Shown: positions 1 to 64,000, counted from the first letter of the stretch. The stretch: 64,000 nucleotides of DNA from an uncultured Gemmatimonadaceae bacterium (GCA_963790305.1 CAWBOC010000008.1:32001-96000); one strand, 5' to 3'. Numbers and translations: made by a program. Notes: a model not told the origin generated them from the letters alone.

Positions 1-773
1 ATTCGCCGGCGTACGCTCTGACCAGCGATCCAGCTGATGTTCTGGCGTTCGAGAATGCAGAGGCATTCACAAACGAGTGGTGGCTGGACGTGTATTGCCG
101 AGGGAGATATCCCGAGGTCCCACTTCGCTATTTGTGCGAACGAGGCCTGGGTCCAACGATCCAGGAAGGTGATCTGGAATTACTCCAGAGAGGAACGCCC
201 GACTTTCTCGGGGTGAACTACTATCAGACCCTGACCTATGAAGCCAATGCTCTGGATGGTGTTTCGGATGGAGCCATGAATACCACCGGGCAAAAGGGCA
301 CCGGCCAGGACACGGGAATTCCAGGGTTATACAAGACAGCGCGGAATCCACACCTCGAAACCACCAACTGGGACTGGGCGATCGATCCGGTCGGGTTACG
401 CATCGGGCTTCGGCGTGTGGCCAGCCGCTATCAGTTGCCGGTACTGATCACGGAGAATGGCCTGGGTGCGTTCGATGCTCTGGAGTCGAATGAGACCGTG
501 AACGACGAGTATCGAATTGCATATCTTCGCTCTCACATTGAGCAGTGTCAGCAAGCACTCACCGATGGCGTCGACCTCCTCGGCTACTGCGTATGGTCGT
601 TTACAGACGTGTTGAGCTGGCTCAATGGCTACCAGAAGCGATATGGATTGGTGTATGTGAATCGCGACGAAACCGATCAGAGGGATTTGAGACGAGTTCG
701 GAAGCGGAGCTTCCATTGGTATCGGGATGTCATCCGCACGAATGGGCAGAGTGTTGAGGCGGAATCTCGCTGA
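1..773 (+). CDS. Glycoside hydrolase family 1 (6-phospho-beta-glucosidase-like), 5' end outside window
   Basis: Frame open from base 3; FLGVNYY, nucleophile ITENG, W-S-x-x-D and GYQKRYGLVYV motifs. Confidence 0.9.
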   Translation, partial: SPAYALTSDPADVLAFENAEAFTNEWWLDVYCRGRYPEVPLRYLCERGLGPTIQEGDLELLQRGTPDFLGVNYYQTLTYEANALDGVSDGAMNTTGQKGTGQDTGIPGLYKTARNPHLETTNWDWAIDPVGLRIGLRRVASRYQLPVLITENGLGAFDALESNETVNDEYRIAYLRSHIEQCQQALTDGVDLLGYCVWSFTDVLSWLNGYQKRYGLVYVNRDETDQRDLRRVRKRSFHWYRDVIRTNGQSVEAESR

Positions 774-796
774 GACTCAGGACGAGCCGGGACGGT

Positions 797-1453
797 ATGT
801 CGGGAACAATGGATCTCGTACGGCGTCTCGAGGTCACCCGGGACGAAACGCTGAAGCTCTTCTCACTCGGCGACGACGACCTGGCGCGGACGTACGCGCC
901 GGGGAAATGGCCGGTTCGGTTCATCCTGCTGCACCTCGCTGACGCCGAGACGGTTCTCTTCGATCGCATCCGTCGGGTTTTGAGCGAGCCGAGGCAGGTG
1001 TTGTGGGTGTTCGATCAGGATGCGTGGGCAAAAGGGCTCGACTACTCTCGCGTGCCGCTCGACATCTCCGTCCGGGTGTACGAGGCGGTTCGGAATGCGG
1101 TCATCTACTACGTCCGGCTGTATTACGAGGAGAAGGGGCACCTCGAGTTCGTCCACAGCGTCACCGGCGTGCGAACTCTGAAGGACGAGTTCGACAAAGT
1201 CGCATCCCACAACCAGCATCACCTCGATCAAATCCGCGCGGCGTTACGGGACTCCTCTTCAGTCAGTGATCGCCCTGACGCCCAGCACGATTGCCGCGAG
1301 ACCGAGCACTTTCGCGACGCGCGCCATCCACGAAGTACGGACGGTCGGCGTCGCCGGCTTCGTCCAGATCACGATGCTCCCGCAGATCTGTCCCTCGAGG
1401 CCACGGCCTTCCATTCCCGTGGTGAACTGCGCCGGTACCCCGGGCCGGTGTAG
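797..1453 (+). CDS. DinB-like family protein; 3' end uncertain, domain ends near 1250
   Basis: YAPGKW..HLADAE..DRIRR and C-terminal HxxHH; tail overlaps the convergent gene, so a stop may be lost. Confidence 0.75.
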   Translation: MSGTMDLVRRLEVTRDETLKLFSLGDDDLARTYAPGKWPVRFILLHLADAETVLFDRIRRVLSEPRQVLWVFDQDAWAKGLDYSRVPLDISVRVYEAVRNAVIYYVRLYYEEKGHLEFVHSVTGVRTLKDEFDKVASHNQHHLDQIRAALRDSSSVSDRPDAQHDCRETEHFRDARHPRSTDGRRRRLRPDHDAPADLSLEATAFHSRGELRRYPGPV

Positions 1454-2745
1454 ATCTCGATGCCGGCGATCTCGTTAGGGTTCACCCAGCTGTCGATGGC
1501 ATCGGTGTCGAGGTCCCGCATGTAGGCGCCATCAATGTAGACGCCGGGCGCGCAGCTTTCGTCCATGGCCCCGCGCATTTGGATCTCGGTGTCGCCGTAC
1601 GGCGTGCGCTCCACACGAAGGCCCGGCACCATTCGAAACAAGTCGGAGGTGACCGTGGGCCTCTGCCGGGCGACGTCGGCGGGCGTGAGATAATGCCCAA
1701 GGCCGTTGCTCCGGCGCTCGTGAAAGTCCTTGAGATTCCGGTCCCGCACCGTCGAAGCGGTCACCGTGACAGTGTCGAGCACCGACTTCACGGTGTAGAG
1801 CGCGCTGCGCACAGGCGCCGCGCCTGCTATCACATCGACCGCTCGATGCTCGGGGAAGTAGCCCACTGCGCGAACCTCGAGCATCCTGGTGCCTAACGGC
1901 GCGTCGGTGAGCGTCCATTCGCCGCGCTCGTTGGCGCTGGTCTCCGGTCCGTCACGAATGCCTACCCGCGCACCGGCCACGGGCGCGCCTTCCACGGCCG
2001 TGACGACGACACCAGTGAGTCTCCCGTCTCCCGTGCGCCGATCGAGCGCGGGACCAATGTACAGATCACGCCTCGCGAATCGCTCCGCAAACACGTCCAC
2101 CTCGACCAGATCCGTACTGTCTGCGCCGCGGCTGGCCATGAGCGCGATCGTCCCCTTGGTCGGCACGTTACAAATGGCGAACCAGCCATTCTCCGCCGTC
2201 GTGACCGCGAGTCGCGGGATGTGGCGGCTGATTTTCCCCGCCGTGAAAGAAAGCTCGACCCACATCCCGACCACCTCGACTGCAGCCGCCGGCACATGGC
2301 TCCGCGCGCCACGAACCACCCCGATGACGACGGCCGCCGTGTCCGCCGCCCGCACTCCGCAGATGGTGGCGCGCAGGCGTGACGGAGACGGGATGGCGAG
2401 GTCGGCACGCACGGGCTGCTTACCCTCTACGTTTACCTCACGCAGCAGGGGCTCGACGCCAAGCGAATCGAGCATTGGATGGAAGAAGCCGAGCATGTAG
2501 CGGCCGGCCGGTACATCCGCGAGCGCGAATCTGCCTAGCGAGTCGGCGGTCACGGTGCGACCCAGCCGTGCCAGACTGTCGGCGGCGACGAGCTGCACGA
2601 TTGCGCCGGCGAGCGGTGCCCGAGCGATACTGTCGTGCACGACGCCGATGACGGTCGTGCGTAGGGCGTCACGGGTGGTATCGGGCGCCTGCGCGGCGGC
2701 CAGCCGGCCCAGCAAGACGACACCCAGCACGGGACAGAACCGCAT
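1259..2745 (-). CDS. Secreted protein with carboxypeptidase-regulatory-like repeats and a TonB-plug-like domain; frameshift near 1440
   Basis: Signal peptide; repeated GVV-D..P.AGA.V and ADSLGRF modules; SDLFRMVPGLRV, CAPGVYIDG, IAGIEIY; shifted frame continues VPAQF..CGSIVIWTK to TGA at 1259. Confidence 0.75.
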
Positions 2746-2896
2746 GGGACGAATCGCCTGGCGGTTGGATAGGAACACCAACATACAGCCGGGGCAGCGA
2801 GGGCGAGAGGCTGGCAATGTGTTTCTTCCCCACCGCCTCCCTGATGGAGCTTTCCGTTCGCATATTGAGCCCCCACACATTTGGAGACCATCCCTC

Positions 2897-3256
2897 ATGC
2901 GCAACCTCAGCAGCGCGGTGCCGCTGGTCGCAGTCGTCCTGGCCGGTTGCGCGGGAACGACTTCGGCACCCACACCATCCCCACAGGCGGCGTCCAACGC
3001 GCGAGGGAGACTGCCGGACGCATCCGCGGCGCCGAAGAACTATGTCTTCTTTTCTCGCGACCACGACCGCATTGCGGAGGCGAGCTTTCTCCAGCACGCA
3101 CAGATCGCCGGGGCGCAGCTCACCTACACGTGGCGGGAGCTGGAACCGCAACGGGATCGCTATGACCTGCAACCGCTCCGCGATCGCCTCGCATTTCTCG
3201 AGCGCCACGGCAAGCGCCTCCGTGCAGCTGCCTCCGCCGGTTGTAAGGTCCCGTGA
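2897..3256 (+). pseudogene. Lipoprotein fragment resembling a TIM-barrel glycoside hydrolase N-terminus, apparently truncated
   Basis: Lipobox LAGC; YTWRELEP..RYD motif; stops shortly after HGKRL. Confidence 0.45.
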
Positions 3257-3323
3257 CCGCCGTTGGCCTGGAGAGGTCTGCTCCGTGACGCCGCCGAGGG
3301 TTGTTATGCTCGCGAACCGTTGG

Positions 3324-3620
3324 ATGCCCCGCGCACTTCTTCTCACGGTTGTTCTGTCCGGTTGCGTAGTCCCGATGCACACGGGCGGTTACCGAAGCCC
3401 GGAGCCAGCAAAGGTGCTGGGGCGAAAGCTCGTCATCAGCAAGGAAGCGCCCCTCGACCTGGTGGCGGAGGACGGAACACGCTGCCAGACGTCGAAGGAC
3501 CGATTCGAGCGAACAAAGATCGGCTCGAAGGTCTGGTGTCTCTGGAGCGGAGATCCCATCCGCGACTCGTCCCGAGAACAGATCGTCTCTCGTGGCCGAA
3601 CGTTCGCCACGGCACATTGA
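3324..3620 (+). CDS. Small hypothetical lipoprotein
   Basis: MPRALLLTVVLSGC lipobox; TGA overlaps the next start (TTGA). Confidence 0.55.
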   Translation: MPRALLLTVVLSGCVVPMHTGGYRSPEPAKVLGRKLVISKEAPLDLVAEDGTRCQTSKDRFERTKIGSKVWCLWSGDPIRDSSREQIVSRGRTFATAH

Positions 3621-4555
3621 CCGGACGGTCCGGGACGCGCCTCATCGCCGCGGCGGCGCTGATCGGGCCCGCCTCGCTCGCGGTCGCGCAGACGCCGACG
3701 CCGCCCCCGGCGGCGCAGAATCCGTCGCCCATGGTCGAGGCGACGCGCGCGCACGAACGCCTCACCCAGCAGGAGGTCGCGGGCGTTAGGCGACCATTCC
3801 CGGGTCCGAGTGGCAGGCCGGTCGAGCTCCTGGTGCCCGACGGCGCACGAAGGCGCGACGTCATGGACCTCGTCATTCACTTTCACGGCGCCGCATGGCT
3901 TCCGCAGCAGGCGGTCGCCACGGTCGAGGGGCAGCCGATCTTGGCGGTGGTGAATCTCGGCGCCGGCTCGAGCGCATACCATCGCGCGTTCGCGGATCCG
4001 ACGGCGTTCGACTCCCTCCTGGCCGGTGTGACGCGCGAGGTGTCGCTGACAATCGGCACGGCGACACGCACCGGCCGCCTAACGCTGGTCGGATTCTCCG
4101 CCGGACACGGAGCCATCCGCGCCATCCTGCGCGAGCCTCGGCACTTCGCGGCCGTCAATGCCGTGCTGCTGCTCGACGGCATGCACACGTCCTACGTTCC
4201 CGAAGGCACGGTGCTCGCCGGCGGCGGCACCCTCGACACGACGAACCTCGTGGCGTTCGCCGACTTCGCCCGAGCGGCGATTCGGGGTGAGAAGCGATTC
4301 GTCATCACGCACTCGGAGATCTTTCCCGGCACCTTCGCCAGCACCACCGAAACGGCCGATTGGCTGCTGCGGGCGTTGAGTCTCCAGCGCACTCGCGTGC
4401 TGCGCTGGGGCCCGCGCGGCATGCAGCAGCTCAGCGAGGTCCGTGCAGGCAGGTTCGAGCTGCTCGGCTTCGCCGGCAATTCCGGACCGGACCACATCGA
4501 CCATTTGCACGCGATGCCCGAGCTGCTCGCACACACGCTGAAGCAGTCGAGATAA
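3617..4555 (+). CDS. Secreted alpha/beta-hydrolase-fold protein
   Basis: Signal peptide, IHFHG, nucleophile elbow GFSAG, LLDG, C-terminal His. Confidence 0.7.
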   Translation: MTGRSGTRLIAAAALIGPASLAVAQTPTPPPAAQNPSPMVEATRAHERLTQQEVAGVRRPFPGPSGRPVELLVPDGARRRDVMDLVIHFHGAAWLPQQAVATVEGQPILAVVNLGAGSSAYHRAFADPTAFDSLLAGVTREVSLTIGTATRTGRLTLVGFSAGHGAIRAILREPRHFAAVNAVLLLDGMHTSYVPEGTVLAGGGTLDTTNLVAFADFARAAIRGEKRFVITHSEIFPGTFASTTETADWLLRALSLQRTRVLRWGPRGMQQLSEVRAGRFELLGFAGNSGPDHIDHLHAMPELLAHTLKQSR

Positions 4556-4556
4556 C

Positions 4557-5078
4557 GTGGACCCAGTCACGCACCAGCACGCTTCGCTCGCCCTCGACAT
4601 CACACCGGAGTCCCTGACGAGCGACGTCGCCGCGACCCTCATCGCGGCGCTCAACGCGGAGCTTGCGGCCGGCTATCCGGAGCCCGGGGCTACCCACTTC
4701 CGTTTGGACCCCACCGACGTTGCTGCGGGCGCGGGCGTGTTCGTTGTCGCGCGATTGTCCGGCCGCCCGGTTGGGTGCGGCGCGCTCCGCTGTCTCCGCG
4801 AGCCCGCGCTCGTGCGCGAGCTGGGACCGGACGTCGGAGAGCTGAAGCGCATGTACGTCGCGCCCGAGGCGCGGGGTCATGGCATCGGGCGAGCACTGCT
4901 GGTCCGACTCGAAGACGAAGGACGCGCGCTCGGCCTCACCCGGCTGGTTCTCGAGACGGGAACCCGACAGGTGGAAGCGCTCGCCCTCTACCGAAATGCG
5001 GGCTTCACCGGGATTCCCCCGTACGGCGAGTACGTCGCCTCGCCGGGGACGAGCGTGTGCATGGCGAAGTCGTTGTAG
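4557..5078 (+). CDS. GNAT N-acetyltransferase
   Basis: VGCGAL, ELKRMYV.PEARGHGIG, LETG..Q.EA.ALY..AGF. Confidence 0.9.
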   Translation: MDPVTHQHASLALDITPESLTSDVAATLIAALNAELAAGYPEPGATHFRLDPTDVAAGAGVFVVARLSGRPVGCGALRCLREPALVRELGPDVGELKRMYVAPEARGHGIGRALLVRLEDEGRALGLTRLVLETGTRQVEALALYRNAGFTGIPPYGEYVASPGTSVCMAKSL

Positions 5079-5099
5079 GGAGTAGGCATCGCAGCGGCA

Positions 5100-5603
5100 C
5101 TAACTCGCGAGCGAGATAGCCACCTGCTCCAGCAGGTCCATGCCCTCCTGCATTCCCCCCTCCATCCCCGAGCGGATGATCATGTCGCGCTCTTGCTGGC
5201 TCGAGCACAGCGCACGAAGCGTGAGGATCGTGCGTCCGTTGTTGCTCTCGGTGAACGTCACCACGTTCAGCACCCCTTCCCCGTCGGGCGCCTCCGCCGT
5301 CTCGTAGACCTCGGTCGTCACGATCCGCTCGTTAGGTACGATCTCGCGGTAGGTCCCATGGAAGGCGACCTCGAACGTCCCGTGTGCCAGCATCACGTAG
5401 CGCCACATGCCGCCGACCCGCAGGTCGATCTGCGCGCTCGTCACCGTGCCGCGCTGGCCGGCCCACCAGCGCTTCACCAGCTCGGGCGTCGTCCACGCCT
5501 TGTAGACCAGGTGCTTCGGAGCCGCGAACTCCCGGGTGATCAGGATCTCGGTATCCGTCGGGAGCGTAATGCGGGCTGCGCCGCTACTCGCCATGGCCAC
5601 CAT
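5100..5603 (-). CDS. SRPBCC/AHSA1-like ligand-binding protein
   Basis: ITREFAAP..LVYKAWT.PEL..RWW, DLRVGG.WRY, GMEGGM. Confidence 0.9.
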   Translation of the reverse strand: MVAMASSGAARITLPTDTEILITREFAAPKHLVYKAWTTPELVKRWWAGQRGTVTSAQIDLRVGGMWRYVMLAHGTFEVAFHGTYREIVPNERIVTTEVYETAEAPDGEGVLNVVTFTESNNGRTILTLRALCSSQQERDMIIRSGMEGGMQEGMDLLEQVAISLAS

Positions 5604-5940
5604 GTGCATCCTCCGTGTCGTTGAGCTCGCCCAGTACCTCGTCGATCGCGTCGAAGCGCTCGTTCCATGTCTCCTCGAAGCTCGCGACCCAGTCGCGAAT
5701 CGGTTTGAGCGGCTGCCCATTGAGCCGATACATGCGCTGACGCCCCGCGTCGCGAACATCCACCAGGCCCACCTCTCGAAGAACGCGGAGGTGCTTCGAG
5801 ACCTGCGGCTGCGCCACGTGGAGAAGCTCGACAAGGTCGTTCACGGGCCGCTCCCCGTCGGCGAGGATATTCAGGATCTGCCGCCGTCGAGGTTCTGCCA
5901 CCGCGTTGAACGCGTCCGTGGTCGTCGCCGCTCTCGCCAT
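5584..5940 (-). CDS. ArsR/SmtB family transcriptional regulator
   Basis: FNAVAEPRRRQIL, QPQVSKHLRVLREVGLV winged HTH; typical ArsR-SRPBCC pair. Confidence 0.9.
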   Translation of the reverse strand: MARAATTTDAFNAVAEPRRRQILNILADGERPVNDLVELLHVAQPQVSKHLRVLREVGLVDVRDAGRQRMYRLNGQPLKPIRDWVASFEETWNERFDAIDEVLGELNDTEDAHGGHGE

Positions 5941-5946
5941 GGGTGT

Positions 5947-5974
5947 AATATATACCCATATCGGTATATGTCAA
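5947..5974 (-). promoter_or_regulatory. Sigma70-type promoter with overlapping palindromic operator (likely ArsR autoregulation)
   Basis: TTGACA-N16-TATATT, 6 nt before the ATG; near-palindrome ATATACCCATATCGGTATAT at 5950-5969. Confidence 0.7.
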
Positions 5975-6109
5975 GAGACTCCGCCGGGGCTGCTGGGCCA
6001 CGCGCTCTCAGGTACCTTCGGGGTCCTCCAACTCCTGCGTGCGTATGCGCCTCGCCCTCCGCCGCATCGAGTACGAAAAATCGCAAGCCGGGAGCGGGCG
6101 CGCGTCGCA

Positions 6110-6628
6110 ATGAGCCGCAACCTCCGTCTCGTTCCGTACGATCCGTCCTGGCCGGAACGCTTCCAGCGAGAAGCGGCGCGCTTGCATAAAGCCATCGGCC
6201 AGTGGGCGACGGCGATCGAGCACGTGGGGAGCACGGCGGTCCCCGGCCTCCTGGCGAAGCCCGTCATCGACATCGCGGTGGCAGTGGCGTCAGAGGCAGA
6301 CGCCGATGCCTGCGTTGCGCCGGCCACCGCGTTAGGCTATGAATATCGCGGACTTCATGGGGATGATCCTCGCCGACGCTATTACGTATTGAACGAGGAT
6401 GGCCGCCGTCTCGCGCACCTTCACCTCTACATCCTTCCGGCGCGCGCGTGGACGGAGCTTCTGGCGTTCCGCGACGCACTACGCACGACGCCGCAGCTCG
6501 CGGCTGCATACGCGCGAGAGAAGCGGCGGGTGGCGGATGAGGTCCAATGGGATAAGGCCGCGTATTCACTGGCGAAGGGACCGTTCATCTCGGCCGCGCT
6601 TGCGCGGCTTCGCGTAGAGACGCGGTGA
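6110..6628 (+). CDS. GrpB/UPF0157 family nucleotidyltransferase-like protein
   Basis: PYDPSWP..F..EA, IEHVGSTAVPGL.AKPVIDI, FRD.LR, Y..EK. Confidence 0.9.
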   Translation: MSRNLRLVPYDPSWPERFQREAARLHKAIGQWATAIEHVGSTAVPGLLAKPVIDIAVAVASEADADACVAPATALGYEYRGLHGDDPRRRYYVLNEDGRRLAHLHLYILPARAWTELLAFRDALRTTPQLAAAYAREKRRVADEVQWDKAAYSLAKGPFISAALARLRVETR

Positions 6629-8746
6629 GCTCCGTTCCCGCGCTTTGCGTCCTGACCGCGTTACTCGGCGTATTGGGGTGTGCGAAATCCGACGTGCCCC
6701 CTGGTGACTGGCGCGCCACCGGAAACGACGCCGGCAACACACGGTACTCGTCGCTCGATCAGATCAATCGCGACAACGTCGCGCAGCTGCGCGTGGCGTG
6801 GACGTATCGCTCTGGCGACCGGCCCAACGATGCTCGAACCGAGATTCAGGCGACGCCGATCGTCGTCGACGGCGTGCTGTACACGACGACGCCCGCACTC
6901 GCCGTCGTCGCCCTCCGCGCCGACAGCGGCACGCTGATCTGGCGCTTTGATCCCTTCGCGAACCGCGCTCGCGAGTCGCACGTCAACCGGGGCGTGGCGT
7001 GGTGGTCCGAAGGTGACGAGGCGCGAATCTTTTTTTCCGCCGGACGCCGCCTGTATGCGCTCGATGCACGCTCGGGACGTCCCATTCCAACGTTCGGTGA
7101 CTCAGGGTTCGTGGACCTCGCCGTCGGTCTGGGCCGCGACGTCGACGACGCCTTTCTCGTCGCCACGAGCCCGGGTGTCGGTCTACAAGGATCTCCTCAT
7201 TCAGGGGACTCGCGTCGGCGAGGGCGAAGGCTCGGCACCGGGACACGTTCGCGCCTATGACGTCCGCACCGGAGAGATTCGGTGGACCTTTCACACCATT
7301 CCCCGTCCCGGCGAAGTCGGTCACGACACCTGGCCCGCAGATGCGTGGCAGACCGCCGGAGGCGCGAACTCGTGGGCAGGAATGAGCGTGGACGTGGAAC
7401 GAGGCATCGTCTACGTCCCTACCGGCTCGGCCACGCCCGACTTCTACGGTGGCGACCGCATCGGCGCGAATCTGTTCGCCAACACGCTGCTTGCCCTCGA
7501 TGCGGAAACGGGAAGGCGCATCTGGCATTTCCAAACCGTTCATCACGACCTCTGGGATCGTGATCTCCCCGCCGCGCCTCAACTCCTTACGGTCACGCGA
7601 AACGGCTCTCGAGTGGACGCCGTCGCGCAGATCACGAAGAGCGGCTTTGTCTTTCTGTTCGATCGTGCATCGGGAGAGCCGCTCTTCCCGATCGAGGAGC
7701 GGCCGGTGCCTGCGTCGGAGCTGCCGGGGGAGCAGGCGTGGCCCACGCAGCCCGTTCCAGTTGCGCCGGCTCCCTTCGCACGGCAGGCAATGACCGAGAC
7801 GGACCTCGCCGATCTCTCGCCTACCGCCCACGCGGCGGCGCAGAAACGCTTTCGCGGCCTGCGATCGCAGGGTCTGTTCACGCCGCCGAGTCGTGAGGGC
7901 AGCATCGTGCTGCCCGGCTTCGACGGAGGCGGCGAGTGGGGCGGAGCGGCCGTCGACCGCGAGACGGGCGTGCTCTTCGTCAACGCGAGCGACGTTCCAT
8001 GGATCGCCGCAATGCGTGAGTCGGCGAAGCTTCCGCCTCCAGGTAGCCGGCCGCGATCCGGCGCCGCTGTGTACGCTGCCTCGTGCGCGAGCTGCCACGG
8101 CGTCAACCGACGCGGCAACGATCGAACGCCATCACTCATCGGAATCCGTGCACGCTCGTCAGCCGAGCAGATTCGGCAGGTGCTGGAGCGCGGGCAAGGC
8201 TTCATGCCATCGTTCGCGATGCTGTCCGAGGATGAGAAAGCCGGCGTGATCGCCTATGTGTTAGGCGAGCCCGCGCCGTCGCCGACGCCCGCCACGACGC
8301 CGGCGGCATCCCGGACGAGGCGCGCGACGGCCCCATTCGAGTTCGTGGGCTACGAGCGCTGGAGGGACTCGAGTGGGCTGCCGGCGATAAAGCCACCCTG
8401 GGGAACACTGACCGCGATCGATCTCAACACTGGTGAACAGCGCTGGAGAATCACGCTCGGTGAGCACCCAGCGCTCACTGCCTCGGCCAGCGGCACGGAG
8501 CAGTACGGCGGACCGATCGTGACGGCCGGCGGCCTGGTGTTCATCGCCGCTACGCAGGACGCGAAATTCCGCGCCTTCGATACGTCGACGGGAAAGCTAT
8601 TGTGGGAGACAACGTTGCCGGCGGCTGGCTACGCGACTCCCAGTACCTTCAGCGTGCGCGGCAGACAGTACGTCGTGATCGCCGCCGGCGGGGGAAAGCT
8701 CGGAACGCGATCCGACGACGCCTACATCGCGTTCACGCTTCCCTGA
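6625..8746 (+). CDS. PQQ-dependent dehydrogenase (glucose-DH-like) with embedded cytochrome c; frameshift near 7180
   Basis: RYSSLDQINRDNV..L.VAW, ATPIVVDG, GGANSW, HHDLWD.D, CASCH, PPWG.L.A.DL.TG. Confidence 0.9.
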
Positions 8747-8758
8747 TCACGACCCTAA

Positions 8759-9229
8759 CTAGAACCGCTCGCCCCGCGCCTCACGAGCCTGACTCCCTGC
8801 CCGCCGAGACGCCACACCAGCCACGGCAGGGCTGGGCCGCGCGTCGAGCGTACGCCAGAGGTTGTAGGCGAAAGTATAGGCCCCGGCCGCGGCGATCATA
8901 CCACCGCCAGCGAGAACGGGGATCCCGCTGGCACCCCAGTGCACCCGCGCCACGAAGCCGATCGCGAGCGCCGTCAGGCCAACGTTGGCGAGCCACCAGT
9001 GAACCCCTGCCAGCCTGCGGCTATGCAGCGGATTGCCGGTGAAACGCGGTATGACGTGATACGCGACGCCGAAGATCATCATCGCCACGAACCCTAACAG
9101 CGCCATATGCAGGTGCGCAGGTCGGTAGACGAGCCATGCGGGCCGAAGCGCCATGCCGACGCCGAGTGAGACGGCGAGCACCAGCCACCCGAGGCTCGCC
9201 TTGATGAACGCCTTTACGAACCAGTCCAT
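8759..9229 (-). CDS. Membrane protein resembling part of a heme-copper oxidase subunit I or NnrS-like domain; alternative start 9295
   Basis: About four TM helices; AHLH..LLGF..MMIFGVAYH.IPRF. Confidence 0.6.
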   Translation of the reverse strand: MDWFVKAFIKASLGWLVLAVSLGVGMALRPAWLVYRPAHLHMALLGFVAMMIFGVAYHVIPRFTGNPLHSRRLAGVHWWLANVGLTALAIGFVARVHWGASGIPVLAGGGMIAAAGAYTFAYNLWRTLDARPSPAVAGVASRRAGSQAREARGERF

Positions 9230-9291
9230 CACTCCACGCCTCCTGGCGCGTGCGACGGCGTCGGCCGCCGCCTGGCGAGGATCAATGACCT

Positions 9292-9504
9292 TCATCTCGC
9301 AACCGTCGCGCCGCTCGTTGCCGCTTCCAGCGCGCAGAGCAGCTCCTCGAGGTCCACGCCGTCGCGACGGGCCGCCTCGCCGAGCGCGGCAGCGCCGCCG
9401 CAGCAGGCATCGATTCCGAACGCATTGAGAACGAATACGGTCGCCGGATACAGGCGCAGCATCTCGTTGACGGTGATGCTGGCGTCGATTGGTCGATTGA
9501 TCAT
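9292..9504 (-). CDS. Stand-alone DUF542/ScdA_N domain protein
   Basis: TV.E....YP....VL..FGIDACCGG...L.EA....GVD. Confidence 0.85.
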   Translation of the reverse strand: MINRPIDASITVNEMLRLYPATVFVLNAFGIDACCGGAAALGEAARRDGVDLEELLCALEAATSGATVAR

Positions 9505-9664
9505 CTCAGAGATCCATGTGGGCCAACGTGCAAGTCGCCGGGTCGTTCGTCAGCAATTTGCGTCGGAGCCGTGCACGTCTCGGTCAGGGATGAGTGGAAG
9601 GCTGGTGGGGGGAAAGAGCGTTCCCGGTCGGGGATTTCCCTACCGTGCCGGTATTACGGCGCCG

Positions 9665-11158
9665 TCAGGCCTCCGTACCGCCAGATCCAGCCTCGACGAC
9701 GTGTTTGCGGCGTTCCCCACGCAGCTGCCGCTCTCGACGCAGTCGGTGCGCCTTTACGAGCATCGCGGTGCCGATCCAGGCGATGATGAGCCCGAGGGGA
9801 ATCGTGACGAGCCGCGGCCAGAATAGCATGAGGAGGGCGATGGCCACGCAGATCCCGCCAAGCGCGGCGGCCGCGCGCGCTTCGGCGGCGCCGAGCACGC
9901 GGTGCTCGGTGAGCATCGCGCTGGCGGTGTTTCCGAGGCGCAGCGCTCCGGCGGCGATCCGTCCAGCGCTCCCGACTCGGCGCCGCGGCATCGAGGGCGC
10001 GCGCAGTATCCGGCGCCGATCGGTGACTCGCGCCTCACTCAGGACGATCTCGGTCGAGTTTTCGAGATCGTCGAGATACATCGCGGCCATCTTCTCAGCG
10101 AATCCCTTGTCGTTCACCGCGACGTCCAGCTCCCAGTTGCCGATCCAGCTCGCAATGTTGAGGTTGCTCGAGCCCACCCGCGCCCATTCGTCGTCGCCGA
10201 CGGCGGTCTTCGCGTGCAGCATGGAGCCGCGCCATTCGAAGACGCGGATTCCCGCCTCGAGGAGCGGCCGATATCCGGACCGCGTGAAGGCCTGCATCAC
10301 TGGAATGTCGCTGGTTCCCGGGACGAGAAGGCGCACGTCGACGTCGTCGAGCGCGGCAGCACGCAACGCCTGCACGTACTCCGGCGTGCCGGCGAAGTAC
10401 GCGTCGGTGAGCCACCAGCGCTCGCGCGCCGCCGAGGCCATGAGGTGCGCGAGGCGCACCATGCGCGCGCTCCACGGCTCACTGGCGACGACACGCACCG
10501 CCATGTTGCCCGCGGGGGGCGTATCACGCACTGCCAGAAGGTCCTCGGAATCGCCCAGGCGCCCGGCGACTCTCCACGCCCGGGCGAAGGCCCGCTCGAC
10601 GTCGTCCACCGCCGGCCCGTGAAGCTCGAGCCCCGTGTCACGCCAGGGCGCTATGCCTCGTTGGGGATCTCCCACCCACTGCTGGCCAACGCACAGGCCC
10701 GACACGAAGCCGACGAGTCCATCCACAATGAGAGACTTGCGGTGGTCGCGGTGTACCCAGCCTAACGGGCTCGAGACACGGAGCGGGTTGAAGACACGGA
10801 CCTCCACGCCGGCACGACTCATCGCATCCCAGAATCGGCGGGACGTCTTGCCAACGCCGCCCAGCCAGTCGTAGAGCACCCTGACGCGCACGCCGTCACG
10901 AGCCTTGGCGCTCAGGGCATCGGCAAAGGCTGTCCCCGACGCGTCCTCCCAAATGATGTAGGTCTCGAAGTGGATCGTCCGCTCTGCGGCAGCGATGGCA
11001 TCCAGCCAGGCGGGATAATTCTCCGCGGCATCCCGAAGCAGGCGAACGCTGTTGCCGGTGACGAGCGGGCCGCCCGCCGCCCGGGAGAATGCCTGCTCGA
11101 GCAAGCTCCGCTCGGATGCCACGCGCGAAGCGGCGTCGGCGACCGCGGCGCTGGTCAT
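9665..11158 (-). CDS. cls: Cardiolipin synthase (PLD family) with C-terminal membrane extension
   Basis: Two HKD motifs, HRKSLIVD and [22 protein letters not shown]. Confidence 0.85.
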
Positions 11159-12044
11159 GCTTCGAGCTCCTCGAGCGTTCGCGGCCAATCCTGCTTGAGC
11201 AGCCGAGACATGGCGCGATCGGCGAGCAGGCGACCGTCCGTCTGACACCGCGCGCAATAGTTCGTCTCGTTGGCCGCGTATCGAATGCGCTGTACCGGTG
11301 TGCCGCAGACGGGACAGGGTTGCTTGAATCGTCCGTGCACCGCCATCCCCTCACGAAATGCGGTCACCTTTTCGGGGAACGCGTTCCGGGCTTCCGCGCC
11401 GAGGCGATCGATCCAGTCGCGGAGGTGTCGATCGAACGCTGGCGAAGAGACGGCTCACCCCTTCGTCGTCGAGCCGCCGCGTAAGCTGAAGCGGCGAAAG
11501 CCTTGCCCGATGAAGGATCTCGTCGGAATAGGCGTTACCGATTCCGTCGAAGAGTCGGGGATCGGTAAGGGCGCGCTTGAGCGTATGGCTCTCCGACCGC
11601 AGACGCTCCGCGAACTGATCCTCCGTGATCTCGAGGACGTTGAGCCCGCCGCGTCTGAATGGCTCGAGCGCCGATGCGCCGCGTACGAGATGCATGGAGG
11701 CGCGACGCTTCGTCCCCGCTTCAGTGAGCGCGAGCGTTCCAGCAGGAAAGTCGAAGGCGGCCAGCGTTATCCGTCCGAACAGCTTCCCGTCGCGCGCGCG
11801 CCAGCGGAGCCGCCCGGCGATCATGAGGTGAATCACGAGATACAGGTCGTCATCGAGCGCGAATAGAATTCGCTTCCCGAGGCGATCGAGCGAGCGCACG
11901 GACTTGCCTTCGATCTCCGCGAAGGGTGGATCGACCGTGCGCAGCACGAATGGGCTGAGCACTCGCGCGATGCTCGATAGACTGGCCCAGGACCCGTGGG
12001 CCGAGCGCTTCGAGATAGGCGAGGATGTCGGGCAGCTCTGGCAT
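11155..12044 (-). CDS. Fpg/Nei family DNA glycosylase; two frameshifts
   Basis: N-terminal [25 protein letters not shown]2TH, C-terminal CPVC..CARCQ zinc finger across three ORF pieces. Confidence 0.9.
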
Positions 12045-12128
12045 TGGGCAGGTAGATGGCTTGCTGCGAAACTGGCTATTCCACGCCGCCGTACGGTCGA
12101 CCGCCTCCTACCCTCCCGAGGGACCCCG

Positions 12129-12563
12129 ATGTCGTTCCGCTTCCTCGCAGTCGCCGCAACGCTCCTTCTGATGACCGCCACGGCGACGGCTCAATCCTCC
12201 CCGACAATGCCGCCCCCGCCGACGACCGATCTCGTCGTGGCCGGTCGCAAGCTCGCGAACTGGATTCTCTCCAATCAACTCGACAGCGTTGCCGCGAACC
12301 TCGCGCCGAACTCGAACGCCGACACGGTCAGGAAGGAGCTCTCGCGTCAGGTCGAGGAGATCGCCATCCACGGTGGAAACGAGCTCAAGGTGAACGAGGA
12401 GAAGGTGGTGCGCCGGAACGGCCGCTACCAGTACTGGCGGATCTCCGAGTTCGAGAATGCGCCCAGCACGGTGCTTCTGCGAATCGTGCTCACGCCGGAC
12501 GGGAAATACGCGGGAATCGGGATCGGGTTGCTGAACAACGCGCCACCCACGGATCCGGACTAG
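12129..12563 (+). CDS. Hypothetical secreted protein
   Basis: Signal peptide MSFRFLAVAATLLLMTATATAQ; GC3-rich codons. Confidence 0.65.
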   Translation: MSFRFLAVAATLLLMTATATAQSSPTMPPPPTTDLVVAGRKLANWILSNQLDSVAANLAPNSNADTVRKELSRQVEEIAIHGGNELKVNEEKVVRRNGRYQYWRISEFENAPSTVLLRIVLTPDGKYAGIGIGLLNNAPPTDPD

Positions 12564-12578
12564 AGGCCAGGGTGGTCC

Positions 12579-13791
12579 TCATTTCCAGCCAATCTTCCTC
12601 TCCGATCTCAAGGTAAAGCTCGAGTCTCCAACCGCGTCCATTGCGATCGTCGCCACATCCGCCACGTCCGCGCGCACGTCGGCGAGGATGGCCAGCGGAA
12701 CTGGAGATTCGCTCGGCAGTACGTGATTCGTCAGCACGATCACGAAGAGCTCGCGCTCGGGATCGATCCACATTGACGTCCCGGTGAATCCGGTGTGGCC
12801 GAAGGCGCGCTCACCCATGCGTTGACCGCAGCTCGCGCCGCCCGCGCACGTATCCCACCCGAGCGCACGCCATCCGGCGCTGCGCCGCGTGAAGCGCTCG
12901 ACCGCGCTGTCGCTGGCAATGCGGACCTGACCGGTGGTGCCACCGTTGAGCAGAGCGAGGGCAAGCCGCGCGAGATCGTCCGCGGTCGAGAAGAGTCCCG
13001 CATGTCCGGCCACGCCGCCGAGCCGCCGGGCGTTGCCGTCGTGCACGACGCCGGGCGAAAGTGTCAACGAGGTCGGCGCGATGTGCTCCTGGTGAGACGG
13101 GGACGGGCGAAAGCTCGTGTGCCGCATGCCGAGTGGGCGAAAGACGCGTCGCTCGACGAACCGGTCGATTGGCTCGCGCGCGATGGCTTCGACGACCAGC
13201 GCAAGGATGGCCGGTCCGGCATCCGAGTATGTGCCACGCGCGCCAGGCTCGCGGGTCACCGGCGTCGTAAGGATGGCGCGCCGCGCACTTGCCGGCGTTG
13301 CGGCGCCGCCGAACGCCGGGGCGGCAGGCAGCCCCGAGCGGTGGGTCAGTCAGATGCTCGACGGTCACGCGATCACGCCCCTCGCCGCGGAATTCCGGGA
13401 GGTAGCGGGACACCGGCGCGTCGAGCCGCAGGCGTCCTTCATCCCAGAGTATCATCGCCGCCATCGTGGTGGACGCGACCTTCGTGAGCGACGCCACGTC
13501 GTACATCGTTTCCATCGGCGTCACGGGCGGACTCAGCATCGACCACGAGAGACGTCCGAACCCGCGTCGCCACACCACGCCCTCTCGCCGGCCGACCACG
13601 GTGACGATGCCGGGGTAGCCGCCCGCCGCCAGCCCCTCGAGCAACGCTCGATCGATGCGACGGAGCTTCGCCGTCGACATCCCGACGCTCTCCGGGACGA
13701 CGAGCGGCAGCGCGTCACGCGTCTGCTCCACCGGCGGTGCGAGGGCGAGCGTCATGGCGACCACGCCTGCCACGAGCCCCGCACGCCTCAC
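12579..13791 (-). CDS. Serine hydrolase, beta-lactamase-like family; frameshift near 13350
   Basis: SxxK (ASLTK), YSD, VHDGNA..LGGVAGHAGLF, HTGFTGTS. Confidence 0.9.
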
Positions 13792-13795
13792 GAGA

Positions 13796-14134
13796 CTACG
13801 ACCGGAAGATGAAATAGACGGCCCCGAGGATGCAGAGGCCCGCCCACAGATAATCGAGCTTCACGGGCTCGCGCATGTACAGCACGGCGAAGGGCACGAA
13901 CACGGTAAGGGCAAGAACCTCCTGGAGAATCTTGAGCTGGGAGAGGTTCATCACCTGATACCCAATGCGATTCGCCGGCACCTGCAGCATGTACTCGAAC
14001 AGCGCGATTCCCCAGCTCGCCAGCGCCGCGATCCACCACGGCTTCGCGCTCATGTTCCGGAGATGGGCGTACCACGCGAACGTCATGAAGACGTTCGAGC
14101 AGGCCAGCAGGAGGATCGTGCGAAGGATTATCAG
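13796..14134 (-). CDS. DMT family (DUF486-like) small membrane protein; probable CTG start
   Basis: [39 protein letters not shown]. Confidence 0.85.
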
Positions 14135-14532
14135 CCCTTCTCCTTCGCGAGCTTGAGCGACGCCGAGTTGATGCAGTAGCGCATCCCGGTGGGGTTCGGG
14201 CCGTCGTCGAAGATGTGGCCGAGGTGGCCACCGCAATTGGCGCAATGCACCTCCACGCGCCGCATGCCGAAGGCGCGATCCTCCTCGGTCGCCACGTTGC
14301 CGTCCGCGATCGGAGCCCAGAAGCTCGGCCATCCGCTTCCCGAATCGTACTTCGTCTCCGACGAGAAGAGCTCGGTGCCGCAGCCCGCGCACAGATACTT
14401 GCCCGGCTCCTTCGTGTTGACATACGCGCCGGTGAAGGCGCGCTCAGTTCCCTTCTCTCGCAGCACGTGGTACTGCTCGGGCGTGAGCTCCTTCTTCCAG
14501 TCCTTCTCGACCTTGTTCGATGTATCTGTCAT
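14131..14532 (-). CDS. msrB: Peptide-methionine (R)-S-oxide reductase
   Basis: LTPEQY.VLR..GTE.AF, KYDSG.GWPSF, HLGHIF.DGP, RYCINS, two CxxC. Confidence 0.97.
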
Positions 14533-14544
14533 GGTTCCTCACCT

Positions 14545-14652
14545 GAGGTGCAGGTTGTCAAGGTAGTCGAGGTAGTCGATGTCGAGGTGATCGAGGTGAC
14601 GTCGTTGCCTCTCCTCGATCACCTGGACGTCCTCGACAACCTCGCCCACCTC
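14545..14652. repeat. Inverted 9-nt tandem-repeat hairpin, family A copy 1
   Basis: (GAGGTNRTC)n arms and complement; core is the reverse complement of the cores in copies 2-4. Confidence 0.85.
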
Positions 14653-14656
14653 TGCT

Positions 14657-16204
14657 TCACGGCGCGGTCGGAGTCTCTTTCGCACGACGCACCATCTCGC
14701 GGACCTCGGCGAGCAGCTGCGGGGCGTCGAAGACGATGCCGTCCTTGATGGTCCAGCGCACGCCGCCGCGGCGCACCGCGCGACCGTTCTCGATTGTCTC
14801 GACGCCGGTGCCATATAGAACCTTGAGATTGTGCAGCGGGTTCCCGTCCACGATGGCGAGGTCCGCCTCGAATCCCTGCCGAATGACACCGGTGTTGGGG
14901 AGCCCGAGCGCCTTCGCGCCATTCGCGCTGGCGTGGCGAATCACCTCGAGGGGATGGAAGCCGGCTTCCTGGTGCAGCTCCATCTCACGAATGGTCGCGA
15001 ACCCGTAGAGATGGTAGATGAAGCCCGCGTCCGACCCGACGGTCACGTTCCCGCCGCGCGCGGCGTACTCGCGAACCCACCGCATCCAGATGCGGTAGTT
15101 GTTCCGCCACATGATCTCGTCGGTCGTCGTCCAGTCGAAGTGATACGACCCATGACGATGGGGATCGGGCTCGAAGAACGCGAGCACGTTCGGCATCGCG
15201 TACTCCGGGAACCAGGGAAGCGTGCGCGCCCGAGCGAGATCGCGATTGGCCTCGTACACCGCGAACGTGGGATCCCACGTCACGTTGTGCGCGAGCATGG
15301 TGTCGAGCACCGCCGAGAGGCGGGCGGAATCCGCCTGCCGCCAGAGATCGCCCGCCCAGCGGAACCGATCGAGCTCGTCGTCGTAGCTGTAATCGACGGG
15401 GAAGTTCTGCGGGCCGGGAATCGCCGCATCGGGCACGCCGTACCAGTGCTCGAGAGAGCGAATGCCGAGGCGCGCGGCGCCCACCGCGTCGAGCTCCTGA
15501 ATCTTGAGATCGGTCGCGATCGGCAGGCCCAGCGCTTTCGCTTCCTCGGCGATCGCGTCCCACACGTCCAGCCGGTTGATGAATACCTTGAGGCCGACGC
15601 CGCCCTTCGCTTTCGCCCGGCGCACCGCCTCGCGCGCGGCAGCCGGCGTCTCGCCCCCCACCGTCACGTAGGGGATGATCGTCGGCGCGGCAATGCGATT
15701 CTCCGAGGATAACCGCGCATGCGCGACGGTCGTGTCCGTGCCCTCGCCGGAGCCGGGCTCGCGAATGGTGGTGATGCCGTGGCCAAGCCAGAGCTTGTAC
15801 ACGTAGTCCTTCGGCATCGCCTGGCGGTTGCGCGAGAAGTGAATGTGCCCGTGCAGGTCGACGATGCCCGGCATTACGTACATGCCGGTGGCATCGATGA
15901 CGCGGTCCGCGGTCGGAGCGCGCGCGCTGTCGCGCCGTCCAGTGCCGAACTCGTCAGGCGCGGTCGTCGGAGCGACGCGGACGATCGTCGACCCTTCGAC
16001 CAGAATGTCCATGGGCCCGCGCGCGGGATTGCCGGTCCCGTCGATGACCATGGCGTTCCGGATGAGGAGACGATTGTAGCGCTGCCCGGTGGACGGCGAC
16101 GGCGCTTGCGCGGAGAGAGTCGCGGCCGTGAGGAGCGCGACGACTGCGACGGCGGAGCGAATGGAGAGCACGAGCAATCCTCGGCGGAGTGTGTTCTCTC
16201 GCAT
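14657..16204 (-). CDS. Secreted amidohydrolase family protein
   Basis: Signal peptide; MPGIVDLHGH, GITTIREPG, GSDAG, ADL.IVDGNPL. Confidence 0.9.
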   Translation of the reverse strand: MRENTLRRGLLVLSIRSAVAVVALLTAATLSAQAPSPSTGQRYNRLLIRNAMVIDGTGNPARGPMDILVEGSTIVRVAPTTAPDEFGTGRRDSARAPTADRVIDATGMYVMPGIVDLHGHIHFSRNRQAMPKDYVYKLWLGHGITTIREPGSGEGTDTTVAHARLSSENRIAAPTIIPYVTVGGETPAAAREAVRRAKAKGGVGLKVFINRLDVWDAIAEEAKALGLPIATDLKIQELDAVGAARLGIRSLEHWYGVPDAAIPGPQNFPVDYSYDDELDRFRWAGDLWRQADSARLSAVLDTMLAHNVTWDPTFAVYEANRDLARARTLPWFPEYAMPNVLAFFEPDPHRHGSYHFDWTTTDEIMWRNNYRIWMRWVREYAARGGNVTVGSDAGFIYHLYGFATIREMELHQEAGFHPLEVIRHASANGAKALGLPNTGVIRQGFEADLAIVDGNPLHNLKVLYGTGVETIENGRAVRRGGVRWTIKDGIVFDAPQLLAEVREMVRRAKETPTAP

Positions 16205-16239
16205 GATGTCGCGGCGACGCTCGGGATTCAATACAGCAG

Positions 16240-16325
16240 AGGTGATCGAGGTCGTCGAGGTGATCGAGGAGAGGCAGCGACGTTCCCCTTGATCACCTGG
16301 ACGACCTCGACAGCCTCGATCACCT
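16240..16325. repeat. Inverted 9-nt tandem-repeat hairpin, family A copy 2
   Basis: AGGTGATCGAGGTCGTCGAGGTGATCGAGGAGAGGCAGCGACGTTCCCCTTGATCACCT...CCTCGATCACCT. Confidence 0.85.
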
Positions 16326-16330
16326 GGGCT

Positions 16331-16792
16331 TTACGAAACCTCGAACTCCTCGTGCCCGACGGTCGCATCGTCGAGAAGGATCTCGACCCGATATTTGCCC
16401 TTTTGCCAACCCGCGGGCTGCACCAGGTGGAACTCTGCGATCGTCTCGCCAACGGGGGTGACCGTCCGCACCGTCTCGTCGATGACCTGGCCGGATTCCC
16501 CGGTCCACCGCGCCTTGAGTGTCGCGGCGTTCGCGCGCCCGATCATCACGACAGACGCGTAGATGGTATCGGTTATTCGGAACTCATCCGTCGGCTCGAT
16601 CACGCGGTTGTCGGGGCCAATGGCTCGGCCCAGGTCGATCTCCACGATGCGCAGCGGATCGCTGACCCGCTCGATGACGACGTCTCCCCGGGATTCCTCA
16701 CTTCCTTCGGCGCGGCAGCCGAGGATGACTCCCGAAACCGTCGTGAGTCCCACCACCGTTGCCCTGCGCAACCTGTTCCAACTGGCCGACAT
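16331..16792 (-). CDS. Hypothetical lipoprotein with an Ig-like domain
   Basis: ILGC lipobox; F..TDTIYASV, GW..GKYRVEI. Confidence 0.7.
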   Translation of the reverse strand: MSASWNRLRRATVVGLTTVSGVILGCRAEGSEESRGDVVIERVSDPLRIVEIDLGRAIGPDNRVIEPTDEFRITDTIYASVVMIGRANAATLKARWTGESGQVIDETVRTVTPVGETIAEFHLVQPAGWQKGKYRVEILLDDATVGHEEFEVS

Positions 16793-16873
16793 CAGTCCTC
16801 CTGGATGCCTGACGAGGCGGCAGAAAGCGTGCCGGTGAGGGTCGGGCGGTGTCGTCGTGATGCATATCACTAT

Positions 16874-16976
16874 CGGAATGCGGAATTCGGAATGCGGAAG
16901 TTTGCGGGGAACGCCCCTGCAACGATCACTGATCCGCATTCCGTATTCCGCATTCTTACTCCGTGTTCCGCATTCT
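16874..16976. repeat. Inverted heptamer-repeat hairpin, family B copy 1
   Basis: (GGAATGC)n ... (GCATTCC)n. Confidence 0.8.
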
Positions 16977-16979
16977 TCC

Positions 16980-19066
16980 TTACGGAACGGCCCCTCCCAG
17001 CAGATATCGCGCAAACCAGCCCTGCACCTCACTCCACCACAACCGCTGGTTCTGCGGCTTGAGGATCCAGTGGCCTTCGTCGGGGAACACCAGCAGGCGG
17101 CTGGGAACGCCGCGGCGCTGGAGAGCGGTGAAGAGCGACAGACCCTCCGTGTAGGGCACGCGGTAGTCGAGCTCGCCATGAATCACCAGCGTCGGCGTCT
17201 CGAAGTTCTGCGCGAAAAGGTGCGGGGAGTACCGTCGATACTGTGTCGCCATCGCCGTCGAGTCCCACCATGGGCCGCCGAATTCCCAGTCGGTGAACCA
17301 GAGCTCCTCGGTCGCGCCATACATCGCTTCGAGATTGAACACGCCGGCATGCGTCACGAGCGCGTCGAATCGATTGGTGTGCCCGGCGATCCAGTTGGTC
17401 ATGTAGCCGCCGAACGACCCTCCCGTGGCGCCAAGCCGGGTGGAGTCCATCCACGTGTTGCGGGAGAGGGCAGTGTTGAGCGCCTGCATGAGGTCCGTGT
17501 ACACCTCATCGCCCCAGTTTTTCGTGACGGAATCGAGAAAGGCCTGACCGTAGCCAGTCGATCCGCGCGGGTTCACGATCACGAGGCCGTAGCCTGGCGC
17601 CGCCAGCATCTGATAGTTCCAGCGCGAATGCCACGTGTCGAGCCAGGCGCCCTGGGGTCCGCCGTGAATCAGGAGCAAAACCGGAAATTTCTTCCCCGCC
17701 TCCCACTGCGGCGGGCGCAGCACGAAGCTGTGCACGCTGTCGCCGAGCGCTCCGCGCGACCACATCTCTTCGACAGGGTGCAGCTGGAGCTGCGCCACGA
17801 GAGAATCGTTGTGGTGCGTGAGCTGACGAACCCCAGTCACCCCCCGATCGGTGACACTCGCGACGAACACCTCATGCGGTCGGTTGGCGGCGTCGCGCAC
17901 CCACGCGATCATATTTGCGTTTCTCGCGAGCGTGAACTGCGTGTTGTTCCCGTCCCCGATGAGCAGCTCCGGTTTCTGAGCGCCCATGCCGTCCATCCGG
18001 AAACGAAACAGCTTGTCACGCCCGTGGTCCTGGGTGACGACGAACAGCCACGGATTGCTGGCGGAGAAGAAGTACGTCTCCACGCTCCGGTCCCAGCTGA
18101 GAGGCGCCTCGAGAGTCTCACCGGTGGTGCGGCGCTGGAGCATGAGCCGCCAGCGATCGGACTCGAAGCCGGCACGCCCCTGGGAGACGTAGGCGATGAA
18201 CGGCGCGTTCGGCGGATAGAGAGGATTTTGATCCGCGCCCTTGTTCGGCGTCGTGATCACCCGCGGAGCGCCACCCGCGATCGGCACGACGTAGATGTTC
18301 GCATCGGTATTCCACGCCTCGTCGCGCGTGGCGTTCTTTCGCGGTGTAGGCGATCTCCCGACCGTCGGGCGACCACGCGTACTGCTCGCTTCCGCCGAAG
18401 GGCGGCACCGGCACGTCGTAGCGCGCGCCGGCCGTAACGTCGCGAAGCCCCGTCCCGTCAACGTGGACGACGAACAGGTGTGAGCGCGTCCCGACGTCCC
18501 ATGCGGTCCAATGCCGGTACAGGAGTCGATCCGCGGTGTACGCCTTGACCTTGCTTTCCTCCCGTGCCTTCTCGCGCGCGCGGTTGCAGGCATCGTCCGC
18601 GCACTCCGGAGTCACCGTCGACACGAACGCGATGTGCGTTCCCGTCGGCGCCCAGACGATGCCGCTCGCACCGCCGACGAGGTTCGTGATGCGCCACGCG
18701 TTCCCGCCGCGCACATCCGACACCCAGAGCTGTCCGCCGGTGATGTAGGCAATGCGCGATCCGTCAGGCGACCACCGCGCTTCGTTGGCTCGCGTGGTAT
18801 CGTTCGGGAACCGCCGAGCGGCCCCGCCCGCCATTGACGGGCGCGAGCATGGTGTACGTGAGGCGTCGGTTCGCCTCTACGTCGGTGGTGCGGAGCGCGT
18901 ACAGGAGCGAGCGGCCGTCGGGGGACAGCTGTGGGTCCGACACCAGCCGCACGGCCGCGAAATCATTGAACGTCAGCGCGCGCTTCGCCTGCTGAGCGTG
19001 GCTCGAAGACGCCAGCGCCGCTAGCGATGTAAGTATGATGTAAGAGGTCTTGGCTACACGGTGCAT
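16980..19066 (-). CDS. S9 family peptidase with beta-propeller; frameshifts near 18340 and 18835
   Basis: Signal peptide, SPDG repeats, IHGGPQ, NPRGSTGYG, GGSFGG, HGELDYRV, FPDEGHW. Confidence 0.93.
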
Positions 19067-19085
19067 AGGCGTATCGTGAGAGGCC

Positions 19086-19184
19086 GATTGCGGATTGCTG
19101 ATTGCGGATTGCCGACCTGCGATTCGGACCAGTGTCTCAATCCTCGGTCCTTGTCCCGCAATCCGCAATCCGCAATCCGCAATC
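19086..19184. repeat. Inverted heptamer-repeat hairpin, family B copy 2 (GATTGCG variant), between divergent genes
   Basis: (GATTGCG)n ... (CGCAATC)x4. Confidence 0.8.
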
Positions 19185-19210
19185 TTCCTCTCCCTACCAT
19201 CGGAGCTTCA

Positions 19211-20632
19211 ATGGCATTCCACCGTCCCTTCGCGACGCTCGCGATCGCCGTCGGCGTCGCTGCCTGCGCCAGCGGCAGCACGAGCGCGCCGGCGACCGCA
19301 CCCGCGCCTGCCGCGGCGCGGCAAACCACGCCTGCACGCTTCTCGATTCCGGTCGACTACGACACGCTGGCGAACGGCCTCAAGGTCGTCCTCTCGCGTG
19401 ACACGACCGCGCCCGTCGCCGCCGTCGCCGTGTACTACAACATCGGCTTCCGCATCGAGCCGCGCGACCGCACCGGCTTCGCGCACCTCTTCGAGCACAT
19501 GATGTTCCAGGGCTCGAACAACCTCGGAAAGATGGAGTTCATCAAGCTCGTGCAGTCGAACGGCGGCGTCCTCAACGGATCGACGCGGTTCGACTTCACG
19601 AACTACTTCGAGGTCGTCCCGTCCAACACGCTCGAGACCATGCTGTGGGCCGAGGCCGATCGCATGCGCGGCCTGGCGATCACGCAGGAAAACCTCACCA
19701 ACCAGCAGGGCGTGGTGAAGAACGAGGTCCGCGTGAACGTGCTGAACCAGCCGTACGGCGGATTTCCCTGGCTCGACATGCCGCAGATCGCGAACACGAA
19801 CTGGTACAACGCGCACAACTTCTACGGCGACCTCGAGGATCTCGACGCGGCCACGCTTGCCGACGTGCAGAGCTTCTTCAAGCAGTACTACGCCCCGAAC
19901 AACGCCGTGCTCGTCGTGGTCGGCGATTACGATCCGGCGCGGACCAAGGCGTGGATCGACAAGTACTTTGCGCCCACTCCCGCGCGTGGCGCTCCCGCCG
20001 AAGCCGGACATTACGGAGCCGCGGCAGACCGCCGAAAAGCGGCAAAGCAAGGAAGACCGCCTCGCGCAGCGCCCTGCCCTCGGCGTTCGCGTACCATATG
20101 CCGCCGCGCAATTCGCCCGAGTACTGGGCGATGGGGCTCATCGAGCAGATTCTCGTGCAGGGACGTGACAGCCGCCTCTTCCAGGAGCTCGTGCAGCGCC
20201 GCGGCTACACCGGCGCCGTGAACGGCGGCATCAACTTCGGGCTCGGGAACATGCTGAACTACGACGGCCCGATGCTCATGATCGACCTCGCTCATCCACG
20301 ATGCCGACAAGCCGGCCGATTCGATCATGGCCGCCATCGACGGCGTGATCGAGGATCTGCGCACGCGCCCGGTCGATGCGGCAACCCTCGAGCGCGCTCG
20401 CACGAAGGCTCGCTCGAGCTTCTACTCGTACCTCGAAGCATTGGGCGGCTTCGGGCGCGCCGACCTGCTCGCCGTCTTTGCCCTGTTCGACTCCGATCCG
20501 GCGCGCATCAACCGCCTGGAGGACGAGTTCGCGAAGGTCACACCCGAGCTGATCTTGCGGACCGCTCAGGAGTATCTGCGTCCGACGAATCGCACCATTC
20601 TCACCATTGAGCCAAGGAAGCCAACGCCATGA
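19211..20632 (+). CDS. M16 (pitrilysin-like) zinc peptidase, catalytic subunit; frameshifts
   Basis: L.NGL.V, GFAHLFEHMMF (HxxEH), NGST.FD.TNY, YY.PNNA.L..VGD. Confidence 0.92.
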
Positions 20633-22020
20633 AGCGGCTCACGCCCTTTTTCGCCTTCGCGACGCTCGCGCTCGCCGCGCTCCCCGCGCGCGCGCAGGCG
20701 CCACGCGAAGCACCGCCCGCACCGGGCGCGCCGAAAGACTTCACCCTTGCCGCGCTCCGCACGTTCGCGCTGCCTAACGGGCTCGAAGTCACCATGGCGC
20801 CGTACGGCAACACGCCCAAAGTCGCCGTCCGCCTCGTGATCCAGACCGGGAACGTCGATGAGACCGCCCAGACCACCTGGCTGGCCGACCTCACGCGCGA
20901 CCTGATGCTCGAGGGAACCACCACCCGCAGCTCGCAACAGATCGCCGAGGAAGCGGCGCAGTACGGGGGAGCCGTCGCGTTCAACGTCGGAATGAACGAA
21001 AGCTCTGTTGGCGCGGACGTGCTCTCGGAATTCGGCCCGAACATGGTGCGGCTCATTGCCGACATCGCACGGAACCCGAAATTCCCGGAGACCGAGCTCG
21101 CGCGCCTCAAGGCGAACCGCCTGCGTCAGATCACCGTGTCGAAGAGCCAGCAGCAGCAGCTCGCGAACGAGAAGTTCCTCGCCGTGCTCTACCCGAATCA
21201 TCCCTACGGGCGCCTCTTCCCCACCGAGTCGCAGGTCCAGGGCTACACGATCGACCAGGTGAAGGCGTTCCACGCCGCGAACTACGGCGCGCGGCGCTCC
21301 CAATTCTACGTCGTCGGCCGCTTCGACCCCGCCGCCATGGAGGCGGCAATTCGCCAGAGCCTCGGAGACTGGCAGCCAGGCACGGCGCCGGTGTTCAACG
21401 CTCCCGCTCCGAAGACGGCGCGCGTCATCCACGTCGTCGATCGGCCAGGCGCGGTGCAGAGCACGATCTACCTCGGCCTGCCCGTGGTCGATCCGTCACA
21501 CCCGGACTACGTCGCCCTCCGCGTCACCGACGCGATCCTCGGCGGCTCCTTCGGCTCGCGCATCACCAGCAACATTCGCGAGCAGAAGGGCTACACGTAC
21601 TCGCCGTTCAGCACGATCAACCCGTTTCTCAAGAACGCCTATTGGGCCGAGATCGCCGACGTGACGACGAACGTGACGGGCCCATCGCTGAAGGAGATCT
21701 TCTTCGAGATCGATCGCCTGCAGTCCGAGGCCCCTTCGGCACAGGAGCTTCAGTCGATTCAGCGATATCTGGCGGGGATCTTCGTACTTCAGAACTCGTC
21801 GCGGAACGGCATCATCAACCAGCTCCAGTTCACCGAGCTGCACGGCCTCGGCGAGAACTACCTGCGCGACCTGGTGCGGAAGATCTACGCGATAACACCA
21901 GCCGACGTGCAGCGCATCGCGCGCGAGTACCTGAAGGACGACACGATGACGATCGTCATCGCCGGCGACCGTCGCGTTATCGAAGAGCAGTTGAAGCCCT
22001 TCGGGTCCATCCTGCAGTAA
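20629..22020 (+). CDS. M16 peptidase, non-catalytic partner subunit
   Basis: LPNGL, no HxxEH, LGGSFGSR...NIREQKGYTYS; ATGA coupling to the upstream gene. Confidence 0.9.
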   Translation: MKRLTPFFAFATLALAALPARAQAPREAPPAPGAPKDFTLAALRTFALPNGLEVTMAPYGNTPKVAVRLVIQTGNVDETAQTTWLADLTRDLMLEGTTTRSSQQIAEEAAQYGGAVAFNVGMNESSVGADVLSEFGPNMVRLIADIARNPKFPETELARLKANRLRQITVSKSQQQQLANEKFLAVLYPNHPYGRLFPTESQVQGYTIDQVKAFHAANYGARRSQFYVVGRFDPAAMEAAIRQSLGDWQPGTAPVFNAPAPKTARVIHVVDRPGAVQSTIYLGLPVVDPSHPDYVALRVTDAILGGSFGSRITSNIREQKGYTYSPFSTINPFLKNAYWAEIADVTTNVTGPSLKEIFFEIDRLQSEAPSAQELQSIQRYLAGIFVLQNSSRNGIINQLQFTELHGLGENYLRDLVRKIYAITPADVQRIAREYLKDDTMTIVIAGDRRVIEEQLKPFGSILQ

Positions 22021-22023
22021 GGC

Positions 22024-22144
22024 GAATGCGGAAGGCGGAATGCGGATTCTTGTAAGACCGTAATTAAGGAGGGCTCCGAAAGACTATTCGGAGCCCTCCT
22101 TAGTTGCGGTCTTACAGGCAATCCGCATTCCGCATTCCGCATTC
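22024..22144. repeat. Family B copy 3 with 30-bp near-perfect inner stem; probable bidirectional terminator
   Basis: Heptamer arms enclosing TGTAAGACCGTAATTAAGGAGGGCTCCGAA-agacta-TTCGGAGCCCTCCTTAGTTGCGGTCTTACA between convergent genes. Confidence 0.85.
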
Positions 22145-22154
22145 ATACCCAGCC

Positions 22155-23079
22155 TTACTTCAATCTTTCTCCGCGATAAACCACTTCCCACTCGCGGACC
22201 TCTCCAGGCGCCACCCACTGCGCTCCGTTCCACCCGCCGAGTGCTTCACTGAGCGAGTCGGGAACGCCGATGCGCGGCGCGATCACCAGCGACGACGTGT
22301 TCGCTCCGCCGCCGAACGGGGCCCACCCGCGCCGCTCCACGCTCACCTCGACGTTGGCGATGCGGGACGCGTCGAACTCCACGTGCAGGCGATGCGCACC
22401 TTCCGTGACCGACGCGCGCCCGGCCGCGACGTCCACGAACAGCGTGCAGGAGAACTTCCGCGCGACGGCGTCGGGCTTGGAGAAGTCCACGATCGCCTTT
22501 GCGCTCCGGAGCTTGGGCCATCGGTGCTCCGCGCCGACGCCGAGGAGATCGATGCCCTGCTGCGCGCCGATGCGCGTGCGAGCGGTGTCGGGGAGCTCGA
22601 CCGTCGTGGCCTCGCCGAGTGGTAGAGTGGCGCGCGCACCCCAGAGAAAGGGCAGCTTTTCCTTGCCTTCATTGCTCAGCGAATAGCGCATGATCACCGC
22701 GTCGGACGCCACGCGAAGCTCGCGGGCGTAACGCCACGGGGCGCGCTCACCCGTCCACTCGGTCACCGCCCGAAGCGCAGCGGCGCCTTCCTCGGGATCG
22801 TGCGTCTCCATCGTGAACGAGGGAGCGCGCGCGGCGATCTCTCCGCCGGCGGGGAGCGACTGTCCGCCGAGCGAAGGAATCCCCGACGAGAATGGTGCAT
22901 GCGGCAACGGTGGGAAAGCACTCCGCGATTCCGCCCCGGTCACCGTCAGCCAGCCACTGCCGGCCACCGAGATCGAGGGCGATGATGCGCCCGCCCTGGG
23001 CGGGAACGAAGGCGACGCGCGCATTCTCGGCGCTCAGCTCGACGATGCCCGGCGGCGTTGCGACGTTTGCCCGGCTCAT
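22155..23079 (-). CDS. Galactose mutarotase/aldose-1-epimerase-like protein; frameshift near 22870
   Basis: P..GGRI..L...GRQWL, GG..ECFPTV, Y.L.N.....LPFLW, PGE.REW. Confidence 0.65.
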
Positions 23080-23089
23080 CGCTCCCACC

Positions 23090-24298
23090 TCACCTGATGT
23101 CCGCCCGACCGATGCCGCGCGTAGCAAGTACGCGGGAAACCGCGTCTCCGATCTTGTTGTTCGGTGTGCTCGCCCCGGCAGTGATGCCCACGCGCAGCGC
23201 GCCCGAGGGAGCGAGCCATTCGGAAGTCTCCGTTTCCGCCTTTTGGGTAGCATCCCAATGCCGAACCGTTCCCCGCTCGGGGTCGATGCACGTCGCATCC
23301 TCCACGTGGTACGTCGCTACCTTCGTCGCGCAGATCGCCGCGAGCGAGATCGTGTTGCTCGAGTTGTAGCCGCCAATGACGAGCATCGCGTCGAGTGGCT
23401 CGCGCAGCAGCTCGTCCACCGCATCCTGCCGATCCTGCGTCGCCGAGCAGATCGTGTCGAAGGACCGGAAATGGAAGGCGCGGTGGCTGTCGCCAAAGGC
23501 GCGCGCCATCGCGTCCCCCACGGCCTCCGCGATCGCCAGCGATTCACGCGCGAGCATGGTCGTCTGATTGGCGACGCCGATCCTCGCCAGGTGCTGCTCG
23601 GGATCGAATCCGGGGCCGGCACCCTTGCCGAGCTGCCCCATGAGACCCTCGCGATCCAGCGTTCCTTCAATGTACTGACAGACCAGCCGCGCTTCGGCCA
23701 TGTCACGCACGATCAGATACTGTCCCCCGGAGAACTTGGTCACCTGCGATGCCGTCGCGCGCGTCTCCTCATGGTAGTACTTCCCATGAATGAGGGCGGT
23801 GAACCCGTCTTTCGCGTAGCTCTCGACGCGCTTCCAGACGTTGAGCACCGATCCGCAGGTCGTGTCGACGACGACGCAGCCGATCGCCCGAAGTAGCTCG
23901 AAGTCACGAATGGTGACGCCGAACGCGGGCAGGATGACGACGTCCTGTGGACCGACCGTCGAGTAGTCGAACGCACCCTGCTCCGGCTGCAGGATGGTGA
24001 TTCCCATCGAGCGGAGCTTGGCGTTGACGTGCGGATTGTGGATGATCTCGCCGACGAGGAAGATGCGGCGATCGGGGAACTTGCTGCGGGTCTGGTACGC
24101 GTACTCGACGGCTCGCTCGACCCCGTAGCAGAACCCGAACTCCCTGGCGAGCCTGATGGTGACGTCTCCAATCGAGAGCGTTCCCTCTCGCTCGCGCAGG
24201 AGATCGACGAGCCCCCCGGAGTAGTCCGCGTCGAGCGTTCCCTGCACGGCCGACTTGAGGCCGAATCCTTTGCGGTAGTACGTCTCGGACGAGGACAT
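23090..24298 (-). CDS. ispH: 4-hydroxy-3-methylbut-2-enyl diphosphate reductase
   Basis: FGFCYGVERA, EIIHNP, DTTC, NQTT, TICSATQDRQ, GG.NSSN, GITAGASTP. Confidence 0.97.
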   Translation of the reverse strand: MSSSETYYRKGFGLKSAVQGTLDADYSGGLVDLLREREGTLSIGDVTIRLAREFGFCYGVERAVEYAYQTRSKFPDRRIFLVGEIIHNPHVNAKLRSMGITILQPEQGAFDYSTVGPQDVVILPAFGVTIRDFELLRAIGCVVVDTTCGSVLNVWKRVESYAKDGFTALIHGKYYHEETRATASQVTKFSGGQYLIVRDMAEARLVCQYIEGTLDREGLMGQLGKGAGPGFDPEQHLARIGVANQTTMLARESLAIAEAVGDAMARAFGDSHRAFHFRSFDTICSATQDRQDAVDELLREPLDAMLVIGGYNSSNTISLAAICATKVATYHVEDATCIDPERGTVRHWDATQKAETETSEWLAPSGALRVGITAGASTPNNKIGDAVSRVLATRGIGRADIR

Positions 24299-24380
24299 GA
24301 TCGGAATCTAGTCCTGAGGGGAGGCTTCCCACAGGGACGAGTGAGTCGGGCGAATGTGATGCGTGTCGCTCATCGCGCAT

Positions 24381-24501
24381 CGAGCCGAACTGCATCACCA
24401 CGGAGGCACAGAGGACACAGAGGACGCCCAATTCCAAAGGCCCATGGAGTTGGCCGTCCTCTGTGTCCTCTGTGCCTCTGTGGTGATGCAGTTTAGACTC
24501 G
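24381..24501. repeat. Inverted 9-nt repeat hairpin, family C copy 1
   Basis: AACTGCATCACCACGGAGGCACAGAGGACACAGAGGAC...GTCCTCTGTGTCCTCTGTGCCTCTGTGGTGATGCAGTT. Confidence 0.9.
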
Positions 24502-24704
24502 TGGTGCGACCGGCCATCGTTAGGCACCCCCCGACTCCCAGCGGAGGTTCCCACCGTACCATCTACGGCCGCTCCGATGGTTAAGCCTCTCAGGATGCCC
24601 AGAACACCCGTTCGACGGCCCCTCTTCGGGCATTTTGACATGCTCCCTCCGAGCCCCCCGGCCGGGTACATTCAAGGGCCTTGTCGCACCCGCCATCCCT
24701 CCCC

Positions 24705-25691
24705 ATGACATCCGAAGTTTCCGAAGGCCTCCCGCCGCTCGTTCGTCCCCCCGCTCTCCAGAAGGGCGACGCGATCGGCGTCGTGGCGCCATCGTACTCA
24801 CCGCGCGAAGGGTGGCTCATGCGCGGCGTGAAAGCGCTCGAGCGCGCGGGATATCCGGTGCTGCTCGATCCCGAGATCAACGAGATCCGACGCTTCCAGC
24901 GCCGCGAGGATGAGCGGCGCGCGGAGAACTTCACCGGGATGTGGCTGGATCCGCGGGTCAAGGCCGTCATCGGTGGAACCGGTGGCTATGGCGCCGTTCG
25001 CATGCTGCCGCATCTCGATCCGGAAGTGTTCCGCCGAAATCCGAAGGCCTTCGTCGGCTACTCGGACATCACCGCGCTGCACCTCTGGCTCATGCGGCGC
25101 GCGGGACTTCGCGTCTTCCACGGTCCCACCGTCGACGATCTCATCCCGAGCACGCGCGATCCCAGCATGGCCGGCCTCATTCAGGCGCTCACCAATCCGC
25201 GCCCCTCCTCGCGGATCGGCCGCGGCATGGCGCGCGCGATGCGGCCTGGACATGCGGTCGGGCGCCTCATCGGCGGAAACCTGTCGCTCGTCCAGCAAAC
25301 CATCGGCACGCCGTATGAGGTCGACACGCGCGACGCAATCCTCTTTCTCGAGGAGACGCGCGACCCCATGTCGGTCACCGACGAGCGGCTCGTGCACCTG
25401 CGCGCCGCTGGGCTGCTGCGCCACGTCCGCGGTATCGTCTTCGGCCAGCTGTCGATCGACCGCTCCGAGGAAGACGAGTTCGAGGACTTCCTCCTCGACC
25501 TCGTCGCGGACTTGAATGTGCCCGTGTTGATGGACTTCCCCGCCGGCCACGAAGTCCCGAACCTCACCCTGCCGCTCGGGACCGACGTCGAGTTGGTCGT
25601 CGAGGACAACACGGGCTGGCTTTCCTATCGCGAAGACGCGCTCGAAGCGAGTGAGGAGACGTCGCCGCTCCTGGTTGGTGCGGCGCCGTGA
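24705..25691 (+). CDS. LD-carboxypeptidase (peptidase S66)
   Basis: L..GD.I..VAPS, GGYGA.R, GYSDIT, GGNL, ILFLEE, GH. Confidence 0.92.
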   Translation: MTSEVSEGLPPLVRPPALQKGDAIGVVAPSYSPREGWLMRGVKALERAGYPVLLDPEINEIRRFQRREDERRAENFTGMWLDPRVKAVIGGTGGYGAVRMLPHLDPEVFRRNPKAFVGYSDITALHLWLMRRAGLRVFHGPTVDDLIPSTRDPSMAGLIQALTNPRPSSRIGRGMARAMRPGHAVGRLIGGNLSLVQQTIGTPYEVDTRDAILFLEETRDPMSVTDERLVHLRAAGLLRHVRGIVFGQLSIDRSEEDEFEDFLLDLVADLNVPVLMDFPAGHEVPNLTLPLGTDVELVVEDNTGWLSYREDALEASEETSPLLVGAAP

Positions 25692-27404
25692 CTGATCGGC
25701 CCGCAATGCGCCGGCGCGATTTCCTCGCGGCGGCCGGGGCCGCATTGGCATCACTCGGCTGCGGGGGCCGCGTTGGGCTTCCCGGACGCTCGCGATGGGA
25801 TCTCGTCGTTCGAAACGGCACCATCATCGACGGATCGGGCGGCGCACCCTTCGAAGGTGACGTCGCGATCGCCGACGGCCGCATCGCTGCCATCGGTCGA
25901 TCGCTGAGTGGGAGCGCAGGGGAGGAGATCGATGCGCGCGGGCTCGCCGTCGCCCCAGGCTTCATCGACATTCACTCGCACGCCGATGGAACGCTGTTCG
26001 ACGATCCGCGCGCCGAGTCGGTGATCCGCCAGGGCGTGACCACGGTGATCGTCGGGCAGGACGGAGGCTCCCGTGGCCCGTCCCGCGACGACCCCAGCGC
26101 TCGCACGCAGGTTCGGCGCTCGCTCCGCGCCCACGGTCCCTTTTCGTCGTTAGGCGATTTCCTCGCCGCGGTCGACGCGCTGCCCCCCGCCGTGAACGTC
26201 GCGTCGATGGTGGGACTGGGGACGGTGCGCGGGATCGTCGTCGGCAACGACGACCGGCCGGCGACTCCCGCCGAGCTCGCGCGGATGCGGTCGCTGGTGA
26301 GCGCGGCCATCGAGCATGGTGCATGCGGCGCCTCGTCGGGGCTCGAGTACGTGCCCGGCGCGTTCGCGTCGCAGCAAGAGCTCGCCGCGGTGTGCGGGCC
26401 GCTCGCCGCGGCGAGACTCCCGTACGCCACGCACATGCGCAACGAGGACGACCGCCTGCTCGACTCGCTGGACGAGTCCATTGCGGTTGCGCGGGCAGCC
26501 GGCTGTCCACTTCAGGTCTCGCACCTCAAGACGCAGGGACCGCGGAACTGGCCAAAGATCGACGCCGCCCTCGACCGCCTCGAGAAGGCGCGCGCCTCCG
26601 GACTCGATGTGGCGTTCGACCGGTATCCCTACGTCGCGTACCAGACAGGGCTCACCAATCTCTTTCCGGCATGGAGCCGCGATGGAGGGACGCAGCGTTT
26701 CCTCGCCCGGCTTCGTGACTCGGCGACCGCCACCCGCATCCGCGATGAAGCGCTGGCGAAGGTCGAGCTCATCGGCGGCTGGGACAACGTCCAGATCACG
26801 TCGGTGAGCAACGACGCCGATCGCGCGGCTGAAGGCCAGCGGCTCGGCGCCTGGGCCAAGGCGTTCTCGCGCCGATCCCTATCAAGCGGCGGTTGGATTG
26901 CTCGAGCGCAGTGGCGGAGACGTGGGCATGGTCGGGTTCGCGATGAGCGAGGACAACATCGCGCGCTTCCTCGCGCACCCGCTCGGGATGGTGTGCAGCG
27001 ATGGCGGCGCATTCGCGACCGAGGGGCCGGCGCGTCGCGGCCATCCTCACCCGCGCTCACTCGGCTCCTTCCCGCGGGTGTTGGGACACTACGTCCGCGA
27101 GCGACGCGCGCTGCCTCTCGAGGACGCCGTGCGGAAGATGAGCGCCTTTCCGGCGTCGCGAGTGCGACTCACCGATCGCGGGCATGCTGCGACAGGGGCT
27201 TGCGGCGGACGTCGTCGTGTTCGACCCGGCGACAGTCACCGACCGCGCGACCTTCGCCGAGCCGTTTCGTTATGCGGAGGGAATCCGGGTCGTCATCGTC
27301 AACGGAGTGACCGCCCTGCGCGACGGCGAACGCGCCGAGCGACGGGCGGGCCGCGGCTCTACGGCCGGTACAGCAAGGGCGCTAAGGGCGTCGAGCGCCC
27401 CTAG
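25688..27404 (+). CDS. N-acyl-D-amino-acid deacylase (D-aminoacylase) with Tat signal; frameshifts, 3' end uncertain
   Basis: RRDFL Tat motif; APGFIDIHSH, QGVTT..VGQDG, SSGLEY.PG, HMRNE, SHLK, HPR..GSFPRVLG. Confidence 0.9.
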
Positions 27405-27430
27405 CGCCCCTAGCGCCCCTAGCGCCTCTG
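27377..27430. repeat. 9-nt repeat, family D copy 1 (short, asymmetric)
   Basis: GGGCGCTAAGGGCG then (AGCGCCCCT)x3 AGCGCCTCT at a convergent junction. Confidence 0.75.
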
Positions 27431-28030
27431 CTCTTCGCTGTCCTTCATCTCGACATAGCCCGCGAAGCGAGCCGATACGGTGCTCCGCGCGACGCCGTTC
27501 AGGAGCTGGTAGTCGAAGTCGCCGGTGACGATCGACGCCTGACGAACCTGAATGAGATCGCCAGCACGCCAGGTGTCGGCCTGCGGCCGGTGCGGCAGGT
27601 AGATCTCCCACATCGTCCCGTCGGCCAGCATGATGAAGGTCGATCCATCCATCGACCGCAGCATCTGCGCGCCATTCGGCAGCTTGTGTGGAAGCCACGG
27701 CTTCCCCGTTAGGCTCGGCTGCTCGGCCTGGCGCATGGGCGCCTGACGAGATGGCTCCGCGCGCGGCGCGAGATCGGCGCGCGGGGAATCGGTCTCGCGG
27801 GCGGGCAAGCGGTCGATGCGACGTGCGACCGCGGCCACGGTTCCGGTGTAGCGGGCGAGCCAGCGCTCGAGACTCTGGCGCTGCGCGACGCTGAGGTTGG
27901 CGACCCCCGTCGCCATCTGATCCTGTGCCGACATGACCTCATCGAGCTTGACGTCAGATGCCTGCGCGAGCAGCGCGCATGGCATCGACACGAGAGCTAC
28001 GAGGAGCGCCGACAGAATACGAGTGCGCAT
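27419..28030 (-). CDS. Hypothetical secreted protein
   Basis: [10 protein letters not shown]; signal peptide MRTRILSALLVALVS; fused to the upstream peptidase in the ORF track only through a frameshift. Confidence 0.7.
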   Translation of the reverse strand: MRTRILSALLVALVSMPCALLAQASDVKLDEVMSAQDQMATGVANLSVAQRQSLERWLARYTGTVAAVARRIDRLPARETDSPRADLAPRAEPSRQAPMRQAEQPSLTGKPWLPHKLPNGAQMLRSMDGSTFIMLADGTMWEIYLPHRPQADTWRAGDLIQVRQASIVTGDFDYQLLNGVARSTVSARFAGYVEMKDSEEQRR

Positions 28031-28090
28031 AACGTCCTCCTCTGGTTGCTGAGGAGAACATGGAGAAGTGTGCCATGGGAAAGCAATGAG

Positions 28091-28221
28091 GATTGCGGAT
28101 TGCGGAATGCGGAACCTAAGTCCGAGCGCGTATCCGCTGCTCAGCAATTGGGCAGCGCATGACCTTGCTCGGACTTCTTGACGTGCATATCCGCGCTCCG
28201 CATTCCGCGATTCCGCATTCG
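28091..28221. repeat. Inverted heptamer-repeat hairpin, family B copy 4
   Basis: GATTGCGGATTGCGGAATGCGGAA...TCCGCATTCCGCGATTCCGCATTC with inner stems. Confidence 0.8.
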
Positions 28222-30215
28222 CTAAGGCGCTTCCCACGTGATTGTTCCGCCGATCCATATCCGGAAACGCGAGCTCCGGATCGATCTCCACCGCGCGCAC
28301 GGTGGCGGCGCTTGCGATGCGGGCCGTCTGCGTGCGGGCGCCGGCCAGCCAGGGGTCGACCGGAAGCTCCAGCCGTTCCGTGCGGCCGTCGGTGCGCGTG
28401 ATGGCGAGCCGGACGGGCATTGGCGCGAGACCGCGGTCCTCGATCGTCACCAGCAGCGTGCCGCCCTCCTCGCGCGCGCCGCTCACCGCCTGGTCGAGCG
28501 TCCAGGTCTCGAACCACCACGTGGTCCAGAACCAGTCGAGGTCGCGGCCCGCGACGTCCTCGACCGTATTCCAGAAGTCGTACGGTGTCGGATGCTTGTT
28601 GATCCACCTCCGCCCGTACTCGCGGTAGGCGCGCAGGAAGAGGTCGTCGCCGAGGAGAGCCCGAAGAGAGCGAAGGTTGATCGCCATCTTGTCGTAGCTG
28701 GCGATGCCGAACGCCGGCGATCCAATGGGATACAGGTCGCCGTGTCGCATGAGCTCGACCTCGGTGCCGGCGCGCGCGAGGCTCAGGTAGTTATCCCGGG
28801 ACAGCCGCTCGCGATCGTAGCCGGGGAAGAATTCCTGCATCCCCTGCGCCTGATTGAAGCGCGTGAGCCCTTCGTCCTGCCAGGAGTACCGCTTCTCGTC
28901 CGAGCCGACCTGCATCGGAAACCACATGTGCGCGATCTCGTGCACCGTCACCGAATACAGGGCGAGCGTGTCGCGCCGCCCGCCGATGCACGTCATCATC
29001 GGATACTCCATCCCGCTGCAGGAGACGACGCCATCGACCGCCGTCATGTGCGGGTACGGATAGGGCCACAGGTAGCGGGACAGAAACTCGATGGAGTGCT
29101 GCGCATAACGAGCCGACTGGTCCCATGCCCATGCTCGGCGCTGCGGACGCCAGAATGTATGAATGGCGGCGGTGTCCGGGCGCCCGTCACCGGTCGCGTC
29201 CCCCGCCACGGCGACGGTGGCGTCCCACAGGTACTTGTCCGAGGTGCCGAAGGCGAAATCGCGAACGTTGGTCGCGTGGAAGCGCCAGGTGAGCTTGCCA
29301 TCCCGCCCGCGCGGCGTCGCCTTCCCCGCGCCACGATCCGCCTCGGCGACGACATGCGTGATGTCGCGTGATCGACGGGCCGAATCGAGCCGGGCGCGCG
29401 TCTGCGCGCTCAGTACCTCGGTGGCGTTGGTCAGCTCTCCGGTCGCGGCGACGAGCCATCCTTCAGGGACAGTGATCGAGACGTCGTAATCGCCGTATCC
29501 CATGTAGAACTCGGCGGTTCCCATGTACGGGTCGGTCTGCCAGCGGCGAGCGACATCGTCGTAGACGGCGAACTGCGGATACCAGTACGCGATGTACGCA
29601 ATCTCTCCATCGTCGCCCCCACGCGGCGCGCCGTCCGGCGGCACGGTGTACTGCCATTCGACATCGAGCTGCACGGTGGCGCCTGGCAGAATGCGAGCCG
29701 GGGGCCGCACGCGAAGGATCGTCGAGGAAACCTCGTATCCCGTGGCGGTGTCGTTAGGTGCTTCCCCGACCGGCCGGCCGTCGATGGCAACGCGCCGCAG
29801 CTCGACGCCGCCAGTCACCGGCACCGCTTCGTTTCGAATCGCGTCGGGAGCGAAGAGATTCGCGTAGAGATGGAGAAAGACGTTTCGGAGCGTGTCCGGC
29901 GAGCGATTGGTGTATCGCATCGTGCCGCGACCGGTCAGACGCTTGGTCGCGGGGTCGTACGTCGCCTCGAGCCGATAGGTGGAATACTGCTGCCAGTAGT
30001 TCGGCCCCGGCCGCCCCGTTCGGGTTCGCGTTCCACGCTCGACCGCGCGGGCGAAGTCACTGGTCTCGAAAACCGGGTACGGACGCGGTCGCCCTGGCGC
30101 CGCGGCGGCCGCACCGCGGATGCGCTACCGGTGGTCGCTCGGCCGTCTGCGGCTTGGTGGCGCAACGCAGGCGAGCCAACAACGCCACGGCCATCCCGCA
30201 ATCCGAAATCCGCAT
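28222..30215 (-). CDS. M1 family zinc metallopeptidase; frameshifts at both ends, start uncertain
   Basis: PGPNYWQQ, Y.N.SPD.L, GMEYPM, HEIAH-x18-E (DEG); shifted frame gives a stop at 28222. Confidence 0.88.
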
Positions 30216-30224
30216 TCCGCAATC
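30196..30224. repeat. Half element of heptamer family B at the M1 peptidase start
   Basis: CCGCAATCCGAAATCCGCATTCCGCAATC. Confidence 0.65.
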
Positions 30225-30235
30225 CTCGCGTGGAC

Positions 30236-30682
30236 CTACGCCGCCTTCCGAGCCTCTTCCGGCGCCATCACGAACTGCTCCACGGCACGCGCGACCTCGG
30301 CGGGGAGTGGCTTCTTCTGGAACGTTGACCGCGATACGCAGACCAGCACCTGATGCGCCGTGGCATGGAGCACGCCCTCGGCGCTCATGACGTCGAAGTT
30401 GATGGTGAGCGACGTGGTGCCGATGCGGCTGAAGTAGGTGACGACCTTGAGCCGCTCGTCGAGCAGGGCCGGCGAGAAAAACTCGGTGTGCATGATCTTC
30501 CGCGGAAGCCACATGTCGTAGCGGTCGAACATTTCCTTGAAGGGGAGCCCCGCGGCGCGGAAGATCTCGGTCTCCGCCAGCTCGAAGAACCGAATGTACG
30601 CGCCGTAGCAGATGATGCCGGCGAGATCGATGTCGCCCCATCGGACGTACTCGGAGATGATGAAGGGCTTTTTCGGCGGCAT
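30236..30682 (-). CDS. Acyl-CoA thioesterase (4HBT/YbgC hot-dog fold)
   Basis: VRWGDID.AGI..YG.Y.RFFE.AE, F.SPA.LD. Confidence 0.88.
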   Translation of the reverse strand: MPPKKPFIISEYVRWGDIDLAGIICYGAYIRFFELAETEIFRAAGLPFKEMFDRYDMWLPRKIMHTEFFSPALLDERLKVVTYFSRIGTTSLTINFDVMSAEGVLHATAHQVLVCVSRSTFQKKPLPAEVARAVEQFVMAPEEARKAA

Positions 30683-30695
30683 GGCTACCTCGACT

Positions 30696-31346
30696 TCAGG
30701 TCGTCGAGGTCGTCAAGGGTGTCGAGGTGATCGAGGAGCAGGCGACGACGTTCCCTCGATCACCTCGACGACCTCGAGCACCCTCGACCACTCTTGCCTT
30801 CTTCCAGTACTCCGGAACGAGGAAGGGCGCCAACGCATACGTAATCAGCGCCTCGTACGCACGCTGCCGGTCGATGAGGCCGAGGGTGAGCAAACCGACG
30901 GCGCCCTGCGCCTGCTTCACGTTCTGCGTTCCGGCCACGCGATCCATCGCGTGGCCGAGCTCGAGGCCGCCGCGCACCAGCTCCGCGACGACCGGCGGGA
31001 GAGGCATGGCAAGCGAGCCTCCTCGTCCCTCGCGATCGCGGCCGTCGACGACGACGGCCCACGCGCAGGTGCGCAGGCCGTCGTCCTCTTCGACCACTCC
31101 GCCCTCGAGCCCGATCCCGAGGTCGGCGCCAAGCGATTCGCGAGCGGCGACCGCGCGAGAGCGGGCGCCGCGGATCGTCTCGTCATCACCCCACGGCTGG
31201 TCGCGCACCGTCGACGGTACCGCGATGCCTTCGACCCGCGCCGCAGGCGTCACCCGCCCGATCACGGCGCGCGCGGCGCCGATCTTCACCGGATTGGTCG
31301 ATCCGACGGCGACGAGGTGGACGCCGGGGAGGAGGTCGGAGGTCAT
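30696..31346 (-). CDS. yjjX: Inosine/xanthosine triphosphatase (DUF84); frame runs through repeat A3
   Basis: VGSTNPVKI, V.S.V..QP....ET..GA..RA, GIGLEGG, ELG..MD, GAVG.LT.G. Confidence 0.88.
   Translation of the reverse strand: MTSDLLPGVHLVAVGSTNPVKIGAARAVIGRVTPAARVEGIAVPSTVRDQPWGDDETIRGARSRAVAARESLGADLGIGLEGGVVEEDDGLRTCAWAVVVDGRDREGRGGSLAMPLPPVVAELVRGGLELGHAMDRVAGTQNVKQAQGAVGLLTLGLIDRQRAYEALITYALAPFLVPEYWKKARVVEGARGRRGDRGNVVACSSITSTPLTTSTT
30698..30792. repeat. Inverted 9-nt tandem-repeat hairpin, family A copy 3
   Basis: Core GTGATCGAGGAGCAGGCGACGACGTTCCCTCGATCACC. Confidence 0.85.
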
Positions 31347-31549
31347 ATGCCGCGGAATGTCGTCGATCGGTCGTCCGTCGTCCAGCGCACCGAGGGAATC
31401 GCGAAGCCTGGCGAGCCTCCGGGGTGCCTAACGACGGCTCCGGATCGCCGGGTGACGAGGGTCACGTCGCGCGCGTCGAGCCCGGATTTTGGCCGCTTGA
31501 TTCGCTCGACCGACCGGGATATGCTTTGTCCCCCGCGCGAAATTACTTC

Positions 31550-32187
31550 ATGTCGCTCCCACTCACAGCCATGCACGACGTCGTTCCGTTCGCCTTCCTG
31601 GGCGAGCGGCTCTGGCTGGACTTCGTCAATACCGACGACGCGCGCCGCGGGAGCCGCGTCGATCTCCTTCGAGATTTCGACGCGCTGGTGCGCTGGCTCG
31701 AAGGTGCCGCGGTACTGGACGGAGAGCGGGGTGGTGGTATTCGCCGGCGCGCACTTCAGCAGCCCGCGGGGGCGACCGCCGCGCTTGCGGACGCGCGGCG
31801 CATTCGAGCGGCGCTGCGATCGCTCGCCGAGCGCGGCATGCACGTGGTCGAGGTGCGCCTGAACGCGGTGAACGAGATCAACCGCGTCCTTGGCCGAAGC
31901 GCCGGCACGCGGCGCCTCGAGGCGCGCGGCGATGGGACGTTCCAGCGTTCCTTCGTTCCGGTGGGCGATGCCTTCGCCGGCCTGATGATCCCGATCGTCG
32001 AATCGGCGGCCGACGCGCTGGTCCTGGGCGAGCTCGTGCGCGTGCGCCGCTGCGCTGACGGGAGATGTCCCCGCGTGTTCTTTGATGGGACGAAGAACGG
32101 CAGGAGGCGGTGGTGCGACATGGCGACGTGCGGGAATAGAGCAAAGGCGGCGCGACACCGCCAAAAGGTGATGACGTCACGTTCTGA
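31550..32187 (+). CDS. ABATE/CGNR zinc-finger protein; probable stop near 32187 after a frameshift
   Basis: L.LDFVNT, RRC...RC..VF.D.TKNGRRRWC.M..CGNRAK...HR. Confidence 0.88.
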
Positions 32188-32197
32188 AGAACGGCAA

Positions 32198-32302
32198 ATG
32201 CGCAGATGCGGAATGCAGGATCAGAACTCAGAAACCCCGGGCAGCAGTGGGCGCTTGCCGGGGTTTTCGACTTCTATCCGTATTCCGACGTCTCCGCATT
32301 CG
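32198..32302. repeat. Degenerate heptamer family B hairpin (copy 6) at a convergent junction
   Basis: GATGCGGAATGCAGGAT..AAACCCCGG..CCGGGGTTT..ATCCGTATTCCG..TCCGCATTC. Confidence 0.7.
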
Positions 32303-32305
32303 CCT

Positions 32306-32959
32306 TTATCGCGCCTTCACGTATCCCATTTCAACGGCGTAGTCTACGAGTCTCTTCTGAAGAATCCGGCGGCCTCGAAAGAGCCGGGACTTCACCGTCC
32401 CCTCCGGGATGCCGAGAATCTCCGCGATTTCCGCGTAGCGCAGTCCCTGGATATCGCTCAGCACGACGGCCGTTCGGTAGTCCTCGGGCAGCTTGTCGAT
32501 CTCGCCCGTCACTTCCTCGTCGATGAACGAGTCGTAGAACTTCCCCTCGGGGTCGGACTCGCCAACGGCCTCGTAGGCCGACCAGCCCTCCGGCTCCTCT
32601 GGCAGCTGGACCTCGCGCGCGTCGATGCGCCGCTTCCGGCTCACGAACGTGTGGTAGAGAATCGTGAACAGCCACGCACGGACGTTGGTCCCGAGCTGAT
32701 ACTGCTCCCAGCGGTCGAACGCGCGGAGCACCGTATCCGAGACGAGATCCTCGGCGTCATCACGAGCGCGCGTCAGCTTGAGCGCGAAGCTGTAGAGCGC
32801 GTCGAGATGGACGAGCGCCTCTCGCTCGAACTGAGCGCGACGATCGGCGCGACTGAGCGAGGCCGTCATGTCGGCGACAGGGGAAGCGCCCCCTTCAATA
32901 GACGACACGGGGCTCAGGGGCTCGAGTGCACGTGTCTTCGTCCGTTCCAACGTCATCAT
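32306..32959 (-). CDS. ECF RNA polymerase sigma factor (SigH/RpoE-like)
   Basis: DAEDLV..T.LRA, GTN.RAWL.TI, Y.EIAEIL.IP.GTVKSRL.RGR. Confidence 0.93.
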   Translation of the reverse strand: MMTLERTKTRALEPLSPVSSIEGGASPVADMTASLSRADRRAQFEREALVHLDALYSFALKLTRARDDAEDLVSDTVLRAFDRWEQYQLGTNVRAWLFTILYHTFVSRKRRIDAREVQLPEEPEGWSAYEAVGESDPEGKFYDSFIDEEVTGEIDKLPEDYRTAVVLSDIQGLRYAEIAEILGIPEGTVKSRLFRGRRILQKRLVDYAVEMGYVKAR

Positions 32960-33005
32960 CTTCGTGTCTCCCGGATACCTCGCCCTCGCGAGGCGGACTC
33001 CTGCT

Positions 33006-33614
33006 TCAGGGAACAACGGACACCGCTGGTGTCTCTCGCCGCTGCGCGGCGATGAATCCTTTGAGGTCCCCAGCGATCGTTTCCATGTGCGTCACGTCAC
33101 GCGTGACGCGGGACATCATCAACGCACCCTCCAGCGTCGCGATAATGAAGCGCGCCATCCGCGCCGTATCGACGTCATCGCGCAGCTGCGGACGCGCTTC
33201 CCACAACACTGATTGGAGCTGCCCGGACCACCGCTCGAACACCGTCGCCAGCCGCTGGCGGAACCCCTCGTGCGCGTCTGCCATCTCGGTGACGAGATTG
33301 CCGAACGGGCACCCTCCACGACAATCCTGCTCCGCCTGGTCCGCCACTTCGGCGTCGATGAACCGGTCGAGTCGATCGAGCGGGTCGACCATGGGATCAC
33401 GCAGAATCGCCAAGCCCTCTTCCGCGAACTGCTCGAAGCGATGCTGGACGACCGCGTATCCCAGCTCCTCCTTCGACTTGAAGTAGTGATAGAAGTGAGC
33501 CTTTCCGCAGAGACCCGCCTCGCGTATCACATCGTCAACGGAGGTTTGCTGAAATCCGTTACGACAGATGAGGCCGGTGGCCGCTTCCAGGATTCGTGTG
33601 CGTCGATCGCTCAT
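33006..33614 (-). CDS. TetR/AcrR regulator (NemR/LmrA-like C-terminus)
   Basis: ILEAA..L....GF..TS, YHYF.SKEEL, GCPFGNL..E. Confidence 0.92.
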   Translation of the reverse strand: MSDRRTRILEAATGLICRNGFQQTSVDDVIREAGLCGKAHFYHYFKSKEELGYAVVQHRFEQFAEEGLAILRDPMVDPLDRLDRFIDAEVADQAEQDCRGGCPFGNLVTEMADAHEGFRQRLATVFERWSGQLQSVLWEARPQLRDDVDTARMARFIIATLEGALMMSRVTRDVTHMETIAGDLKGFIAAQRRETPAVSVVP

Positions 33615-33622
33615 GATCAGCA

Positions 33623-33651
33623 ACTATAGGACTGATCGGTCTTAACGTCAA
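33623..33651 (-). promoter_or_regulatory. Sigma70-type promoter with palindromic TetR-type operator in the spacer
   Basis: TTGACG-N17-TATAGT; imperfect palindrome TAGGACTGATCGGTCTTA at 33627-33644; ATG 8 nt after the -10. Confidence 0.75.
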
Positions 33652-33865
33652 GCCTTGTACGAATGTTTATGTAAGTGTCGTGCAAGGAATGAGTTACAGA
33701 ACTGCTTCATTCTCCCTGCTCTGGCGTAACTCCCGATGTTACTACGCGTTATTGGACTGGCCGGTTTCGCCCCTCGGCGAACCGGCAACGCGTACCGGCT
33801 TCTGACATTGGCGTCCGATGTTTTCGCGGTTCATCGAGATGTGAGTAGAATCCCTCCGCACCAAC

Positions 33866-34420
33866 ATGCCCACGATCCCTGTCACGCGAACGTACCTCGA
33901 GATGAGCCGCCCCGACGCGCTCCGCTCGTATTACGCGGACGATGCCAACGTCCGCTTCGAGCACGTGCACGCCTGTCCCATCTCCTTCTTCCGCTACCTC
34001 TACCGCGAGGTGGGCCGCGCGCACCACTGGGTCGACCGGCTCGCGTGGAGCGACGAGCAGGTGACCGACCGGTTGGCCGACCCGAACGTCACGCTGTGGG
34101 TGATGTACGTCGATGGGGCGCCGGCGGGATACGCCGAGCTCGAGCGACACACAGATGGATCGATCGAGATCGCGTACTTCGGATTGCTTCCTGAATTCAC
34201 CCGGCGCGGGCTGGGCAAGCTCATGCTCACCGCGGCGGTCGAGCGCGCGTGGGAGCAAGGCACATCGCGGGTCTGGCTGCACACCTGCACCCTCGACGAT
34301 CCCGCGGCACTGCCTAACTACATCAAGCGGGGCTTCGCGCCGTTCAAGGAGGAAGTCTACAGCGTGGAGATCGACGAGACCGAGCTGGCGACGCTGCGAT
34401 CAGCGACGCCGGCGGCGTGA
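33866..34420 (+). CDS. GNAT N-acetyltransferase
   Basis: TYLEM, YR.VG....W.DR, IAYFGL.PEF...GLG, RVWLHTCTLD.P.AL.NY..RGF. Confidence 0.9.
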   Translation: MPTIPVTRTYLEMSRPDALRSYYADDANVRFEHVHACPISFFRYLYREVGRAHHWVDRLAWSDEQVTDRLADPNVTLWVMYVDGAPAGYAELERHTDGSIEIAYFGLLPEFTRRGLGKLMLTAAVERAWEQGTSRVWLHTCTLDDPAALPNYIKRGFAPFKEEVYSVEIDETELATLRSATPAA

Positions 34421-37051
34421 GCGCCCGCCACCGCGCTCCTGTCGCGGCCGGCCGCGATCGGACGGGGAGCGTCCGCGTCGAGCGTGCCGCTCGCCCCCGC
34501 GATGGCCGCGCTGGCGCTCTGGCTCGTCCTCATCCGGTGACCACGGCCGATCGAGCAGATCCTGAAGCTCGTCCAGGGTCGAGGCGCGCACCGCACCTCG
34601 CTGGCCTCGCGTCACAATGAATCGGGCCGGACGGTCGAGCTGGGGCAGCTCCGCATCGACGAGCGTCCGCGCCATCTTCTCCGGCAATCGCAGTCGCGCG
34701 ATACCACCGACCCCATCCTCCACGCCGTACTCGATAGGCACTTCGCGATCGCGGATCGTCACCGTATCGGGGAGCGCCATCCAGCGCGCACGCTCCGCTG
34801 GCGGCACCAGGGCATCGATGTCGACCGTCAGGGGAGCGGCCCGGAACTCCTCGTACGACCTGATGCGGCGCAGCTGCTCGGCGAACAACGCGCCGAGCTC
34901 CTTGGTGCCGAGCTTTGCCGTGCGTCCGCCGCTGCGGCGCCAGACCTCGCGCACCTCTTCGACACGCGGCCGCAGCTCCTTCAACGAGCGGTGGCGCGCC
35001 TCGAACCGCGCCGCGGCGTCGGCCAGCTTCGCCCTCGCGATGTCGGCCACGTCGTCTGGAAACACGTCATCGATCGGCTCGATGTCGCGCTCGAGAACGA
35101 ACCCGTAGTACTCGACGGCACGGCGGACGACGAGTGGAGCTCGCTTCCGCTCGGGGTCGAATGCGATCTCCGCCTCACCTCGCGTGGAATACTTTCGGAT
35201 GAGACCGAGTGGGATCTGCGTCCCTTCGATGGCCGCGCGCGGCGTGCCCGAGCGATCGGCGAAGTAGCGCAGCTCCCCCGCGATCGCGCCCCAGCTTCCG
35301 GCGACGCTCGTCTTGGAGACGCGCGCTTCCTGGCCATCGGCGGTCATCTCATCGATCACGAGATCGAAGGGCATGATCCGCGCGAGCAGCTCCTGGAACG
35401 AGCGCATCGTCGCGTCGGTGGCGAGCGGCATCTCGTGTGGCAGCGGCATCTCGAGATTGCGATAGACGCTCGCCATGCCAAGCGCGGCGTCCTCGATCGC
35501 CTTCACCAGCACGCCGCGACGCTCGGCCCACTCGTCGATGCCATCGTCGAACAGATGGCGCGGCAGGCCGTAGACGGCGCCGACTCGCCCGTATTTCCGG
35601 TATGCCTCGGCGTACACGTTGTAGGCCGTGAGGTGATCGCTGCCCGCGATCACCAGACCCTCGAGATAGCGATCCTCGCGCGTCATTCGGTGCAGCGATT
35701 CCACCGAGCTCATCACCGCGAGGTACGGGACCAGCGCATCGTCGGCATGCGCGATCAGCTCGCCCCACGGGCGATCGACCGGAAGCGCCTCGACGGTCTT
35801 GCCGTACTGCGACAGGCGGCCGCGCTCATCGATGATGCCGCGCGAGACCAGGCGCGCGAGCGCCTCACGATACGCCACCCGATCGAGGGGCACGGGCAGG
35901 TCGAGCTCATCGGCGCGGACGCCGAGGTCGGCGCAGGTGATCGCGACGCGCTCCGAATCTCCCGCCAGCTGGAACTCGGGCTCGGTCGGGCGCAGCTGGG
36001 CGAAGACGATGTCGCGATCGGACAGGATGAATACGCGCCCGCCCTCGACGCGGCCGTGAACGCGGCCGGCCATCTGAAGGATTTCGTTGGCGCCGAGGTG
36101 CGTGCGGGTGAGCACGTTCTTCCCGCCCTCGATGATGTTGGTGAACCGCGTGTCGTCGATGATGACGGTGTCCAGGCCCCGCACGTTGAGCGCGCTCTGT
36201 CCCGCGGCGGTCATCGAGAGGAGATATGGTTTGCGAACCTCTCCCTCGAGAAAGGGCCGAATCACGCGAATCGGCTCGCCGCCGTGGTAAAACGCCGTCT
36301 CGATGCGCGGCGAGCGCGCGGCGACATCCTCGGCGACTTCCTCGACGCCGGCGCGCGTCGGAAGGAAGACGCCCACGCCGCGCTTCTCCTTCTGGAGGCG
36401 CTGAAGAAAGCGATCGTCGAGAAACTGGACGGGCTGCTTGTTCACCACCGCGACCTTGGCCGCCCGCGCCGGATCGAACGCGTAGGACTCGATGACGGAC
36501 GAGGAGTTCAGGTAGCGGGCGTAGAACGTCGGATCGACGGTGGCCGAGAGCCAGATGAACCGGTTCCCGACCCGCTTGCCTAACGCCAGGCAGAGCTCCA
36601 GCTCCGCCGATGTCTGGTGGATCTCATCGACGATGAGCGTGTCGTGCGGAAGGATGTCGCCGTCCTGGAACCACCGGCGCGCGATCCCCGTCGTTACGAT
36701 CACGACGTTCCAGGAGGGCGTATCCGGCGTGGCTTCGCGCTCACGGTTGACGACGCCGACCTTCAGCTCGCTGGTACGGAGGATCGCCTCGGCGATGGGA
36801 CGAATCGCGAGCGTCTTCCCGGTGCCGGTGCCGGCCACGATCCCGAATCCCTGCCCGCTGCGTGCGAGCTCGCGAACTTCCTCGCCATGCTCGCGCTCGA
36901 GGACGGTCTCGAGGTGAAGTCCGAGGGCGAGCTCGATCGTCTCGCACGCCGCACGCGTGGGGGCGATGACGATGACGCGGCCAGTCGGTGGCTCGGCCGC
37001 GACGAACGCGGCTCGGTCTGGCGGGAGATAATGATCCCGGACCTGTCTCAT
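34400..37051 (-). CDS. HrpA/HrpB-like DExH-box helicase
   Basis: GTGTGKT, DEIH, SAT, FLPTR, QMAGRVHG; C-terminal arginine-rich tail; GGGGG RBS before ATG 37051. Confidence 0.85.
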   Translation of the reverse strand: MRQVRDHYLPPDRAAFVAAEPPTGRVIVIAPTRAACETIELALGLHLETVLEREHGEEVRELARSGQGFGIVAGTGTGKTLAIRPIAEAILRTSELKVGVVNREREATPDTPSWNVVIVTTGIARRWFQDGDILPHDTLIVDEIHQTSAELELCLALGKRVGNRFIWLSATVDPTFYARYLNSSSVIESYAFDPARAAKVAVVNKQPVQFLDDRFLQRLQKEKRGVGVFLPTRAGVEEVAEDVAARSPRIETAFYHGGEPIRVIRPFLEGEVRKPYLLSMTAAGQSALNVRGLDTVIIDDTRFTNIIEGGKNVLTRTHLGANEILQMAGRVHGRVEGGRVFILSDRDIVFAQLRPTEPEFQLAGDSERVAITCADLGVRADELDLPVPLDRVAYREALARLVSRGIIDERGRLSQYGKTVEALPVDRPWGELIAHADDALVPYLAVMSSVESLHRMTREDRYLEGLVIAGSDHLTAYNVYAEAYRKYGRVGAVYGLPRHLFDDGIDEWAERRGVLVKAIEDAALGMASVYRNLEMPLPHEMPLATDATMRSFQELLARIMPFDLVIDEMTADGQEARVSKTSVAGSWGAIAGELRYFADRSGTPRAAIEGTQIPLGLIRKYSTRGEAEIAFDPERKRAPLVVRRAVEYYGFVLERDIEPIDDVFPDDVADIARAKLADAAARFEARHRSLKELRPRVEEVREVWRRSGGRTAKLGTKELGALFAEQLRRIRSYEEFRAAPLTVDIDALVPPAERARWMALPDTVTIRDREVPIEYGVEDGVGGIARLRLPEKMARTLVDAELPQLDRPARFIVTRGQRGAVRASTLDELQDLLDRPWSPDEDEPERQRGHRGGERHARRGRSPSDRGRPRQERGGGRSRRRRR

Positions 37052-37141
37052 GCCGCCCCCGGTGTGCAAGGAAGGTTCCGGGATTTCACTCGGAGCAAGC
37101 CGACAGATCTCGCGATTGCAGAATCCAACGCTTGCATTCGA

Positions 37142-37344
37142 GCATCCAGGTTCAAAGGGGGGACGCGGATGCGGCGGATGCAGCGGATCAGGCGGATCGT
37201 TCCTGGCGCAGTGAACTCTCCTCGCGCAGGAGCAAAAAGCAACCGCTTTTTGCTCCTGTGAAGGAGAGATCGCGGTGCCAGGAGCGATCCGCCTGCATCC
37301 GCTGCATTCCGCCGAATCCGCGTCCCCCCTTTGAACCTGGATGC
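37142..37344. repeat. 203-bp near-perfect hairpin, family F (MITE-like)
   Basis: GCATCCAGGTTCAAAGGGGG...CAGGAGCAAAAAGC-aacc-GCTTTTTGCTCCTG...CCCCCTTTGAACCTGGATGC; arms carry 9-10-nt GCGGAT units. Confidence 0.9.
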
Positions 37345-37436
37345 CAGTAGCGCCTGCCAGCCCGGTAAAAAAAAATTCAGGGAGCCAACTCATGGCTCCC
37401 CGAGGTCGTTCTGAATTCGTTGCCGTCCACCCGAAT

Positions 37437-38090
37437 CTATTTCTCGTAGACGCGCATCAGCTTCCCATCGCGATACAGCCGGATCATATCCGCAATGCCA
37501 TCGCGATCCGCATCGACCCACTCCTGCACCAGCTCTCCCCCGCGGTCGTACCAGCTTGCGCGCTCTGGGCGTCCATTGCGATCGCGATCCTCGTAGCGCA
37601 CCGTCGCGGCCACGTTGCCGAGCCAGCGGCGCACGTCATCAGTGCGACTGCCGCGCGCGAGCGCGACGGCAGCAGCCATCTGCGGCCACGTGCCCGTTCT
37701 GCGAACGATCTCGTCGCAATCCTCGCCCGACTGGATGGTCGCACAACGGTCCTCGTCACGACGTCCGCGACGATCGTCGTCGGCGAATCCCTTCGCGACC
37801 TTCGGCTTCTTGCCACCACGATCATCGCCGCCCTTTTCGCGGTCGTCGTCATCAGACCGCCGGTCGCCGAAGATGACGCGCGCGCCGGCAGGCCGCTCGC
37901 GCACCGCGGTCGCGCAATCGGTCGGCTCGGGCTGCTGTCCCGGCGGCACTCCATCGATCCAGATCCGGCACATGCCCGGTGGTGGACGATGGCCGGGGGG
38001 CACCTGGTCGGGCCCACGATCGCGCGACTGCGCAGACGCGGGGACCGCGATGCCAATGGAAAGGAGCAGAATTGGGATGAATCGGGACAT
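37437..38090 (-). CDS. Hypothetical secreted protein
   Basis: Signal peptide; VPPGHRPPPGMCRIWIDGVPPGQQP; D-x-D-x-D/N-G repeats. Confidence 0.7.
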   Translation of the reverse strand: MSRFIPILLLSIGIAVPASAQSRDRGPDQVPPGHRPPPGMCRIWIDGVPPGQQPEPTDCATAVRERPAGARVIFGDRRSDDDDREKGGDDRGGKKPKVAKGFADDDRRGRRDEDRCATIQSGEDCDEIVRRTGTWPQMAAAVALARGSRTDDVRRWLGNVAATVRYEDRDRNGRPERASWYDRGGELVQEWVDADRDGIADMIRLYRDGKLMRVYEK

Positions 38091-38343
38091 TTCTATAGAC
38101 CTCACTCGTACGTAGTTCGCGACCTCCGACAGTCACCCTCGGTAAGGCACGAGGGGTGCCAACTTCGCCTCCTGGAAGGCGGTTTGCAACATATTGGGGT
38201 GCTTGGACATGCGTTCCCAGCCACGCGGGCTCTGGGCGGGCTGTCCCACGTGCAGGACGGCTCGCGGGGGACACCTGCGGATCTGGTCGTCGCCGAGGTC
38301 CTTCCTCGTTGCCCCCTCCTCCCGAGACGCGTCCTCTAATGAA

Positions 38344-39378
38344 ATGATCTCCAAGCCCGGCGCCCCGCCCGCGTTCGCCCCGCCCGATGCTTCGGTGAGC
38401 CAACGCTACACGGCGCACCTCGCAGCCATTCGCCGACTCGCGTCGCAGCTCGCGCACTCCGGCGCGCCCGATGAGCTCGCGCGCGTTCTCGTCGAGGAGC
38501 TTCACCGCACGCTCGGTGCCTCGTGGGTTGCTCTCTATCGCGCTGATCCCGCCGGCTCTTTCTCGCGTCGCGCACTCGCCGGCGATCCAGGCGCTCGTCT
38601 TCCCGCCACCATCTCCGGCGGGGACGCCGTCGCGCTTCGCCGACCCACTACGCCGCTCGATGAGCGCGTCCTCTCGAGCGACGCGTTGACGGTGTTTGGC
38701 GGCGCCGCGACCGCCATGGCACTCGAGGACGCGGAGACCCGCCTCGGATGGCTCGTGAGCGGGAGCCGGCTCGATGGCGTTCCCTTCGACCGTCTGGACG
38801 CCGACCTGATCGCCGTCATGTGCGACATCGCCGCACCCCGCCTCGCGGCGGCGGAGTTCGATGCGCAGTTCGCGCGCAGCGCCCTCACCGATCAGCTGAC
38901 GGGCCTCGGCAATCGCCGGGCTTTCAATGAGCGCCTCGAGGAAGAGATCGCACGCACCAACCGCAGCAACAGCGCGATCTCCCTGCTGCTCGTGGACATC
39001 GACAAATTCGCCGCGTTCAACTCTACCCATGGGCGCGACGCGGGCGATCGCGCGCTGGGCGCGGTAGCGGTCGCGGTACGGTCGGCGATTCGACTGTCGG
39101 ATTCCGCGTTTCGATACGGCGGCGGACAGCTCGCATTGCTGCTGCCAGGCGCCGCGGCACTCGGGGCGTTCGTCGCGGCGGAACGCATTCGCAGCGCCGT
39201 CGCCGGACTCGACGCGGGGGAAGTGCCCGCACCCATTAGCGTGAGCATCGGCATCGGCTCGCTGCGCGAAGGGTCGCACGCCCCAATCTCCCTTGCCTCG
39301 CTCGCGCTCGTCCGCAAGGCGGACGAAGCGCTGTATCAGGCGAAGCAGAGCGGACGGAACAGAACCGTCATCGGGTAA
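38344..39378 (+). CDS. GAF-like plus GGDEF-domain protein with degenerate active site
   Basis: DQLTGLGNRRAF, LLVDID.F, RYGGGQL, SVSIG, ADEALYQAK..GRN. Confidence 0.85.
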   Translation: MISKPGAPPAFAPPDASVSQRYTAHLAAIRRLASQLAHSGAPDELARVLVEELHRTLGASWVALYRADPAGSFSRRALAGDPGARLPATISGGDAVALRRPTTPLDERVLSSDALTVFGGAATAMALEDAETRLGWLVSGSRLDGVPFDRLDADLIAVMCDIAAPRLAAAEFDAQFARSALTDQLTGLGNRRAFNERLEEEIARTNRSNSAISLLLVDIDKFAAFNSTHGRDAGDRALGAVAVAVRSAIRLSDSAFRYGGGQLALLLPGAAALGAFVAAERIRSAVAGLDAGEVPAPISVSIGIGSLREGSHAPISLASLALVRKADEALYQAKQSGRNRTVIG

Positions 39379-39403
39379 GTCGGGCGCGGTCCGCCGCGCG
39401 ACG

Positions 39404-40483
39404 TCAGTCCCCGAACGAAATGCCGACGGCGCGCGCCGTCAGCATGAGATCGTGCGAGAGATCGACGCGCTTGGTTTCCTTGAGCGCTTCGGTGATCGGG
39501 ATCGTCACGATGTGCGGCGACTGCAGCGCCACCATCTTTCCCCATTCCTCATCGGCGATGGCGCGCACTGCGGCGCCGCCAAAGCGGGTCGCGAGCAGCC
39601 GGTCGTAGCCCGTTGGTGATCCGCCGCGCTGCAGGTGACCCAGGATCAGCGACCGCGTTTCCTTGCCGGTGAGGTCCTGAATCTCCGTGGCGATCTTCTC
39701 GGCCAGCCCGCCCAGACGCTTTGCCTGACCTGGCAGCGACGCGCCCAGCTGCGACTCGGCGCCGCCTAACGGCATCGCGCCTTCCGCCACCACGACGATC
39801 GAGAAGTGACGACCCGCCTTGTCGCGCGCCTGAATCTTCTCGGCGACGCGGCGAATGTCGTACGGAATCTCCGGGATGAGAATGACGTCAGCCGTCCCAG
39901 CCGCGCCCGCGTGCAACGCGATGAACCCGGCGTGCCGCCCCATCACCTCCATCACGATCACGCGATCATGACTCTCCGCCGTCGTGTGGAGCTTGTCGAT
40001 GGCTTCCATCGCGGTGTTGACGGCGGTGTCGAAGCCGAACGTCGTGATAGTTCCGCTCACATCGTTGTCGATCGTCTTCGGCACGCAGACGATCCGCATA
40101 CCTTTCTCGACCAGCTTTTGCGCGATGGCGAGGGAGCCGTCGCCACCGATCGAGATCATCGCGTCGATACCGAGCTGCCGGGCACGCTCGATGAGCTCGC
40201 CCGAGCGGTCGATCTCCTGGTACGTCCCATCCGGCTGCAGGATGGGATAATGAAAGGGATTCCCGCGATTCGTCGTTCGCAGGATGGTTCCGCCGAGGTG
40301 CGCGATTCCGCGAACCGACTCGCGGGTGAGCGGGACCACTTCGTCCTCGCCGAGTAGTCCGGCGTACCCGCGCTTGATGCCGAGGACGTCCCAGCCGCGG
40401 TTGATGGCGGAGAGGACGGCAGCTCGAATGACGGCGTTGAGTCCGGGCGCGTCCCCGCCCCCGGTGGAGATGGCAATGCGCAT
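39404..40483 (-). CDS. pfkA: 6-phosphofructokinase (PfkA family; GGDG suggests ATP-dependent)
   Basis: TGGGDAPGLNA, GGTIL.T, GGDGS, PKTIDND, MGRHAG, LGHLQRGG. Confidence 0.95.
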   Translation of the reverse strand: MRIAISTGGGDAPGLNAVIRAAVLSAINRGWDVLGIKRGYAGLLGEDEVVPLTRESVRGIAHLGGTILRTTNRGNPFHYPILQPDGTYQEIDRSGELIERARQLGIDAMISIGGDGSLAIAQKLVEKGMRIVCVPKTIDNDVSGTITTFGFDTAVNTAMEAIDKLHTTAESHDRVIVMEVMGRHAGFIALHAGAAGTADVILIPEIPYDIRRVAEKIQARDKAGRHFSIVVVAEGAMPLGGAESQLGASLPGQAKRLGGLAEKIATEIQDLTGKETRSLILGHLQRGGSPTGYDRLLATRFGGAAVRAIADEEWGKMVALQSPHIVTIPITEALKETKRVDLSHDLMLTARAVGISFGD

Positions 40484-40494
40484 TTCGATGAAGG

Positions 40495-40725
40495 CTACAC
40501 CGATTGCGATGTGAGCAGGTGGATGACCTCGCCCGGCTGAGCGTGGCGTCCGAGCTTCGATTTCTGGAAGACCGGCTTGCCGTCGCGCGCGACCTCGAAT
40601 CGCCCGCCGCTCGACGGAATCATCTCGATCTCGGCGGTCGGGAACCGCTCACGAATCGCGGCCGCCAAACTGACGGCCCGGGGCTCGTAGTTTCATATCG
40701 TGCAGTATTCGATCGTTATCCGCAT
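40495..40725 (-). CDS. SelW/SelT/SelH (Rdx family) selenoprotein, 76 aa, in-frame TGA read as Sec
   Basis: MRITIEYCTI-U-NYEPRAVSLAAAIRERFPTAEIEMIPSSGGRFEVARDGKPVFQKSKLGRHAQPGEV; TGA at 40693-40695 in the CxxU position. Confidence 0.9.
40651..40689 (-). promoter_or_regulatory. Putative bacterial SECIS hairpin
   Basis: Just 3' of the UGA: ACGAG..GGCCGUCA-GUU-UGGCGGCC..UUCGU stem-loop with G in the apical loop. Confidence 0.65.
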
Positions 40726-40756
40726 CGTCGCTCGGGTGAAAGGGTCGTGTGAGCCA

Positions 40757-40858
40757 AGGTAGTCGAGGTGGTCGAGGTCGTCGAGGTGATCGAGGAGGGC
40801 AACGACACTCCCTCGATCACCTCGACCACCTCGACCACCTCGACCACCTCGACTACCT
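40757..40858. repeat. Inverted 9-nt tandem-repeat hairpin, family A copy 4
   Basis: AGGTAGTCGAGGTGGTCGAGGTCGTCGAGGTGATCGAGGAGGGCAACGACACTCCCTCGATCACC(TCGACCACC)x3 TCGACTACCT. Confidence 0.9.
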
Positions 40859-41095
40859 CTGAGCCAATCCCGCCATTGCAGCAAGCCTCCGAACCATCGT
40901 GTCCTGACGAGCCATCTGCTCGCGCAGTGAATCCACCTGTGCCTGAAGCATGGCCGTCTCCTCGCGGACCGCCACGAGCGCATCGCTCATGTCGATCACC
41001 GTTTCCGCTAACGTCGTGTCACCAGTCGTCAGCGGCCCACTGCACGCGGCGACCGCGGCGAGCCCGGCCACAACGATGCCTCGCAACATGCGCAT
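40853..41095 (-). CDS. Small coiled-coil lipoprotein
   Basis: GGAGGAG RBS; VAAC lipobox; heptad pattern. Confidence 0.7.
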   Translation of the reverse strand: MRMLRGIVVAGLAAVAACSGPLTTGDTTLAETVIDMSDALVAVREETAMLQAQVDSLREQMARQDTMVRRLAAMAGLAQR

Positions 41096-41112
41096 GCAAG
41101 CTCCTCCAAGAG

Positions 41113-43647
41113 TCAGCTGCCCAGGCGACGAATGGCCTGATCGAGTGCGTTACGCACGCGCGCTTCCTGCTCCGTCGCACGACGCGCTTGCAGTCTCGCG
41201 ATCGTCGAAGCGTCGCCGAGACGTCCGAGCGCGCCGGCGGCCGCGGCTCTGACGAACGGATCCTCGTCATCCAGGAGGGGATCGAGCTCCCGCACACTGG
41301 CGGTGTCGCCTCGGCTCCCATGCGCCGCGAGTGCATTGATCGCTGCAACCCGCCCAGGCCGCGCTCCCTCGCCGAGGTGCGCGACGATCAGCGCACGCGA
41401 CTCGGCGGAGCGAATGCGGGCCAGTCCTTCCAGGGCAGCCACCCGCGGAAGGTCTCGCCACTCCTCGCGACGAAGCATATCGCGCGCGATGTCGAGCGCC
41501 ATCGCGGAATCGACGCCGACGATCGCTCGCATCGCCGCGGCGCGAACCCACCACGAGCGGTCTCCCGTCGCGAGGGCGCGCAGCCGGTTCGCCGCGTCCC
41601 CATCCCCGGTCGCCTGAGCGAGCGCGAGCGCCGCCGCCTCGCGAACGCGCGTATCAGAATCTCGAGTGGCGGCCACCACGGTGGTGCGAGCCGAGTCCTG
41701 CTTCACGATCGCGCCGAGCGCTCCGACGGCACGGGCGCGAACCATCCACAGGGAATCCTCGCTCGCCGCGAGCGCGACCGCATTTCGCGCCTCCGCTTCG
41801 CGCTCCAGTCGCGGCGCCAATCCGTCGATCGCCTCGATGCGGCCGGTTACATCCGCATCGTGCGCGAGCTGCCAGGCGAGCATGGACGTCGGCCGCGGAA
41901 AGTCGGCGAGATCGAGCAGCCAATCGCCGGCATCCCATCGAATCGACCGTGGCGGCGCCGGAACAGGAATGACGACCGCGGTCGTCTGGCCGCGCACGGC
42001 CGCGACCTGCCTCACGATCCCACTGTCAGTGAGCACCTCGACGTCGACATCGGCGTGAAAGAGTCCGGTGAGCGTGTCGCGCGGCTGCACCTGCACGGCG
42101 GTCAGCGCGACTTCGTTTCGCGCGCTGTCGAACGCCCACGAGACTCGGAACGCCGGAACTCCCGCTCCATAGACCCATTGCGCGAAGAAGCGCGAGAGGT
42201 CGAGGCCGGACGATTCCTCGAGGGCACGTCGCAGATCGGCGCTGGTCACGCTCTGATAGGGATGCGCCCGGAGATAGCGATGGATGCCAGCCCGCAACGT
42301 GGAGTCGCCAAGAACGCGACGCAGCATCTGTAACACCGAGGCGCCGCGCGGGTAAATGTGGCCGCTGAAATACACCTCCGCCGGATCCGCGACCCAGCGC
42401 CCGTAGACGAGCGGGCGGCGATTCCGACGATCGGCGGCGATCGTTGCTTCGTGCGCGTCGCGCCGCTCGATTGCGCCCGCTGCCGTCCCGTGCGCTCGCT
42501 CAGTGAACAGCGCCTCCATGAAGACAGCGAATCCTTCCGAGAGCCATGCGTCGTCCCAATGACGCATCGTCACGTAATCGCCGAACCACATGTGCGCGAG
42601 CTCGTGCGCGACGAGCCCGTCGGAATTGGACCGAGGCTCCGCCCACGCGGGATGCAGGATCGCATCATCCGACATCGTGACGGCGGTGACGTTCTCCATG
42701 CCACCAAACACGAAATCGGGCGCGACGGACTGGTCGTACTTGGACCACGGGTAATGCAGCCCGGTCCACTGGCTGAAGAACTCGAGCGCCCGCGGGGTTC
42801 GACCGAAGCCGCGCCACGTCGCCTCGATCGAGTCTCGATAGGTCCAGTAGCCGAGCGAGACGTCGCGCCACCGATCGCGAAGCACGACATAGTCGCCGGT
42901 GACGACCGACATGAGGTACGTCGACGCTGGCTGATCGAGCCGCCAGTGCCATTCCATATCCCCGCCGGGCAGGCGACGCGTCCCGACGAGTCTGCCGTTC
43001 GAAAGGGCGCGCTCCTTCGCCGGGACGCGCACGAAGAATTCCCAGGTGGTCTTGTCGTAGAGACGATCGACCGTGGGAATCCAGTAGCGGGTGTCTTCCG
43101 CGAACCCTTGCGCCCACACGACGTGCCGGCGGTCGATGAAGTAGGCGCCCCGGGCGGGACGCACCGTCTCATAATCGACGGTGACTTCGACGAGGGTGTC
43201 CGCGGCGAGGGGCTCGGTGAGCCGAATACGGAGCACGGAGCCCTGGTGCGTGAAGCCTAACGCGCGGTCTCGATGCGTCACGCGCTGAATTCGCAGGTCG
43301 ACGGCGTCGAGTGTGATCTCGCTCAGCCGTCCCCGGCCGGGCGCCGCCGCGACCCGCAACGTCGTCGAGCCGACGACGGCACGACGCGTCCAGTCGAACT
43401 GCAAACGGACGATCTGATGCCGCAGATCCTGGGTGAGCTCGGGAACGACTGCCCGAAGCTCACCCGGCGGCGCTGCGCCCCATGTGATGAGCGGGAGCGG
43501 TTGAAAGGACGGCGGCTCGGGCGCCCGCGGCGCCACGGCAACGGTGTCGACGCGCGGCGACGGCGTGACGGGAACCGGAGCCGGCGACGGAGGTGGGCTC
43601 GCGCACGCCGTGACAACCACGGCCACGAATGGAACGGATCGACGCAT
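41113..43647 (-). CDS. M1 aminopeptidase with C-terminal HEAT repeats (lipoprotein)
   Basis: GGMEN, HELAH-x18-E, YPRGA; HEAT repeats (VREAAA.AL, VRAAAA.ALG). Confidence 0.92.
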   Translation of the reverse strand: MRRSVPFVAVVVTACASPPPSPAPVPVTPSPRVDTVAVAPRAPEPPSFQPLPLITWGAAPPGELRAVVPELTQDLRHQIVRLQFDWTRRAVVGSTTLRVAAAPGRGRLSEITLDAVDLRIQRVTHRDRALGFTHQGSVLRIRLTEPLAADTLVEVTVDYETVRPARGAYFIDRRHVVWAQGFAEDTRYWIPTVDRLYDKTTWEFFVRVPAKERALSNGRLVGTRRLPGGDMEWHWRLDQPASTYLMSVVTGDYVVLRDRWRDVSLGYWTYRDSIEATWRGFGRTPRALEFFSQWTGLHYPWSKYDQSVAPDFVFGGMENVTAVTMSDDAILHPAWAEPRSNSDGLVAHELAHMWFGDYVTMRHWDDAWLSEGFAVFMEALFTERAHGTAAGAIERRDAHEATIAADRRNRRPLVYGRWVADPAEVYFSGHIYPRGASVLQMLRRVLGDSTLRAGIHRYLRAHPYQSVTSADLRRALEESSGLDLSRFFAQWVYGAGVPAFRVSWAFDSARNEVALTAVQVQPRDTLTGLFHADVDVEVLTDSGIVRQVAAVRGQTTAVVIPVPAPPRSIRWDAGDWLLDLADFPRPTSMLAWQLAHDADVTGRIEAIDGLAPRLEREAEARNAVALAASEDSLWMVRARAVGALGAIVKQDSARTTVVAATRDSDTRVREAAALALAQATGDGDAANRLRALATGDRSWWVRAAAMRAIVGVDSAMALDIARDMLRREEWRDLPRVAALEGLARIRSAESRALIVAHLGEGARPGRVAAINALAAHGSRGDTASVRELDPLLDDEDPFVRAAAAGALGRLGDASTIARLQARRATEQEARVRNALDQAIRRLGS

Positions 43648-43744
43648 GCTCAGCGGGTCGCGAAGAAACGCGCGCGAGCGCGCGCAATTGATGCGGCCCG
43701 CGGCGCGGGCTGGTGGTATATACCGCGCGACTCGGGCCAGGGGA

Positions 43745-44168
43745 ATGATGCGACAGGGAATGACACTCGATCGAGACCGTGGTCGTGCTCTCGATCATCG
43801 CGATGGTGATGGCCACCGCGGTGCCGACACTCGCGCGAATGCGTGATGGCATCGCGGTGCGGAACGCGGCGGCCGAAGCGGTGTCGGCATTCGCCATCGC
43901 TCGCCGCTCCGCCATCCTCCGGGAAGCCACCGCCGCACTCGGCGTCGACCGACCGCCGGGATTCATTACGGTGACCGCGGCCGGCGAGCTGCTCCTGCAA
44001 CGCAACCTGGAAGGAAGCTACGGCGTCACGCTCTCATCGACGCGCGACTCCACCGCCTACTCTCCGCTGGGTCACGGCTTCGGCGCAGCCAACCTGAGCC
44101 TCGTGATCGCGCGGGGCGCGGTGGCCGAGACGATCTTTGTGTCGCGGGAAGGGAGGGTGCGGAGGTAG
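43745..44168 (+). CDS. Type IV pilin-like (GspH/FimT) protein; frameshift near 43769
   Basis: Removing one G restores prepilin RQG/MTLIETVVVLSII; AR..AI; V...GRVR end. Confidence 0.75.
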
Positions 44169-44182
44169 CGGGCCGAACGGCA

Positions 44183-44274
44183 GAACCACGGAGGCACAGA
44201 GGGCACTGAGGAACGGCGAACTGCTGAGCGAGCAGTTCGCCGTTTCCTCAGTGCCCTCTGTGCCTCTGTGGTTC
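44183..44274. repeat. Inverted 9-nt repeat hairpin, family C copy 2
   Basis: GAACCACGGAGGCACAGAGGGCACTGAGGAACGGCGAACTGCT...AGCAGTTCGCCGTTTCCTCAGTGCCCTCTGTGCCTCTGTGGTTC. Confidence 0.9.
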
Positions 44275-44294
44275 GCCGTTGTTTCCTGCGCTAC

Positions 44295-45456
44295 TTAATC
44301 GGCCGCGACAGTCCCGAAATCGTACCCCGGCACCGAAATTCTCGGAATCGGCGTGCCGAGCACGCGCTCGATCGTTCGCACCATCCCGATCTCGTCGGGC
44401 GACATGAACGTGAACGCGTCGCCCGTCGCCGCGGCGCGGCCGGTGCGGCCGATGCGGTGCACGTAGTCCTCCGGACGCTGCGGCACGTCGTAGTTGATGA
44501 CGTGTGAGATCCCGGCGATGTCGAGCCCGCGCTGCGCGATGTCGGTCGCGACGAGCACGCGGATCTTTCCTTCCCTGAAGCCCTCGAGCGCCTGCATGCG
44601 CTGCGACTGAGCTCTTGTCGGCGTGCATGGCCGATGCGTCGATTCCCGCGCGCTCGAGATGGCGCACCAGTCGGTCGGCGCCATGCTTCGTCCGCGTGAA
44701 GACGAGCACCGAGTCCATCTCCGGCCGCTTCAGCAGCTCGGCGAGGAGTGCGCTCTTCCGCTCGCGCGGCACGGGATAGACCGCGTGCGTCACCGTGTCG
44801 ACCGCCTGCGTGCGGAGACCGACCTGAACGACGAGCGGCTTGCGAAGATATTTGCGGGCGAGCGCTTCGACTTCGGGAGGCATCGTCGCGCTGAAGAGCA
44901 GCGTCTGACGGTAGGGCGGAACGTCGCGCACGATCTGGTTGATCTGCGGCGCGAATCCCATGTCGAGCATCCGGTCGGCCTCGTCGAGGACCAGCACTTC
45001 GAGATCGTCGAACACCAGGTTCTGTCGCTCGAGGTGGTCGATCAGGCGGCCTGGCGTCGCGACTACGACGTCGACCCCGCGGCGAAGCGCCGTCTCCTGG
45101 GGTCCAAGCGCGACGCCACCGAAGATCTCCGCGACCCGGAGGCCGCTGTGGCGTCCATACTTCTCGAAGCTCTCGCGAACCTGGGCCGCGAGCTCGCGCG
45201 TTGGGGTGAGAATGAGGGCCCTAAGTCGCCGGGGGCCGCCAAGAAGGCGTTGGACGATCGGGAGCGTGAATGCGGCGGTCTTGCCGGTACCTGTCTGGGC
45301 CAGCCCGATCAGGTCTCGCCCCTTGAGGGCGAGGGGGATCGCCTGCGCCTGAATTGGCGTCGGGTCCCGGTACCCCGCGTCGCGAATGGCGTCGATCAGC
45401 TCTGGCGCGAGGCCGAGCAGCTCGAATGCGGGGAGCGTTTCAATTGTCGTTTGCAT
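44295..45456 (-). CDS. DEAD-box RNA helicase (RhlE-like); frameshift near 44610
   Basis: Q motif PTPIQ, AQTGTGKT, PTRELA, DEAD, SAT, ATDIA.RGLDI, HRIGRTGR. Confidence 0.95.
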
Positions 45457-45776
45457 GTCACCTACTGCGCCGGGTCCGCTCGACTCCGGGGTGCGTGCCC
45501 CGGGACCGGCGCGCCTTCAGCCGCGCCATGCTGGCGCGCACCGGAGGTGGAAATTTTCGGAAGGGCAGCGAAATGTGCGGCTCTTCAGCGAGCCAATGTC
45601 CCGAGCGGCTGGAATCGGCTCCACGGCAACGCTCAGGGCGCCCCGTGCATCAAATGTAAGTACATCAATGATCTAGCGCCACCGACCCCGCGACTCTAAT
45701 GTGAGCCTCTGGTCGAAACCTGCGGGGCGAGGTTACGGTAGTGCTACCGGAACCCAGCGTTTGTGTGGAGGACGAC

Positions 45777-46319
45777 GTGCAATTCGAATACGTCATATTG
45801 ATCGAGCAGCAGACCGCTGCCGAAGCGAGAGCGCAAGCACGCGCGGAGGCTCAGGAGGCCGCCGCGCAGGCGCGAGCCGAGGCACAGGCCGCCGCAGCGG
45901 AAGCGAGGGAGCAAGCGCGTATCGCCGTGGAGCAGGTGCAGCGGGATGTCCAGCGGCAGATCCAGGACCAGGTTCAGCAGCGGATCCACGTGGAGCAGGG
46001 GCAAGGTCCAGACATTGTCGTCGGGCGGGGCTTCCCACCACCCTGGGAGCGCAATGACATCCCGCCGCGCGTGGTCGACGTGATCACGCTGTTCGTCGTG
46101 GCGATGGTGATCTGCATCGTCGGTCTCCCCATCGCGCGTGCCGTGGGTCGCTGGATCGATCGACGCGGCTCGCCGCCCGCGGTGAGTGCGGAGCTCGCTG
46201 CCCAGATGACTCGCATCGAGCAGGCGGTCGATACGATGTCGGTGGAGGTGGAGCGGATCTCGGAGGCGCAGCGGTTCCAGGCGAAGCTGCTCTCGGATCG
46301 GGAGAAGGTGAGAGCCTAA
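45777..46319 (+). CDS. Hypothetical single-pass membrane protein with coiled coil
   Basis: GGAGGA RBS plus GTG; Ala/Gln-rich coil, TM helix, IEQAVD..SVEVERISE.QRF..KLL. Confidence 0.7.
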   Translation: MQFEYVILIEQQTAAEARAQARAEAQEAAAQARAEAQAAAAEAREQARIAVEQVQRDVQRQIQDQVQQRIHVEQGQGPDIVVGRGFPPPWERNDIPPRVVDVITLFVVAMVICIVGLPIARAVGRWIDRRGSPPAVSAELAAQMTRIEQAVDTMSVEVERISEAQRFQAKLLSDREKVRA

Positions 46320-46323
46320 CGAC

Positions 46324-46455
46324 GAAGCGCTAGAGGCGCTAGAGGCGCTAGAGGCGCTGATGAACAACAGGGCTGCCACCGATCGCAGCCAGCGCTTCTT
46401 TTTTCAGCGCCTCTAGCGCCTCCAGCGCCTCTAGCGCCTTTAGCGCCTCTACTTC
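46324..46455. repeat. Inverted 9-nt repeat hairpin, family D copy 2
   Basis: (GCGCTAGAG)x3 ... (AGCGCCTCT)-type x5 between convergent genes. Confidence 0.9.
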
Positions 46456-46667
46456 CACGCCCCCGTTTCACGCAGCTGCGGAATCGACTGACGCGGAATC
46501 GAGACCATGCCGTCACACTCCATGCACACGTCGACCAGGACGTTCGGGACACGGAGCCGCGTGCCGGGCATGTGCACGGTGCGGACTTCATAGCGAGTGC
46601 GCACGATCTTGCGGCACGCGCGACACGAGCTGGACGACACGTCCCCAGCCTGGAACAGCGCTTTCAC
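46449..46667 (-). CDS. Small zinc-ribbon protein (YgiT/MqsA-type-like)
   Basis: GAGAGGT RBS plus GTG; CRAC...VPNV.V.VCMECD. Confidence 0.65.
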   Translation of the reverse strand: MKALFQAGDVSSSSCRACRKIVRTRYEVRTVHMPGTRLRVPNVLVDVCMECDGMVSIPRQSIPQLRETGAWK

Positions 46668-46824
46668 GGAGCACCTCTCTGTTAGTGAAGACGGAATGAA
46701 CCGAACGACATCATTCTGCGTTTCCGTCTGTATGACACTACGAGAGACGCGCGGGGTTTGTGTCAGCAACGCGACTTCACCAAACCAATACAGTTGCGAC
46801 TAAAACGCTGACGTATGGCGGCCT

Positions 46825-46961
46825 AACGAGGGGTCAGGAGTCAGGGGTCAGGAATCAGGGGGGCTCAGGGAAGAGGTGCCAGGGGAGCAACGCTGTTCAT
46901 CTCCTACAACCCATTCCCCGACACCCCCTGATCCCTGATCCCTGACTCCTGATACCTCGTT
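46825..46961. repeat. Inverted heptamer-repeat hairpin, family E copy 1
   Basis: (TCAGGRR)n ... (CCTGATC/CCTGACT)n with outer AACGAGG/CCTCGTT pairing. Confidence 0.85.
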
Positions 46962-48136
46962 CAAACGATATTGATCTGGCGCCCGGCAAAACGTCCAATG
47001 AGCCCAAGCCGGAACGTCACGTCGCTCCATCGCTCTTCGCCGGCGTGCTGCGATTCGAGCGGAAACGATGGCCACACGAGCGCATTGGTCGAGCGCGGCA
47101 TCGCCAGGCCCTTGTGGGGATGCCAGACGCCGTGCTCATCGCGGTCGTCGAGGAACCGGTCGTAGAGCTTCGCCCACCCCTCGTGCCGTCGCAGATATCC
47201 CATGCGGCTCGCGATCTCGAGCCAGGTGAGCGCCCACGGGACATCGGCGTCCGCCGCGTTCCGGTGCGGGAGGGGATCGCCCATCAGCAGATGCGGCTGG
47301 GGGACGATCTTTTCGCCGAAGAGCCGAGCCGGCGTCTGGCGGGGCATCGGCTGGGAGAGGAACTGGAAGAGGCGCTCCATCACATCATAGTGCTCGCTCC
47401 GGAACAGCGGCATGAAGGCCAGCATGACCAGGGTGTGGAAGGACGGCGGCAAGGCCTCGGGGGCGAGCACCTGCTGGTTGCCCGCGCGCACCCATGGCTT
47501 CTGCGCGAATGGCGACCGGAGGTACAGGTAGAGGCGATCGACGATCCGCCGCGCGGCCCCGCGGAGCCGCGGGTCCGACTCGTACCCTGCCTGGGCGAGG
47601 GCGGAGGCGGCGGCTTCGCGGAGCGTCGTGCGCCCGGTGCGGATCACTTGGGGATCGGCCCGACCCTTCGCAGGCGCCAACTCGAACAAAAACGCCGGAT
47701 CCTCGTCCTCGGCAAGCAGTCGAAACAGGATCCGGCGGGCGCGCATGAGCGGGGGGGATTCCTTCTCCCACCCGTACTCGAGCAACCTTCGCGTGGCGGT
47801 AATGGTGCCTACGCCCTCGAATCCATGGGCGCGCCCCGATGGGATCTCGAGCATGGACCCGCCCCACGTCCCGTCGAGCTGCTGAGCGAGCGCGAGCGAG
47901 AGCGCCGGGACGTAGGTATATGGAAGGGTTCCGATCCGGCGAATTTCCTGCGCAGGTAGCCGCGCTACGTCGATGGTGGCGCGATACTGTATTGGTGCAC
48001 TCGCGTGATCGAGCAGCCAGCCGAGTGGGAAGTCGACCGCTGCTCCGATGGGGAGCAGCGATGGCGGCAACGGCGTCTGAGACGGGGGAGGAGCGGGCGG
48101 CGGTTCTGGCAGGCCAGGCGTGATCGGATCGGTCAC
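46961..48136 (-). CDS. Hypothetical protein, possibly alpha/alpha-barrel (prenyltransferase/cyclase-like)
   Basis: 391-aa ORF with typical codon usage; Q..DG.W and D..GVW motifs. Confidence 0.6.
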   Translation of the reverse strand: MTDPITPGLPEPPPAPPPSQTPLPPSLLPIGAAVDFPLGWLLDHASAPIQYRATIDVARLPAQEIRRIGTLPYTYVPALSLALAQQLDGTWGGSMLEIPSGRAHGFEGVGTITATRRLLEYGWEKESPPLMRARRILFRLLAEDEDPAFLFELAPAKGRADPQVIRTGRTTLREAAASALAQAGYESDPRLRGAARRIVDRLYLYLRSPFAQKPWVRAGNQQVLAPEALPPSFHTLVMLAFMPLFRSEHYDVMERLFQFLSQPMPRQTPARLFGEKIVPQPHLLMGDPLPHRNAADADVPWALTWLEIASRMGYLRRHEGWAKLYDRFLDDRDEHGVWHPHKGLAMPRSTNALVWPSFPLESQHAGEERWSDVTFRLGLIGRFAGRQINIV

Positions 48137-48150
48137 GGGCGGCGCTCATC

Positions 48151-48163
48151 AATCAAGTCGTTG
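48151..48163 (+). promoter_or_regulatory. Possible IHF-binding site
   Basis: AATCAAGTCGTTG matches WATCAANNNNTTR in a divergent intergenic region. Confidence 0.35.
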
Positions 48164-48376
48164 TCAGACAACGCGGTGGAACTCGGGCGGTAAGGATAGC
48201 ACTTTTCCGGCCGCGCGCTAGGACATGCGCGCGGACGAGGGCCGCCAGACAAACCCGTTGACCCCCGCCAGAAGGGCCTGCCTGGCTTCTTAACGTTCGG
48301 GCGGGGTCGGCGTCTACCATTCGCAACGGGGCCTCGGAGGAAAGTCGGCCCACTCACCAATGGAGGAGTGAAGTCC

Positions 48377-48910
48377 ATGATTCGAAAGCACATTGTCGTT
48401 CTCGGAGCCGCCATTGCAATGTTCGCGGCGAGTGAGGCGACTGCTCAGGCACCGGCGCAGACGGATTCGGCGCGCCGGCAGGGCGAGCTCCGCCGCGGCG
48501 ACCGTGCCCGCGGAGACCGCGGCAAGATGCGCCAGGCGGGAGCGCGCGGGCTCTTCCGCGGCATCGACCTGACGCAGGCGCAGCGCGACCAGATCAAGAC
48601 CGTCAACGAGAAGTATCACGCGCAGTTCCAGACGATTCGGGAGTCGCTGAAGCCCGATCTCAAGGCGGCGCAGGAAGCGCGTCAGCGTGGTGACACGGTG
48701 GCGGCGCGTGCGGCCTTCGAGCGCACCAAGCCTGCTCGCGACCGGATCGAGGCGCTGATGCAGCAGCAGCGCACGGAAGTGCGGGCGTTGCTCACGGCCG
48801 AGCAGCAGCAGACGTTCGACTCCAATGTTGCTCAGATGAAGGAGCGGATGGAGAAGCGCGGTGGCGATCGCCAGAAGGGCGAGGGCCGTAAAGGGCGTCG
48901 CGGCCGCTGA
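48377..48910 (+). CDS. Spy/CpxP family periplasmic protein
   Basis: Signal peptide; two LTxxQ motifs (LTQAQ, LTAEQ). Confidence 0.88.
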   Translation: MIRKHIVVLGAAIAMFAASEATAQAPAQTDSARRQGELRRGDRARGDRGKMRQAGARGLFRGIDLTQAQRDQIKTVNEKYHAQFQTIRESLKPDLKAAQEARQRGDTVAARAAFERTKPARDRIEALMQQQRTEVRALLTAEQQQTFDSNVAQMKERMEKRGGDRQKGEGRKGRRGR

Positions 48911-48911
48911 A

Positions 48912-49065
48912 CTAGGGGTCAGGAGTCAGGAGTCAGGAATCAGGGGTGGAAGGGCAAACGGCCGCGCAGCGCGCGGCCGTTTGCTCATCTGATGAGGGCC
49001 GCACGCGCGAAGCGCGGCGGCCCCTTTCCTTCCCTGACCCCTGAGTCCTGACTCCTGACCCCTAG
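48912..49065. repeat. Inverted heptamer-repeat element, family E copy 2, branched with two internal hairpins
   Basis: CTAGGGGTCAGGAGTCAGGAGTCAGG...CCTGAGTCCTGACTCCTGACCCCTAG. Confidence 0.9.
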
Positions 49066-49111
49066 CAGGTGTTGCCCCTGCACCGCCGGCCCGGTCATCT
49101 TCCTGCGCAGA

Positions 49112-51173
49112 ATGATTCAGAGTCTGCTTACCCGCCCCGTCTCGAAAGTCCCCGACCGCGTCCGGTTCGACGGGCGTGTGCTGTTCCTTACCGAAGACCC
49201 TGCCCTTCTCCGGCGGCAGCTCGCTGGCGAAGACCTCCCGTTCGACCCGACTGCACCGGTAGGCTCGCGGCCGCACCCCAAGCTGCGCGACAATATCTCG
49301 ACCGACGAGATCACGCCGGCCTACATCTGCTACTACTTCGACGAGACCCTCGGCGACTTCCCGTACCTGGGGCTCAAGGCGGGCGAGGAGTTTCCGATCG
49401 TCCGCGGATCGGTCAAGTCGGGCGGATTCGTGTGCTCGGTGTCAGGGCAAGCGGCGCGGCAAAGGCTCGTCGCGTGAGCAGTCCCCGTACGCGGAGATGA
49501 TGGCGGGAATCCGGCTGGTGATCGCCGAGAACATCGAGCGGATCTACCGGGAGAATTGCCAGAACCTCGGCGTCTTCACGTCGACCGATCTCTCGCTCAT
49601 CGAGCGCGTCCGCCGCGGCGACGAGATCGCGCTCGAGGAGTTCACGCGCGGCGAAGGCGACATCTCGAGGGGCATCATCGAGTACGGCGGCCTGTTCAAC
49701 TACAACGTCGCGCGGCTGCAGGGAAAGGCGACGGTGCCGACCGTCACGACGAAGCCGCGCCCGATGACGATCGCCGAGAAGATCTTCGCCCGGCACTGGG
49801 TGGTCGATGCGGCGAAGGGGAAGACGGGAGTGCCCGCGGTGCAGGCCGGCGACCAGGGGTTCGTGCGCACCGACATTCGCTTCTCGCACGAGTACGTGAC
49901 GCCGATGGCGGCGATCTTCTTCGAGGAGCTGGTCGGGAAGGACGAGCCGGTGAACGATCCAGCATCGGTCTTTCTCTTCCGCGACCACCTCACGTTCCTC
50001 GACCAGGTGATGCGACCCGAGCACGTGGAGATGGGACTGCTCGACGTCGCCAATCAGCTCGAGAAGACGCAGCGGGAGTTCGCGGCGGCCAAGGGGATCA
50101 AGCTGTACGGGCAGCTCGATCAGCGCCTCAATCTGCATGGGGCGCTGTCCGCGGCGGGATCGGAGGCGATCTGCCACTCGAAGATTCTCGAGGCGCACGC
50201 GCTTCCCGGGCACATCATCATCGGCAGCGACTCCCACACTCCGCACGCGGGTGCGGTCGGCTGCGTCGCATTCGGCGTGGGCACGACGGCGATCTTCAAC
50301 TCGTGGATCACGAAGGACGTGCGCGTGGAGGTACCGCGCTCGTTCAAGGTGATCGTCCGCGGCGAGAAGCCGGAGAACGTGACGGCGAAGGATTTCATGC
50401 TCGAGATCCTGCGCCACCCGTACATCAAGGATGGTCACGCGATCGGCCAGATCATCGAGTACGCCGGTGAGGCCGTCGAATCGCTCTCGGTCGACGAGCG
50501 CGCGACGATGACCAACATGGCGGCCGAAGTGGGCGCCTTCACCGGAATCATCGCGCCCGACGAGAAGACGGTCGAGTATCTGGTGGGACAACGCGGAATG
50601 CGGAGTGTGGAAGTCCGTGAATTGATGAAGGGCCTGACATCCGATCCGGGTGCCGATTACGTGAAGATCATCGAGATCGACGCCTCGTCGCTCAAGCCGA
50701 TGATCGCGCTCCCCGGAGATCCCGGGAACGGGCTGTACGTCGAGGAGCTCGGGCGGGAGGTGCCGGTCGACATCGCGTATGCCGGCTCGTGCACCGCGGG
50801 CAAGAAGGAGGACATGGACATGTACGCTCGTGTCTTCCAGGAAGCGCTCGACCGCGGGGAGACGGTCAAGGTTCGCACGTACATTCAGTGCGGCTCGCGC
50901 GAGGTCTTCGAGTACTGCCAGGAGCGCGGCTACGACGAGGTGTTCGCCAACGTCGGCGCCATCTTCGTGGAGCCGTCGTGCGGCGCCTGCATCAACGCCG
51001 GCCCCGGCGTCTCGCGCACGCGCGACGAAGTCACCATCTCGGCGATCAACCGCAACTTTCCGGGACGGTCTGGTCCCGGCCAGCTGTACCTCGCGTCCCC
51101 GTTTACGGTGGCGGCGTCGGCCGTGGCTGGAAAGATCGTCGAGTGGCGGCCCGCAGTAATGGCTGGAAAGTAG
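49112..51173 (+). CDS. Aconitase-family hydratase, swivel (LeuD-like) domain fused N-terminal to LeuC-like domains; frameshift near 49448
   Basis: DNISTDEITP, G.GSSRE, RIY..NC.N.G; then T.AEKI, DH, GSDSHT, GSCT, CGAC, NRNFPGRSG, LASP..VAASA. Confidence 0.88.
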
Positions 51174-51236
51174 GAATGCGGAATACGGAATGCGGATTCA
51201 GCTTTGCGCAGCATCCGCATTGCGCATTCCGCATTC
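51174..51236. repeat. Inverted heptamer-repeat hairpin, family B copy 7
   Basis: GAATGCGGAATACGGAATGCGGAT...ATCCGCATTGCGCATTCCGCATTC directly after TAG. Confidence 0.85.
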
Positions 51237-51255
51237 TGACAATGGACCTCACCTC

Positions 51256-52077
51256 GTGAGAGGAGAGTTCCTCGATCTCTCCGGCGCCCGCCTCTACTAC
51301 TACGCCGCGGGATCGCGCGGCGACGGGGATCCCGTTCTCTTCCTGCACGGGTTTCCCACGTCATCGCATCTCTGGCAGGACGTCGTCCCCCACGTGCCAC
51401 CCGGGCACCGTGTCGTCGTCGTCGATCTTCTCGGCTTCGGGCGCAGTGATTTTCCGCGCAGCCGGGACGTCAGCATCCGCGGGCACGCGGAGCGAGTTCT
51501 GCAGATGCTCGACGCGCTGCGCATCGAGCGCGCGGCCATCGTCGGTCATGACGTGGGAGGTGGGATCGCACAGTATCTCGCGATCCGCCATCCGACGCGG
51601 GTCACCCGGCTCGCGCTCATCGATTCGGTGGCGTTCGATGATTGGCTCACGCGCGACGTGAAGTTGGCGAAGGCCTCCTTGCCGCTCACGCGTTATTTGC
51701 CGGCGACGTGGATTCTTTCCGTCGTTCAGCGGGATTTGCTGCGCGGCTACACCGAGCACGAGCGCGGCCACATGTCGGTCGAGAAGTATCTGCGCCCCTT
51801 CGCGACGCCCGATGGCCGTGACGCATTCGTGGAGCACCTGCTGGCGCTCGACGTCAGTGAGACTGCCGCGCTTGCTCCGCGGTTAAGCAGTGTGGTCGCA
51901 CCGACCGCGATCATCTGGGGCGCGCACGATCCCTTCCTGCCCACCGAGCTCGGCCGGCGCCTACAGGCGGCGATACCGCACGCCACGCTGGATGTGCTGC
52001 CCGACGTCAGGCATTTCGCGCCGGAAGAAGCGCCGGAAACAGTCGGTCGTGTGCTCGCTGGCTGGCTTGCCCGATAA
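51256..52077 (+). CDS. Alpha/beta hydrolase (epoxide hydrolase/dehalogenase-like)
   Basis: HGFP, DLLGFGRSD, Asp nucleophile GHDVGG, WG..D, HF.PEE.P. Confidence 0.9.
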   Translation: MRGEFLDLSGARLYYYAAGSRGDGDPVLFLHGFPTSSHLWQDVVPHVPPGHRVVVVDLLGFGRSDFPRSRDVSIRGHAERVLQMLDALRIERAAIVGHDVGGGIAQYLAIRHPTRVTRLALIDSVAFDDWLTRDVKLAKASLPLTRYLPATWILSVVQRDLLRGYTEHERGHMSVEKYLRPFATPDGRDAFVEHLLALDVSETAALAPRLSSVVAPTAIIWGAHDPFLPTELGRRLQAAIPHATLDVLPDVRHFAPEEAPETVGRVLAGWLAR

Positions 52078-52095
52078 ACGACCTCTCTCCTGACC

Positions 52096-52407
52096 ATGCC
52101 TTCAAAACTCGAGACGTTTCGTGCCATGGTGGCGAAGGACCCTGCCAACGCCCTCGCGCACTTCGGGCTCGCCAACGAGGCGATGAAGGAGGGATTCTGG
52201 GAGGAGGCGCGAGAGCATTACGAGCGCTATCTCGCGGGCCACGACGACGAGGGCAACGCCTACGGTCGGCTTGCCGAGGCGTACGAGCGGCTCGGGCGGA
52301 ACGACGAGGCGCGGGCAATGCTGTACAAGGGCATCGACGCGGCGAAGCGGTTCGGGCACCCGGGGATGGCGGAGGAGCTCGAGATGAGGTTGGACGAACT
52401 CGCTTAG
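52096..52407 (+). CDS. Small TPR protein
   Basis: DP.N.LA.FGLA.E, AY..LA..YE.LG...EA...Y..GI. Confidence 0.8.
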   Translation: MPSKLETFRAMVAKDPANALAHFGLANEAMKEGFWEEAREHYERYLAGHDDEGNAYGRLAEAYERLGRNDEARAMLYKGIDAAKRFGHPGMAEELEMRLDELA

Positions 52408-52410
52408 GCA

Positions 52411-52533
52411 CGAGCCGGAACTGCATCACCACAGAGACACAGAGAGGCACGGAGAAACAGCCAACTGCAAAGGCTTTTGCAGTTGGCTGTTCTCCGTGTC
52501 CTCTGTGCCTCTGTGGTGATGCAGTCGGGCTCG
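52411..52533. repeat. Inverted 9-nt repeat hairpin, family C copy 3
   Basis: CGAGCCGGAACTGCATCACCACAGAG...CTCTGTGGTGATGCAGTCGGGCTCG; inner CAGCCAACTGCAAA/TTTGCAGTTGGCTG. Confidence 0.9.
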
Positions 52534-52542
52534 TTGGGACCA

Positions 52543-53179
52543 TCAACGCCGCTCGAGCAGCGCCAACCGCACCCCCAGCCCAATGAACAAAACGCCAGTC
52601 ACGCGCCTCAACAGGGGCGACTCGCCGAAGCGGCTCCGCGACCAGGCGCCGGCACGGCTCGCCAGTACCGCCACCAGAATGTTGACCAGCGTTCCCGACG
52701 TATTGAACAGCAGCCCTAACGAGAATGATCTGGAGCGCCACGGGACCGCGCTCGGGATCGACGAACTGCGGCAGGAACGCCAGGAAGAAGAGCGCGACCT
52801 TGGGATTGAGCACGTTCGTCAGCATTCCCTGGCCGAACACCGCGCGCATGGAGGCTGGCGTCACCGCCACCTGATCAGCCGGTCCCGCCCGACTTCGCAG
52901 CGCACGGATCCCAAGCCAGATGAGATAGGCGGCGCCGACCCACTTCACGATCTCGAAGGCGATCGGCACGGCGCGCAGCAGACCGGCGAGGCCAAGCGCA
53001 ACCGCCAGCGTGTGCACGAGGCTGCCCGCGGCGATGCCGAGCGAGGAGATGACGCCGGCCGCACGCCCCTCGCCGACGCTGCGCGCGACGACGTAGAGCA
53101 TGTCGGGACCGGGCGTGACGTTGAGGGCGAGCGCCGCCGTCATGAACAGCAGCAGGGTATTCGTGTCCGGAAGGCTCAT
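52543..53179 (-). CDS. LysE/RhtB family amino-acid exporter; frameshift near 52722
   Basis: TPGPD, GAAYL.WLG, NPK..LFF.AFLPQF; shifted frame ends LGVRLALLERR-TGA at 52543. Confidence 0.9.
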
Positions 53180-53186
53180 GCGCCGC

Positions 53187-54570
53187 TCACTCCGAGATGA
53201 CCTTCACGTCGCCGAGGTCGCTTTCGCGCACCGCCGAGTCGTGGCCGAGCACCGTGCGCACGAAGTCGTTCCACCACAACGCCTGCGGCTCGCGATCGCG
53301 ATAGCGATCGAGCTCGGCCCAGGTGCGCTCGTGGATCGCCTTCGTCCGCTCGATCGCATCCGACGGCTCGATCCCTTCGCGCCGCACCCAGCGACGCCCG
53401 ATGTGCGCGTGAAGCACCTCGTCAGCCCAATCGTAATCGTGAAAGTGCGCCGACAGCGCGTCGCCTGACGACTCCGCCGTCTCTTTCTCGAACCGCTTGC
53501 CCGTGTCGGCGGGCATGAGGCTCTGCTCGATACCGTAGAGCATCGTCTGTCGCTCGAGCGGCGTGGCGTGGAGGTTGAGCCGCAGCGCGAAGCTGACGTT
53601 GAGGGGGATGCGCGACCAGTCGATGCCGCGCGCCTCGAACGCGACCGTCCCCATCATCGCGTGACGCGCCTCGTCCCACAGCTGGCGTGAGTAGTCGACG
53701 TAGAACTCCCACGGCTGGTCGGCTCGCTCGACGACGAAGGACGCCATCATCTCCGGCACGTCCATCTCCGAGTGTCCGCTTGCAGAGGAGCGCGAGGTTG
53801 CGCTCATCGGCGGGCACGCCCGGCATGTTGTAGACGAGATGCGGTGGGAAGTTGAAGTTGTACTGCCCGCGGAAACGACCATCGCGCCGTGGATGCATGT
53901 CCGGTGTGAATGGCTCTCGACTACGCGCAGGGGGAAGCGAGGTGCTCGTCGCATCGGTCGCGTCGCCGGCGATGCCGCCAGCCGCATCGAGAAACGCGCG
54001 CAGGTGACTCATCCACGTCTCGGCACGACGACGGGCCTCGGCGTCGCGAGCGCACGCGTCGAGCGCGTGCGCGCCCCAGGCGATCATCTCACCCTCGTCG
54101 GACAGCGCCTGCTTCAGAAGACGAACCGTCGGATGATCGACCAGCGGATTGGTCCGGTCGATGTGCGTGCGGTAGGCAGTCGCCAACGCCGGGTGAGCGA
54201 CGCCGTAGAGTCCCGCGAGCAGCTCGACCGTGTCGCGGGCACGGAGCAGCTCCTCGAGAAATGCATCGAGTGCCGCATCCGGTGCCGCATCCAGACGCGG
54301 TGCGGGATTGCGCATCTCGGTGATGCGCGCCCGAAAGGCGTTGGCATGGCCGACGTCGAGCCACTGATGGAGTGCGAGGCCGCACTTCACCTCCCACTCG
54401 GGCGCGGCGGGGAGGTGTGACACCGCGATCAGCATCAGACGTCGCTCGGCCCAGTGATAGCGAACGAGGCGCCTGACATTCTCCTCGACCGGAAAGCCGA
54501 CGCGCGCCGCGCCAGCGTACGACGCGATGCCGGCCAGCGGGGGGATACCTAACGACGGGATGGCGCTCAC
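53187..54570 (-). CDS. Tandem ferritin-like (DUF455-like) protein; frameshift near 53770
   Basis: C-terminal half has E..., WDEARH, E..., ADEVLH di-metal ligand pattern; N-terminal half is helical and degenerate. Confidence 0.7.
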
Positions 54571-54583
54571 GGGACCTCCGGAC

Positions 54584-55303
54584 TCAGGGGTCGAACACCG
54601 ACCCCACGATGCGAAATGCCGGGAGCACGACGGCGTCCCAGTCGATATCGAGGATCTGTGTCGAGCGCTCGACGGTGGCGTCGGCCAGTATCGCGCTGCG
54701 CCCGGTCGTGCAGGTGAAGTCATCGGTGTCGGCGACCCCGGGGCACGCACCGCCGAACGCGCTGCCGCTCACGCTGGCGGTCGCCGTCGTCGCCACGTAC
54801 GGGTCCGGGACAGGCGCACCGGTCGAGAAGTCGATCCATCTGCCTTCGCTGGTACCGCTGGTGCCCGGAAGGTCTCCGTCCTCGACCCCTCCCGAGAAGA
54901 GCAACACGAGGACACGCTGAGCGCGGAGCTGGACGACATCGAGTCCTTCCCAGGCGAGCAGGAGATGGATGCGCGCCGGCCCTTCGTCCACTCGCAGGGT
55001 CATGCCGCGCATGTCGAGGTTGGCGACTGATCCGCCGCGAGGCTGTACGCGCACCGTCATGCGGCCCTGTTGGCCTTGGCGAGATACCAGCCCGCCGCCG
55101 ATCCGAATCCAGTCGGCGAGGAGCTGGTCGGCGGGACGGCGTGTACTGTCGAGCGCTCGCGCCGCCTTCTCGAGCGCCGATCCGATTGCGACCTGCTCCT
55201 CCACCGTCATGCGCTCCCCGGCGGTGATGCCGGTAGGGTCATCCTCGCCGCAGGCGACCCCAAGGAGAAGGAGGGTGAGCGCGAAGAGCGATCGGACAGT
55301 CAT
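54584..55303 (-). CDS. Hypothetical lipoprotein
   Basis: MTVRSLFALTLLLLGVAC lipobox. Confidence 0.65.
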   Translation of the reverse strand: MTVRSLFALTLLLLGVACGEDDPTGITAGERMTVEEQVAIGSALEKAARALDSTRRPADQLLADWIRIGGGLVSRQGQQGRMTVRVQPRGGSVANLDMRGMTLRVDEGPARIHLLLAWEGLDVVQLRAQRVLVLLFSGGVEDGDLPGTSGTSEGRWIDFSTGAPVPDPYVATTATASVSGSAFGGACPGVADTDDFTCTTGRSAILADATVERSTQILDIDWDAVVLPAFRIVGSVFDP

Positions 55304-55432
55304 GTGGCGTCCTGAGATGTGAAACGCATGGGCGGGCAGGAATATCCGCCCCCACGCCAGGCGGGACAACCTGGCCCGCCGGATGCATACTGGGTGGCCA
55401 CCAGGTTTGCTGGCCAACGATCGGAGGATGAC

Positions 55433-55893
55433 ATGCGCGTGACCACCGTGCTGTGCGCGATGGGATTGATCGGTTGTGCCTCACTCGGCGGCGGTACCGG
55501 TCGGGAGTCGGTCTCCCAGACCGTGGACGTTCCGGTCGATACCGCCGTGCGGATCGCGAGAACCCAGTTGGAGCTGCACAACTACAAGGTGGGAGCGACG
55601 GGTGGCAGCACGCTCATCACCGAGCCCCGAGCGGTTCCGGGCGAGGTGCGCGACGCGGCTGCCCGCCGGGAGGCCGAATACTGGGTGGTGAGGGTCGAAG
55701 TCGGGAGCAAGACGCTTGGCGGAACCGAGATCAAGGTTCGCGGGTTCCGACTTCCAGATGGACGTCCGACGACGCCGGGGGCTCAGGTGACGATGGTTCC
55801 GGTGACGGACGACGACCAGCGACTCTTCAACGAGCTCCAGGCGATCGCGGGCTGGATTGGGGACGCTGCCCGGCGGAAGGCGGGGGGAGCTAG
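55433..55893 (+). CDS. Hypothetical lipoprotein; probable stop at 55893 if the G-run is one base longer
   Basis: GGAGGA RBS; LIGC lipobox. Confidence 0.6.
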
Positions 55894-57073
55894 CCGCCTC
55901 GGCGGGACGAAGCGCGCCAAGCGTGTAGCGACTGCCCGGGTTCCACAGCATCCAGTCGTACACGCCATTGTCGTATCCGGCCTGCATTTGCGCGCGCACA
56001 TGCTCGGCGCCGTATCGCGGGGCGCCGAGCGTGAAATCCTGGTACCACGGGATGATCCGGGCGGCGTTGGCGACGCCCGCGCTCCGTCGCTTCGCGTCAC
56101 GCAGGGCGCGGTCGATGACCTTGTAGGGCGCGGCGTTCGGCCGCTGAAGTCCGTAGTTGCCGGGGGAGTAGTGTGACGGGTACGTCATCGGCAGCACGGC
56201 GTCCACGGCATCGATGAACTTCTCCCAGAGCTGACCAATGCCCATGTCCGTCGAGTCCGACGTGGTGAGACCGAACACGTCCGCGGTGACGGGAACGCCA
56301 TACGGCCTCAGGGATCCGCGCAGGAACCGGAGCTGATCGCGAATGACCGACGCGCGGTCGCGACCGCGCGCGAGGGGAAAGGTCGCCTCGGCCACGAGGC
56401 GCTTCTCGTCGGGAAAGCGCACGTAGTCGTACTGCACTTCGCTGAAGCCCAGATCGATCGCTTCACAGGCGAGGTCGACCGCGTACTGCCACGGGCCCCG
56501 GTGGTGTGGATCGAGCCACGGATTTCTGTTCTTGTCGAGCCATGGCTCTCCGTCGGCGGCGCGCTTGATCGACCAGTCGGGCCGCTTGCGCGCAAGCACC
56601 GGATCCTTCACGACGACGATACGCGCAATGGGATAGATGCCGTGCGCGCGCATGGTGTCGAGCACGGCGCGCATGCGCTCGGCGCGCATCGGCGCGACGG
56701 TGTCGGCACCGATCTCTCGAGCGAGCGGTACACGCGATCGATAGAGCACGTAGCCGCGATCATCCTTGACATCAATGACGAGAGCGTTGACCTCGGTGCG
56801 CTTCGCCACGTCGATGAGCTCCCACATCCTCTGGCCGACCGCGGCCCATCGAAGCACGTAGAGTCCGCGCAACGGCGAAGGCGTAGGAACGAGTGGCGCT
56901 GGCGGGATGAGAATGGAGTCGGCTGTCAGGGCGGCCGACGGGCGTGCCGCGCACGCCGCGGGTGAGTAGTCAGGCTCAGGTGCGCGAGCAGTCGTCGCGC
57001 GCACGGTGTCCTGCGCGAGCAACGCGGGCTGGATTGCGGCGAGCGCGATCATCGCGACCAGAGATCTCGGCAT
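55890..57073 (-). CDS. Putative glycoside hydrolase (DUF4015-like); 3' end uncertain
   Basis: NALVIDVKDD.G, IARIV..KD, W.DP, GF.E.Q.DYVRFP, PM.YPSHY, PW.QDF, W.LWNP. Confidence 0.85.
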
Positions 57074-57149
57074 GGCGCGCAATCTAAGCTGGGGATGGAA
57101 GACACAATCTCTCGACGATTCCTCCCAACCCTGATAACCCGGCGGGCCG

Positions 57150-57963
57150 CTACGGGACGTCCTCGTGAGATCGCACCGCGGCTGATGATCCCGGGAGAAG
57201 CAGGCTATCAACGGGCACGCTCGCGGAGCGTGCCCGAGCGCGTCGTATCAGGCGCGCGAGGAAAGGACGATCGACGCGCGTGGTGTCGTAGCCGGCACTA
57301 CTGAGCACCATCAGAGCGCGCGCTGCGGTGGGTCGATCCCGGCGATAGAAATCGCAATGGACGTACAGCCGCGCGTCGTTGATCTCGACCGTGACATAGA
57401 CGACCGCAATCGGCACGGGCTCGAGGAGCTGCACGGTGGTCGTCAGCGAGGAGTCCGCTTCGATGACGTCGAGCGTGTCCTCTGACAGCTCTCCGCCGGC
57501 GAGGCGATTCACCACTCGAGCAAGCGCAAGCGCGTCGGCGTCATGCATGCGCACACAGCCGTGCGAGGCGGCCTTGCCGATCGAGCTCTCGAGAGGTGTC
57601 CCGTGGAGAAAGTACAAGCTGCCGAACTGGAGCTTCACCGGCCCCATTGGATTGGCGGTTCCGGGTGGGTGAACCTTGTCCTTCCGCGCCCAGTCACTCG
57701 CCGGTGGATACCACCAGGGGTTCCAGGTGATGTGCGTGAGGGTGAACTCTCCCGCGGGCGTCGCATACCGCGGCTCGCCAACGGCGACCGGATACGAGGC
57801 GGTGACCACTTCCCGCCTGCAGGAGATCAAGCCGAAACGCGGGAATGTTGAGGCGCAGCGTGAGGTCGGCCTGACGAGCCGAACCGGCGATCAAGTCGCC
57901 GCCGCAGAGCGCGACGCCCGCGACGAGTAGCGAGAACATTTTCTTCCACCGCGTGCTCCGCAC
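57150..57963 (-). CDS. L,D-transpeptidase (YkuD); frameshift near 57830
   Basis: LNIPAFRL, YPVAVG...Y.TP.G, NP.W.PP, NPMG, HGT...SHGCVRM. Confidence 0.9.
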
Positions 57964-58142
57964 AACGCCTCCCTCGCCGATTCAGGGAAAGTGCCCGGGC
58001 GACGGCTGACTCGCAGTCAGCACTTCCGCGAGATCTGGTCGGTGAATCCCTGATGCGGTGTTTTCCCGACAGGGCATCGGGACGCCGCCGACAGACGCGC
58101 GAGCCCAGTGGCCGCACCATAAGGGTTTCTCGGGGAGTGTGG

Positions 58143-58817
58143 ATGAGATATCGCGATCGCAGGGATGCCGGCAGACGCCTGGCGCTCGTTCTCGGCGCCT
58201 TCGAGGAACGTCTGGACGTCACGGTCCTCGGGTTGCCGCGCGGCGGAGTCCCGGTCGCCTACGAGGTAGCGCGCGCGCTGCACGTGGAGCTCGACATCGT
58301 CGCCGTTCGCAAGCTCGGGCTTCCGGGCCAGCCGGAATTCGCGATGGGCGCGATCGCGCTGGGTGGTATCGTGGTCCTCGACGAGGATCTCATCGCGATG
58401 ATGGGCGTCCCGCCGGCTGCGCTCGAGCGAGTGATCACGGTAGAGCGGGCCGAGGTCGCGCGCCGCGAGCGCTTGTACCGCGGATCCCGTCCACCGCTCG
58501 ACGTGCGGGGCCGCACTCTCATCCTCGTCGATGACGGTCTGGCGACAGGGGCGAGCGTGCAGGCTGCCGTCACCGCGCTCCGCCGTGGAAAGCCCGCGTC
58601 GATCGTGGTGGCCTCCCCCGTCGGCTCGAGGCAAGCCTGTCACGCGATCGCGGACTGTACCGACGGATGTCTGTGCCCCGAGATGCCGGAGCCGTTCTAC
58701 AGCGTCGGGTTGTGGTACGAGGACTTCAGCGACACGAGCGATGCCGGCGTGAAGGAGCTCCTCGCGCAGGCATGGGCGAATGGGAAAAGGCCCCACGCGC
58801 GAGCGGGTCATACCTGA
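58143..58817 (+). CDS. Phosphoribosyltransferase family protein (Rv0571c/Rv2030c N-terminal type)
   Basis: DR.DAG..LA, LPRGGVPVA, RKLG.P..PE.AMGAI, VDDGLATG, VG.WY.DF. Confidence 0.9.
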   Translation: MRYRDRRDAGRRLALVLGAFEERLDVTVLGLPRGGVPVAYEVARALHVELDIVAVRKLGLPGQPEFAMGAIALGGIVVLDEDLIAMMGVPPAALERVITVERAEVARRERLYRGSRPPLDVRGRTLILVDDGLATGASVQAAVTALRRGKPASIVVASPVGSRQACHAIADCTDGCLCPEMPEPFYSVGLWYEDFSDTSDAGVKELLAQAWANGKRPHARAGHT

Positions 58818-58893
58818 CAGACGAGGGCGCGAGTCCATCGCAGGTTGCCGCGAGGTTCTGAACTACTGCTCGAGCCCTGACCATGGAGGAGGC

Positions 58894-59325
58894 ATGCTCG
58901 CGTTCACGGAGCTGCATGAAGTCCAGCGCCGGTTGCAAAGCCGGAAGGTGCTCTCGGTGTTCGTCGACACCTCCGGCCCGGCGGACGGCCCGTCGTGGCG
59001 AGCAAAGCTCGACCGCGCCTTGGCCCGCCTGGACGGGAGCCCACCGCAGTTGCCGAGTGGAGAGCGCACCGCGCGCGAGCTGTGCGTGGCGCACCTTCGG
59101 ACGGCCCTCGAAAATCTTCGGGGCACTCCCGGAGAGCCGGGATGGGTGGCCTACGTGACGACGGACGACGTCGTCGCTGCCTGGCCGCTCTACACTCCTG
59201 TCGAGACCGCCGTGTTCTGGCGGACCGGAATCGTGACGGCGCAGCCGCCGTCGCAGCGACGCTTCGCCCTGCAGCGGTCGACGGTGGCACGCCCGCTCAT
59301 GCGGAATCACGCCTCGCCAGCCTGA
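58894..59325 (+). CDS. Hypothetical protein, possibly the N-terminal part of a bacterial archaeo-eukaryotic release-factor (baeRF)-like protein
   Basis: [17 protein letters not shown] strand, helical hairpin, G...GW.AY.T; family resemblance is from memory only. Confidence 0.45.
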   Translation: MLAFTELHEVQRRLQSRKVLSVFVDTSGPADGPSWRAKLDRALARLDGSPPQLPSGERTARELCVAHLRTALENLRGTPGEPGWVAYVTTDDVVAAWPLYTPVETAVFWRTGIVTAQPPSQRRFALQRSTVARPLMRNHASPA

Positions 59326-59398
59326 GCACCTCCCATTGCGCTCTCGTTCGGGACCGAGGCGGTAGCTAGCTTCGGTAGCGGACCGAGGGCGCAACGGC

Positions 59399-62107
59399 AT
59401 GCCGCTTCAGGGGGATCACCACATAGCGTGGCACTCGCGCATGGCCAGCGCGGTGCTCGCCGAGCTCGAGTCGAGCCGGGACGGCCTGTCGGCGCAGGAG
59501 GCCGCCGCCCGGCTTCAGCGGTATGGAGCCAACCGGCTCGAGGTCACGCCGCCGGCGTCCGCGTGGTCGATCCTCGTCGCCCAGTTCCGAAGCGTGGTCG
59601 TGCTGCTGCTCGTCGTCGCGGCCGGCCTCGCTCTGGCGTTAGGCGACCCCGCCAATGCCATGGCCATCGCCGCCGTGCTGTTGATCAACGCGGCGCTCGG
59701 CTTCATCACCGAATTCCGGGCGCGTCGCGCAATGGACGCGCTGCGAGGCCTCGAGGTGCCTCGCGCCATCGTCGTACGCGAAGGGACGACACTCGAGATC
59801 AGCGCGCGCGACCTCGTGCCCGGTGACATCATCTCGCTCGAGAGTGGCCAGTCTGTTCCCGCCGACGCACGGTTGATCGACGCGATCAATGTCCGCGTCA
59901 CCGAGGCCCCACTCACCGGCGAATCGCTTCCGGTGGAGAAGCGCGCTGACGTCGCCCTCGCGGACGACACGGTACTCGCCGAGCGCATCAACATGGTCTA
60001 CCAGGCGACGGCGCTGGTCTCGGGATCGGCGCACGCCGTCGTCGCTGCGACGGCCGGCAATACCGAGGTCGGCCGCATCGGCGGCCTCACGAGCTCGCTC
60101 AAAGATGAGCGGACGCCCCTGGAGCATCGGCTCGATGGGCTCGGTCGTCGACTCGTCGTGGTCGCCCTCGTCGTGGCGGCGATCGTCGCGTTGCTCGGTC
60201 TTTGGCGCGGCATACCGTGGGGCCTGGTGGTGCAAACGGCTGTCGCGCTCGCGATCGCGGCGGTGCCGGAAGGATTGCCCGCCGTCACCACGATCACGCT
60301 CGCGGTCGGGGTGTCGCGCATGGCGCGGCGACAGGCGCTCATCCGCCGGCTGCCGGCCGTGGAGACGCTCGGGTCCGCAACCGTCGTCTGCACCGACAAG
60401 ACCGGGACGCTAACCGCGGGTGAGATGGCGGTGAGCGTCATCGTCGTGGATGGTCGCGAGATCGCGGTGACCGGTACGACCTACGAGCCAACGGGAGAGT
60501 TTCGTGACGGCGATCGAACGATCGGCGCGAGCGAGAACCCGGTTCTGCATGAAGCGCTTCGCATTGGTACGCTGGCGAATCGTGCCGAGCTCGTGCACGA
60601 CGAGGATCAATGGTACCCCGTGGGTGACCCAACCGAGGTCGCGTTGCTCGTGGCAGCAAGAAAGGCGGGGCTCGATCGCGACCGATTGCTCGAAGAGCTT
60701 CCGGAGGTCGCGGCGGTGCCATTCTCGAGCGAGCGACAGTGGATGGCGACGTTCCATCGCGCACGGGATGGCGGGTCGATCGTCTGCGTGAAGGGCGCCC
60801 CCGGGCGCATCATCGAGCGCAGTACACGCGAGCTCACTGCGTCCGGCGAGCGTGCACTGGACGCAGCGGGCCGACAGCGGCTGCTCGATCGCAACCGGGC
60901 CTTGGCCGCGCGCGGCTTGCGCGTCCTCGCGACGGCGCGGGGCACCGCGCGTGACGCGAATGACGACGCAGTCCGTGAGCTCACGTTCGTCGGGCTGGCC
61001 GGCATCTCCGATCCACCGGCGGCGGGTGTGGCTGAAACGATCCAGTCGTTCCGCGAAGCGGGCGTGCGCACGGTGATGATCACCGGCGACCAGCGACTCA
61101 CCGCCGTCGCCGTGGCGCAGCAGCTCGGGCTGGCCGAATCGGACGCAGGCGCGCTCGATGGCAAAGAGCTGGCGACCCTCGACAAGGCCACGCTCACGGC
61201 GAGACTGGAGCACACCGGAGTCTTCAATCGAGTGAGCCCGTCGGACAAGCTGCGCATCGTCGAGGCTCTCCAGGATCGCGGCGACATCGTGGCCATGCTC
61301 GGCGACGGTGTGAACGACGCCGCCGCGCTCAAGAAGGCGGACATCGGTGTCGCCATGGGACGCCGTGGGACCGACATCGCCAAGGAGGCGGCGGACGTCG
61401 TCCTGGCTGACGATCGCTTCTCGACGGTGGCCGCGGCAATCGAAGAAGGGCGGGTCATCTTCGACAACATCCGCAAGTTCGTCTTTTACCTGTTCTCCTG
61501 TAACCTCGCCGAAGTCATCGTTCTGCTCGCGGCAGGCCTAACGGGGCTTCCCCTCCCGCTCCTCCCCCTCCAGATCCTCTGGCTCAACATTGTGACCGAC
61601 ACCTTCCCCGCGCTGGCGCTGGCGATGGAGCCACGCGAAGGCGACGTCATGAGACGACCTCCCCGCGATCCCGATGAGGCGATTCTCTCGCGGCCGTTTC
61701 TTGGTCAGATCGGACTGTACGCCGCATTGATCGCGGCGGCGACGCTCGGAGCGTTCGTCATCGCGCTCGACCGTGGGCCGCAGGAGCGCGCGATAACCAT
61801 CGCGTTCGTGACGCTCGCGCTCGCCCAGGGATTCCACCTTGGCACGGCGCGCAGCGATGGCCCGGTGCTGTCGTGGGACCGCATTCGCGGGAATCCGTGG
61901 GCGTTAGGCGCGCTGGGGCTGGTCATCGCGCTCCAGCTCGCCGCGGTGTACATCCCTGTCCTCGCGTCTGTGCTTCGCACAGTGCCGTTGACGAGGGCCG
62001 ACTGGGCACTCGTGCTCCCGGCCGCGCTCATACCGGCGGTCGTCGGGCAGCTCTTGCGGCTACTTCGTACGAAGGCGCCGTCGCCGTTACTGACTACCGA
62101 TACCTGA
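59399..62107 (+). CDS. Cation-transporting P-type ATPase (type II, Ca2+/CtpF-like)
   Basis: TGES, PEGL, DKTGTLT, KGAP, MITGD, GDGVNDAAALK. Confidence 0.95.
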   Translation: MPLQGDHHIAWHSRMASAVLAELESSRDGLSAQEAAARLQRYGANRLEVTPPASAWSILVAQFRSVVVLLLVVAAGLALALGDPANAMAIAAVLLINAALGFITEFRARRAMDALRGLEVPRAIVVREGTTLEISARDLVPGDIISLESGQSVPADARLIDAINVRVTEAPLTGESLPVEKRADVALADDTVLAERINMVYQATALVSGSAHAVVAATAGNTEVGRIGGLTSSLKDERTPLEHRLDGLGRRLVVVALVVAAIVALLGLWRGIPWGLVVQTAVALAIAAVPEGLPAVTTITLAVGVSRMARRQALIRRLPAVETLGSATVVCTDKTGTLTAGEMAVSVIVVDGREIAVTGTTYEPTGEFRDGDRTIGASENPVLHEALRIGTLANRAELVHDEDQWYPVGDPTEVALLVAARKAGLDRDRLLEELPEVAAVPFSSERQWMATFHRARDGGSIVCVKGAPGRIIERSTRELTASGERALDAAGRQRLLDRNRALAARGLRVLATARGTARDANDDAVRELTFVGLAGISDPPAAGVAETIQSFREAGVRTVMITGDQRLTAVAVAQQLGLAESDAGALDGKELATLDKATLTARLEHTGVFNRVSPSDKLRIVEALQDRGDIVAMLGDGVNDAAALKKADIGVAMGRRGTDIAKEAADVVLADDRFSTVAAAIEEGRVIFDNIRKFVFYLFSCNLAEVIVLLAAGLTGLPLPLLPLQILWLNIVTDTFPALALAMEPREGDVMRRPPRDPDEAILSRPFLGQIGLYAALIAAATLGAFVIALDRGPQERAITIAFVTLALAQGFHLGTARSDGPVLSWDRIRGNPWALGALGLVIALQLAAVYIPVLASVLRTVPLTRADWALVLPAALIPAVVGQLLRLLRTKAPSPLLTTDT

Positions 62108-62179
62108 AGTCACAAACCTGACGTCTGCAGAAGTTGATCTCTTTACCCTACATTACCGGCACCACTTCTCTCCAAGCCC

Positions 62180-63919
62180 GTGCTCGTCCCCAAGCTCGTC
62201 ACGACGCTCCGCGCGTACGACCGCACCCAGTTCTCTGCTGATCTGACCGCCGGCGTCATCGTCGGCATTGTCGCGCTCCCCCTCGCGATCGCGTTCGCCA
62301 TCGCCAGCGGCGTCACGCCCGAGCGCGGACTGTATACCGCCATCGTCGCCGGCTTCATCATCTCGGCGTTAGGTGGCTCGCGCGTCCAGATCGGCGGGCC
62401 AACCGGTGCGTTCATCGTCATCGTCTACGGCATCGTTCAGCAGTACGGCTATGGCGGACTCGCCATCGCGACGATCATGGCCGGACTGATGTTGATCGTG
62501 CTGGGCGTGGCGCGGCTGGGAACGGCCATCAAGTTCATTCCCTACCCGGTCATCACCGGATTCACGAGCGCGATCGCGCTCATCATCTTCTCCAGCCAGG
62601 TGAAGGATTTTCTCGGGCTTCGTATGGGCGACGTGCCCGCGGAGTTCGTCGACAAGTGGCGCGCCTTCGCTGAGGCGATCGCAACGGTCAATCCGTGGGC
62701 GCTCGTGCTCAGCAGCTTGGCGCTCGCGATCATCCTCCTCTGGCCCAAGGTCACGCAGCGCATCCCGGGTGCGTTCGTCGCCCTGATCGTCACGACCGTG
62801 TTGGCGCATCTTTTCAACCTGCCGGTGGAGACGATCGGGAGCCGGTTCGGCCAGATCCCCTCGGGGCTGCCCGTGCCGTCGATCCCCGACATGAATCCGG
62901 CGCAGATTGCGAGCCTCGTGGGCCCGGCGTTCACGATCGCGCTGCTGGCCGCGATCGAGTCACTGCTGTCCGCGGTCGTCGCGGATGGCATGATCGGCGG
63001 CCGGCATCGCTCGAACATGGAGCTGGTGGCGCAGGGGGTCGCGAACATCGCGTCGCCGCTGTTCGGGGGAATTCCGGCGACGGGCGCCATCGCGCGCACC
63101 GCGACCAACGTCAAGAACGGCGGACGGACACCGGTCGCCGGGATCGTGCACGCGATCACGCTGCTGCTCATCACGCTTTTCTTCGCCCGGTGGGCCGCGC
63201 TCATTCCCATGGCGGCGCTCGCGGCGATTCTCGTCGTCGTGGCGTATCACATGAGCGAGTGGCGGACCTTCCGCGCCGAGCTCCGCTCGCCGAAGAGCGA
63301 CGTGGCCGTTTTGCTCACGACGTTCTTCCTCACTGTGCTCGTCGACCTGACGGTGGCCATCGAGGTCGGCATCGTGCTCGCCGCCCTCCTGTTCATGCGC
63401 CGCATGGCCGAGGTGACGAACGTCAGCGTGATCACGCAAGAGCTCGACGACGAGGGAGATCTCTACTCGACCGATGCGAACGCGGTGCGCCGGCGCGCGA
63501 TTCCGAAGGGGGTCGAGGTCTACGAGATCAACGGTCCCTTCTTCTTCGGTGCGGCCGAGCAGTTCAAGGACACGCTCGGGCGTGTCGCGCGGAAGCCGAA
63601 GGTGCTGATCATCCGCATGCGCAACGTGCCGGCGATCGACTCCACAGGCATTCGCGCGCTCGCCGACGTCACCCGACGCACGCGGAAGGAGGGCACCCTC
63701 GTGCTGCTCTCGGACGTCCACGCGCAGCCGCTCGTCGCACTCGGCCGCTCGGATCTGCTCGACGAGATCGGCGACGACAACATCTTCGGCAACCTGGATG
63801 ACGCGCTCAATCGCGCGCGCGCGGAGGTGGGGGAGGCGCCGCTGCCGCCGCCGCCGGGCACGACACCGACGGTGAGGCGCGAGACACCGATCGGCGGGGT
63901 GCCTCAGGCGAACGAGTGA
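62180..63919 (+). CDS. sulP: SulP family anion transporter with STAS domain
   Basis: AG..VG.VALPL..AF, GGS..QIGGPTG, ESLLSA.V.D, TGAIART, GPFFFG, IDSTG. Confidence 0.95.
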
Positions 63920-64000
63920 GCGTCGGCCAGCACCTGACACGCAGCCGGTCAGGGGTTTTCTACTCGCGAACCGGCATCGCGCCGACAGACTGTGGCGACC

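Follow-up and report, generated by a model that had tools for sequence, protein, structure and literature searches.

The heptamer CGTTAGG, with its octamer CGTTAGGC, is a genuine DNA-level word. This uncultured Gemmatimonadaceae bacterium and some related genera actively maintain it across their chromosomes, even though this takes the rarest codons and, in places, amino-acid changes. Of the explanations weighed here, a self-tag resembling the DUS of Neisseriaceae and the USS of Pasteurellaceae fits best (probability roughly 0.4), with biased uptake as its presumed mechanism.

Abundance of the word in the window and the genome

The window (the whole stretch of 64,000 nucleotides that was analysed, GC content 64–68%) contained 24 copies of CGTTAGG, 11 on the plus strand and 13 on the minus strand (Table 1). 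The octamer CGTTAGGC was present in 18 of the 24 and CGTTAGGY in 22. A sequence-only reading of this DNA, made earlier by a model, had given the same four counts, and all of its 24 coordinates were exact. In dinucleotide shuffles of the window, CGTTAGG occurred 2.78 ± 1.51 times with a maximum of 7, and none of 100 shuffles reached 24.

The genome (G000) comprises 4.31 Mb in 13 contigs and is 94% complete. The heptamer was found 1229 times (601 on the plus and 628 on the minus strand) and the octamer 855 times (419/436). The expected number of octamers was 67.9, 39.9 and 44.3 in Markov models of order 1, 2 and 3, respectively, meaning an excess of 12–21x and rank 1 among all 8-mers. The excess dropped to 2.6x with order 4 and to about 1x with the maximal-order model because the sub-words are enriched by the same sites. 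Orders 1–3 are the informative ones, and a maximal-order ranking fails to single out the word.

One-off variants were partly enriched genome-wide (CGTTAGGT 6.4x, TGTTAGGC 4.7x and CGTTATGC 3.7x), as expected for a reader with a graded preference.

The density ranged from 0.19 to 0.43 per kb across contigs and was uniform along genes and across contigs. Word-free gaps of >20 kb numbered 8, with about 3.6 expected by our own arithmetic. These gaps mostly had a normal GC content and codon score, and no clear islands were seen among them.

Table 1. Location and reading frame of the 24 CGTTAGG copies in the window (strand of each gene in brackets)
Copy	Position	Strand	Location	Frame on the coding strand
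CGTTAGGg	1473..1479	+	gene 1369-2784(-), TonB-receptor-like	CCT-AAC
CGTTAGGC	1892..1898	-	gene 1369-2784(-), TonB-receptor-like	CG-TTA-GG, rare Leu codon
CGTTAGGC	3784..3790	+	gene 3617-4555(+)	C-GTT-AGG
CGTTAGGC	4078..4084	-	gene 3617-4555(+)	C-CTA-ACG
CGTTAGGT	5330..5336	+	gene 5100-5609(-), AHSA1-like	CCT-AAC
CGTTAGGC	6330..6336	+	gene 6110-6628(+), GrpB	CG-TTA-GG
CGTTAGGC	10761..10767	-	gene 9665-11188(-), PLD-like	CG-TTA-GG
CGTTAGGC	20773..20779	-	gene 20629-22020(+), peptidase M16	CCT-AAC
CGTTAGGC	24518..24524	+	intergenic, between divergent genes 23090-24298(-) and 24681-25691(+)	
CGTTAGGC	26148..26154	+	gene 25688-27310(+), amidohydrolase	CG-TTA-GG
CGTTAGGC	27707..27713	+	gene 27419-29920(-), peptidase M1-like	C-CTA-ACG
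CGTTAGGT	29752..29758	+	gene 27419-29920(-), peptidase M1-like	CCT-AAC
CGTTAGGC	31427..31433	-	gene 31343-32164(-)	C-GTT-AGG
CGTTAGGC	36579..36585	-	gene 34400-37069(-), helicase-like	CG-TTA-GG
CGTTAGGC	39765..39771	-	gene 39404-40483(-), phosphofructokinase	CCG-TTA-GGC (Pro-Leu-Gly)
CGTTAGGC	43256..43262	-	gene 41113-43647(-), peptidase M1	CG-TTA-GG
CGTTAGGC	46315..46321	-	end of gene 45765-46319(+)	CC-TAA-CG on the + strand, TAA stop
CGTTAGGC	46822..46828	-	intergenic	
CGTTAGGg	52715..52721	-	gene 52583-53200(+)	CCT-AAC
CGTTAGGT	54548..54554	-	intergenic, just beyond gene 54584-55369(-)	
CGTTAGGC	59637..59643	+	gene 59399-62107(+), P-type ATPase	CG-TTA-GG
CGTTAGGC	61537..61543	-	gene 59399-62107(+), P-type ATPase	C-CTA-ACG
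CGTTAGGC	61902..61908	+	gene 59399-62107(+), P-type ATPase	GCG-TTA-GGC
CGTTAGGT	62367..62373	+	gene 62180-63919(+), SulP transporter	GCG-TTA-GGT

Reading frames and codon usage

Gene positions in the window and in the genome are our own gene calls. Within genes, 20 of the 24 window copies were located: 10 as CG-TTA-GG, 5 as CCT-AAC, 3 as C-CTA-ACG and 2 as C-GTT-AGG, which are the four frames that had been named from the sequence alone. One further copy provided a TAA stop and three were intergenic. A tandem GCGCTAGAG repeat comes after the copy at 46315..46321.

Genome-wide, the word occurred in all four stop-free frames (436, 208, 199 and 76 copies); 221 copies were intergenic and 89 overlapped gene ends. 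In a separate count, 108 genes had their stop codon supplied by the word. No copy was found in the stop-creating frame of any called gene, which is true by construction of the gene caller.

We compared the genic copies with a codon-preserving null, in which synonymous codons were shuffled inside each gene (40 shuffles). The word was found 920 times in genes compared to 109 times in this null. On the coding strand, CGTTAGG occurred 513 times (null: 30.7 ± 5.0) and CCTAACG 407 times (null: 78.4 ± 7.7), and the two orientations of the octamer occurred 386 and 294 times (null: 13.3 and 29.5). The genic excess was 8x for the 7-mer and 16x for the 8-mer. The over-representation claimed in the sequence-only reading thus survives both the Markov (orders 1–3) and the codon-shuffled nulls.

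The use of rare codons, also claimed there, was seen for TTA. It made up 0.87% of Leu codons overall; where the context was NCG-Leu-GGN, its share rose to 20% (437 of 2157). The genome has 1046 TTA codons, and 437 of them sit in the word.

Flanks, polarity and spacing

The word stands alone: the 20 bp on either side of it carried no information genome-wide, and only one inverted pair (GCCTAAC..GTTAGGC) was present in the whole genome. Neighbouring copies had the same orientation in 615 cases and opposite orientations in 601.

In bins of positive GC skew, 141 copies were forward and 123 reverse; where the skew was negative, the numbers were 168 and 210. Only 53–56% of the copies follow the sign of the GC skew, and this agreement is explained by gene-strand bias. 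Moreover, word orientation along contig C5 showed no V-shape. Both results agree with the earlier statement that the word lacks a polarity of the Chi or KOPS type.

Distances of <400 bp between neighbours were found 65 times (133 expected), meaning that close pairs were avoided and that repulsion was short-range only. In G016, a dense relative with 1.76 copies per kb, the spacing was more even than random (CV 0.78), with deficits both below 100 bp (9 vs. 27) and above 1.6 kb (4 vs. 9).

Conservation and distribution among relatives

Conservation was assessed between G000 and G004, two species of one genus, over 256 kb of alignment at 84.3% identity. The word was conserved at 52 of 65 sites (80%) compared to 33.9% for all 7-mers; no other word that occurred 40 times or more reached this value. 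Where the two genomes differed in the presence of the word in a gene, the difference was synonymous at 18 of 24 sites.

In alignments of single genes, the word was seen to be gained either by two synonymous changes or by substitutions at variable residues. For the copy at 62367, the same Leu is encoded by CTG, CTC or CTT in all 12 other aligned genomes, meaning that this copy is a lineage-specific synonymous change of two or three bases; codon positions 1 and 3 were changed and, in 8 of the 12 comparisons, the next codon also went from GGC, GGG or GGA to GGT. In phosphofructokinase, the Leu of the copy at 39765 lies at a variable position, where relatives have K, V, R and other residues, and the word was present there in only 3 of the 65 genes compared. 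The P-type ATPase copies at 59637 and 61537 were each common to five of the seven aligned genomes of the genus. The copy at 61902 was common to three of the seven; two others had GCG-CTA-GGC and two had Val codons. The proposal that the word is a signal at the DNA level, and not an effect of protein or codon usage, is supported by the codon null, the TTA context, these alignments and the conservation between species.

Of 31 relatives, each assembled independently, 12 were enriched in the word. All nine genomes of the genus carried 382–1006 copies of CGTTAGGC. Outside the genus, G012, G016 (6360 octamers) and G030 were also rich, and 19 other relatives had 6–65 copies. In a scan of the phylum, 17 of 401 genomes reached 400 copies or more. 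These 17 came from two families of a single order, and the 135 genomes of families f4–f12 had no more than 70 copies each. Wherever there was enrichment, the identical word was used. Its distribution was patchy at genus level, with densities of up to 1.8 per kb, and contrasts were found even within genera: G287 had 66 copies and three genomes of the same genus (G235, G291 and G395) had 3479–4141, and the pair G147 and G206 showed the same kind of contrast. On a single-gene tree, at least six gains or losses within one order were needed.

A proposed self-tag for DNA uptake

On the preferred reading, the word would serve self-recognition, as a tag like DUS and USS. Fragments that bear the word would be preferred by some machine that handles DNA; most plausibly, this would be uptake that depends on a type IV pilus and ComEC, followed by homologous recombination. 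Word-bearing alleles would then replace word-less ones until roughly one copy stood in each fragment-sized stretch. We infer uptake bias as the driving force from the over-representation, frame independence, lack of polarity, repulsion, conservation and patchiness described above.

DUS and USS resemble the word in several respects. They too are short, non-palindromic words with hundreds to thousands of copies divided equally between the strands, and they lie in genes in several frames at a cost in codon usage. They are likewise conserved between species and restricted to some lineages, and their one-off variants are partly enriched. Their spacing is more even than chance, as is that of the word in G016; in G000, the short-range repulsion alone was seen. 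The differences begin with phylum and word. The density of DUS and USS is about 1 per kb; that of G000 is several-fold lower (about 0.2–0.28 per kb; heptamer: 0.28 per kb), and relatives have up to 1.8 per kb. CGTTAGGC has neither the inverted-pair terminators of Neisseria DUS nor the extended AT-rich flank of Haemophilus USS. Furthermore, no ComP-type receptor was detected, and the word is patchy among genera that all have pilus and ComEC genes.

An uptake sequence was one of the functions proposed in the sequence-only reading. It is the best-fitting candidate, and the machinery is present: G000 encodes ComEC, four secretins, PilB/PilT-type ATPases, PilM and pilins. This machinery is universal in the order. 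PilM was present in 46 of 46 genomes and ComEC in 45 of 46, whether word-rich or word-poor, and the two therefore do not account for the patchy distribution of the word. The ComP_DUS receptor family (PF16732) had no match in G000 or in four other genomes of the genus. Elsewhere, the matches were weak and limited to the pilin N-terminus, in word-rich and word-poor genomes; one of 46 genomes was above the cut-off, and it was word-poor. Among minor-pilin clusters next to pilM (41 genomes: 20 rich and 21 poor), no widely covered family was specific to word-rich genomes, in a clustering of ORFs that was noisy (antisense ORFs; all pilins in one cluster). The word-poor G287 had the same duplicated minor-pilin set as G000.

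Competence is not known for this phylum. A full-text search returned no paper with both 'Gemmatimonad' and 'uptake sequence' and none with the 8-mer CGTTAGGC as a word. Among the matches listed for GTTAGGC, primers and unrelated sequences were found.

Only tentatively do we go one step further: the word may be a true uptake or self-recognition tag, the first outside the Proteobacteria, which is read by a non-ComP receptor and reaches Neisseria-like densities in uncultured soil Gemmatimonadales. If so, its identity with the commonest attC box of the order could mean that gene cassettes ride on the same uptake preference.

Alternative explanations

All sequence features that support an uptake tag follow equally from selection for the binding sites of a chromosomal protein. 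The word could be the site of such a protein (a nucleoid-structuring, repair or self-versus-foreign factor that works in either orientation), with selection keeping a minimum density. The even spacing in G016, the short-range repulsion in G000, the strong conservation, the uniform density along genes and contigs and the equal frequency of the two orientations are all compatible with this. A nucleoid-protein site was also among the functions proposed in the sequence-only reading. We consider this explanation less likely than an uptake tag. The analysis turned up no candidate protein. Chi and KOPS/AIMS, which are asymmetric sites known to be abundant, resemble the word as over-represented 7–8-mers on the core chromosome, but they are co-oriented with replication and the word is not; its enrichment is also much higher. 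Specific nucleoid proteins have tens to hundreds of sites, far below the thousands of octamers in G016. A 10-fold range of density between genera that use the same word would be odd for a structural requirement.

That the genome-wide copies are recognition boxes of the integron integrase IntI (secondary sites for recombination and cassette capture, or raw material for new cassettes) is improbable, despite the match in sequence. GTTAGGC fits the integron core GTTRRRY of attC and attI sites, as had been pointed out before; by our arithmetic, a 7-mer matches this core on either strand by chance in about 0.2% of cases. Together with the preceding C, it is identical to the commonest attC R' box in the arrays of relatives, in a set of 32 sites from G021, G019 and G029 that were collected by searching for the word. 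G000 itself has an integron integrase (449 bits; cut-off 265), and its array comprises at least 32 attC sites. This formal match is the part of the earlier suggestion that holds. In the array of G000, however, the boxes were GTTCTGC (16), GTTATGC (12), GTTATAC (2) and GTTCTGT (1), and GTTAGGC accounted for only 1 of 32. The genome-wide copies are isolated: apart from the single inverted pair, they have no partner box and no flank signal, and they lack the R''/L''/L'/R' hairpin anatomy of attC. An HMM of f2-type attC sites gave nothing significant on G000 (best E-value: 0.79). The common attC variants GTTAGAC and GTTAGCC were even depleted genome-wide (0.2x and 0.4x).

Moreover, the integrase does not track the word. 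It was present in 25 of the 31 relatives, and most of the word-poor ones were among these 25. Searches of the word-rich G012 (93% complete), G125 (99%), G395 (95%) and G005 (89%) did not find it, and in the word-rich G016 there were fragments only. The share of GTTAGGC among attC sites, tallied by eye over the first 12 repeat peaks per locus, was unrelated to richness (rich: G317 4/7 and G298 1/11; poor: G018 3/9, G037 1/4, G062 0/7 and G014 0/7). Of 20 integrase flanks, many of which ran into contig ends, 17 were scanned and three stubs of <250 bp were left out; six of the 17 yielded readable arrays.

Slightly less probable still is a link to DNA modification or biased mismatch repair, where a methyltransferase would mark the word and repair would restore or create it. 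The model for this is HIP1 (GCGATCGC) of cyanobacteria, also an 8-mer, which is likewise hyper-abundant whatever the frame, more conserved than expected and patchy across genera. HIP1 is a palindrome that is linked to cognate methyltransferases, and its function has stayed unexplained for decades; CGTTAGGC is not palindromic, and neither a co-varying methylase nor a Vsr was found. G000 does encode a 1021-aa N6 methylase of the Eco57I/MmeI type, a class whose members read asymmetric sites of 6–8 bp, and a D12-class methylase. Six-frame searches of the 94% complete genome did not detect Vsr, a C5 methylase or an N4/N6 beta-class methylase (PF01555), and PF02384 matched only the MmeI-type gene. 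This gene was present in 45 of 46 genomes, word-rich or word-poor, and its tree follows taxonomy, with 6–9 changes of the trait needed. The D12 methylase was present in the word-poor G287 and was not detected in G016 and G298, which are the densest genomes. The link to a methyltransferase proposed in the sequence-only reading is not supported; neither N6 candidate tracks the word.

An artefact could stem from systematic miscalling of bases at a modified motif, from misassembly, or from composition or codon usage. Nothing was found in favour of this explanation, and it is practically negligible, given that the same word is enriched in the independently assembled relatives and in further genera, that orthologous sites are shared between genomes, that the enrichment holds under codon-preserving and Markov nulls, and that only 108 genes end at the word, with downstream frames that look non-coding about as often as those at other stops (coding-like score in 8% and 4% of cases, respectively). 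A weak check at read level points the same way: none of the best-supported 40 of 1633 contig differences fell within the 8 sites covered, where the contigs were those of relatives at 90–99% identity and the four soil-metagenome runs contained 0.17, 0.11, 0.09 and 0.07 of the sampled words of the stretch.

Significance

To our knowledge, only two families, both proteobacterial, are known to have self-tags of the uptake type. The word described here makes a third hyper-iterated one and comes from a soil phylum with hardly any cultured members. It overrides codon bias and changes proteins. In practical terms, it marks lineages and causes rare-codon artefacts in analyses of codon usage and gene transfer. 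The contrasts between rich and poor genomes within genera make the protein that reads it findable by comparative genomics and pull-down. If uptake is the force behind the word, this would mean frequent, kin-biased transformation among soil Gemmatimonadaceae.

Abundance and form of the word

All 24 positions of CGTTAGG/CCTAACG that the sequence-only reading had counted by hand in the window were correct (11 forward, 13 reverse), and the sequence contexts gave the same 18 copies of CGTTAGGC and 22 of CGTTAGGY. Dinucleotide shuffles of the window held 2.78 ± 1.51 copies, and 24 copies were reached in none of 100 shuffles. The assembly containing the window (G000; 4.31 Mb, 13 contigs, 66% GC) had 1229 heptamers (601 forward, 628 reverse) and 855 copies of CGTTAGGC (419/436 by strand), and the control word read backwards reached 151/146. 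The window phosphofructokinase was 91–92% identical to its counterparts in Gemmatimonadaceae MAGs, and almost all of its 65 closest records bear Gemmatimonad- names, confirming the phylum.

Markov models of orders 1, 2 and 3 predicted 67.9, 39.9 and 44.3 copies of CGTTAGGC, which ranked first among all 8-mers at each of these orders, so the over-representation claimed for the window holds genome-wide. At order 4, the excess dropped to 2.6×, and in the maximal-order model CGTTAGGC was not conspicuous among 8-mers, because GTTAGG, TTAGGC and other sub-words are inflated by the same sites.

Other top-ranked words of the genome were explained by tandem micro-repeats: (GGAATGC)n yields AATGCGGA 628 times (221 in called genes), and (GCGCTAGAG)n yields GCGCTAGAGGC 173 times (19 in called genes). 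A nonamer run and a dispersed small repeat of ~60 bp (76–87% identity) also lie in the window (see the table); many copies of the latter were found in the genomes G002 and G007.

Positions 2–7 (GTTAGG) were near-strict, the best single change there being CGTTATGC (3.7×). The preference was C > T > G at both the first (12.6×, 4.7×, 2.6×) and the last position (12.6×, 6.4×, 3.0×). The 20 bases flanking the G000 copies on either side carried no information; hence, the word stands alone and is not a piece of a larger repeat. Two relatives showed related words, which may be dialects: CGTTTGGC in G012 (39 vs 7.5 expected in 160 kb, L103–L110), and CGTCAGGC (29 vs 6.5 expected) and CGTTATGC (9 vs 0.6) in a 69-kb sample of G030 (L111–L118).

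Coding context

A self-trained caller predicted 3635 genes in G000, covering 85% of the genome. The word occurred in four frames, as claimed: xCG-TTA-GGx (436 copies), CCT-AAC-G (208), C-CTA-ACG (199) and C-GTT-AGG (76). A further 221 copies were intergenic and 89 overlapped a gene end. The codons used are rare, as had also been proposed, and strongly raised in word contexts. TTA made up 0.87% of Leu codons overall, 20% in NCG-Leu-GGN (437/2157) and 27% in NCG-Leu-GGC (328/1232); 437 of all 1046 TTA codons lay inside the word. CTA-ACG filled 199 of 2055 NNC-Leu-Thr contexts (CTA overall 1.4%), and CCT-AAC filled 208 of 888 Pro-Asn-G contexts (CCT overall 8%).

The enrichment survived a codon-preserving null, in which synonymous codons were permuted within each gene (40 rounds). 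In the two orientations, genic heptamers numbered 513 vs 30.7 and 407 vs 78.4, and octamers 386 vs 13.3 and 294 vs 29.5. This null is conservative because the reshuffled rare codons stem largely from the word.

In a separate count, the word supplied the stop codon of 108 genes (TAG 60, TAA 48). The frame 3′ of such stops was coding-like in 8% of cases vs 4% at other stops; thus, there was no sign of large-scale gene breakage. The density was level along the gene length, and the most codon-biased quartile of genes was somewhat poorer in the word (0.185 per kb vs 0.24–0.29 in the other four bins).

Orientation and spacing

Orientation was independent of replication, in line with the lack of Chi- or KOPS-like polarity suggested from the window. 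Where GC skew was positive (49 bins of 20 kb), 141 copies were forward and 123 reverse; where it was negative (68 bins), the counts were 168 and 210. The correlation between word orientation and GC skew (rho 0.19) was not above that with gene-strand bias. On contig C5, cumulative GC skew formed a clean V and cumulative word orientation showed no matching V. An identity with Chi or KOPS was accordingly not supported. The skew switch inside the window (see the table) could mark where replication starts or ends, or just a change in gene strand.

Among adjacent copies in G000, 615 pairs shared their orientation and 601 did not. Neighbour distances below 400 bp were depleted (65 vs 133 expected; overall CV 1.02), and a single inverted GCCTAAC..GTTAGGC pair 30–150 bp apart was found in the entire genome. 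In G016, a dense relative, 174 heptamers in 98.8 kb were spaced with a CV of 0.78, with deficits below 100 bp (9 vs 27) and above 1.6 kb (4 vs 9).

Evolution of the sites

We compared G000 with G004, a second species of its genus (296 kb of G004 sampled; 256 kb aligned at 84.3% identity). The two had 52 sites in common, 13 were found in G000 only and 21 in G004 only. The fraction of G000 sites kept was 80%, the top value among heptamers seen 40 times or more; it was 33.9% over the full set of 252,519 heptamers and 36.3% over those of equal A+T count. Discordant sites numbered 34; the 24 that were genic and gap-free comprised 18 synonymous and 6 amino-acid-changing differences.

Alignments of the window ATPase and SulP genes showed sites common to subsets of the genus. 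At one site, G000 has GCG-TTA-GGT and the same Leu is CTG, CTC or CTT in 12 of 12 others; another is TTA in three genomes, the intermediate CTA in two and a Val codon in two. The phosphofructokinase site (window 39765) places Leu where most of 65 relatives have K, V, R, T, I or A, so the word can also enter variable protein positions.

Distribution across the phylum

All nine genomes of the genus were rich in CGTTAGGC (382–1006 copies), as were G012 (605), G016 (6360 in 5.1 Mb) and G030 of another family (345). The remaining 19 relatives had 6–65 copies, under the backwards-word control. In a survey of 401 genomes of the phylum, each at least 80% complete, 17 had 400 copies or more: 13 in family f1 (genera g1, g29, g32, g36, g38, g40, g41 and g43) and 4 in family f2 (genus g71). 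The 135 genomes in families f4–f12 all had 70 or fewer. Genus g38 contained three genomes with 3479–4141 copies and one, G287, with 66. On a universal-protein tree of the order (one gene, a proxy for the species tree), at least six changes of word richness are needed. In 200 kb sampled from the word-poor G010, hyper-frequent words were absent altogether. The tallies count the unpublished G015, G079, G118 and G198 as word-poor, and no result depends on them alone.

Coordinates of features in G000 and in the window
Feature	Location	Details
Chromosomal integron	G000:C9:694912-724000	Outside window; integrase and at least 32 attC sites of 130–139 bp
Integrase-less set of 7 attC-like matches	G000:C8:5984-27301	Ends ~4.7 kb upstream of window start
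Lone attC-like match	G000:C7:274397
MmeI-type N6 methylase	G000:C7:233022-236087
Ser/Thr kinase	G000:C7:243255-246365	1036 aa; 7 kb downstream of the methylase
pilM-upstream loci	G000:C11:31800-39389	Two tandem sets of small pilin, ~300-aa pilin and ~350-aa protein
GC-skew switch	window ~40000-44000	Cumulative minimum and sign change (4-kb resolution)
Nonamer run	window ~46325-46360	Immediately after word copy at 46315
Dispersed small repeat	window ~62076-62140	ATPase-SulP spacer
Further copies of this repeat, e.g.	G000:C9:433087, C10:101998, C9:985246, C3:128249, C3:32865

Alternative explanations

A word bound by a chromosomal protein is predicted to have almost identical sequence features. 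We regard this reading as rather unlikely, and it is the alternative that survives best.

A link to integrons is improbable. The proposed fit to the integron core stands insofar as the word equals a common attC box of the order: in G021, G019 and G029, the few copies lay at the 3′ ends of classical 90–103-bp attC sites, in one orientation and ~550 bp apart. G000 itself encodes an integrase (449 bits) with a cassette array 3′ of its gene, and had 40 attC-like matches (32 on C9, 7 on C8, 1 on C7). However, its C9 array has R″ GCA(T/G)AAC and R′ GTT(C/A)TGC, and the 32 matches reaching the model 3′ end carried GTTCTGC (16), GTTATGC (12), GTTATAC (2), GTTCTGT (1) and GTTAGGC (1). Other arrays mixed GTTAGAC, GTTAGCC, GTTATGC, GTTAGGT and GTTAGGC irrespective of word richness; counted by eye, GTTAGGC made up 4/7 and 1/11 boxes in the word-rich G317 and G298, and 3/9, 1/4, 0/7 and 0/7 in the word-poor G018, G037, G062 and G014. 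The attC-frequent GTTAGAC and GTTAGCC were depleted across G000. Integrase was present in 25/31 and 21/30 genomes (two surveys), word-rich and word-poor alike; it was not found in the word-rich G012, G125, G395 and G005, and G016 had fragments only. The match is therefore read as a coincidence or an indirect link.

A methylase- or repair-linked word is slightly more improbable still, and the suggested HIP1-like methyltransferase was not supported. Six-frame searches of G000 found no Vsr, C5 methylase or PF01555 methylase. Of the 3635 predicted proteins, 33 passed a motif pre-screen. Pfam searches with 18 of these identified a D12-class methylase and an Eco57I/MmeI-type methylase of 1021 aa; the latter was the only PF02384 match. 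The MmeI-type gene occurred in 45/46 genomes of the order irrespective of word richness, with a tree that mirrors the taxonomy. The D12 gene was present in the word-poor G287 and the word-rich G235, and was not found in G016, G298 or G010. The wide conservation and apparently vertical inheritance of the MmeI-type gene would be uncommon among restriction- or BREX-like genes, and the gene could represent a core epigenetic system or one akin to Pgl.

An artefact was rejected as practically negligible, as the word is common to independent assemblies, at orthologous sites too.

Uptake machinery and preferred reading

G000 encodes ComEC, four secretins, several PilB/PilT-type ATPases, PilM, two PilA-like pilins and two minor-pilin sets upstream of pilM; a weak ComEA-like HhH motif adjoins the pilus ATPase genes. 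The same pilin-set duplication was seen in the genus, G030, G395 and the word-poor G287. Across the order, PilM was present in 46/46 and ComEC in 45/46 genomes. The ComP_DUS family had no genuine member in the genomes searched, and no gene family in pilM-adjacent clusters was peculiar to word-rich genomes (20 rich vs 21 poor). Hence, the machinery is permissive. In full-text searches of the literature, CGTTAGGC was not found as a word, nor was any text joining 'Gemmatimonad' with 'uptake sequence'.

By analogy, the sequence features fit DUS/USS (the uptake sequences of Neisseriaceae and Pasteurellaceae) better than any other known system. Like these, the word is asymmetric, unpolarised and frame-independent, avoids close pairs, is conserved above background, has graded one-off variants and is limited to certain lineages. 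Its density reaches 1.8 per kb in relatives. On this comparison, we tentatively propose, with a probability of roughly 40%, that the word may serve these bacteria as an uptake-type self-tag.
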